Virus record (IMG/VR): IMGVR_UViG_3300044676_004736
Span: 1-37,613 of that record
Reading direction: 5' to 3' (one strand)
DNA: 37,613 nucleotides
Source of the DNA: a virus
Lineage: Duplodnaviria; Caudoviricetes
The notes under the pieces are model-generated. The model saw nothing but the letters and a program-made list of their open reading frames with translations, did no database searches and was not told the DNA's origin. The position numbers and the translations under genes were made by a program. Positions 1 to 37,613 of this stretch are shown here, one piece after another (within the stretch, counting starts at the first letter, position 1; each line of letters opens with the position of its first letter).

Positions 1-330
1 GGTTCGATTGGTGTATCAACCATACACACAGCCAACCTACATGAAACGATACGGGTACTGGCTAGGCTTTATAAGAAGGGTGCAGAGGGGTGGCCGACCA
101 CCTTGACAGCGGGGATACCCAAGCGTAAGATGTCTGTACGTAGGGACGAGAGGCTGAACAGCCTCATGGGTTTCTGGCGTGGGTTATCAGAGAAGAACGC
201 TGTGTCCTTACTCAAAACGTACGGCTCTATTCAGAAGATCATGGAAGTGGCCTTCACTGAGCCCAACAATTTCTTAGAGATCAAAGGCATCGGCCCTAAA
301 GCGGTCGACAAACTAACGGAGGTACTATGA
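1..330 (+). CDS. 5'-truncated nuclease with C-terminal tandem helix-hairpin-helix (ERCC4/XPF-like or UvrC-type tail)
   Basis: Frame 1 is open from base 1. HhH motifs RGLSEKNAVSLLKTYGSI and EIKGIGPKAVDKL. Confidence 0.6.
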   Translation, partial: GSIGVSTIHTANLHETIRVLARLYKKGAEGWPTTLTAGIPKRKMSVRRDERLNSLMGFWRGLSEKNAVSLLKTYGSIQKIMEVAFTEPNNFLEIKGIGPKAVDKLTEVL

Positions 331-533
331 AGAACGTAACGCTCATGTCCATCAGTGCGATAGCTGAGTACGTGCGTGAATTGGAGACTGAACAGGCACA
401 GGTTGACGATCAGATTGCTAGTATGGCCAAGATTGTGGCCACCGCCGAGACCTCACTTAAAGACGCACACGAACACATCAAGATGTTGGAGAAGGAGTTG
501 CGGGTTGGTGCGAAGAAAGTTCCCGTGGAGTAG
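327..533 (+). CDS. Small coiled-coil protein
   Basis: ATGA overlap with the upstream stop, GGAGG SD, heptad-like sequence. Confidence 0.7.
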   Translation: MKNVTLMSISAIAEYVRELETEQAQVDDQIASMAKIVATAETSLKDAHEHIKMLEKELRVGAKKVPVE

Positions 534-654
534 GTTCTGGTTTGTAGTTCTGCTACTCTCCGCAATCTACTACTTCCTAGGCTTACCAATGATGACAGCC
601 TTCATGGTTGGGAGTATCGTTACAAAGGAGTTAGACGTAATCTATGATCGTTAG
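508..654 (+). CDS. Small membrane protein
   Basis: 3' part of ORF 376-654, with AAGGAG upstream of GTG at 508 and hydrophobic segment FWFVVLLLSAIYYFLGL. Fills the gap between neighbours. Confidence 0.55.
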   Translation: MRRKFPWSRFWFVVLLLSAIYYFLGLPMMTAFMVGSIVTKELDVIYDR

Positions 655-1213
655 TATTTCAGGCCCGATGCACGTGGGTAAGACCACACTGGCAAAGGCT
701 TTGGTGTACCACTACGAGCACTCGTATCGTAAGCCTATGGCTACACAACTACGTGACCTGCTCGATAAGTACAAGATCAAAGAGACACGTGAGAATCTAC
801 AGCGTATAGGCCAAGGCTTACGTGACTGTGACCCTGACGTGTGGGTGAAGGCATGGATGCGGGACAACGGCTTCCTTGTCATGGACAACCTAGTGATAAT
901 TGACGATGCACGTTACCAGAACGAGGTGGACTTGGCAGACATTGCTATCTACCTTGACCTACGTGATGCCGACACTCAGTGGGACAGGTTCAGAACCAGT
1001 GACAAGTACGACCCCGCTATCCTACGTAGTGATTGGAACAAGGCACGTGTACACAGGACTGAGACACAGCCACTGAACTTTGACAACAAGCCTACCTTAA
1101 TGATAAGTACACTAGATAGATCGCAAAAGGAAGTATTCGATGAGGTGTTGGGACTTATTTCCCCCCGTATCGAGCAACCAGTAAGAAAAGAAGTGATGGA
1201 GTTACCGTGGTAA
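644..1213 (+). CDS. Deoxynucleoside monophosphate kinase (P-loop)
   Basis: N-terminal ISGPMHVGKTT, plus RENLQRIGQGLR, DVWV and IIDDARYQNE, all typical of phage dNMP kinases. Confidence 0.85.
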   Translation: MIVSISGPMHVGKTTLAKALVYHYEHSYRKPMATQLRDLLDKYKIKETRENLQRIGQGLRDCDPDVWVKAWMRDNGFLVMDNLVIIDDARYQNEVDLADIAIYLDLRDADTQWDRFRTSDKYDPAILRSDWNKARVHRTETQPLNFDNKPTLMISTLDRSQKEVFDEVLGLISPRIEQPVRKEVMELPW

Positions 1214-1447
1214 ATGGCTAGATATGACTACAAGTGTCCCGGTGGGCACATCAACGAGGTGTCTTTTCCTATAGGTGAGGCACCCAAGACTATCGGGTGT
1301 CCTGAGAGGGAAGACGTACACCCTGAGTTAGATGAGTGTCCAGAAGGGGCTACTCGTATGCTCGCAACACACACCAGTTTCATGATCAACAAGGTGATGA
1401 GCCCACCTTCCAAGCGACTCAAACCTCAGCATTTAGGCAAAGCCTAG
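1214..1447 (+). CDS. FmdB-like zinc-ribbon protein
   Basis: MARYDYKCPGGH...CP...C pattern. Confidence 0.65.
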   Translation: MARYDYKCPGGHINEVSFPIGEAPKTIGCPEREDVHPELDECPEGATRMLATHTSFMINKVMSPPSKRLKPQHLGKA

Positions 1448-1455
1448 GAGACAAC

Positions 1456-1722
1456 ATGACACAACCAATAGGTGCGGTTCTAAGTACGGGTGCAGGTACC
1501 CGCTACGTTGAGATCGCTTCACACAGAGAATACATCGGCAGCATGGTCGATGCTTGTTGGCGTTGCGGCAGTCGATCGATTGTTGCCGAGACATATGGCA
1601 CAGGACTGGAGATCAGATGCCTCTTGTGCTGTCGTAACCAGACAGTAGACACAGCCACATGGAAGGCAGTGGTTATCTACGTAGCAGGTAAGCTTCAAGG
1701 AAAGAGCAGTTACTTTGCTTAG
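1456..1722 (+). CDS. Zinc-ribbon protein
   Basis: AGGAG SD before ATG 1456. CWRC...CLLC. Confidence 0.65.
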   Translation: MTQPIGAVLSTGAGTRYVEIASHREYIGSMVDACWRCGSRSIVAETYGTGLEIRCLLCCRNQTVDTATWKAVVIYVAGKLQGKSSYFA

Positions 1723-1787
1723 AATCCCTATCAACTTACACAGGAACAGTGCCGCTAAGTTGGTGGCTAAAGCATTCGAGGTTATCT

Positions 1788-3998
1788 ATGGCAGAGCAAA
1801 TACACACCCTTAACGAAGAGGTACGAGAGAACAGTGTGTTCTCTAGGTACCCGTACGGGGGGATATCCGGTCGAGGCAGAGGTAAGGACGTGTTCTTCAT
1901 TGCAAAGGCACCCTCCTACTATGCTGCTAAGAAAGGTATAGCGTTTGCTGACGAGTCTGGACAGTTCGTACTGCAACACATGAAGCGGAAAGGCTTCGAC
2001 GTTGGGCAGCTATACGTGACTTACATGATCAAGACACAGGCTAACAAGAACCGTCGCCCTACTCGTAAGGTGCTGGACTTGTCACTAGAGTACCTTGAAC
2101 GTGAGTTGGAGTTGGTCAAGCCTAAGCTGATAGTGGCACTGGGCACTGACGTGTACCGTACGTTCGGGATTAAAGGCAGTATCAACCAGACAAAGGGACG
2201 CATCTTCGACACTGAGTATGGTAAGTTGTTGGTACTCAACGACCCTACTATGTTCAACGTTCCCGGCAAAGGTACTGAGGTACCGCAGTTTGTTACTGGC
2301 ATGGATGCTATTCGTACATACCTCAATGGTTGGGTTGACCCACCTAAGCCGGGAGTGTTCGATCATGAGTGGCACACTGGTCATTACGGCGTAGACGTGG
2401 AGGTGGAAAATTATGAACGAGAAGAAGATGCTTACCTTTACTCAGTTGGTGAGGCTTCTACAGTCGCCCGAAGCGCAGTCACTACTGCGGATTGGTGGCC
2501 AGCCAAAACCGGAACACCAGTCATGCACAACGCCAAGTACGATATCAAGTGGCTCGAACGTGGAGGACAAAAAGTAAACCAGTTCGAGGACACGTTACTA
2601 GAGGCAGCGTTGCTTGGACACAAGCCACTGGCATTGAAAGACTTAATGGCTATCCACTTAGGTGGAGCACCTGACAAGTTCGCTAAGGTGGTGGGTACTG
2701 GTAAGAGCCGCAAACAGTACGCTGACATCCCTGACTTCTTGGACTACAACTCTAAGGACGCATGGGGTACGCTCGCACTGCACAACGTGTATCACCCACA
2801 AATTGTGAAGCGTGGACTGGAACCTATCTATGAGAAAGAGAAGAAGGTACTACGTGTACTGCTCGACATGGAGAAGGCCGGTATGCCACTGGACACTGAG
2901 CAGGTGAAGGCGTGGCGACTAGACCAGTTGAAGCGTATGGGCAGGGCAGAGAGGCGACTGCGGGAGCAGGACGTTGATCTGTCTGACCTTGACAGCATGC
3001 GTCAGAAGTTCTGGAAGGGTAAGCCTAAAGTCATACTGACAGCTAAGAGCAAGCTACCTAGTCTGTCTAAGCTGGACTTGGAAGAGAACAGGAGAGAGGG
3101 TGATGAGTGGGTCGATGATCTTATCGAATGGAAGGAAGCGCAGAAGTTTATCTCGACCTATCTTGATAACTGGATTGGAAAGGATTCACTGCACCCTACT
3201 TTCAATCAGTGTGGAACACAGACATGGCGATTTAGCTGTAGCAACCCCAACCTGCAAAACGTTACTAAACGTGGGGGGAGTCGTTTACCGTATATGTTCG
3301 CAGCACCAGAAGGGTTTACATTTGTCTCGGCAGATGCGTCGCAAGGCGAACTTAGAGAGATGGGTAATCAAGCCTTTCACTATGCCGGTGACACCGGGAT
3401 TGCTGAGTCGTATGCAGCAGGTATTGACATGCACTCAATGTCGGAGACAATCCCGTCGATCATTCGGGTTGCAGAGATCAAGGGCCAGCCGGTTCGTACG
3501 GTTGCTAAATCGTTCAACTTCAAGATTCTATACGGAGGAACGGGAGCAGGAATGGCTAAAGAGTACGGGGTACCCACCGCAGAAGGCGAGGCGATGATTG
3601 ATGGGTTCTACCAGAAGTTCCCCGCTATCAGGGAGGTGCACAACGAGTACAGGCATCAGGCACTGACCACTGGCTACGTGAAGACGTTGACTGGCCGACC
3701 GTTGTATGTACCACAAATGGTCATGGGCGAGGGACAGTTCCATGACAGGGCAGAGCGACAGGCTAAGAACTTCCCAGTACAGGGTGGCCTGATGGAAGTG
3801 ATCAAGGACGCTATGCTTAAGTTCCCTCAGTACTTGCGAATGCAGGTACACGACGAATTACTCTGGCTAGTTCCAGACAGCGAGGTGGCAGACTTTGTAG
3901 TAGAATTAGAAGAGAACCTAAACAGTGACCCGTACGACTGCATCCCCTACGTATGGGACATACACACTGGCAAAAACTGGGGCGAAGCGAAAGGCTAG
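1788..3998 (+). CDS. polA: Family A DNA polymerase with N-terminal uracil-DNA-glycosylase-like domain and 3'-5' exonuclease
   Basis: Exo motifs DVE, HNAKYD, YNSKD. Pol motifs DASQGELR, RTVAKSFNFKILYG, QVHDEL. UDG-fold remnant ELELVKPKLIVALG. GAGG SD favours ATG 1788. Confidence 0.95.
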   Translation: MAEQIHTLNEEVRENSVFSRYPYGGISGRGRGKDVFFIAKAPSYYAAKKGIAFADESGQFVLQHMKRKGFDVGQLYVTYMIKTQANKNRRPTRKVLDLSLEYLERELELVKPKLIVALGTDVYRTFGIKGSINQTKGRIFDTEYGKLLVLNDPTMFNVPGKGTEVPQFVTGMDAIRTYLNGWVDPPKPGVFDHEWHTGHYGVDVEVENYEREEDAYLYSVGEASTVARSAVTTADWWPAKTGTPVMHNAKYDIKWLERGGQKVNQFEDTLLEAALLGHKPLALKDLMAIHLGGAPDKFAKVVGTGKSRKQYADIPDFLDYNSKDAWGTLALHNVYHPQIVKRGLEPIYEKEKKVLRVLLDMEKAGMPLDTEQVKAWRLDQLKRMGRAERRLREQDVDLSDLDSMRQKFWKGKPKVILTAKSKLPSLSKLDLEENRREGDEWVDDLIEWKEAQKFISTYLDNWIGKDSLHPTFNQCGTQTWRFSCSNPNLQNVTKRGGSRLPYMFAAPEGFTFVSADASQGELREMGNQAFHYAGDTGIAESYAAGIDMHSMSETIPSIIRVAEIKGQPVRTVAKSFNFKILYGGTGAGMAKEYGVPTAEGEAMIDGFYQKFPAIREVHNEYRHQALTTGYVKTLTGRPLYVPQMVMGEGQFHDRAERQAKNFPVQGGLMEVIKDAMLKFPQYLRMQVHDELLWLVPDSEVADFVVELEENLNSDPYDCIPYVWDIHTGKNWGEAKG

Positions 3999-4000
3999 AC

Positions 4001-4834
4001 ATGCAAACGAATGTACTTACAGTTCCATGGGAGACACAGCACATCGTACCGATCGGTGACATACAGCTAGGAGCGGGGGGAGTATCCCTTGACACGTTAC
4101 AATCTGACGTTGACCGAGGCATGGCTAACGATGCGTTGTTCATAGGCATGGGTGACTACGTTGATAGTGAATCACCTAGTGGTAGACAGAAGCACAGGAG
4201 TGCAAACTTCTATGACTCTACCAATCAGGCGTTGAATGAAAACAGTGACCGTCAAATCGACACGCTCATGGAAATCTTTGAGCCTACTATTGGGCGGTGG
4301 TTGGGTCTTCATCAGGGGCACCACTACCATGACTACTTCAATGGGGCTACCACTGACACCAAGTTGTGCCAGCGACTAGAGGCTCCGTTCCTAGGCGACA
4401 CGGCCTTCACTCGTATCAAGTTCAAGCGAGGTAAGTCGGTGCAGAGTCTGACCATCTTTAGTACTCACGGTACTGGGTCAGGTGCTACACAGGCTGCTCC
4501 ACTCTCTAAGCTAGAAGGGCTGAGTAAGGGTATCGAGGCTGACATTTATTTGATCAACCACTTCGCCCGTAAGGGTGCGGTACCTGCTGATCGATTGTTC
4601 ATGGACAGGAAAGATCACATCAACCACAGTAAGCGGTGGTACGTGGCTACTGGTGGCTACATGGGAGCGTACACTGAGGGCTCTATGCTTGATGGTCGAC
4701 CCCAAGGCAGCTACGTAGAGAAGGCCATGCTCACCCCTACCACACTGGGTGGAGTTGTGATCAAGGCTGAGCCTATCCGTAAACGTGACGAGGGACAGGA
4801 CACTAGCTACATTGAGACAACGGTGACACTATGA
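4001..4834 (+). CDS. Calcineurin-like metallophosphoesterase
   Basis: GDIQLG, MGDYVD, GHH, THG and NH motifs in canonical order. ATG 4001 follows the pol stop. Confidence 0.8.
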   Translation: MQTNVLTVPWETQHIVPIGDIQLGAGGVSLDTLQSDVDRGMANDALFIGMGDYVDSESPSGRQKHRSANFYDSTNQALNENSDRQIDTLMEIFEPTIGRWLGLHQGHHYHDYFNGATTDTKLCQRLEAPFLGDTAFTRIKFKRGKSVQSLTIFSTHGTGSGATQAAPLSKLEGLSKGIEADIYLINHFARKGAVPADRLFMDRKDHINHSKRWYVATGGYMGAYTEGSMLDGRPQGSYVEKAMLTPTTLGGVVIKAEPIRKRDEGQDTSYIETTVTL

Positions 4835-4887
4835 TCGTAAAGTACACCAATGGCATCAAGTACAAGCTGGAGGGGAAGTACTGGTGA
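4831..4887 (+). CDS. 18-aa mini-ORF MIVKYTNGIKYKLEGKYW
   Basis: ATGA overlap with the upstream stop and GTGA overlap with the RNase H start. Confidence 0.5.
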   Translation: MIVKYTNGIKYKLEGKYW

Positions 4888-5324
4888 TACACATCTGGAC
4901 TGATGGAGCATGCAACGCAACTACACGTAACGGTGGTTGGGCTGCTGTCATTGAGCAGGACAAAGCGTTGGAGCGTCTGAGCGGGGCAGTGTACAACACG
5001 ACTAACAATCGTATGGAGTATACTGCTATCGTTCAGGCACTCGAATGGCTGTACTTGAAGACCCCTCTCGAAGAGCACATTGTGGTACATACCGACAGTA
5101 AGCTGGTAGTAGGTCACGTGCTAGAGGGACACAAGGTTAACAAGAACGCTGACCTAGTGAACAAGGTGAAGAACTGGGTGGAATCTGAGAGTACTCCACA
5201 TGTCACTATCGAATGGCATTCCCGTAACAGTAATGACTATCTCTCATGGTGTGACAAACAGGCCAAATACGAGAAGGAAACTCTTGACTCACGTGGCCCA
5301 CGTAAGCTACAATCAGTACTATAA
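4884..5324 (+). CDS. rnhA: Ribonuclease HI
   Basis: IWTDGAC, GGWAA, TNNRME, HTDS, and C-terminal CDKQA supply the D-E-D-D catalytic set. Confidence 0.93.
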   Translation: MIHIWTDGACNATTRNGGWAAVIEQDKALERLSGAVYNTTNNRMEYTAIVQALEWLYLKTPLEEHIVVHTDSKLVVGHVLEGHKVNKNADLVNKVKNWVESESTPHVTIEWHSRNSNDYLSWCDKQAKYEKETLDSRGPRKLQSVL

Positions 5325-5348
5325 CCCAAGCAGAAAGGAATTCCCCCC

Positions 5349-7055
5349 GTGAATCTATCAGACAATGCAAAGACGGTGATGGAGCGACGTTACTTGCTCC
5401 CCGGCGAGAAGCCAGAGGAATTATTCAGGAGAGTTGCACACCACATTGCATCGTTCAATGATTCAGAGGAACTAGAGGACAGCTTCTATGAGGCTATGAC
5501 TTCATTGAAGTTCTTGCCTAACAGCCCCACTCTAATGAATGCCGGCACTGGGCAGGGGACTCTCAGTGCATGCTTTGTTCTCCCGCTGGACGATACCATG
5601 GAAGGTATCATGAACACCGCTAAAGATGCAGCGTTGGTTCAGAAGTTCGGCGGGGGGACAGGCTTCTCGCTCAGTAAGATCAGACCCAAGGCAGCACCTA
5701 TCAGCACGACACATGGCAAAGCGTGTGGGCCGATCGCTGTACTGGAACATTTGAGTAGCGTTAGCAGACTGGTTACCCAAGGAGGTAAACGTGACGGAGC
5801 GAACATGGCGGTGCTTCACGTATCGCACCCCGATATCATGGACTTCATTACTTGCAAGCAGTTTGAAGGAGACATTCACAACTTCAATATCTCAGTTGGG
5901 GTGGACGCAAAGTTCATGGACGCAGTACGACACGACAGCCTCTATGCGCTCCGTGACCCAGCATCGAGGGCTACAACTGACACAGTAAGGGCGAGGGACA
6001 TCTGGAATGCAACCATCGATGGTGCGTGGCGCAATGGCGAACCGGGGATTATATTCCTCGATGCTGTCAACAAAGAACATTCTAAGCTTGGACTTGGAGA
6101 GATTACGGCAACTAACCCCTGTGGTGAACAGCCACTGCTGCCGAACGAATCTTGCAACCTCGGTTCTATCGATGTCTCTAAATTCATCGATGCCGGTACT
6201 TTTGACTGGGACAGTCTCGAAAGATACGTCAGACTAGGAGTACAGTTTCTTGACAACGTTATCGATGCTAACGAGTACGCAACTGAGGGAATTAGCAAAC
6301 AGACTCTTAGTACTAGAAAGATTGGACTTGGAGTCATGGGATTTGCGGACGCTCTCGTGCGACTGCGTATTCCTTATGACAGTGAGGAAGCTAGACACCT
6401 TGGCGGCAGACTCTTCCAGTTCTTTCGAGACGTTGCTGACCATGAGTCTGAAACACTGGCACTTGCAAGAGGCGCATACCCAGCATCGAATGACGGACGA
6501 TTCCGTAACGCATGCCGGCTTACTATTGCGCCAACCGGAACGATCTCAATGTTGGCTAACTGCTCATCGGGCATCGAACCTCTATTCGCTCTACGCTACA
6601 CCAAACAAAACATCCTTGACCAAGGAGATGGAAGCACTGCGGTAGAGTATGTGAATGACCAACTCTACAGTGACGTAGGGCACAAGGTAACTGAACGGCT
6701 TCTACGGGGGGAACCACTCTCGACAATGCGGCCTGATTTGACAGAAGTGTATAAGACATCAGGAGAGATAAGCGTTGACGGACATGTCAGGATGCAAGCT
6801 GCATTCCAACGATATTGTGATTCAGGAGTTAGTAAGACAATCAATCTCCCTAACTCAGCCAGTCGTGGAGATATTGCACAGGCGTATCTGCTCGCAGAAG
6901 CAGAGGGCTGTAAGGGAATCACTGTGTACCGATCGGGTAGCAGAGACAAAGAGGTTCTCACCGAGACTCTTGACCCGTGCCCTGAGTGCGGCAGTGAGGT
7001 GGCTAACGAGGAGGGATGCCATAAGTGCTACTCCTGTGGATGGAGTGCATGTTAG
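5349..7055 (+). CDS. nrdJ: Class II (adenosylcobalamin-dependent) ribonucleotide reductase
   Basis: PNSPTLMNAG, SACFV, TNPCGEQPL, CNLGS, IAPTGTIS, SKTINLP, KGITVYR, C-terminal CPEC...CYSCGWSAC. No beta-subunit gene adjacent. Confidence 0.93.
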   Translation: MNLSDNAKTVMERRYLLPGEKPEELFRRVAHHIASFNDSEELEDSFYEAMTSLKFLPNSPTLMNAGTGQGTLSACFVLPLDDTMEGIMNTAKDAALVQKFGGGTGFSLSKIRPKAAPISTTHGKACGPIAVLEHLSSVSRLVTQGGKRDGANMAVLHVSHPDIMDFITCKQFEGDIHNFNISVGVDAKFMDAVRHDSLYALRDPASRATTDTVRARDIWNATIDGAWRNGEPGIIFLDAVNKEHSKLGLGEITATNPCGEQPLLPNESCNLGSIDVSKFIDAGTFDWDSLERYVRLGVQFLDNVIDANEYATEGISKQTLSTRKIGLGVMGFADALVRLRIPYDSEEARHLGGRLFQFFRDVADHESETLALARGAYPASNDGRFRNACRLTIAPTGTISMLANCSSGIEPLFALRYTKQNILDQGDGSTAVEYVNDQLYSDVGHKVTERLLRGEPLSTMRPDLTEVYKTSGEISVDGHVRMQAAFQRYCDSGVSKTINLPNSASRGDIAQAYLLAEAEGCKGITVYRSGSRDKEVLTETLDPCPECGSEVANEEGCHKCYSCGWSAC

Positions 7056-7099
7056 TTTAGAGGATTTATTCCCCGGTTACTCATACGAAAGGAACAGAG

Positions 7100-7369
7100 A
7101 TGCTCGCAAAATTATACAAGATGCTGTGGAACCCTACGACTCAGAGGCCGTGGACTTATGCGATAAGGCAGACAGCAGGGTGGAAGAGTACACTCGCTGT
7201 ACTGGTGGCTGTAGCCCTACTACTGTGGCTCCTGACTGTCTCACCCATCGCTTCACTAACATTAGGCGTGGCTAGTGGTTTCCTAGCAGGACACCTGTGG
7301 TGGGACACCAAGGGTAGCTACATAAAGCACAAAGAGTACTTCAAGGAGAACGATGATGTCAAGTGGTAA
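7100..7369 (+). CDS. Small two-TM membrane protein (possible holin)
   Basis: AAGGA SD, two hydrophobic segments, charged C-terminus. Confidence 0.6.
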   Translation: MLAKLYKMLWNPTTQRPWTYAIRQTAGWKSTLAVLVAVALLLWLLTVSPIASLTLGVASGFLAGHLWWDTKGSYIKHKEYFKENDDVKW

Positions 7370-7523
7370 ACCAGTCCTCGACGGTACAGTGGTGACTACT
7401 TCACCTATCGTGGCTGTCCACGGAGAGGCGTTAGAGACGAAGAACACGCTCTATCTACTAGGTGAGCCTCTGGAAGTCCCCTCTGAGGCACCTGCGGACT
7501 GTTGCGGGGGGAATTGTAGCTAG
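7356..7523 (+). CDS. 55-aa hypothetical protein (not in ORF track)
   Basis: AAGGAG SD. MSSGKPVLDGTVVTTSPIVAVHGEALETKNTLYLLGEP...DCCGGNCS. Its stop overlaps the next start. Confidence 0.7.
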   Translation: MSSGKPVLDGTVVTTSPIVAVHGEALETKNTLYLLGEPLEVPSEAPADCCGGNCS

Positions 7524-7960
7524 TGCGGGGTAAGAAAGACAACATATACATGCAGATGGCAATGGCTGCGTCAAAACTGAGCACGTGCAGGAGAGCAAAT
7601 CATGGGGCAGTTATCACAGTGGATGATCGAGTGGTTGGAATCGGCTACAATGGAGCAGCTAAAGGGCTTCCGCACTGCTATGACGTTGGTTGCCACGTCT
7701 CTACCGACTCCCAACGGTGCGAGCGTAGTATCCATGCAGAGACTAATGCCCTCATCAACGCCACAAGGGGTGTCACGGGAGGAACTATCTACGTCACTGG
7801 TGAACCTTGTGAAAGAGATGCAGTCCTCATCGTTCAGGCGGGACTGGCTAGGGTTGTGATCAACTCAGGTCGGGATTATTTCGTAGATAACAAGGCATTG
7901 GCCGACGAAGTTAAGTCGTGGTACCAGAGTGCTGGAATACGGTTTGACATCTTGGACTGA
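7523..7960 (+). CDS. dCMP deaminase
   Basis: STCRR, GYNG, IHAETNA, PCERD (the second Cys of PCxxC is replaced by Asp). Confidence 0.9.
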   Translation: MRGKKDNIYMQMAMAASKLSTCRRANHGAVITVDDRVVGIGYNGAAKGLPHCYDVGCHVSTDSQRCERSIHAETNALINATRGVTGGTIYVTGEPCERDAVLIVQAGLARVVINSGRDYFVDNKALADEVKSWYQSAGIRFDILD

Positions 7961-7975
7961 ACCTGTTACTATAAT
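7944..7975 (+). promoter_or_regulatory. Sigma70-type promoter
   Basis: TTGACA (7944) - 17 nt - TACTAT (7967) with extended TG. An overlapping TATAAT lies at 7970. Confidence 0.75.
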
Positions 7976-7980
7976 AGTAA

Positions 7981-8107
7981 GAGCGGGGGGAAATAGTCTA
8001 CTAGGATTCGCCTGACAGGTCGAACTCAGAAGACACTGCTCAGAGGGTCGGCTCGAAGATCATCTCGGTTTATGACATGATCGGTTGGGTCGGCCCTCTA
8101 TTTATTT
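7981..8107 (+). ncRNA. Putative structured small RNA of unknown family
   Basis: Starts just downstream of the promoter and has no credible ORF. Two adjacent helical domains with G-U pairs valid only on the + strand. Confidence 0.55.
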
Positions 8108-8387
8108 ACCACTTTACTTTGTCAGCCCAGTAAGCAGCAGACATCTTGCCTTTGGCAATGTTGCTACCATGTCGGGCTTTGAAAGACTTGCGCCTAGCTT
8201 TCTGCTTGGCACTTGTTGGGTTCTTGCCAGCACCAGACACACCTTGTTGACCAAAGCGAATCGTCTTTACCTTGTCACCAGATTTAGCCACAACAACGTG
8301 AGACTTCTTTGGGTGGTTAGGTGTGCGCTTAGGTTTGTTGTAACCGGATACACCAGCACGTTTTAGTCTAGGGTCAGCCTTAGCCAT
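8106..8387 (-). CDS. Highly basic conserved phage protein
   Basis: GYNKPKRTPNHPKKSHVVVAK...IRFGQQG...RRKSFKARH...SAAYWADKVKW is recognisable as common in aquatic phages. Function unknown. Confidence 0.85.
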   Translation of the reverse strand: MAKADPRLKRAGVSGYNKPKRTPNHPKKSHVVVAKSGDKVKTIRFGQQGVSGAGKNPTSAKQKARRKSFKARHGSNIAKGKMSAAYWADKVKW

Positions 8388-8479
8388 TACTTCTTCCTCT
8401 TAACTTTAGTAGCTGCTTTCTTTGCAGCGGCTTTACCCTTTGTTGTGTAAGGGAATTTCTTTTTACCTACTTTTGGCAT
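8387..8479 (-). CDS. 30-aa Lys/Ala-rich protein MPKVGKKKFPYTTKGKAAAKKAATKVKRKK
   Basis: GAGGAG SD before ATG 8479. Its stop overlaps the next start. Confidence 0.75.
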   Translation of the reverse strand: MPKVGKKKFPYTTKGKAAAKKAATKVKRKK

Positions 8480-8714
8480 TTGTCTCCTCTCTGTTTCTAG
8501 GCACCGCCATTGGAGCGTTAGCAATCGCATCCTGTAATCGCTGTATGAAGGACGTGCCTTGTTTCTTAGGCCTTCCCGGTACCACACGAGGTGCTGCCAT
8601 AGGTGCCTTACGTGCCATATCATCAAGGAATCCCAAGATAGGGTTACGCTTAGGTACAGACGTGGCTCCACCCTGTGCTGCGCTGATTTGTGAAATGATG
8701 CTATAACGTGACAC
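8463..8714 (-). CDS. Basic hypothetical protein with internal repeat (APMAAPR/APMAVPR)
   Basis: Start overlaps the upstream stop; co-oriented with the late block. Confidence 0.65.
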   Translation of the reverse strand: MSRYSIISQISAAQGGATSVPKRNPILGFLDDMARKAPMAAPRVVPGRPKKQGTSFIQRLQDAIANAPMAVPRNREETNAKSR

Positions 8715-8986
8715 TACTTACCTACCATTGGGAATCCAGCAGCGATCGATACGAATACATTGATGATGAACAGGGCGATCGAGGTAACTACACTGACCAT
8801 GGCTGCTGTCTTGCGAGCCTCTGCTCTGCTTCCATCTGCGTGTACTGCTAAGGATTTATCTATCCTGAGTACCGCTGAGACTGTCCCTTCCGTGTTTCCT
8901 TCACCATACATAGAACCGTACATCTGAGCCACTTGCTCTGACATAGTTTGAATTAGTTCTGCTTCTGATGGTGTACGATTGGGCAC
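8714..8986 (-). CDS. Membrane-anchored protein (possible holin/lysis helper)
   Basis: AAGGAG SD, GTG start, single C-terminal hydrophobic helix. Confidence 0.65.
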   Translation of the reverse strand: MPNRTPSEAELIQTMSEQVAQMYGSMYGEGNTEGTVSAVLRIDKSLAVHADGSRAEARKTAAMVSVVTSIALFIINVFVSIAAGFPMVGK

Positions 8987-9035
8987 GTGTCTCCTTTCTT
9001 CTCTTTAAGTATAGCGGGGGGATGGTACATACCAC

Positions 9036-9068
9036 AAACAAAAAGACCGGAGGTGTTCCCCCCGGCCT
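9036..9068 (-). terminator. Intrinsic terminator
   Basis: AGGCCGGGGG-gaaca-CCTCCGGTCT stem followed by TTTTGTTT, downstream of gene 9094-9381. Confidence 0.8.
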
Positions 9069-9093
9069 GATTGATTTGGTGTAGTTAGAGAGA

Positions 9094-9381
9094 CTAGCCC
9101 TCTTCCTCACCCTCAGATTGACCACCTCCTAGTAGCTTCCAGTCTGCGAACAACTTAGCCAACTGTTCCTTGTTCTTTACAAGGGCATCTACAAATGGGG
9201 CACCATCTTCGGCCAGCTTCTGCCTGATCATCAGTGTACCCTGAGTCTGTTTCAACTCACGGATACCTGCACCAAGAGCCTGAACCAAGATGAGCACTTT
9301 CTCTTCCTCTGTCGATTCCAACTCAGTCGGGATGAACTCTGACAACTGATCGATCAACTTCTGCTTCTCTAGCTGAGACAT
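9094..9381 (-). CDS. Hypothetical helical protein
   Basis: AGGAG SD; co-oriented with the late block. Confidence 0.75.
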   Translation of the reverse strand: MSQLEKQKLIDQLSEFIPTELESTEEEKVLILVQALGAGIRELKQTQGTLMIRQKLAEDGAPFVDALVKNKEQLAKLFADWKLLGGGQSEGEEEG

Positions 9382-9383
9382 AC

Positions 9384-9638
9384 TTACTCCTGTGGTATTT
9401 GGTTTAGCTTCCCTAATTTGATTATACGTGCTTCTTTCTTGGAGTGCAACTCCTTGGCCAGTACCTTTCGGGCTTCGGCCTGTTCTACTGCCAGCTTAGT
9501 GGCCACCCCACCTGACGCAATACCAACGATAGCTTCGATAGCTACGGTCTTGATTTGATTCAAAGTAGTACCGGGACAGCACTCTTCAATATCGGCCAGC
9601 AGATCAGGGTCTAGTTGTATGACTATCTGCTTATTCAT
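9384..9638 (-). CDS. Hypothetical protein (start MNKQIVIQ)
   Basis: GGGAG SD before ATG 9638, with a short overlap with the upstream gene. Confidence 0.7.
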   Translation of the reverse strand: MNKQIVIQLDPDLLADIEECCPGTTLNQIKTVAIEAIVGIASGGVATKLAVEQAEARKVLAKELHSKKEARIIKLGKLNQIPQE

Positions 9639-10047
9639 CTGAATCTCCCGCTCCAAGGGTTGGGAAGTATCCGTCCGCTTCCAACTTGGCATAGCAGATT
9701 CGCTTGAATGCGTCGTAAGCGTTCTCCCCATCCTGTGTGGGGGCTGTGAACAACTCGTATGCATCAGCTTCGTTATACAGTACACCCTCACCTGCGACCT
9801 TCACATCTGCAACCGGAGTAACTACTGTGATGAATTCGGTTTCATCTGGTGTAGTCTCAGCATCCACATAAGCTGGGTTAGGTACATTGTTATCTACAAT
9901 ATCGTCTTGGGATTCATATGCACCCCAGAAAACATGCACAGAGTTATTTTCTGCATTAATATTAACTTCTAACACTCGATAAATATCGGCATTAGGAGTG
10001 GGTGATGCTCCTGCGAGTGGAGCCTTATTTTGTAGTTTTCGGGGCAT
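9631..10047 (-). CDS. Acidic protein, probable tail-fibre-associated factor
   Basis: AAGGAG SD; lies downstream of the fibre module. Confidence 0.7.
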   Translation of the reverse strand: MPRKLQNKAPLAGASPTPNADIYRVLEVNINAENNSVHVFWGAYESQDDIVDNNVPNPAYVDAETTPDETEFITVVTPVADVKVAGEGVLYNEADAYELFTAPTQDGENAYDAFKRICYAKLEADGYFPTLGAGDSDE

Positions 10048-10085
10048 TAGTTTCTCCTTTGGTTGATATATTTATTATACTTAAA

Positions 10086-10751
10086 TTACGGGCGTAATTG
10101 TTCACTGGGTTTTGCTAAGAAAGGAACGTCCTCTTCCGGTTTACGTGTAGGTAAACCTAGCATTTTTCTAAGTGTATTTAAAGGCCCAAGTACATTTAAC
10201 ACCTCACCCTGACTACTGCCGGGAGTAAGTGCCTTGGCTCTCCACTGATGAGTTAGTAAATAGCTTTCTGCTTGGTGAGTATTTACATTCTCTGTGTCAA
10301 AATCGGGGTCTTCCTCTACTAGTTCTGCTTTAATCTTAGACCACTCCAACAACTCCTTCATACGCTCTCTAGCGTCCTGTTGTTGCGTAAATCGTACATA
10401 CGTCCATTTGTCTATGTCAATCTGCGCTTGAAGTTTGTCGGGAGTGGTATCTGCACTCTTCAAAGCCTCTTCTGCTCTGAGAATTTTTACTTCATTTTCA
10501 CGGTATTCAAAAGACAGGAAGATAAGTTGAGTGTAGTGAGCATTCTGTTCCCTCACAGCCTGCCAATACTTAGAAGCTGGGGTTGGATGCCGATGGTCAT
10601 TTAGAACTGAGAATCGCATCTCAGTAGGTGTTCTATATCCCTGCACTTTATCTGCTGTGTTTACTAACTCAGCTTTAAGAGTAGCTAAATCTTTTTGCTG
10701 TTGTTCGGTAAGCATTGGATGCTTCTCTGTTAATACTATTTCTTTAGTCAT
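10086..10751 (-). CDS. Coiled-coil hypothetical protein of the adhesin module
   Basis: 221-aa ORF with ATGA overlap; motif RFSVLND.RHPTPASKYWQAVREQ. Confidence 0.8.
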   Translation of the reverse strand: MTKEIVLTEKHPMLTEQQQKDLATLKAELVNTADKVQGYRTPTEMRFSVLNDHRHPTPASKYWQAVREQNAHYTQLIFLSFEYRENEVKILRAEEALKSADTTPDKLQAQIDIDKWTYVRFTQQQDARERMKELLEWSKIKAELVEEDPDFDTENVNTHQAESYLLTHQWRAKALTPGSSQGEVLNVLGPLNTLRKMLGLPTRKPEEDVPFLAKPSEQLRP

Positions 10752-11029
10752 GGTAATTCCTTATACTCTGGTCTTTGCGCTGCTCTTTCAGCTATAAATT
10801 CTGTAGTTCGCTCATCATACATAGTCTGTAGGTCTGCAAGATCACTTGCGTAAACCACGACCGCTTGTTCTCTTGTCATGGCAACTAAGCTATTCCTGAC
10901 TAACCACTCTTGGGCGTAGGGTGTATCAGGCAATATGATGATATGACCTTCGAAGATAGGATCGAAATTCTCTCTGTCTTTAATAGTGAATGCTATTTGA
11001 TGTTCGTCTACGTTTTTTGTGTATATCAT
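10748..11029 (-). CDS. Small protein of the adhesin module
   Basis: Coupled start/stop overlaps on both sides. Confidence 0.7.
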   Translation of the reverse strand: MIYTKNVDEHQIAFTIKDRENFDPIFEGHIIILPDTPYAQEWLVRNSLVAMTREQAVVVYASDLADLQTMYDERTTEFIAERAAQRPEYKELP

Positions 11030-12027
11030 TAACTTGCCTTGTATGCTGTTGTTTCTACACCGGAATTTCCGTATCCAGCCTGTAGGAATCCATTTGTGCC
11101 TGTAGTTGATGAGGTACTGTATACATGGAGATACTTATTTCCCGGCAGATCGGCATCCGAAGCCCATGCTGTGCCATTGTATCGCTGCACAACTTTATAG
11201 CCAGTACCAGACCGCCAACCACCACCGATATATCCTAGTGATGTGCTACCCCATCCTGCCGTGTACCTAACTGCTGTTGTACCTGATCCACCTGTAGACC
11301 ATGTTGATCCATTATACTCAAATGCGGAAGATTGTGCTCCCCCACTGTCTTTAGCACCCATAAGTAAGTGACCAGAGGTGTTATCTCCTACCCATCCTCC
11401 TGTTGCTCTATCTTCACTCATATTTCCACCAGCCGACCAGCTAGTTCCATTGTACTCCTCAGATGTGGTAAGCCTGACTGTAGGACTATATTTTGAACCT
11501 CCTGTTATCATAGCTGTTGTTTGACTTGGCCCACCACCTGAGGTGTATGCTCTTGGTGTACCTAAGGAACCTCCTGTAGACCAACTACTTCCATTGTATT
11601 CGTCACAGTTAGTGATAGCGTTAGAAATATATTGTCGGTATCCACCAGCCCATGCTCCTGCTGTCTGAGTTCCAAAACCAATTCCATTTGAGGAAGGGAT
11701 GCCCGTATATCCACCATTCGACCACGAAGACCCGTTGTACTCTCGGCATAGTCCAGTCTCAAAACCATTGATTTTACCTTTCATAGTTAGAAAGGAAGAC
11801 TTTGAACCACAGCCCATGGCACTTTCCCATTTGTAAACATCGGCTCCTGCTGTAGACCAAGAAAGGTTTGCAACGGCACTTGTACCATTAAAATCAGCAT
11901 GTATTTGTATTTCACCTGATGCTGGAGCGTTACCGTTAGAGTAATATTCGCTCAATGCCGTTGGTGCTGTTCCACCGTATTCAGTTTGGATATCTGCTAG
12001 AGATACTTGTCCTGTACCAATAGCCAT
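11029..12027 (-). CDS. Kelch-like beta-propeller protein, putative receptor-binding adhesin
   Basis: Five clear ~48-aa repeats GG...EYNG(S/T)(S/T/A)W. The N-terminal GQVSLADIQTEYGG...LSEYY segment resembles fibre-tip attachment domains. Confidence 0.8.
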   Translation of the reverse strand: MAIGTGQVSLADIQTEYGGTAPTALSEYYSNGNAPASGEIQIHADFNGTSAVANLSWSTAGADVYKWESAMGCGSKSSFLTMKGKINGFETGLCREYNGSSWSNGGYTGIPSSNGIGFGTQTAGAWAGGYRQYISNAITNCDEYNGSSWSTGGSLGTPRAYTSGGGPSQTTAMITGGSKYSPTVRLTTSEEYNGTSWSAGGNMSEDRATGGWVGDNTSGHLLMGAKDSGGAQSSAFEYNGSTWSTGGSGTTAVRYTAGWGSTSLGYIGGGWRSGTGYKVVQRYNGTAWASDADLPGNKYLHVYSTSSTTGTNGFLQAGYGNSGVETTAYKAS

Positions 12028-14768
12028 TATTCACCTACCTTTTCGGACAAATCCTTCACTGCCTCAATCAAGATTCCAATAAGAGCAGAGTAGTTCACCG
12101 TCTTCATTCCATTTAGGGCATGCTTCTCTACCAACTCTGGGAAGTGTTTCTCTACTTCCTGAGCAATAACACCAATTGATGATCCCTTGTATTCTTTCTT
12201 CCAGTCGAATGTTACACCACGTAGCTTGTTTACCATAGCAATTGGGTCTACAACCGTTTCGATGTTTTCCTTCAAGGCGAGGTCAGATGAGATTGTAGTT
12301 GAGAATGCAATTACGTCACCCTCTACGTGCAAGTCACCGTCTGACTCAAGGCGCATGTCATTAGCCCCACCTACGTACCAGTCAAGTTGGTTAGCCGTAC
12401 CAGAAGCCATGTATGTATCATCATCATCTAAGAAACTATATCCACCGCGAATGAGGGTGTCACCCTCACCAGTTACACGGAACTCTAGCTGGTTGAAAGG
12501 GTTGGTCGTGTTGTTACCAGAATACAGTTCTAATAGATTGAAATTTGCTCTGTCGGAATCTAAGACACCAACCCACAATGGAGTACTTGTGTATGTTGCT
12601 TGGTTTGCAACAATACGCACAACATTGTCGTCCGCTGTATCTGTCACTGTAAGTCGCTTCGTAGCCATACCACTTAACGGCGCACCGATGATGACATCCT
12701 TAGCTACGCCCAATCCCCCGTCAGTGTGGATGGAGCCTGTAACCTCGCTGGTGCTATCTGTGGTGTCGTCTACGGAGATTGCACCAAACGTGTTGATCTC
12801 ATCAACCCCACCATATTCGTGTGTCGAAGCGTGAGCGGCGGGGGAACCAGCAGCAGCCCAAGTTGGGACACCACCAGAGAGAGTGAGCACGTTAGTATCA
12901 GAGCCAGCAGCCAGTTTACTCCAAGTGTTTACGCCTGAACCATAAAGGATATCACCAACCGCAACCGTAGTCTGCCCAGTTCCCCCCGATGTTACACCGA
13001 TGGCACCAGTCACATCTGTGGCAAGGTCAACCTGCCCAACAGTGATAACCTGCCCAGCAATAGTGATGTAGTCATAAGAGCCAGTGAGAGACACATCAGT
13101 CGAGTTGTCAGTACCAGCGGGGTCGACACCCAGCGTGGTCTGCATTGCTCCCTGAGTTGCATCGTCAAGAAGTGTTCTTGCGAACGAAGTCAAGTCTGTG
13201 GTAGCGTATACATCTGAGGCTGTGGTATATACCATCTTGTCCGCAGAAGTAACCAGTGCTGCGATAGAAAGCAGACCAGCATCGTAAGCCTGTACTGAAC
13301 TACCAATGTCCGCAGGTAGTAAGTAACTCTGCAAGTCAGAGATATCAGCCTCAACTACCGTGAGAGTGTTGCTCGCCGTGTTGATTGTCTTGTTTGTCAA
13401 TGTCTGTGTATCTGACGTACCTACTATAGTACCGGCGGGGGGAGTTTTACTTGCCCATGTATCCAGCGTAGCTGAGTAAGCCTGTACTGATACACCGATA
13501 TCTGTAGTGTCTACTACGGTTCCGTCTGAGATAGCTGTGTTCAACTGAGCGAGGGTGAACGAACCAAGAGAGGTTGCGTTACCCACCGAAGTGATAGCAC
13601 CTGTCAAGTTAGCGTTAGTCACTACAGTAACAACACCACCGGCAGTCATGGTGACATCACCTGACAACGCAAACTCCTGTGGTACACCAGATGCATCACC
13701 GATCCACAGCTTTGTGTTGGCGAGGTTAGGCAGAGCGTTCGTGCGTTCCGGCCCGACCTGAATGACACCCAGTGTAGCGTGTGATCGTAGGACTGTGGCA
13801 ATCTTTTGAATCTTAGCAGTGCCAGCGGGGGGAGTGTTCTGTAACGTGTTTCCAGTTGTACCAGTTTCAGATACCCAGAGAGTATCACCTGCACTCCACG
13901 CAGACGTATCAATACCAGTCACTCGACCAGTCTGAGTAGCGTCACCTGTTGCGTTGTTGGCAATGGATGCGTCAGTTACGATTGCGATTCCCGGCATGGT
14001 AGCATCAGCAGTAGCATCAGCCAACTGTACAAGAGGCTTGTCCTGCCCTACACTGTAGCCAGAGATATACACTGCGTCACCAACTGCAATGGTTCCACCT
14101 GATTCGTTGCGAATCTCCACGTGCACTGTATCAGCATGGTTCGTGTTGGTAAATGAGTCGAGTGTTTTGTTTGTGAATGAATGCACAGTGTCTGCACCCA
14201 CGATTGCACCAGATACAGAGGTAGCAGAGAGTGCAGTGAACGTGCCCGCAGCGGCAGAGGCACCCCCGACAACCACAGAATCGAGGGTACCTCCGTCAAT
14301 ATCAGCGGTCAAGACTTGTCCTAAGTCAGACCAAATAGCAGCACTCGCATCGGGGGTTCCTGTTAGCGTTACATCGTTGAGCGTTGCAACAGAGAACGTC
14401 TTGTTGGTGAGCGTCTGGGTTGCACTCTCGAACACAACTGTGTCACTCACACCAGCCAGATCAGGGATAGTGAAGGACACGTCTGCTACTGTCTGAGCAG
14501 TAACGATTAGTTCACCCCTGAACGTGCCTGTGTCGAAGTCGATACCAGTAGACTTGAAGCGAAGTAGTTCAGAACCTGTAAGAGCCACGCCAACTACGCC
14601 ATTAGAGACACGCCAGAACCCTGTACTGTTTTCACTGTCAAACGAGATACCGGGAGCCGCTTCTGAGCCATCGTTAGCTGAGAACGCTACGTCCTGAATC
14701 CACTGGCTTAGACCAAGGGGTGTGTACTCTGGCGGCGGGTTGTTCTGATCAACTCCTGTAAGTGGCAT
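12027..14768 (-). CDS. Tail fibre with C-terminal intramolecular chaperone (peptidase S74 type)
   Basis: Gly/Thr/Ala-rich with TLTNKT repeats. C-terminal SDLALKENI...LRGVTFDWK...GVIAQEVE...VNYSALIGILIEAVKDL. Confidence 0.92.
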   Translation of the reverse strand: MPLTGVDQNNPPPEYTPLGLSQWIQDVAFSANDGSEAAPGISFDSENSTGFWRVSNGVVGVALTGSELLRFKSTGIDFDTGTFRGELIVTAQTVADVSFTIPDLAGVSDTVVFESATQTLTNKTFSVATLNDVTLTGTPDASAAIWSDLGQVLTADIDGGTLDSVVVGGASAAAGTFTALSATSVSGAIVGADTVHSFTNKTLDSFTNTNHADTVHVEIRNESGGTIAVGDAVYISGYSVGQDKPLVQLADATADATMPGIAIVTDASIANNATGDATQTGRVTGIDTSAWSAGDTLWVSETGTTGNTLQNTPPAGTAKIQKIATVLRSHATLGVIQVGPERTNALPNLANTKLWIGDASGVPQEFALSGDVTMTAGGVVTVVTNANLTGAITSVGNATSLGSFTLAQLNTAISDGTVVDTTDIGVSVQAYSATLDTWASKTPPAGTIVGTSDTQTLTNKTINTASNTLTVVEADISDLQSYLLPADIGSSVQAYDAGLLSIAALVTSADKMVYTTASDVYATTDLTSFARTLLDDATQGAMQTTLGVDPAGTDNSTDVSLTGSYDYITIAGQVITVGQVDLATDVTGAIGVTSGGTGQTTVAVGDILYGSGVNTWSKLAAGSDTNVLTLSGGVPTWAAAGSPAAHASTHEYGGVDEINTFGAISVDDTTDSTSEVTGSIHTDGGLGVAKDVIIGAPLSGMATKRLTVTDTADDNVVRIVANQATYTSTPLWVGVLDSDRANFNLLELYSGNNTTNPFNQLEFRVTGEGDTLIRGGYSFLDDDDTYMASGTANQLDWYVGGANDMRLESDGDLHVEGDVIAFSTTISSDLALKENIETVVDPIAMVNKLRGVTFDWKKEYKGSSIGVIAQEVEKHFPELVEKHALNGMKTVNYSALIGILIEAVKDLSEKVGE

Positions 14769-14784
14769 GTGTTCCTCCTATTAG

Positions 14785-16494
14785 TTAGGATAATACCTCA
14801 AGGGCACGTAGTTCAAACGCTCTTGCGGGTTTCCTTCGGGCATCATCAAATGTCTCTACTTCACGAGGCCAGCCGGGGTATACCTGCACTTCTACTGCAT
14901 CATCTAGTCCGTCGTTTCTAGTTAGGTTTGGCACAGTACCAGAGTTAGAAGCCAGCGACCTAAGGAAGTTTGCCTCACCTAGATTGTCAGCATACACAGT
15001 GAAGTTGTACTCCCGACGCACCTCAGGTCTACGCACACCTTCCACCTTCAAGCCACGTAAGTTGAAATACTGAGAAGTGCTGTTACCACTCATGGTGATA
15101 CGTAACTGTATCTCTTTACCTGTCTTGTTCCCCATGTTCACACCCGTATCAGTAGCGACCGCACCCCCAATGTTAACGAAGCTACCACTCTCAGTAACTC
15201 GTGACGCTGGTTGAATGTTTCCCCCCGTACGGTCGACCCTAGTGAGTAGACGGTGGTGAATCTTGTCAACAGTGGGCTCACCGTTGTTCAGGAACATAGT
15301 GTCTATTTGCCAGTCGGTGTTGTACACCGTCCAGTCGTGTAGCTTGAAAGCAGCCCACGAGCCACCGAATGCCACGTACAAATGGGAGTCACCGTTGTAA
15401 GCACTCACTCGTGCCACGTCCACTGTGGAAATACCCCACTTTATGAGCGGACTCCAGACAAATATCCCACGTGCTTTCTCTACACCCTTGTAAGTGTACG
15501 AGTCACTACCCCGTAGCACTGTCACATAGATAGCATCAATGTCAATCGCCACGTCCAGTATAGTGCCTCTGATATCAGACGTTACTGGCACAGCCTGACT
15601 CGTTTCAAACGGGCCGGCAGGTGTCACATCAAATTCGTTGAAGCCTAGGACACGTAGCAGCCACAGGCTGTTACCATCAGAACTCCAAGTCTCCTGCCCC
15701 TCAGTGTCTAGTATCGTACCAGCAGATGTGTTACTCATAAGCTTAGTCTTAGAGTTTAACTCCACTGATACAGGTACTCCGTCCTTGTCATTGTGTATCA
15801 GGTACACGTGGGATGCAGTCTGTGCGAACAAGTACCCAGCCATTACCCAGAGGTTGTTAATGTTTTCAGGCAGTACAATTATGCTGGAGAAGTTGTTAGA
15901 GTCCGGCGTGGAAGAACTATAAATGGTGTCATCACTGGCTATGAACATCTTGTTAGAAGCACCATCAGGCATTGAGGCAATAAGCTGTACGTCACTAGGT
16001 GTGGTGACAGAGACAGTAGAGGACGTGCCCCAACCAGCTTCCTTGTAGAGGCCATTAGACCCACCCGCAATGTACAGACTGGTACCATGTACAGCCCAAG
16101 AGTTGTTCAACGTAACACCGGTCATTTCGGTAGTCTGTGTCACACCATTCCAACTGTACAGATTAGTACTGGTCAGTAGGAATGTGCGTCCGCTGTACGT
16201 ACCAACAGTCTTAGCTGTACCTGAGTAGGCCCCAATGTTAATTCCCCCCGGCCCATGCTTAACTAGGCCAGCTTCCGACAGATCGACACCGTACCCATCA
16301 GCAATACGTAGTTGTGTACCGGGAGCACCCTGCTGTTCACGCAGTAAACCGACACCGAGACTGGCATCGTTCAGGTTGTACTCCACTTCGAGTTCAGTAG
16401 CAGGAGAAGTAACAGACCACAGTTTCCTACTGTCCTGTTGCGCTAATCGATACTTCTCTGTCTGCCCTGAGTGGACAATCTTTACATCTGTCAT
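14785..16494 (-). CDS. Probable tail nozzle / tubular protein B-like (beta-rich)
   Basis: Beta-strand-rich 569 aa between adaptor and fibre; assignment is by synteny. Confidence 0.55.
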   Translation of the reverse strand: MTDVKIVHSGQTEKYRLAQQDSRKLWSVTSPATELEVEYNLNDASLGVGLLREQQGAPGTQLRIADGYGVDLSEAGLVKHGPGGINIGAYSGTAKTVGTYSGRTFLLTSTNLYSWNGVTQTTEMTGVTLNNSWAVHGTSLYIAGGSNGLYKEAGWGTSSTVSVTTPSDVQLIASMPDGASNKMFIASDDTIYSSSTPDSNNFSSIIVLPENINNLWVMAGYLFAQTASHVYLIHNDKDGVPVSVELNSKTKLMSNTSAGTILDTEGQETWSSDGNSLWLLRVLGFNEFDVTPAGPFETSQAVPVTSDIRGTILDVAIDIDAIYVTVLRGSDSYTYKGVEKARGIFVWSPLIKWGISTVDVARVSAYNGDSHLYVAFGGSWAAFKLHDWTVYNTDWQIDTMFLNNGEPTVDKIHHRLLTRVDRTGGNIQPASRVTESGSFVNIGGAVATDTGVNMGNKTGKEIQLRITMSGNSTSQYFNLRGLKVEGVRRPEVRREYNFTVYADNLGEANFLRSLASNSGTVPNLTRNDGLDDAVEVQVYPGWPREVETFDDARRKPARAFELRALEVLS

Positions 16495-17333
16495 GGGGTC
16501 AAGAAGGTCTGATCACTCTCACCAAGTTCAAAACCAAGAGGCTCTCTTATGGCGGGGGGAATCTTCTTGTTGCTCCTTAATAGTCTAGCTGCCTCTTGTG
16601 TCCAGTAATCACGTGCTGAACCTGATCGGCCAGCCACATCTCCCGGTGCTGCTTGTATAGCCTCGTTGAATAGAGAACGAGCAGCGAAGGCAACTAGTAG
16701 TTCTTCATCTTGATCGTCATAGTCTGAGAGGGCAGCGGTCTTTATACCAATCAGCCGCACCGTTCTGCCAGCAGCGGGGAGTGTGTTGAACTTGAGTTTG
16801 TTCGTCTGTCCCGGCACGATCTCCCAGTGTGTGAGAGCCATTGTCTTTTCTGTGTCTTGAGTGTCGACCAATAGTACATCTCGGGGAGCACCATTCGGGT
16901 CTTCAAAAGATGCAGCAGAGATGTCATAAGTATATTGGTCAACGACGATAGTAATTTCATGTTGGGCCTCAAGGAAGATGGTGGGGAAGATGGACTTCCG
17001 CATTCTCTCCACAGCCCTGTCTTTCTGTGCTGCTGAGAACAGTCGGTGCATCGAGTACGCTGTACCATTTGGAATCAACGCCGAGTAGGAACCACGCATA
17101 GACACAGTTGCACCAGATTTAGAGGTAGCGAAGTTCTCTTCACCAGTGGCAGTGACTGAGCCGGCAATGAGGAACGACGTGTTGTACTTGTCAATGAGTT
17201 CATCATCGTCGTACTTAGTCAGTTCCGAATCGATTAGTTCCTGTCCGTCTGCACCATCTGACGTAGTGGTAGACTTGAAGTAGTCTCCAATCTCTTCACT
17301 CAATCGATCTCGAATTGTCTCTACTGTTGCCAT
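16491..17333 (-). CDS. Probable head-tail adaptor
   Basis: GGAGG SD. N-terminal MATVETIRDRL helix and ITIVVDQYTYDI, typical of adaptors; synteny. Confidence 0.6.
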   Translation of the reverse strand: MATVETIRDRLSEEIGDYFKSTTTSDGADGQELIDSELTKYDDDELIDKYNTSFLIAGSVTATGEENFATSKSGATVSMRGSYSALIPNGTAYSMHRLFSAAQKDRAVERMRKSIFPTIFLEAQHEITIVVDQYTYDISAASFEDPNGAPRDVLLVDTQDTEKTMALTHWEIVPGQTNKLKFNTLPAAGRTVRLIGIKTAALSDYDDQDEELLVAFAARSLFNEAIQAAPGDVAGRSGSARDYWTQEAARLLRSNKKIPPAIREPLGFELGESDQTFLTP

Positions 17334-17361
17334 GGTGTCCTCCTACTGTCAAGTATACAGA

Positions 17362-18261
17362 TTAGTCTGCGTAATAGGCTATCTTACGTGAGGTGCCATT
17401 GACCTTGACATTGATATACCCAGTGATATTTGGTGGTGTGATTCCCCCTGCTGTTGCGGTACCAGAAGATGACCCAAAGTCAATCTCACTTCCAACCATG
17501 TCAAGGTCATCATTTACCTGTATCGCACCACTACGGGCATGCAGGTTGTTTGTGTACACGTCTTCGATGTGTCCTTCACCGTAGTAACTTGACGAGTTAC
17601 CTAGATCGTAAGCACCTGATGAACCAGTAGGCCGCACGTTCACAGTCTCCAATGCCTCAGTGACTAGGATACGAGCACCACTGTGTCCCTTCAATTTGTC
17701 TAGTGTTACATCATTGATGAACATTTGATTCCAGCGTTGAGATGCAGATGACGAACCAAGATCATAGGTGCTTCCCACTTCTGGCATTAGGTCTGCTGAG
17801 ACATCAATCTCCACACTGGTCGTGTTGTCCAGTACCTCTACATCAACAGTGCCCACGTCTAGCGTGTCACTCACATTGAAGTCTGTGAAGTATCCATTAG
17901 CAAATCGATCACCAGATAAGCCTACAGTTATTGAACCGATGGGTTCTAGGTTGTCTCCAATCTGTAGGTCATTACCTGTACCTGCATAGATAGTGTTGAC
18001 ACGTACTATACCCAGTGGAGTACCAGACGTACCAATAAAGACCCCAGATGCACCCAGTTCGATGTTGTCATAAAGCGTGATGTTCCCAGTACCGGGAGCA
18101 TAAATGCTATCAACTACGAGCGTAGTGACTGTAAGTTGTGAAAGAGAGAATGGGTCGGGGTGTGTGTACGAGTCGGTTGGGTTTAGGCGATTACTGGGTA
18201 TACCACCAGCAAATGCATGGGAGCCTCTAGGTTCAGGGGAGCGTGGGTCTCGCTGTGGCAT
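17362..18261 (-). CDS. Fibre-like virion protein with four imperfect repeats (possible head fibre)
   Basis: Repeats such as YDLGSSSASQRWNQMF and YDLGNSSSYYGEGH; C-terminal GYINVKVNGTSRKIAYY. Confidence 0.65.
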   Translation of the reverse strand: MPQRDPRSPEPRGSHAFAGGIPSNRLNPTDSYTHPDPFSLSQLTVTTLVVDSIYAPGTGNITLYDNIELGASGVFIGTSGTPLGIVRVNTIYAGTGNDLQIGDNLEPIGSITVGLSGDRFANGYFTDFNVSDTLDVGTVDVEVLDNTTSVEIDVSADLMPEVGSTYDLGSSSASQRWNQMFINDVTLDKLKGHSGARILVTEALETVNVRPTGSSGAYDLGNSSSYYGEGHIEDVYTNNLHARSGAIQVNDDLDMVGSEIDFGSSSGTATAGGITPPNITGYINVKVNGTSRKIAYYAD

Positions 18262-18264
18262 AGC

Positions 18265-18315
18265 AAAGCGGGGGGAGACACCTTATACAGAAGTGTATAG
18301 GATGCCTTCCCCCCG
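18265..18315 (-). terminator. Long hairpin after the capsid genes (terminator or processing site)
   Basis: CGGGGGGA-a-GGCATC-c-TATACA-cttc-TGTATA-a-GGTGTC-TCCCCCCG followed only by CTTTG. Confidence 0.65.
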
Positions 18316-18323
18316 ATTCAGTC

Positions 18324-18719
18324 CTATGTAGCTGCCAGTACAGCGTGACCAGCCTTAGCAACGTATGCGCCAAGGTTGTAATCAGGCGTAGTACCACCGA
18401 TCGTCAACGACAAGTTCCAGTTTGCAGACTTGACAGGCGGGATAGGGATAACGTAATTACCCGCAGCCGTAATGTCCTCAGTCGCAGTGACTGTGATCTT
18501 GTGCCCAGTGTCAGTACTCGTGAGTACCGCAGCGAGCGTGGGCGACGTACCAGAAACCGAAGAAATGGTGAGCACAACCGCAAGGTCATGTTTCAGCACA
18601 GCTTCGATTGGCAGAGTGAAGGCATTCGTAGTGTCAGTAGCAGTAATGCTGGCCTGAGCACGAATGACATCATCACTAGAGAGAGGGCCGAATGCGTTTT
18701 CGTTAGTTCCAAAAGCCAT
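18324..18719 (-). CDS. Probable capsid decoration/cement protein
   Basis: All-beta 131-aa protein directly after the capsid gene with a strong AAGGAGG SD. Confidence 0.65.
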   Translation of the reverse strand: MAFGTNENAFGPLSSDDVIRAQASITATDTTNAFTLPIEAVLKHDLAVVLTISSVSGTSPTLAAVLTSTDTGHKITVTATEDITAAGNYVIPIPPVKSANWNLSLTIGGTTPDYNLGAYVAKAGHAVLAAT

Positions 18720-18731
18720 TTCAGTTCCTCC

Positions 18732-19727
18732 TTAGTTGAACAGTGGGTCAACGCCATAGTAACGAACGACTGAGCGTTTGTTCCATGCGCCGATACCGCA
18801 TTTCCACTGGAATACGACACGGTGGGTTACACCATCATCGATCAAGCGGTCTAGTGGAGTTTCAGGGGCACCCATCTGCATACCATGTACGTAGGGTTCA
18901 CCCAAGCGCATGATGTAGAATGAGGTGTTGTCTGCACCAGTAGTCGCAGTACCATCGTCACTTTCGGTGGCGGTGATAATCGAGGTAGTCTGGTCAGCCT
19001 TGGTACCTGCTCGAACGATAGGTACACCCATGAAGCTATCGATCGTTCGGTCGAATGAGTCCTTGGATGTGTCCAAGAGGCCTTCACGTCGAGCGATTGA
19101 TGCGATAGATAGATAACCCTCACGACCTGTGAGAATTAGTGAAGCACCGATGTCATCGGCTGATTCGCCGGCATCGATACGTTCCAGACCATCCGAGAGG
19201 TTGTCAAGGAATGTCTGTCGAATTGCAGAGGACGCAGATAGGTCTGCGTTACCACCATCGATTTTAGCGTCGGAATGTCCATCGGCAACGAACTGGTCGA
19301 CACGCTGTGAGAGGCCGTTGAAAGCCTCGGTGTCACTCACCTTGTTACCGTTGACGAGCCTATCCATAAACGTATATCGGAACCGATCGGACTGAGCGTT
19401 CACGTTGTAAGCGAACAAGTCCTGTTCCTTCTGACCAGCCTCTTTCAGTGCAGTATCGATATCGATCTGTCCACCGAGCAACGAGAGCGAGTCCTGTGCG
19501 TCACGTAGGTTGTCCTTCACTGTAGTGAAAGAGGAACCAAACTGACGGAAGTTCGCTTCGCTAAAGCTGTCTGCCAACCACTTCCTTACCCAGAAAGTGT
19601 CTACGTTCACGAAAGGGAGTTTATCCATCATAACAGAGCGTCGAGCAAAGTTGAGGGCGATGCCTGATGCAACACTCTCACCCATACCCTGTGCCATGTC
19701 ACGCAGATTAATCTGGCCTGAAGCCAT
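18732..19727 (-). CDS. Major capsid protein (HK97-like)
   Basis: 331 aa after the scaffold; LPFVNV, GGQIDID, FNGL, DSFMGVPIV; GGAGG SD. Confidence 0.88.
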   Translation of the reverse strand: MASGQINLRDMAQGMGESVASGIALNFARRSVMMDKLPFVNVDTFWVRKWLADSFSEANFRQFGSSFTTVKDNLRDAQDSLSLLGGQIDIDTALKEAGQKEQDLFAYNVNAQSDRFRYTFMDRLVNGNKVSDTEAFNGLSQRVDQFVADGHSDAKIDGGNADLSASSAIRQTFLDNLSDGLERIDAGESADDIGASLILTGREGYLSIASIARREGLLDTSKDSFDRTIDSFMGVPIVRAGTKADQTTSIITATESDDGTATTGADNTSFYIMRLGEPYVHGMQMGAPETPLDRLIDDGVTHRVVFQWKCGIGAWNKRSVVRYYGVDPLFN

Positions 19728-20353
19728 TAATCACCTCCATGATTTTTGTTGTAAGCGTTTGCGAAGATATTCAGAGGGTTTACCTTAGTAATATCTGTAC
19801 TCGCAGGGGAACCTCCCCCACGATCTACGGGCCCACCAGACTTCGACTTGGTGTCTTCTTCGGAACTACTCTCAGATTCTGAGCCCTTGCCTTCCCTAAG
19901 TTCTTTGGTCCAACTCTTTAGGAACGCTTCGGTTCCGTTAGAAAAGTCCAGTTTCTCAGGGTCGAGTCCAGCTTCCTTCGCAGCTTCAACGAGTTTGCTT
20001 TTTGGGTCTGCCGGATTAGGTTCAGTCGGAGCGGGGTCTTGGCGAGACTTACCCTTATCGTCAGCTACTGGGTCAGGGTTCTGTTCCTTTTTCCAGAGGC
20101 GGTTGATAATCTCTTTCTGTTTGTCCTCATCAGACAGGTTCTCAAATCGTTGGTTTTCCAATTCGGCAAGTTTGTCTTCCGCTGTCTTAGCCTTAGCAAG
20201 TGCCTCCTGCGTAGCTTTGTCAGTGTCGGACTGTCCCTTGCGGTAGCCTTCTGAGTTTGCTTCTTTACGTGCAGCCTCAATAGCTTCCTTTACCTTTGGG
20301 TCTTCCAGTACGTCTGCTTTTCCGTCGTTGTTTCCACTAGCGTCTTCTGCCAA
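19727..20353 (-). CDS. Capsid scaffolding protein
   Basis: Charged, helical, low-complexity 208 aa immediately upstream of the capsid gene; AAGGAG SD and TTG start. Confidence 0.75.
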   Translation of the reverse strand: MAEDASGNNDGKADVLEDPKVKEAIEAARKEANSEGYRKGQSDTDKATQEALAKAKTAEDKLAELENQRFENLSDEDKQKEIINRLWKKEQNPDPVADDKGKSRQDPAPTEPNPADPKSKLVEAAKEAGLDPEKLDFSNGTEAFLKSWTKELREGKGSESESSSEEDTKSKSGGPVDRGGGSPASTDITKVNPLNIFANAYNKNHGGD

Positions 20354-20365
20354 TGCGTTCTCCTT

Positions 20366-20381
20366 TGTGGTTTATACCACA
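20366..20381. promoter_or_regulatory. Palindromic element TGTGGT-TTAT-ACCACA (copy 1)
   Basis: Abuts the scaffold SD; identical copy at 30119-30134. Confidence 0.7.
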
Positions 20382-20428
20382 CAATGTGTGGCTTCTATCT
20401 ATATGTAAACAAAACCAGTTGCTTGGTG

Positions 20429-23400
20429 TCAAGCACCAAACTTGTTGGCTCCGAATTTGCGTTGCTTTTGTACACTGGGAGTAGTCTGAGGTGCTGAGAT
20501 AAACAACTGGTACCACTGCTCCATCTCTGGGTCACTCTGTCTGAGCAGCGTTCTCTTCTGCCTGATCATGTTTTCCATGAGCAAGAGCGTTGGGTTCCCC
20601 ACCATAATGTCCATGGCTTCCTTCTTGTATTGCTGCTGTCCCTCCACAGTGAACTGTCGCTGCCCAAGAATAATAGCCTGTCTGTACGCCTCAGACGCAG
20701 ACTTAAGTTGCGGATTCTGTCCTGCCAACTCCTGTAGCACCTGATCACGTACACCGAAGTACTCTCTAAAGAATGACTTGCCTTGCTCCAGCGACCGACC
20801 TAGCGGGGTTTCCCCGTTCTTCAATTCCTGCTCAATAAGGTTGAAGTAAGGCTCGTCCCTGAATCCATCCAGTATCTGTTCTCTCATTGAGAAGAAAGCA
20901 TTCCAGTCAGTCTCACCTGTACCAAGGTCAATGAACTCCTTAGCAGTTGGGTCAACAGACCAGTACTTCTCCAACGCTTCATCGACTGGGTGCGTCAACG
21001 GAGGATTCCCCCCAAACCTCTCACGCCATGCCTGTCGCTCTGCGTTAGTAATAGGTACGTCAGCGAACCGAGCCTGATTCTGTAGTGCGTCAAACGTCAC
21101 GGCCTGTCGACCCTGTATCGCTTGCCACTCTTGTCGAGCCTGTGGGCCAGTTATCTGTCCGTCTACCCACTTGTCGTTAAGCTGTTGGAACTCTTCTTTG
21201 AACTCATTAGCCACACGGCTACGCTCTTGCCAGAACTCATCTATACGGAGCAGTGCCTGTTGTTCCTCAACCGGCCTCAGACTATGGCTCGCAGTAATCC
21301 ATGCGTCATAGTTGACCCCGGCTGCCTCCATAGTTTCCCGTATAGCGCGCCTCTGCGTACCGGAGACAGCGAGCACAGAGTACACTGGAACTCCAAGCCG
21401 CCGAAACTCCTGCTGTTGCTCTCCGGTGATTCCAAGGACTTGCTCAATTACGTCGGCTGACGTTTCAATGAACTCAGTCTTCGCCGCAGGACGGTACCGC
21501 AGTATCGCACCCTGCTGCAAAGCGATCATACGTGCTGCTGCCTGACGCTGTGCTGCCCAGTAAATGCTGGTAGCTTCTTCGTCACCATCAGCCCTAGCTG
21601 TCTTCAACTGAGACACTGACTTAAATTTCCGTACCTCTCCGTTCTTACCAGTACCAAGGAAGTTGTCCGCTAGTACTTGATCAGTTAGGAAGTCCATGTA
21701 TCGACTATCGAACACGAAGTCGTGTAGTCCCGGTATCTCTGCACCAGCAGCCGCCGCACCGTGTGTAAGCAAAGCCAAAGGCGGGGGGACAATGTTCCCT
21801 GTTTCACCTTGTAACACGTCAATACCTGCCGTGATAGGTGGAGCGAAGTAGAATCCGAACCGGCCTAGCCAGTCAGTACCTTCCTCGATCTTTCCACGGA
21901 ATCCACTGTGGTACTCAGGGTAGTCCCTTGCACCCAGTCGGCGTAGCCCACCAAGAATCGTGCCCTTCATAGGGTTGAACTCGAAACCAGCAGTAGGAGC
22001 AGAGTATCCGTACTCCCAGTCAGCAGTAGAGTTAACCATGTATTTAGTCATAGCTGGCTTACTTGCAGCTAGGTTGGCGATACGTGGCCACCGTCGTGAC
22101 TCGTACATCCAGAATGGCATGAGCCTCTGCATGAAGAAGTCAAGGTTGTTTCGGTTGTCGTAGTTGATGAACGCTCTGTTAGCTTTCTCGTTAGCCTCTC
22201 GTCCGGCCTGTTGTCGAGCAGCCTTCATCTGGTTCATCAGGTCAGGAGAGTTGTCCATCTGCTTTGCCAGTTTCTCTAGGAACTCAGGCATTTCGTTAAA
22301 GTTGTCAGCGAGTGCAGCAGCGTTGTCCTGTTCCTTCATCATGCTCTCCAGCACTTCATCCACTAGGTTAGCCTGACTGTCAATCGTTGTGTTGAAGTCA
22401 CGGATACCCTTTGGGATTGGTGGAGACTCGATAGGTTGTAGGCTGAGGAATGGGTGCGCCTTGTACGCACGTATTCCATCGTCGGTCAGGCTCAGTGCGA
22501 GTGACTGGTCTTTAAACCGTTTAGATACTCGTACGAATCCCTTCTCAATCAATTCGTTAACTGCTCTGGTAGGGAACTGTTCTAACTCCCCCCGTAACAT
22601 TCGATCGATAACGTGAGACTGGTCGAGCGGAAGGAAGCCCTCACCACTAACCTCTGTCACACGGTTGAATAATCGCTGCATCAAATCAGTAGCCTGTAAG
22701 TCCTGTCGACCGGGGCCGAAACCGTGTTCCATACCGATAGCCTTTTCGATAGGTGTGTTCTCCAGCACCCCAATAAGTTCTTCAATGTCTCGTGGTGCTC
22801 GCCCGTTAAGAGCCTTCACTGCTGTGTTCACCGCTTCATCGAAGTGACCCACAGAGATTCCACCCACAGTTGTAGGTTTCGCTACTGCTGCTTCCTTTTC
22901 TACGCTTTCAAGGAAACGTTCTTGCTTGATCTCCAATTCCCGTAGCTTCTCTTCACCAAGCACACGTTGCTCTGTTTGTAGTCCACCCTCAATAAGTCTT
23001 GTATCCAGCGCATCGATCTCGTCCTGTAGTGCTGTCCACTCAGGCAACCTGTCAGCCGGCACGAACTCTTTAGCTGTGTCAGCTAATGCTCGTCGGGACT
23101 GCACAATGTCAGACCGCAAGAAGGCTTCACTCAACTCACTGTCTGGATTTGCTAGAGCCTCACGCAACGCTCGCTTAGTGCCAGCCACTTTCTTACGGGC
23201 GGCCTGAATCTGCGAGACAGTCTTGTGCTGCTGTCCAGTTTGTAATCGTTTCAAATCATTAGACACACGAGCGTGATCAGCGTTGAGCCCGTTCAGTGCA
23301 GCGTCAACAGTCTGCTCCATACCCTTTCCAGTTTCAGTGTCCGGTATGCTCACGTTCTCCAACTCTGCAATACGGTGCTCAATGTCAATAGCCCGTTGCT

Positions 23401-26400
23401 CGTGCCCCTTTATGGCTGCCTCTAAGTCACGGCCTGAAAGTTTACCCACCTTCGTTACCGCAGCGTTAAGATCAATCCAAGCTGTGTCTCCTGCACGTTT
23501 GAGATCGGCACGTTGTAGTGCGTTGATGTCCCAAATCTCCTGCATCTGTGGGAAGTACAAGTCCTCCCAGAAGTCACCTTCATACACAGATCGACTCTGA
23601 GGTGTAGGGTACTGACTGAACAGCTTCTCCCTAGTAGCCTTCAATGTCTGCTGTGTCTCAATGTTCAGCTTAGTCAACTCGATACCAGTGTCAATGAGCG
23701 TGTCGATGTTCTTCACACTAGACTGCGCCCCAGCACTTACAGCAGCTTCTTCTTGTACATCCTTTAGCAAGTGCTCAGATAGTACATTGTACTCAGGCAT
23801 TGGGTCAGAAGACTTCAGCACAGGGAAACCATGAGCAAGCAAATCGTCGTTTAACTCTTTCTGTCCAGCCATTTTACTTGTTGCGGTCTCTTCATACTTA
23901 GCTTGGAGTGCGAAGTAAAACTCCCCTGCCTCATCGAAATCCTCAGGGTCGAGGAATACTCCCGAACCTATGCGCCGTAGCTGTGCCACTTTATCGGAAC
24001 TCATACTAGAGATAGGCAAGTCAAAGTCTAATATCTCTCCACCTTCGGCCACCAACTCTTTCTCTACTACGTCACCAAAGTTGGCTGCTGCCTCTCTATC
24101 TGGTGCGAAGTACTGGCCGGGGCCTAGCTGTAGGTCTTCAGCTTTTATCTCACCACGAGCGACCATCCCTCCGTCTTTATTCTGGCCACGGAATATACGC
24201 ACCCCTGTCCCAGTAGATGCTAACTTAGTCTCAGCGGCCAGTGCGTCCGCAATTTCTTTCGAGTAGACACCCTTGGACATCTTACGTACACGTTCACCGG
24301 CAGCGTCCATCTGGGCATGCAGCCTGTCAGACACTTCAGTAACGATCTCGTCCATCTGCTTCTGTAGCTTATCTTTAACCTTCTGGTCTTTAGTGCTACG
24401 CATCTGTCGACGCAAGTGTGCATTCATCTCATAAGGCAAATCACGCAGGGCACTAGCAGACTGGTAAAACAGGTCTGTCTGATCGATAGCTTCCTGTGCC
24501 GATCGAGGTGCCACCCTACCAATAGAGTCAAACATTTCGGTGTACCGCCACTCAACAGCCTCAGGCTGGAACTTGTTCCACTCCAGCACCTTTTCCAGCG
24601 CATCCCGTTGCAACTGGTCGAAGTTGTCACGAGTCATGTTGCCCTCAAAGATAGCAGACCGGAGCAAGTGTCGGACATCGGGGGGAAGTTCCACTGCCTC
24701 TTCCAGAACTGTGTTCTGTGCCTTCTTAGTGAATGCCTCCGCACTTATGGTATCTACCACACTGCGTACTCTTGCAGGGTCACCAGTAGACGCAGCAATC
24801 CAAGCGATGTTACTCACTTCGTCTGTGAACTGGGATAAGCCGGGGGGAAGTTCTCCCTTAATTATGTTCTGTAATTCTGTGATCAGGTTCTCGTCAGCAC
24901 CCTGCTCTCGCAGTAGCTTATAGAACGTCTGGTTAAAATCCTTGAACCAAGCTGCACGTCGAACTCCACGTCCTAGTTCGGAGAAGAATTCCCCCCCGAA
25001 AGCTTTGAAAAAGCTCTGAGATATAGCGTTAGCCTTGTCTGCTAGCCCCGCTGTTGCTTCTTCTGAATAGAGTCCCTGCTGTTGCAAGTACTTCTGCGTT
25101 CCCACTTCTGTCAGGAAGGACTGCGGTGCTGCATCACCAACTAGATCGAGCGTCATGTGTCGGAACATACCGGGGTCAAGCTGCCATTTAACTGAGCCTT
25201 GTCCAAGCATAGCGAAGCTTACATCTTCTGCGAGATTCATTGGGCCGAACATTCCAAACGTAAGATGAGACAGTGAGAGTGGTCGAATCAAGAGTGGTTC
25301 GACCTTCTTCTGGTATGTCTCTGCTATCTTGGTAACGCTCTGGTCGAACACCTTAGCGAATTGATCTGCGTGTTGTGCGTCCAGCTTCATACGTTGTAAC
25401 AGTGACGTTACGTTCTCTACACGGTTAGGTGAAATACCTTTAACCACTTGGCCGGGAGCCGATGTGAATGGGTCTAGTGAGATACGTTGGCCACCCTGTA
25501 CAATGGCACGTCCCTCTCGTTCAGCTACCTGTGAGGCAATCTCAGCCGAGAAAGCTTCTGGGTCTAGCTTTACCAGCCGCTCTGTGTATTTAGCCCACGC
25601 CTGTTCACCAGCCTTAAGTGTAGGGGCTGAGTTGATTATGTCGTGTTCAAGGTGATTTAAGATGTTGTTGACACTGAATGGGCCGGCACCTGACATGTCA
25701 GAAGTGCCACGAGAAGCAAGGAAGGCTGCTGTGTCTTCTGGGTTCTTAGACAAGAGGTTCTCACCAAACGATGAGGCTATTGCCTGATGCACTCGTGTGC
25801 CTGTTTCTTTGACGAGTGTCTTAGCATGAGGCTTAAACAACTCTTTCAATACTGGTACCTGCTTTGCTCCTAGGATTGGGGCACCGATTACTTTAGCGGT
25901 TACTTTACCGGGGAACTGATCAACTGCATTAGCTGCATAGAGGGCAGGGCGTAGTGCCTTAGGTGCAACACGTGCCAACGCACCGGGAGCCCCGAAGCCT
26001 ACAAGGTTCAGTGGGTCAAAGATAATCTCTAGTCCACCCTTAACCCCCCAAGCTGTGTCAGCTTCCTCGTACGAACGTTTGAGTGCTTCATAAGTTTCCA
26101 TTATGGAAAGATTACGTACCTGCGTCCCCTTCGCATCAGCTATCTGCCGTCGTGCAATCTCGAACTCTTTCTCGAAACTCTGCTGGCCGGGAATAAGTGC
26201 AGAACCAATACCAAGACTAATAGCAGCCGTTGGCTTGTTGATGTTCTCCACCCACCAGTCAACTGTCTTTAGGGTACGAGACATCGCTCGCTTCCATAGT
26301 GGTAAGTCTTTAGCCTGTGGCAACACTTGCTCAATTACCTCTGGGCTGAACTTAGGTAGTTCCTCTCCCTGATACTCAGCAAGGTACTTAGTGAAGTCAG

Positions 26401-26557
26401 AGTTAACTGATGCCCCCAAGTTTACTGTACGGGCGTGTGCTTCTGCTGCTAGGTAGTTGTCCTCAAAATGCTTTACGTGCTGTTTAGCAACTAATTCACG
26501 CTCAGGCTCCGACAATACGTTCCACTTTGCCGCAAAATCCTCAGTGTATTGGTTCAA
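20429..26557 (-). CDS. Giant internal virion / DNA-ejection protein with ART-like insert
   Basis: 2042-aa mostly helical ORF in the virion block; includes the DPLNLVG motif seen in such proteins. Confidence 0.7.
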   Translation of the reverse strand: MNQYTEDFAAKWNVLSEPERELVAKQHVKHFEDNYLAAEAHARTVNLGASVNSDFTKYLAEYQGEELPKFSPEVIEQVLPQAKDLPLWKRAMSRTLKTVDWWVENINKPTAAISLGIGSALIPGQQSFEKEFEIARRQIADAKGTQVRNLSIMETYEALKRSYEEADTAWGVKGGLEIIFDPLNLVGFGAPGALARVAPKALRPALYAANAVDQFPGKVTAKVIGAPILGAKQVPVLKELFKPHAKTLVKETGTRVHQAIASSFGENLLSKNPEDTAAFLASRGTSDMSGAGPFSVNNILNHLEHDIINSAPTLKAGEQAWAKYTERLVKLDPEAFSAEIASQVAEREGRAIVQGGQRISLDPFTSAPGQVVKGISPNRVENVTSLLQRMKLDAQHADQFAKVFDQSVTKIAETYQKKVEPLLIRPLSLSHLTFGMFGPMNLAEDVSFAMLGQGSVKWQLDPGMFRHMTLDLVGDAAPQSFLTEVGTQKYLQQQGLYSEEATAGLADKANAISQSFFKAFGGEFFSELGRGVRRAAWFKDFNQTFYKLLREQGADENLITELQNIIKGELPPGLSQFTDEVSNIAWIAASTGDPARVRSVVDTISAEAFTKKAQNTVLEEAVELPPDVRHLLRSAIFEGNMTRDNFDQLQRDALEKVLEWNKFQPEAVEWRYTEMFDSIGRVAPRSAQEAIDQTDLFYQSASALRDLPYEMNAHLRRQMRSTKDQKVKDKLQKQMDEIVTEVSDRLHAQMDAAGERVRKMSKGVYSKEIADALAAETKLASTGTGVRIFRGQNKDGGMVARGEIKAEDLQLGPGQYFAPDREAAANFGDVVEKELVAEGGEILDFDLPISSMSSDKVAQLRRIGSGVFLDPEDFDEAGEFYFALQAKYEETATSKMAGQKELNDDLLAHGFPVLKSSDPMPEYNVLSEHLLKDVQEEAAVSAGAQSSVKNIDTLIDTGIELTKLNIETQQTLKATREKLFSQYPTPQSRSVYEGDFWEDLYFPQMQEIWDINALQRADLKRAGDTAWIDLNAAVTKVGKLSGRDLEAAIKGHEQRAIDIEHRIAELENVSIPDTETGKGMEQTVDAALNGLNADHARVSNDLKRLQTGQQHKTVSQIQAARKKVAGTKRALREALANPDSELSEAFLRSDIVQSRRALADTAKEFVPADRLPEWTALQDEIDALDTRLIEGGLQTEQRVLGEEKLRELEIKQERFLESVEKEAAVAKPTTVGGISVGHFDEAVNTAVKALNGRAPRDIEELIGVLENTPIEKAIGMEHGFGPGRQDLQATDLMQRLFNRVTEVSGEGFLPLDQSHVIDRMLRGELEQFPTRAVNELIEKGFVRVSKRFKDQSLALSLTDDGIRAYKAHPFLSLQPIESPPIPKGIRDFNTTIDSQANLVDEVLESMMKEQDNAAALADNFNEMPEFLEKLAKQMDNSPDLMNQMKAARQQAGREANEKANRAFINYDNRNNLDFFMQRLMPFWMYESRRWPRIANLAASKPAMTKYMVNSTADWEYGYSAPTAGFEFNPMKGTILGGLRRLGARDYPEYHSGFRGKIEEGTDWLGRFGFYFAPPITAGIDVLQGETGNIVPPPLALLTHGAAAAGAEIPGLHDFVFDSRYMDFLTDQVLADNFLGTGKNGEVRKFKSVSQLKTARADGDEEATSIYWAAQRQAAARMIALQQGAILRYRPAAKTEFIETSADVIEQVLGITGEQQQEFRRLGVPVYSVLAVSGTQRRAIRETMEAAGVNYDAWITASHSLRPVEEQQALLRIDEFWQERSRVANEFKEEFQQLNDKWVDGQITGPQARQEWQAIQGRQAVTFDALQNQARFADVPITNAERQAWRERFGGNPPLTHPVDEALEKYWSVDPTAKEFIDLGTGETDWNAFFSMREQILDGFRDEPYFNLIEQELKNGETPLGRSLEQGKSFFREYFGVRDQVLQELAGQNPQLKSASEAYRQAIILGQRQFTVEGQQQYKKEAMDIMVGNPTLLLMENMIRQKRTLLRQSDPEMEQWYQLFISAPQTTPSVQKQRKFGANKFGA

Positions 26558-27856
26558 TTAGTTTCTCCTAAATTGTGCAAACACACCCCTACCTGACGGG
26601 ACGCTCTGCTCCTGTAGTTTCTTAGTAAGGTCTAACCCTAACACATTACTGATCTGCTGTACAGAATTACGGTCACCTGCGTCTAGTGCTTGGAAGGCAG
26701 CCGCTAGTGGTATGTCACTACGCAACTCACCCAGCTTACCTGTTGATGCAGGTCGACCCAGTATCTCATTCTTTAGTGGTACATCCTCACCCAGTGGTGT
26801 AGCACCACGAGTACCCAGCGACAGATCATCAGTCAACTGTGAAGCACGTGCTGGCTGTAGGTTGACCTTACTTTCCCCACCAAGGTTGAAGAAGTCCAAC
26901 ACTGCGTCACTGATCTCAAAATCAACTGGTTTCCCCCCGACGTTGATAACACCTGAGGTGTCGATCGATTCCGCACCAGCTTGGATAGCTTGGGCAATAG
27001 CTGCTGCACCGGGGCCCTGCTCTGTTAGGAGAGCCTGTTCCTCTAGTGCAATACGGTCTTTACCCAACTCTCGTTCAAGTTCGAGTCTATTCTCAGACAA
27101 TTCCAACTGACGCTGGGCAGTCTGCAAACCCTGTAGTGAGAGCATTGTCTCTAAGGCAAACTGGTTCTGTTTCAAATCAAGTTCTTCACCCGCCACAGTA
27201 ATACGAGCGTTAGTCTCGGCTAGGCCGGCCTTCACAACATCTAGTGCCAGCTTAGTCTGCTCTAGGTCTGCTGGGTTAAGGAGTGTTACCTCACCAGTCT
27301 GCATGTCCTTGACACGGTAATGTACATCACCATTAGGTAGTGTAATAGGCGTGAAGTCGATGACTGGGGCCTCTGTGGGGGGAGGAGCAGTTGCGATACC
27401 GTCAACAGCAGGTCCAGATACAAGGGCACCAGTTTCATCCCTGACTGTAGCGAACTCTGCCTCTGGGTCTTCAAACGGAGTACTTGATGCATCCTGCGCT
27501 AAGAACTCTTCCAGTGGTAGTTTACTCTCTGCCTCTAAGCGAGCCGTCTCTTCTGCTTCCGCAGCACGAGTGCGTTCAGTATGGAAGCGGTTACCCTGAT
27601 CTAGTACTTCCTGTTCAGGCAGTTTGATGTTCCTGTTAGTGCGAGTACGCCAGTCTACGCCCCTCTCAAGAGCACCACCCTTGGCAGTGTCAATGTCCTC
27701 CTTGGGCATAGCATTCTGCTTCCTGATGGCTAACCAGACTTTATCATCTGGCTCAGAAATCTTACCTGACAGCAACGCAGCATTGTACTCTTCAGGGGTT
27801 ATCTGCCCAAGAATAAGTGCTTCTAGTGCTTTGATACTCTGCTGTTCATTTGGCAT
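26558..27856 (-). CDS. Probable internal virion (ejection) protein
   Basis: 432 aa with a coiled-coil core, adjacent to the giant protein. Confidence 0.55.
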   Translation of the reverse strand: MPNEQQSIKALEALILGQITPEEYNAALLSGKISEPDDKVWLAIRKQNAMPKEDIDTAKGGALERGVDWRTRTNRNIKLPEQEVLDQGNRFHTERTRAAEAEETARLEAESKLPLEEFLAQDASSTPFEDPEAEFATVRDETGALVSGPAVDGIATAPPPTEAPVIDFTPITLPNGDVHYRVKDMQTGEVTLLNPADLEQTKLALDVVKAGLAETNARITVAGEELDLKQNQFALETMLSLQGLQTAQRQLELSENRLELERELGKDRIALEEQALLTEQGPGAAAIAQAIQAGAESIDTSGVINVGGKPVDFEISDAVLDFFNLGGESKVNLQPARASQLTDDLSLGTRGATPLGEDVPLKNEILGRPASTGKLGELRSDIPLAAAFQALDAGDRNSVQQISNVLGLDLTKKLQEQSVPSGRGVFAQFRRN

Positions 27857-28062
27857 TATTCAGACCTCTCTATCTCTTGTCTTGCCATACTACGTAGTAG
27901 TTTATCGGAGTTGGCCTTATCGACTGCGGTAAGGACTTCTACTACTTCCTCTATAGACATCTTATCATAGATACCGGGAATCTTTCGCATCAGCTTAGTG
28001 ATATCGTCAGACCCGTACTCTCTGGTAAGTTCTGGTAGGAGTATGGTTACGTCGTTGATCAT
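27856..28062 (-). CDS. Small hypothetical protein
   Basis: Fills the gap after the portal; stop overlaps the next start. Confidence 0.6.
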   Translation of the reverse strand: MINDVTILLPELTREYGSDDITKLMRKIPGIYDKMSIEEVVEVLTAVDKANSDKLLRSMARQEIERSE

Positions 28063-28082
28063 CTCGTTAGCGAGTTCTTGGG

Positions 28083-29804
28083 TTAGAGAGGCGATGACTC
28101 AGACCCCCTCTGACTAGCATCCTGTTGATCAGGGTCACCTGTGTTGTTCGCTACGTCACGACCGGGACCGGCCGCCCCTGCACGAGAGGCTACTTCTGTA
28201 GCTTCGGCCTGTCGTGCTCGCTCAATCACTTGCTCGAACAGGTCACGCAGGTTCTCATCTTCAAGAATTTGTTCCGCTGTGATCGTACCCAATGTTTCTT
28301 GGACACGTGGATTAAGTTCAAGTCTGTCCTTTCGGATACCACGAAGCACGTCTTCTGCGTTTAGGTTCGGGTGCAACTCTCGGATACCATTGTATCGATC
28401 GAGTGTACCAGCCTGAATTTCCTGTGCGATAGACTGCTTCTTGCCAAACTCGTTGTCTGGTTCCAACACATTGACTGTGACCTTAACTGGGCGTGAGCCT
28501 TTGAACATGCGAGGGGACACCTCACCGAACTCCTGCTCAGTTGTACCAAGGGAGATGTTCACTGGGTGCTCCACGGCGTACTCCATGTAGGCACCAAGCT
28601 TACGTGCGAGTTGGGTCAGCATCATTTCGGATGCCTGTGCCATACCCTGATAACGTAATCGTGCTTGGCCTAGCTGGATGTTCTGATCTCGACCGGATGT
28701 GGTACCGGGGTTACGTAAGCCGGCAAGTGGTCGTGGCGCAGAAGCCTCACTAATAATCGTTGATGTATCGAATCGATGTGCTGCCAGTACGTTCTCTGGT
28801 AGGAGTGGCGTAATAGAATCTAGTGTTGTGCCCTCCGGTAACTCATGGATACGTCCATAGTCTAGCTTGATTCCTGCGAGTTGTGCTGCTCCCGGCCCTG
28901 ATGCTGTACGTACAGGCCATCCAGATGCTTTGAGCACAATGTCCGTGATCGAGTAGTTTCGAGATTCACTAGCAAGCACAGACCGCAAGAACCTGAGATA
29001 GCCCATATAGCGGTGTTCGGGCTTACGGTCTTTACTGATGAAGCCAAGTCCAGAGTCTCCTATTGTGTATGGGTGGTCACCCAACTTGTGTACAGTGTAG
29101 TCAAGTACAGGTTCATTGTCTACCAGTACGAGGCGATCTTTCTTACCCCAGTACTCGATAACCTCTACAAACTGCGTCAGTTTCTTATCGGTAGAGAACT
29201 CACCATAGATAGCTTTCACATCCCCCACCATTTTGTTATTAATCTGAATAACCCACTGCGGGTCTTCATTGAATGGGTCAGGGTATACCTCACTTGGATG
29301 CAAGACTTGGTGTTTAAACGGCATGTACTCAGACCGGATAAAGTCGTTAGCTTCCTTTTCCTCTTCAGTTCCCCCCGACTTAGGTACATCCCAGTCCTCC
29401 ACATAGGTGGTCTTTGAAACTGACATGCCATATATGGCTAGCTGTTTGTTCGCCATGCGGTAAGGGGATGAAGATGCTTGCATTTCTATCCATGTGAGTG
29501 ATGCACCATAGAATCGAGACTGCTTGGAGGCCCGTTCAGTCGCTTGTGGGCTTGCACTCTTGCGTGGTACTGTGATGTCACGGAACTGTGGTGATATGTG
29601 GTCTACTGCTGTGTCAACTAACGATCGAGCAGTTGGGAGCAAAGTGCCTTGGGCTCTGTACTCATTAGGTAATCCGATGTCAATGTCTTCTGACAGGGCG
29701 TACCACTTTTCATCGAGTTCAAATTCAGCATGAAGATTGGCATAGTGCGCCTTCATCTCTAGTGCTAACTTACGCAGATCATCTGCATTCTTGACAACAC
29801 TCAC
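28083..29804 (-). CDS. Portal protein
   Basis: About 570 aa downstream of terL; ARSLVDTAVD, QLAIYGMSVSK, HPSEVYPDP, VEVIEYW, TSGR. GGAGG SD favours GTG 29804. Confidence 0.88.
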   Translation of the reverse strand: MSVVKNADDLRKLALEMKAHYANLHAEFELDEKWYALSEDIDIGLPNEYRAQGTLLPTARSLVDTAVDHISPQFRDITVPRKSASPQATERASKQSRFYGASLTWIEMQASSSPYRMANKQLAIYGMSVSKTTYVEDWDVPKSGGTEEEKEANDFIRSEYMPFKHQVLHPSEVYPDPFNEDPQWVIQINNKMVGDVKAIYGEFSTDKKLTQFVEVIEYWGKKDRLVLVDNEPVLDYTVHKLGDHPYTIGDSGLGFISKDRKPEHRYMGYLRFLRSVLASESRNYSITDIVLKASGWPVRTASGPGAAQLAGIKLDYGRIHELPEGTTLDSITPLLPENVLAAHRFDTSTIISEASAPRPLAGLRNPGTTSGRDQNIQLGQARLRYQGMAQASEMMLTQLARKLGAYMEYAVEHPVNISLGTTEQEFGEVSPRMFKGSRPVKVTVNVLEPDNEFGKKQSIAQEIQAGTLDRYNGIRELHPNLNAEDVLRGIRKDRLELNPRVQETLGTITAEQILEDENLRDLFEQVIERARQAEATEVASRAGAAGPGRDVANNTGDPDQQDASQRGSESSPL

Positions 29805-30096
29805 GGATTGCATCCTCCAATTCTTGTCGTGTCTTCTTGGCTCCTGTCCAATCATTTAAATGGCCTAGCCACACGTCAAAGTCCGTAGAGGATATGAAGC
29901 GATTCGCAGCTTTCCTCTGTACTACTCTTTCAATCATAACACGCCGCTTGTAGCTACGTCCTCTGTATTGTTTGGGTACCTCTCGTCCTGAGACTACACC
30001 GTGTCCCATAAGATCGTCGTGTGTGGTTGTGATCATGGCGTGTAGTAAGTTTAGTTCGGGGCGGGGGGAATCCCATTTCACCGGCTGTGGGGGCAT
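29779..30096 (-). CDS. Hypothetical protein between terL and portal
   Basis: AAGGAG SD; short overlaps with both neighbours. Confidence 0.65.
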   Translation of the reverse strand: MPPQPVKWDSPRPELNLLHAMITTTHDDLMGHGVVSGREVPKQYRGRSYKRRVMIERVVQRKAANRFISSTDFDVWLGHLNDWTGAKKTRQELEDAIRECCQECR

Positions 30097-31709
30097 TCTA
30101 ACATCTCCTTCTCACTGCTGTGGTTTATACCACATAGTTCTAGTGGGTAGTCTGGGCGTTTCTGTACTCTGACGTAGCACTCGAAAGGATTACGTTTGCC
30201 CCATAGTTCAGGGTCAAAGTCAAAATCTGTTACTGGCCCAAAGGTTACGTAGTCTTTGCCTTGTACAGCTTCTTTAGATACTGTGGGTACTACGCTCTTA
30301 GCTGCTTCGTAGGCCAGTGCTAGGGAAATAACCGTATCGTCATGTCCGTACAGCCCTTCGAGTTTACCCTTTGCGTTGTAGCCGAAGCCGGCCAGTTCAT
30401 CTAAGGTAGCTTGGTGGTACACCATTACTTCGTCGTTACGAATAGCTGTGCGTAGTTCGCCTAGGATTAGTTCACGGTTGTTACGTGTTGTGTGCCAACC
30501 TAGGTTTGTTTCTGATGTTTTGTAGAGGCGGTGCTTAGGGTACGGTTTACGGGTGTTACCTTTCAGGTCTACGTTTGAAGTAAAACTACGAAGAATGGAA
30601 GTCCCTTCCCCTTGCTTCTCTATGATGACGAAGGGAGTACCGTAGCGCACCAGCAGTCGGTAGGCTTCATCGGAGAACTTGTCCAGTCCCTCATTAGTTT
30701 TGCAAACGGCGACCTGCTGACCCATAGAATCGAGTATATGGAGAACAGCAGAGTCTGAGCCTCCCGGTGCAGGGTCGATTCCTGCTGAGTAGGTTTCCTC
30801 TGGGTCGTACTCGTGGAACAAGTGTGAGTAATTCTCGAAAGGACTACCGGATTTAATGGGCATACGGTGTAGAGCATCGATGTCGAAGTATGGTTCTTGG
30901 ACAACGGCAAATGCATCTGCAACGGTGAGTGGGTATTCTTGTCTGTGCTTACCGGGGGACTCTGCGTCTTTGAGGGTGGCCTCCCACCATGCTCTGTCTC
31001 TTCCCGGTCTAACGTTATACTTGATAAAAATAGGAAGAAAGCTGTTCTTTCCAAGAGAAGCCTTTTCCCAGATGTCGTAGAATAAGTTACCCTTGCCGTT
31101 GGCTGTGGAAATTCCAATGAGTTTACCGTGTTCAACTGTTGGAAGGATAGCTGTATAAATGGTTCGGGCGTACTCTTGGAAGGCCCACTCATCAAGGATA
31201 ACAACTGTGGCAGACTCACTTCGTCCAGCTTCCTCACCGGCGGCAAACGAAAGTATCCTGCTGTCATTGGAAGGGAACTCGAACTCTGTGTCATTGTTTT
31301 TTCCTACTGGTATTGTCATCCACAAGGGAAGGTTACGGTTGATAAAGTCACATCTCCACTTGAATCTAGTTGAGGCAGTACCATCCTTTGAGATGACCAC
31401 GACTGTGGCGTTAGGACGGAAGCGAGAGAACCAGAGAGCAAGTGCTGCATATATCCACGACACCCCAATTTGTCGAGCCTTCAAGACTATGATGCGGTTC
31501 TCGGTGAAGGTGGCTGCCACTAAGGTCTTTAGGTGGGGCCAGTTCTCAAAACGAATGTTCCCCTTTACAGGGTCAGAGATTCTGACATAGTTACTTATCC
31601 AGTGCCATGGGTCGACTGAACATTTGGCTAGTTCTTCTAGCTGACGATCGGGGGGAAATCCCTCAATTTCAAGGTCAGTGTATGGCTCACTCTTGGTCTG
31701 GGTCACCAA
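30078..31709 (-). CDS. terL: Terminase large subunit
   Basis: Walker A LKARQIGVS, Walker B VILDE, coupling STANG, nuclease GIDPA and HDDTVISLALA. Confidence 0.96.
   Translation of the reverse strand: MVTQTKSEPYTDLEIEGFPPDRQLEELAKCSVDPWHWISNYVRISDPVKGNIRFENWPHLKTLVAATFTENRIIVLKARQIGVSWIYAALALWFSRFRPNATVVVISKDGTASTRFKWRCDFINRNLPLWMTIPVGKNNDTEFEFPSNDSRILSFAAGEEAGRSESATVVILDEWAFQEYARTIYTAILPTVEHGKLIGISTANGKGNLFYDIWEKASLGKNSFLPIFIKYNVRPGRDRAWWEATLKDAESPGKHRQEYPLTVADAFAVVQEPYFDIDALHRMPIKSGSPFENYSHLFHEYDPEETYSAGIDPAPGGSDSAVLHILDSMGQQVAVCKTNEGLDKFSDEAYRLLVRYGTPFVIIEKQGEGTSILRSFTSNVDLKGNTRKPYPKHRLYKTSETNLGWHTTRNNRELILGELRTAIRNDEVMVYHQATLDELAGFGYNAKGKLEGLYGHDDTVISLALAYEAAKSVVPTVSKEAVQGKDYVTFGPVTDFDFDPELWGKRNPFECYVRVQKRPDYPLELCGINHSSEKEMLECPHSR
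30119..30134. promoter_or_regulatory. Palindromic element TGTGGT-TTAT-ACCACA (copy 2, inside terL 3' end)
   Basis: Identical to 20366-20381 and a few nt upstream of the SD of gene 30096. Confidence 0.65.
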
Positions 31710-32046
31710 TCTCTACAATCTTTCCTTTCACTTCTAGTACAGGGACGTCCTCAATGAAGACTCCTTCTTGAAGGCCCGGGTGGGTAGACAGGAGTTTCTC
31801 CAGTGCCATAGCTGCTGCTTCAGCTAGTGCGTTAGACCCCCCGCCTGTGTTGTTAATCTCTTGGGTGGCCTTACCTACGGACTGGTCAATTACGTACTTG
31901 GCCGTTGCGACTGCCAGTTTGATGTCCTCGGAGGCAAGTGCTTTGTCTAGGACAGCCAGTGCTTCAGGCATACGGTTCTGCAAGTCTCGCTTGGAGATAG
32001 CAGAGGTGATGTCTTTGTCGATTTGCGTTGATGGGGAATTACTCAT
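31687..32046 (-). CDS. terS: Probable terminase small subunit
   Basis: Directly upstream of terL; EALAVLDKAL...AVATAKYVIDQSVGKATQ helical pattern. Confidence 0.7.
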   Translation of the reverse strand: MSNSPSTQIDKDITSAISKRDLQNRMPEALAVLDKALASEDIKLAVATAKYVIDQSVGKATQEINNTGGGSNALAEAAAMALEKLLSTHPGLQEGVFIEDVPVLEVKGKIVEIGDPDQE

Positions 32047-32052
32047 ACCTTT

Positions 32053-32080
32053 AGTATATCAGTTTTTAATTTTTTTGCAA
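32053..32080 (-). promoter_or_regulatory. Promoter of the morphogenesis block, probably leaderless
   Basis: TTGCAA-16 nt-TATACT with extended TG and an AT-rich upstream tract. The ATG lies 7 nt after the -10. Confidence 0.65.
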
Positions 32081-32154
32081 GTTTTAAAAATTTTGAGTCA
32101 GACAAGATGATTTATAGTGGCTAGGGTCGAACCGAATCATACCCTCATCCGATA

Positions 32155-32406
32155 TTGTGAAATCTTTCACTAACTCCAGCCGATAGGTGAAATCTGTTTC
32201 ATGTTTTTCGATTCATGTAATTTGTTTCATGTATTCGGTTTCATGTATTATTTTGTTCTGCCTAGGTAATACTCCGGTAATACTTTTGTGATATCCGCTA
32301 AACATTGTGAATATTTTCACTAACTAACTATAGCGTCTAGGTAATAAAAGCGTAACACTTACTAGGGTAATTATGAGAGACTCAAACATTGTGAAATAAA
32401 GCACTA
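32155..32406. promoter_or_regulatory. Three Rex/CRP-type palindromes
   Basis: TTGTGAAATCTTTCACTA (32155), TTGTGAATATTTTCACTA (32305), TTGTGAAATAAAGCACTA (32389). Confidence 0.65.
32195..32250 (+). repeat. Four short direct repeats TTCATGT
   Basis: tgtTTCATGT, gaTTCATGT, tgtTTCATGT, ggtTTCATGT within about 55 nt. Confidence 0.7.
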
Positions 32407-32654
32407 ACGTCTGGTAACTATTTCGTAATACAAGCGGTGCGATACTTATTACATCGAGATAAGGACTGAGTAATTCAGCTACTCGATACCTTGAAAACCG
32501 AATAAGACACGTAACTAAGTGGTAACACTTGAGCGGTTACAATAGAGTTATCGAAATTGAGAAGTGCGGAACACTCCGAAGTGAGGCAAGTAACAAGGTT
32601 CACACAAGTCAAGACGATACAGTAACTAATCGGTAACGCTAACTGTTATATACT
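32266..32654 (+). promoter_or_regulatory. Array of GTAAY-N6-GTAAYRC direct-repeat boxes, three followed by a -10 hexamer
   Basis: Boxes at 32266, 32341, 32414, 32511, 32622. The last three are followed after exactly 9 nt by GATACT, TACAAT and TATACT. Confidence 0.75.
32488..32504 (+). promoter_or_regulatory. boxA-like antitermination element
   Basis: ACCTTGAAAACCGAATA resembles the Gram-positive-type rrn boxA region (CTTTGAAAACTRAA); it lies in the early leader. Confidence 0.45.
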
Positions 32655-32711
32655 TATCAGGTAACGAAATTGAATAGTGGTTCTCCACCACACTAACAAA
32701 GTGAGAGTTTG

Positions 32712-33083
32712 ATGAAATACTGCGCAGTTCGTGGGCGTAATGTCCCAGAACGACGATGCAAGCACACACAGTGCCAGACTAGGATTGGCTATTGCCATTA
32801 CTACGAAGGCTACACAGCTTGCGGACACACAGAATGCCGTATCACGCAAGGTGAGCGACTAAATAAGTTAATCTCCGGCATGACTGGATTCGACCGAAGC
32901 GGAAGAATACACGATATTCGACGCCGAAAGCGACCCACGAAACCGCCAATTGGCAGAATGTCGGACGGTGTACGGAATCCAGCTTTCCGACAAAATCGAA
33001 TAACCAAATCAGGTAACGTAGACAAGCGACGCAAGTGGCGAGAATACGCAAACGTCAAAGAATACATAGCAGCAGGTAAGTAA
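32712..33083 (+). CDS. First early gene: Cys/His-rich N-terminus, basic C-terminus
   Basis: C...CKHTQC...CHY...CGHTEC and an Arg/Lys-rich tail; immediately downstream of the promoter array. Confidence 0.55.
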   Translation: MKYCAVRGRNVPERRCKHTQCQTRIGYCHYYEGYTACGHTECRITQGERLNKLISGMTGFDRSGRIHDIRRRKRPTKPPIGRMSDGVRNPAFRQNRITKSGNVDKRRKWREYANVKEYIAAGK

Positions 33084-33151
33084 TGCAAAATCACAAATGT
33101 TCCGCGAAATGCAACGGCTCTCACAAATACCGTGAAGGTAACCGGCACTAG

Positions 33152-33184
33152 GTAACACTAGCGTAATACAACCGAATATAGACT
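33152..33184 (+). promoter_or_regulatory. Fourth direct-repeat promoter
   Basis: GTAAC-actagc-GTAATAC-9 nt-TAGACT upstream of gene 33249. Confidence 0.7.
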
Positions 33185-33248
33185 ATACGAAGTCATCTCC
33201 AGACTATAACAGCGAGAGTACGAAACAAGCTTCAAAGAAGAGGACACA

Positions 33249-33449
33249 ATGAAACTCGAAGCAATCGCCAAGATCATCAAAGATCAGGTCGAAGTGAACA
33301 ATCAGTACACTGTCGGCAAGGCAGAACATGAGCATCAAGAAGCTGCACTTATGGCAGTCGCTCAGGGCATCGGAATCGAACGAATGCTTCACGTGAAGTC
33401 ATTCACATGGAACGAATATCAGAAATGGATGAGGTCATGCGGACTATAA
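33249..33449 (+). CDS. Small early protein
   Basis: AGGA SD; downstream of a promoter. Confidence 0.75.
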   Translation: MKLEAIAKIIKDQVEVNNQYTVGKAEHEHQEAALMAVAQGIGIERMLHVKSFTWNEYQKWMRSCGL

Positions 33450-33715
33450 ACCTACACGTAAGTCAACTACCAATCATAGCAACAGAAGAGGAGATAACCT
33501 TCCGAGATGAGGTAGGTGCAGACATCATCGACATCACCTTTAGTGGTGACGGTACACGGTTCATCAGAGCGGAGATAGGAGAAAACGAACCTGAGAACAG
33601 CATGCAACCAATCAAGATGCGGGAAGCAATTCCGCTACTACAATCAATCGAGCGACACGGTGATTGGTACAATCCAAACACTAACCGCTACTTAGGATTC
33701 TGGGTGAAGAAATGA
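33437..33715 (+). CDS. Small early protein
   Basis: GAGG before ATG 33437; chained overlaps. Confidence 0.65.
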   Translation: MRTINLHVSQLPIIATEEEITFRDEVGADIIDITFSGDGTRFIRAEIGENEPENSMQPIKMREAIPLLQSIERHGDWYNPNTNRYLGFWVKK

Positions 33716-33912
33716 TTTACAAAGTACGAGTGATCGACAACAAACGAGGACGATACGCACCATGCTTTCGAGTGGAGGCAGCGAATCGACCATCAGCAAT
33801 AGCACAGGCGAGGCACGTGGCAGCGTCCCCGATGCTCACAATCTCACAGGCTAGGCAACTTGGAATCGTAAGCTTCCGAGCGTTGACAGCAGAACAATTC
33901 AAGGATTGGTAA
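33712..33912 (+). CDS. Small early protein (VEA motif family)
   Basis: ATGA overlap; YKVRV...VEAANRPSAIAQA. Confidence 0.65.
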   Translation: MIYKVRVIDNKRGRYAPCFRVEAANRPSAIAQARHVAASPMLTISQARQLGIVSFRALTAEQFKDW

Positions 33913-33913
33913 C

Positions 33914-34216
33914 ATGCTTAAAGTAACTTTGTACATACCACAATCGAGGCTAACAGCTTCATACACAATCGAAACTGAACTACGCAATCTAACGTGGGTA
34001 ACGGGGGGAATGACAGCCTACTCAGCTAGAGGCGAGTGGGTAGCACCTAACGGTGAATTAGTCGATGAGCCTGTGGAGGTGCGAGAGTACATCGTGCAGG
34101 ATAACGCATTAGCAGCGTTTGAGGCTGGCTTGCAGCGTACCATCAGGGAACTGAAAGGGTTAGGTGAAGAGTCGGTACTAACAACTAGACAGGGAATAGA
34201 GGTCAACTATGATTAA
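33914..34216 (+). CDS. Small early protein, probable ferredoxin-like/PII-like fold
   Basis: GGMTAYSARGEW...GELVDEPV...LGEESVL pattern. Confidence 0.7.
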   Translation: MLKVTLYIPQSRLTASYTIETELRNLTWVTGGMTAYSARGEWVAPNGELVDEPVEVREYIVQDNALAAFEAGLQRTIRELKGLGEESVLTTRQGIEVNYD

Positions 34217-34439
34217 AGCAACGATTAGAGTAACGCCAGTCGAGAACGGGCTACAGCCTGAGTTCGGCTACGATGAAGGGCACGTGTACACTACCACAGT
34301 GAATGACTACGAGTTACCGATTCAGGCGAGTGACTACGACGACGGACTCAACATGGCATTGATGTTAGGGCGAAAGCACTTCTCAGGGTTCGGAGTCGGA
34401 GCAACGTACAACATATCAGTGGAGTTTGAGAATGGCTAA
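34209..34439 (+). CDS. Small early protein
   Basis: GAGG SD; chained overlaps. Confidence 0.65.
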   Translation: MIKATIRVTPVENGLQPEFGYDEGHVYTTTVNDYELPIQASDYDDGLNMALMLGRKHFSGFGVGATYNISVEFENG

Positions 34440-35010
34440 GAGTCACAACGTATTACGTGGTTCATACCACAACATACTGAAAGAATATGACCGAGCCGAT
34501 GAGCGAGCGCATGCCGCTGGTTGGCAATGGTATCCGAGCATGAGAACGTGGTGTGAGGTTATCGCCAAACTCCACGGACTACACACCGAGCGGGTGATTG
34601 GCATGTTCGCAGTACTCTCACCAATGATAACGGTTGAGCAGTGCAAGCGAGCGGTGATTGAGGTACTGGAAACAGGCACCACCGATCTGAACTATCCCGC
34701 CAACGTGGAGAAAGCGAGAGCGGTACAGGCTGGAGTATATGAAGCGGTGCAAGGTCAGAAAGTGGAAGCGTTTGCCGAAGCGATAGACCACCCTTGGGGT
34801 GACAGCAATCCCGTGATCGACAGGCATGCAACCAGCGTGTACATGGGCAAGACGGTGAACGACAAACAACGTGGGGGATTGGCAAGAAAGAAAGTCTTCA
34901 ACCGAATAGTTGGAGCGTATCGTAAGGCAGCACGAGAGCGACAGGTTCCCGTTCACGTGATGCAAGCAATCGTTTGGGAATCGTACAGAGAACGTGAGGT
35001 AGCGGTATGA
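34432..35010 (+). CDS. Conserved helical phage protein, distantly HhH-glycosylase-like
   Basis: GWQWY...AVLSP...KVEAF...PVIDRHA...YRKAA...QAIVW; GGAG SD. Confidence 0.7.
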   Translation: MAKSHNVLRGSYHNILKEYDRADERAHAAGWQWYPSMRTWCEVIAKLHGLHTERVIGMFAVLSPMITVEQCKRAVIEVLETGTTDLNYPANVEKARAVQAGVYEAVQGQKVEAFAEAIDHPWGDSNPVIDRHATSVYMGKTVNDKQRGGLARKKVFNRIVGAYRKAARERQVPVHVMQAIVWESYREREVAV

Positions 35011-35174
35011 GATACAAGGTAATCGAGGCGGGCTACAACGTAGACTACTATGAGGTGGAAGCAGAGTCCGAAGAAGAAGCGATGCAGGTAGTGGGCACAC
35101 GTGACGCTGACTACTCCGACTTTAGTTGCACTGAGTTAAAGGTATATGAAATAGAGGAACACTATGAAGTTTGA
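35007..35174 (+). CDS. 55-aa acidic early protein (not in ORF track; VEA motif family)
   Basis: GAGG SD, ATGA overlap; MRYKVIEAGYNVDYYEVEAESEEEAMQVV... Confidence 0.75.
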   Translation: MRYKVIEAGYNVDYYEVEAESEEEAMQVVGTRDADYSDFSCTELKVYEIEEHYEV

Positions 35175-35400
35175 TTACGTAGCACCGAGTGGTGAGCGAC
35201 GGTTCGAGATCGGTGACGAGATTTTCGTTGAAGCAGGTGAAGACGTTGGCACGTTCATGATCAGTGGCATCGAGACTGTCGCACCTGATGGTGAGTTGAG
35301 ATTCACTGTGAAGCGTGACATCATCGTGCGTGGTAACGTGCGTGAGCAGGAGATTGAAGTGAGCATCGAACACTTAGAGTGGGATGATTGCCCATGTTAA
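35164..35400 (+). CDS. Small acidic beta-rich early protein
   Basis: GAGG SD; chained overlap. Confidence 0.7.
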   Translation: MKFDYVAPSGERRFEIGDEIFVEAGEDVGTFMISGIETVAPDGELRFTVKRDIIVRGNVREQEIEVSIEHLEWDDCPC

Positions 35401-35409
35401 GGAGAAATT

Positions 35410-35646
35410 ATGAAGAGAGTTAGCGTACTCGTACCGGACGAGAAGGCACAGCACATAGCCGATGAGATTGAAGGTTGGGTGCTGGAATATGAGGGCTTTG
35501 AAGTAACGATTGAACACGAGCATGAGTTCGACAAGGACTGTGATCAAGATCATTGGTCTGAGAAGGAACGAGAGTTCGTACCCAAAGATCACGCTGATTG
35601 GAAGACGTGCGGGGTAAGGATGTGCGAGTGTGGACAGATCGACTGA
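35410..35646 (+). CDS. Small acidic early protein with C-terminal Cys/His cluster
   Basis: AAGGAG SD; HEHEF...C...CGVRMCECG. Confidence 0.7.
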   Translation: MKRVSVLVPDEKAQHIADEIEGWVLEYEGFEVTIEHEHEFDKDCDQDHWSEKEREFVPKDHADWKTCGVRMCECGQID

Positions 35647-35735
35647 GGCACCTGATTATATGTGCATAGGCAGTCAATGCGACTGCGATCAAGCGCACGA
35701 GTGTGACATATACTGTCACGGAGAGGATGGTTCGT

Positions 35736-36032
35736 ATGAAGTATTTAGTAAGCGACACGATCACAGAGTTCAAGTCCTACTGGGTTGAAGCTGAATCGGA
35801 AGGGGCAGCGCAAGAGTTGGTAGACCAACACGCAACAGATGAGGGTTACATCGGAAGGCTAGAAGCAGCCTTGAAGAACCTGCTGCAAGCACAGCGCAAC
35901 GGTGACTTCCAAGACTTAGACAACGCAATGTTTGAGGCTGAGCAAGTATTCCTAAACGGTTCACAGTTGCTTGAGTTCGTTGATCGAGGCATAACCGACA
36001 GGTTTCAACAGATAGAGGGAACAGATGATTAA
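35736..36032 (+). CDS. Acidic early protein (VEA motif family)
   Basis: GAGGA SD; YWVEAESEGAAQELV. Start could be 35727. Confidence 0.7.
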   Translation: MKYLVSDTITEFKSYWVEAESEGAAQELVDQHATDEGYIGRLEAALKNLLQAQRNGDFQDLDNAMFEAEQVFLNGSQLLEFVDRGITDRFQQIEGTDD

Positions 36033-36120
36033 GATAGGTAAGCTAGGCAACATCACGTGGTATCGTTGCCCTGACTGTGGTATGAACAACACTAGACAGG
36101 TGTGTGACTTCTGTGCTTAA
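36025..36120 (+). CDS. 31-aa zinc-finger microprotein (not in ORF track)
   Basis: GAGGG SD; MIKIGKLGNITWYRCPDCGMNNTRQVCDFCA. Confidence 0.65.
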   Translation: MIKIGKLGNITWYRCPDCGMNNTRQVCDFCA

Positions 36121-36133
36121 AGTGGGACACATC

Positions 36134-36502
36134 ATGGTAAAGCGCATTATATTCTGGGTCGTAGTGGTTGTACTTCTGGGTACATTCACTGGGTGCAGCG
36201 CACCGACCAACGTACAGACAACGGTTCGACTCGCAAGAGTCATTGATGGTGACACCTTCGTGACACAACGGGGGGAGGTTATCCGATTGGCTGGTGTCGA
36301 CACACCGGAGCGGGAAGAACCTGATTATTTGCGAGCGACAATAGAATTGAGAGGCGAACTGTTACGGCAGGACATTACCCTTGACAGGCGTGGTGTTGGG
36401 AAGTATGGTAGGACAATAGCGTGTGTCTATGTTGGGCAGAAGTCCATCGATGAACACATGATCAGAGCGGGTTACCGCAGATGGGACGGAACGAAGTGCT
36501 AG
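36134..36502 (+). CDS. Thermonuclease (SNase) family lipoprotein
   Basis: Signal peptide with lipobox-like FTGC; RVIDGDTF, IRLAGVDTPE, KYGRTIA. Confidence 0.88.
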   Translation: MVKRIIFWVVVVVLLGTFTGCSAPTNVQTTVRLARVIDGDTFVTQRGEVIRLAGVDTPEREEPDYLRATIELRGELLRQDITLDRRGVGKYGRTIACVYVGQKSIDEHMIRAGYRRWDGTKC

Positions 36503-36550
36503 GCATTAAACCGAGTGAGGTACTAAAGGCAGCCGAGAAAGAGTTGGGGT

Positions 36551-36685
36551 ATGAATAGGTACATCGTAGAACATACTGATGGCACGACTACAACGACGTT
36601 CGCAGAGAGCGAGCAGCATGCACTAAAGATCGTGGGTACGAAGGTGCCTGTGAAGAAGGTGCGATTGGAGGGGGTAAACGTATGA
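36551..36685 (+). CDS. 44-aa early protein (not in ORF track)
   Basis: MNRYIVEHTDGTTTTTFAESEQHALKIV...; ATGA overlap with the next gene. Confidence 0.6.
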   Translation: MNRYIVEHTDGTTTTTFAESEQHALKIVGTKVPVKKVRLEGVNV

Positions 36686-37437
36686 GTACTACAGTAGTAG
36701 CCGGACAGACGATTGAAAAGAACCGCCGCAAGAACACGTTGGGTATTGATCAGTTGTCACTCCGACCAATGATTGCAGAGATTGAACGGTTCGGTAAGTG
36801 GTGGGTCAAAGAAGTAGCAATCGATGATTACACCAACCCTGTGGTATATACCATTCAGACACGAGCGAAGAAGTCCAACCTGTTGGGACACTTTCAACCA
36901 GCGTATGACTGGGAAAAGGGTGAAGATAGTCAGCGGTATGGTTGGTCTACTAAGGAAGGTGCAGCAGCACACGAGATCAACATAGTACCTGAGGCCATGC
37001 TGCGGGACGTGATTGAGGTGCTTGTTACAGTGGCGCATGAGCATGAACACATGTATAACTGGAACGCATCAGTCAAGGACGTAACGAAAAGCGGGCGACA
37101 CAACGAAGAGTTCAAAGAGGCGTGTGAACTGCATGGCCTTGTGGTTGAGAAGCACGAGAAGCCGAGTGTTGGTTGGACTACTGTTGGATTCACTGATGAA
37201 ATGCGTAAGCGTGTCGAGGATGAGTTCAAGCCTGACTATGAGGCATTCAATGTGTTCAAGGAAGCACTGCCTCCACCAAAGCCAGCCGCTCGTAAGAGTA
37301 CCGTGGCTTTCCATGTGCCTGATCGTAAGGACGTGCCGGTTATTCGACTGGCTAAAGGCAAGGCTGCTGATGTACAGGGGCATCTAACGTGGACAATCGG
37401 GGACGAGACTGTTAAGTTTGAGGTCAAGCCAGAATAG
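36682..37437 (+). CDS. SprT-like zinc metalloprotease
   Basis: HEINI...TVAHEHEHM (HExxH)...GRHNEEFKEACELHGL; GGAGG SD. Confidence 0.82.
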   Translation: MSTTVVAGQTIEKNRRKNTLGIDQLSLRPMIAEIERFGKWWVKEVAIDDYTNPVVYTIQTRAKKSNLLGHFQPAYDWEKGEDSQRYGWSTKEGAAAHEINIVPEAMLRDVIEVLVTVAHEHEHMYNWNASVKDVTKSGRHNEEFKEACELHGLVVEKHEKPSVGWTTVGFTDEMRKRVEDEFKPDYEAFNVFKEALPPPKPAARKSTVAFHVPDRKDVPVIRLAKGKAADVQGHLTWTIGDETVKFEVKPE

Positions 37438-37613
37438 CTTTTCAGTTCAAACTGTCCTAAATAATACAGAGTCTTTTTTTCCTAATAGAATTAATAGGAG
37501 AAAACAACAAGCGGTTTTTAGGTTTTGAACTTAAATGCCCTAGAGAAAAGAGCAAACATGACACGAACAGAGCGCAGACACTCACCAAAAACTAGAGAAA
37601 AACACTGGGATTC

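Follow-up and report, generated by a model that had tools for sequence, protein, structure and literature searches.

A phage-private octamer that may map priming sites in a family of ~39-48 kb phages

The octamer CGGGGGGA, dispersed over the analysed stretch of phage DNA (the window, 37,613 nt), likely marks the start sites of new DNA strands on a single-stranded template. We put a probability of about 0.45 on the reading that it forms a hard-wired map of priming sites, which a primase of the PolA-SSB type may read, as in CCPol-MP. This reading is based on the selection of the word at the DNA level, its evenness along single strands, its confinement to one family of uncultured phages, the lack of a primase in our searches, the CCPol-MP precedent together with the order of the helicase and SSB genes, flank preferences that stop after two positions, and a small zinc ribbon that weakly resembles primase zinc-binding domains. 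The host of the phage is probably a member of Dehalococcoidia/SAR202.

Enrichment, conservation and spacing of the octamer

All 28 exact copies reported in the initial annotation (18 on the plus strand and 10 on the minus strand) were recovered, and 18 of them extend to CGGGGGGAA as described there (Table 1). The reported enrichment stands, but its size (about one copy expected, 25-fold) was too low for low Markov orders, under which ~0.5 copies are expected (0.43-0.49 with order 1-2); the expectation is 0.75 with order 3, 2.6 with order 4 and 6.8 with order 5. Under order 6 the word is outside the top list because the 7-mers CGGGGGG (30) and GGGGGGA (32) are almost all part of the motif. A direct sign of enrichment is that runs of six G (33) outnumber runs of five (16), with a single run of seven. 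Single-mismatch variants total 12, which is about chance, except for three with T at position 1. The five near-misses noted previously (3272, 21008, 24990, 27376 and 31837) are all present, but the list lacked a sixth, TGGGGGGT, near 26044 on the minus strand. Contigs of runs X2 and X3 are identical to the window, with no differing letters or gaps, and their pieces span all 17 sites in positions 1-20000; the octamer is therefore not an assembly artefact.

Table 1. Octamer copies, relaxed copies and selected genes (window coordinates)
Feature	Position	Strand	Context
CGGGGGGA	1160..1167	-	antisense in dNMP kinase
CGGGGGGA	1856..1863	+	sense in UDG-PolA (YGGI); retained in L235/L236/L239
CGGGGGGA	4074..4081	+	sense in metallophosphoesterase; retained in relatives
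CGGGGGGA	5342..5349	-	intergenic at RNR start; retained in relatives
CGGGGGGA	5651..5658	+	sense in RNR (FGGGT); retained in relatives
CGGGGGGA	6705..6712	+	sense in RNR (LRGE); not retained in L235-L239
CGGGGGGA	7505..7512	+	intergenic
CGGGGGGA	7984..7991	+	intergenic, where two gene blocks converge
CGGGGGGA	9015..9022	+	intergenic
CGGGGGGA	9057..9064	-	intergenic; 5' arm of terminator-like hairpin (9044-9068, -)
CGGGGGGA	12981..12988	-	sense in tail fibre
CGGGGGGA	13436..13443	+	antisense in tail fibre
CGGGGGGA	13826..13833	+	antisense in tail fibre
CGGGGGGA	15220..15227	-	sense in 569-aa structural gene
CGGGGGGA	16243..16250	-	sense in 569-aa structural gene
CGGGGGGA	16553..16560	+	antisense in 280-aa structural gene
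CGGGGGGA	18269..18276	+	intergenic; with 18308 copy closes long predicted RNA hairpin (z -4.8)
CGGGGGGA	18308..18315	-	intergenic; other arm of 18269 hairpin
CGGGGGGA	21782..21789	+	antisense in 2042-aa protein
CGGGGGGA	22587..22594	-	sense in 2042-aa protein
CGGGGGGA	24679..24686	+	antisense in 2042-aa protein
CGGGGGGA	24841..24848	+	antisense in 2042-aa protein; retained in L032, L033
CGGGGGGA	26932..26939	-	sense in 432-aa protein
CGGGGGGA	29370..29377	-	sense in putative portal gene
CGGGGGGA	30062..30069	+	antisense in small ORF
CGGGGGGA	31649..31656	+	antisense in TerL
CGGGGGGA	34002..34009	+	sense in early gene
CGGGGGGA	36269..36276	+	sense in SNase-like gene
Relaxed copy TGGGGGGA	3272..3279	+	
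Relaxed copy TGGGGGGA	21007..21014	-	
Relaxed copy CGGGGGGGA (G7)	24990..24998	-	
Relaxed copy TGGGGGGA	27376..27383	+	
ERCC4 nuclease gene, 3' end	1..330	+	
Small Cys4 zinc-ribbon gene, candidate reader	1456..1722	+	directly 5' of PolA in 17 aligned family loci
UDG-fused family A DNA polymerase, candidate priming enzyme	1749..3998	+	
RNase H	4884..5324	+	present in 13/25 clustered family loci

Codons do not account for the word, as had been claimed: when synonymous codons were shuffled with the proteins kept (1000 shuffles), the mean was 0.6 and the maximum 4 copies, against 21 observed in 42 genes. Twelve copies are sense, nine antisense and seven intergenic (p=0.008, n=28), and the genic copies use all three frames in both sense and antisense, that is, six coding registers.

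The octamer was found in five deep lineages of the family, whose PolA sequences are 32-80% identical. The relatives G407, G408 and G766 carry 34, 21 and 21 copies (0, 1 and 1 of the reversed-word controls), evenly spread and divided between the strands as 19/15, 12/9 and 9/12 (18/10 in the window), and in G406 the two strands carry 17 and 6 copies. Other clades have G-run variants of their own, which are clade-specific on the PolA tree. A further 54 RNR-related phage loci have 0-3 copies each, and 30 distant TerL loci have none. The octamer is a signal private to this phage family. Comparison with relatives showed that seven of eight sites are retained in L235 and L239 at 72-73% nucleotide identity. 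In L001, L032 and L033 the sites turn over (0/4, 1/3 and 2/6 retained) and the density persists. At 146 pooled sites, C occupies position -1 in 123 and a purine follows the A in 116, with no further preference in the flanks.

On each DNA strand, the word recurs fairly regularly, every 2-3.5 kb. The coefficient of variation (CV) of the spacing was 0.29-0.68 on all 10 strands of five genomes, compared with ~0.9 for random placement; evenness was significant (p<0.05) on six of these strands and not on the other four. Among other words used as controls, CV<=0.36 occurred in 0/1708 and 0/2219 cases. Strand-wise evenness fits the needs of a process with finite reach, and it is also expected from a Chi-like stop. 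The codon shuffle, the conservation, the turnover at constant density and the evenness support the earlier proposal of a selected DNA-level signal.

Replication genes and the priming map

The replication set of the family comprises an MCM-like DUF3987 helicase, an SSB with predicted OB and winged-helix domains, a small zinc ribbon, UDG-PolA and RNase H. In the relative L239, the genes for the helicase, the SSB, the Cas4-like protein and AAA_24 are found just upstream of the ERCC4 gene, a region beyond the window edge. No Toprim or AEP primase was found among the ORFs of the complete genomes G406, G407 and G408 or of the window combined with L239 (Pfam, PHROG and phmmer); a very divergent primase could have escaped detection. 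By contrast, 98% of polymerase-encoding viruses encode a primase and DUF3987 helicases usually adjoin one, according to PMC4889955, and in the nearest integrated homologues in Dehalococcoidia a primase stands beside the DUF3987 helicase in all four cases.

The octamer resembles T7 gp4/DnaG and AEP sites in being a short non-palindromic template word with a possible zinc-ribbon reader, and in having, by the cryptic-base logic of primase sites, a run of template pyrimidines next to a single flanking base that is only loosely specified (TCCCCCCG as template here). However, a DnaG, T7 or AEP site is not supported, since no cognate Toprim or AEP primase was detected in the searched ORFs, and the family yielded no primase catalytic domain. 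Of the features of a PolA-SSB primase, an A-family polymerase with intact catalytic motifs and an associated helicase are present, with no canonical primase found. This primase type was reportedly proposed by Iyer in 2008 as TV-Pol.

The CCPol-MP/Cch2 system of SCCmec, as described in PMC7581432 and bioRxiv 2022.12.02.518924, likewise has an A-family polymerase, an OB-fold SSB (predicted in the phage) and a helicase, and no DnaG or AEP primase. CCPol-MP starts strands de novo and in most cases first places a purine against a template C, as we propose for the phage, and its helicase site and priming site are linked (PMC7581432). Known PolA-SSB pairs have the SSB gene between the polymerase and helicase genes (bioRxiv 2022.12.02.518924); in the phage family it directly follows the helicase gene in 13 loci and is not adjacent to PolA. 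Furthermore, SCCmec is an integrative element of Firmicutes, whereas the phage is of lytic type; the phage polymerase is a full UDG-exo-Pol enzyme with putative priming activity, and its SSB has an extra winged helix and is accompanied by an extra zinc ribbon. The priming enzyme would most likely be PolA, made primer-independent by SSB and/or the zinc ribbon in the way that MP acts on CCPol, an analogy that we draw only tentatively. Alternatively, a host primase or RNA polymerase may be steered to the word by SSB and/or the zinc ribbon, which we consider rather unlikely.

The initial annotation listed sites for a phage protein among its candidates; this fits best, and the reader itself is a candidate only. 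The SSB model has a pLDDT of 80, its OB fold comes from weak Foldseek matches (E>=0.027), and its winged helix (Z 7-8.6) is generic. The zinc ribbon, a free Cys4 protein, scored 73% in hhalign against the primase zinc-binding domains of the integrated elements and 3.5% against the RNR ribbon, but only 8% against T7 gp4, and no primase zinc-binding family (PF08273/PF01807) was matched among the best 25 of 41 Pfam families. The loci L245 and L265, which are without the ribbon, have a looser -1 base, consistent with the priming map, and yet keep G-run words; L258 has the ribbon, yet it has an AAA_25 helicase instead of DUF3987 and only six copies of a different word. PolA retains the invariant glutamate of motif A (E534); in Pol I this residue keeps ribonucleotides out (PMC7581432), so PolA would make DNA primers, whereas RNA primers are suggested by the conserved RNase H. 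The all-or-none octamer, used genome-wide, also differs from CCPol-MP, for which the same source describes a loose preference at one origin and no strict consensus. The NrS-1 primase-polymerase recognizes 5'-TTTGGTTA-3' and GTG (PMC8718748); used as a control, its octamer occurred once, inside the origin repeats, and not as an even grid, so that a dispersed priming grid has no validated precedent among the systems we considered.

Alternative readers of the octamer

One possible alternative, which we regard as unlikely, is that the word is a phage-private Chi or self mark, at which a resection or host-degrading machine of the phage itself (the MCM-like helicase with the Cas4-like exonuclease, the AAA_24 annealase and SSB) would stop or load recombinase. 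The Cas4-like, AAA_24 and ERCC4 genes are conserved beside the helicase gene in 14-18 loci, nucleotide-salvage genes are present, and all-or-none recognition, per-strand evenness and a likely host poor in the octamer would fit. Recombination-primed replication would also account for the missing primase on one strand; lagging strands, however, would still require priming. The 17 versus 6 copies of G406 are more in keeping with replication that runs mostly one way than with protection in both directions, the analysis turned up no Chi-binding domain, and to our knowledge a phage nuclease that has a Chi of its own has not been described.

It is less probable that the winged helix of the DUF3987 helicase binds the duplex word and (re)loads there, as at dispersed iterons or KOPS-like marks. 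The helicase model is MCM-like (E 8e-7) with a C-terminal winged helix in the predicted structure, and L258, the sole member seen with an AAA_25 helicase, is without the G6 word, although this contrast is a single case. In the integrated homologues, iterons cluster next to the helicase gene, and a search around the phage helicase gene revealed no such cluster; the iterons (TGTCAG/TGACAG) are unlike the octamer. In PMC7581432, the Cch2 binding site is also a preferred priming site. Loading sites may be part of the priming map, and by themselves they leave priming unexplained. There is no evident need for ~30 of them in a 45-kb genome.

That the phage copied a signal read by the host (Chi of AddAB/RecBCD, an uptake sequence or a defence self-mark), as the initial annotation had also suggested, is improbable. 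The octamer is G-rich, non-palindromic and all-or-none, like Chi, and the host assignment is only probable, so that the true host may fall outside the sampled genomes. However, none of 401 Chloroflexota and 251 Dehalococcoidia genomes reaches a third of the phage density (at most ~230 per Mb versus 744), and in two of the densest the octamer is about as frequent as composition predicts (rank 766 and 4589). No clear replichore polarity was seen in five genomes; orientation is mixed in G490, G081, G247 and G562, and G601 is partly polar, but its 2.4 Mb hold only 18 copies. The word is missing from other phages whose RNR is SAR202-like, and its variants track phage clades. A host Chi is therefore not supported in the sampled groups. 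In PMC12315714, the Chi-rich phages LLS, MD8 and P1 also have a G-rich, non-palindromic, over-represented octamer written through coding sequence, but there the octamer belongs to the host, keeps to one strand and clusters near an end, and most of those phages have no recombination module, whereas the phage octamer is on both strands, evenly spread and accompanied by the phage's own module.

At least six Dehalococcoidia genomes contain a REP-like hairpin whose two arms are spelled with the letters of the octamer. The phage copies are lone half-sites (0/28 are preceded by a C-rich arm within 20 nt) and 21/28 are genic, so a REP-like element was rejected. Uptake sequences (DUS), HIP1 and KOPS are chromosome-wide host features. 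The phage octamer shares with DUS about one copy per kb, both strands and occasional inverted pairs in terminator-like hairpins, but it has no near-miss cloud; DUS and HIP1, which number hundreds to thousands per Mb of host DNA, were rejected because the sampled host group holds the word at no more than ~230 per Mb, at composition level, and the word, unlike HIP1, is non-palindromic, and KOPS because the five genomes show no clear terminus-ward skew.

A virion-related signal, either nick sites in packaged DNA or sites for the terminase or ejection machinery, would suit a phage-private, dispersed and clade-heritable word and the structural module common to the family. It is nevertheless very improbable: the virion nicks of T5 and phiKMV are on one strand, at two places opposite-strand copies of the octamer are separated by 39-42 nt, where nicking would give near double-strand breaks, and no nickase is conserved, the HNH and SNase genes being sporadic. 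Least probable of all is that no protein reads the word (mutational drive or slippage, or G-runs that serve to absorb oxidation or to build hairpins). Two octamer pairs do take part in predicted RNA hairpins, but the fixed flanks, the run of exactly six G with no near-miss cloud, the even spacing and the conservation across PolA identities of 32-40% speak against this reading.

If the phage's own nuclease machinery stops at the word, phage DNA would be spared, recombination-dependent replication would be seeded, and word-poor host DNA would be degraded for nucleotides. Under the priming map, the MCM-like helicase would unwind the phage genome, the template 3'-G CCCCCC T-5' would be read, with G as the loosely specified flanking base, and a primer starting pppG-G-G-G-G-G-A would be laid down at these intervals of 2-3.5 kb in either direction.

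The octamer and its layout in the phage family

All 28 copies of CGGGGGGA placed in the window by the initial annotation are exact, and 18 of them extend to the longer form CGGGGGGAA, as it had claimed. The proposed over-representation held in a Markov k-mer analysis, in which CGGGGGGA was the highest-ranked 8-mer at orders 1 to 4 (expected, 0.43-2.6) and 28 copies were observed against 6.8 expected at order 5. At order 6, the excess was swallowed by the 7-mers of the word itself. However, this does not refute the enrichment, because the window has more runs of six G (33) than of five (16), and 28 of the G6 runs are flanked by C on the 5' side and A on the 3' side. The claim that codons are not the cause was also supported: 21 copies fall in the 42 genes, whereas 1000 synonymous shuffles gave a mean of 0.6 and a maximum of 4. 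All six registers are used, and seven copies are intergenic. In the window, single-mismatch variants occur at about the chance level, except for T at position 1. An assembly artefact is unlikely, as had been supposed, with the same letters present in contigs of two other runs at 17 of 17 sites within positions 1-20000.

CGGGGGGA is the first-ranked 8-mer in the close relatives L001, L032, L033, L235, L236, L238 and L239. More distant relatives rank it first or second, namely the complete genomes G407 (34 copies, 1.0 expected) and G408 (21, 1.2 expected) and the loci L244 (9, 0.5 expected) and L261 (6, 0.4 expected), and genome G766 has 21 copies. When conservation of individual sites was checked, as the initial annotation had proposed, seven of eight were kept in L235 and L239 at 72-73% nucleotide identity. 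The sites were kept in none of four cases in L001, one of three in L032 and two of six in L033; nonetheless, the density was maintained. In a PolA tree of 17 rows, with word labels drawn from top-word lists and some loci of just 6-8 kb, CGGGGGGA appears in six rows across five deep lineages, clade-specific variants (GGAGGGGGAG; GCGGGGGGCA and GGGGGGYA; AGGGGGGAA; GGGGGACG) appear in nine, and two (L268 and L258) have no clear word assignment. The clade of the complete genome G406 uses GGAGGGGGAG and that of L240 uses CGGGGGGC; the word of L258 is GAGGGAGGCGC, with six copies, some at ribosome-binding positions. The common core of all variants is a run of five or six G with a variable preceding base. 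Beyond the family, CGGGGGGA was found at 0-3 copies per locus in 54 RNR-related phage loci and was absent from 30 distant TerL loci. CGGGGGGA is real, selected, private to the phages and family-wide, and it is probably a replication signal. It doubles as a marker for family members in metagenomes.

Other words were observed elsewhere. L393, a viral contig of 60% GC with no match to the family core proteins, has six octamer copies in 12 kb (0.7 expected), four of them lone. In distant TerL-related phages (L006-L026), GGTGGCGG (4-9 copies, 0.02-0.04 expected) or GGCGGCGG (13-21, about 1.2 expected) is enriched, and both may be Chi-like words; GGTGGCGG also occurs 7-8 times against about 0.6 in the host loci L049, L075 and L088. 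In L086, L157 and L158, the top of the k-mer lists is taken up by short repeats in tandem or in arrays, such as TGCTAAAA with 113 occurrences in L086 and CCAGACAC with 18 in L157.

On single strands, the copies tend to be evenly spaced, with significance on 6 of the 10 strands. The coefficients of variation (CV) of the gaps on the two strands were 0.68 (p 0.07) and 0.36 (p 0.003) in the window, 0.29 (p <1e-4) and 0.44 (p 7e-4) in G407, 0.42 (p 0.002) and 0.62 (p 0.12) in G408, 0.44 (p 0.019) and 0.66 (p 0.13) in G766, and 0.58 (p 0.015) and 0.68 (p 0.33) in G406, which has the variant word. Control 6- and 7-mers of similar count had median CVs of 0.94-0.96, and 0.36 was reached in 0 of 1708 and 0 of 2219 cases. 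The mean gap is 2-3.5 kb on most strands and longer on sparse ones (4.3 kb in G408, 7.9 kb in G406). With strands pooled, evenness was weaker in the window and G407; thus, the spacing constraint seems to operate per strand. Pairing of plus and minus sites was significant in G407 only (p about 0.01-0.03), and not in the window or G408. Two inverted octamer pairs in the window are also predicted RNA hairpins. A scan for inverted pairs in 15 of the 64 parts of viral_contigs gave 122 loci, none from the family, and the ones looked at more closely were for the most part hairpins of phages with high GC.

The phage and its probable host

The window is a fragment of a phage genome, with genes for TerL, a GP7-type major capsid protein, tail proteins, UDG-PolA, RNase H, class II RNR and dCMP deaminase. 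Its relatives reach 44-45 kb, and L239 spans the gap from the last window gene to the first. No cultured relative was found in the phage collection, where the best identity was 22-26%, and the metagenomes in which the window phage is best represented are estuarine. The host probably belongs to Dehalococcoidia/SAR202, because the named cellular RNR matches are SAR202, Dehalococcoidia or Chloroflexi (55-57%), almost every one of the best 80 among 344 genome loci carries Dehalococcoidia, SAR202 or Chloroflexota in its title (one has just 'uncultured bacterium'), and helicase homologues occur in 3 of 401 genomes in a survey confined to the host group.

CGCG is strongly avoided in the window (3 against 78 expected), as in L235-L241, L245 and L246 and not in other clades, and CAGCTG, CTGCAG, CTCGAG and AGATCT have zero copies; this pattern suggests host restriction. 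ATCGAT is 5-fold enriched in the window at order 1 (27 against 5.5), most of which is accounted for at order 4. The AT-rich region of the window (see the table) is possibly a terminus, origin or early control region, and we take its three boxes to be CRP-like. Neither Pfam nor PHROG gave a match to the 2042-aa protein; by eye, its residues ~790-830 presumably resemble the ADP-ribosyltransferase domain of polyvalent proteins. The diphosphohydrolase and deoxyribosyltransferase genes, with homologues in eight loci, may indicate base modification in some clades.

Coordinates of features in the window, related phage loci and Dehalococcoidia genomes
Feature	Position	Strand	Details
Non-coding region	window 32050-32700		AT-rich, loose GTAAC/GTAAT repeats
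TGTGA-N6-(T/G)CAC boxes	window, about 32156, 32306 and 32390		three boxes
2042-aa protein	window 20429-26557	-	
AAA_25 ATPase	L258:2261-3163		in place of the DUF3987 helicase
dATP/dGTP diphosphohydrolase and nucleoside deoxyribosyltransferase genes	L321:7411-8274		
REP-like element	L333-L343		genomes G353, G588, G490, G455, G505, G533

Replication genes and priming

The family has a conserved block of a DUF3987 helicase, an SSB-like protein, a Cas4-like nuclease, AAA_24, ERCC4, a zinc ribbon, UDG-PolA, a metallophosphoesterase (MPP) and RNase H. UDG and PolA are fused in the window, L174, L175, L260 and L268 and are separate ORFs in L173, L240, L244, L245, L252-L254, L258, L261 and L265. The helicase model is MCM-like (pLDDT 61; Foldseek E 8e-7), and the SSB-like protein is predicted (pLDDT 80) to combine a beta domain with a winged helix; its structural matches to Stn1, RPA, SSB and PrgE are weak. 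The zinc-ribbon profile found generic ribbons among PDB sequences, and ESM Atlas matches were unnamed clusters only.

No primase was found in the family genomes by Pfam, PHROG, sequence or profile searches. The Pfam search took in every frame of at least 140 aa in G408 (49, some of them trimmed to a start codon) and in the window plus L239 (40), together with selected ORFs of G407 and G406. Among 1472 six-frame ORFs of five genomes, six primase queries gave no match at E<=0.5, and AAA_24 was the sole match to a profile of four DnaG-type primases (E 0.22); six ORFs tested from L258 gave no primase match. The PHROG matches named 'primase' are confined to the helicase part of fused profiles or to a profile no longer than a helicase. 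In all four of the nearest integrated homologues, a DnaG-type (Toprim/CHC2/DUF3854) primase is encoded next to the homologue or fused with it, and three have clustered iterons; no perfect iteron cluster was found beside the phage helicase gene. L327-L330, Dehalococcoidia elements that bear an integrase, pair a DUF3987 helicase with a DnaG-type primase, and TGTCAG/TGACAG iterons are clustered in three of the four. Of dsDNA viruses with a polymerase gene, 98% have a primase gene too (PMC4889955). For the priming route of the exceptions, the family offers a test case.

The explanation that we favour, with a probability of about 45%, is that the octamer is a priming map. Its reader, most likely encoded by the phage, would act strand by strand and over a few kb. 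This reading is proposed because priming is the function most plainly absent from the gene set, because an A-family polymerase with an OB-fold partner can prime, the first nucleotide being mostly a purine opposite C (PMC7581432; see also bioRxiv 2022.12.02.518924 and PMC10201439), and because the G5-G6 run with its variable preceding base would suit priming that begins on a run of template C. A less likely, more specific form is that of a widespread family that dropped its primase and would replicate with an MCM-like helicase, an RPA2/Stn1-like OB plus winged-helix SSB, a zinc ribbon encoded on its own and a replicative PolA of full length, which would prime itself at a strict G6 word on both strands every few kb.

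Several points stand against a priming map. For the reader protein there are candidates only: none was singled out by co-variation, and the helicase, SSB, Cas4-like and MPP trees (the last a quick tree) were poorly resolved. RNase H points to RNA primers, yet PolA retains its sugar-gate glutamate. L245 and L265 show that the zinc ribbon is not required, and L258 that it does not suffice. Furthermore, phage NrS-1, as a positive control, shows no dispersed grid; the octamer proven for this phage (PMC8718748) occurs once, at the origin, whereas the family octamer is spread over the genome.

Alternative readings and significance

The main rival to a priming map is that the octamer would halt the phage's own nuclease as a private Chi-like site, a reading that predicts identical spacing. 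With respect to the reader, the helicase may recognize the octamer, since L258, with AAA_25 in place of DUF3987, has the different word GAGGGAGGCGC; however, this is a single case.

A host-derived word (Chi-like or uptake), as raised in the initial annotation, is not supported, as the sampled genomes of the probable host group lack phage-like density (at most about 230 copies per Mb, compared with 744 for the phage). The survey covered 401 genomes of the phylum (Chloroflexota) and 251 of the class (Dehalococcoidia); the tallies include seven flagged as unpublished (G043, G150, G178, G232, G277, G349, G612), on which the quoted maxima do not depend. Five complete host-group genomes had no phage-like density, 80 Dehalococcoidia host loci had 0-3 copies each, and CGGGGGGA ranked 766th and 4589th among k-mers in samples of two of the densest genomes. 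The suggested replichore skew did not appear, the full site lists of five genomes giving no clear polarity. The modest host excess is REP-like hairpins or G-rich composition. In the REP-like element of Dehalococcoidia genomes, CCCCCTCTG...TCTCCCCCCG-loop-CGGGGGGAGA, both hairpin arms are the octamer, whereas the phage copies are lone half-sites. The Chi-rich phages described in PMC12315714 have one-stranded, end-clustered Chi and mostly no recombination module.

Among the openly accessible papers searched, no relevant work was found on CGGGGGGA, on TCCCCCCG / GGGGGGA or on an even phage priming grid. With a short and complete list of candidate proteins, a defined 8-nt site and natural sister-clade variants, the question is testable with purified proteins and oligonucleotides. 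Should the octamer instead prove to be a private Chi or self mark, the phage would have a means of distinguishing its own DNA from that of the host with no need for modification. If PolA primes itself at the octamer, a proofreading polymerase with a strict start word would carry the PolA-SSB primase class from a staphylococcal element into phage replisomes, and the enzyme could be of practical use. The family would then have a sequence-programmed, primase-free replisome, with the priming map written into its genes.
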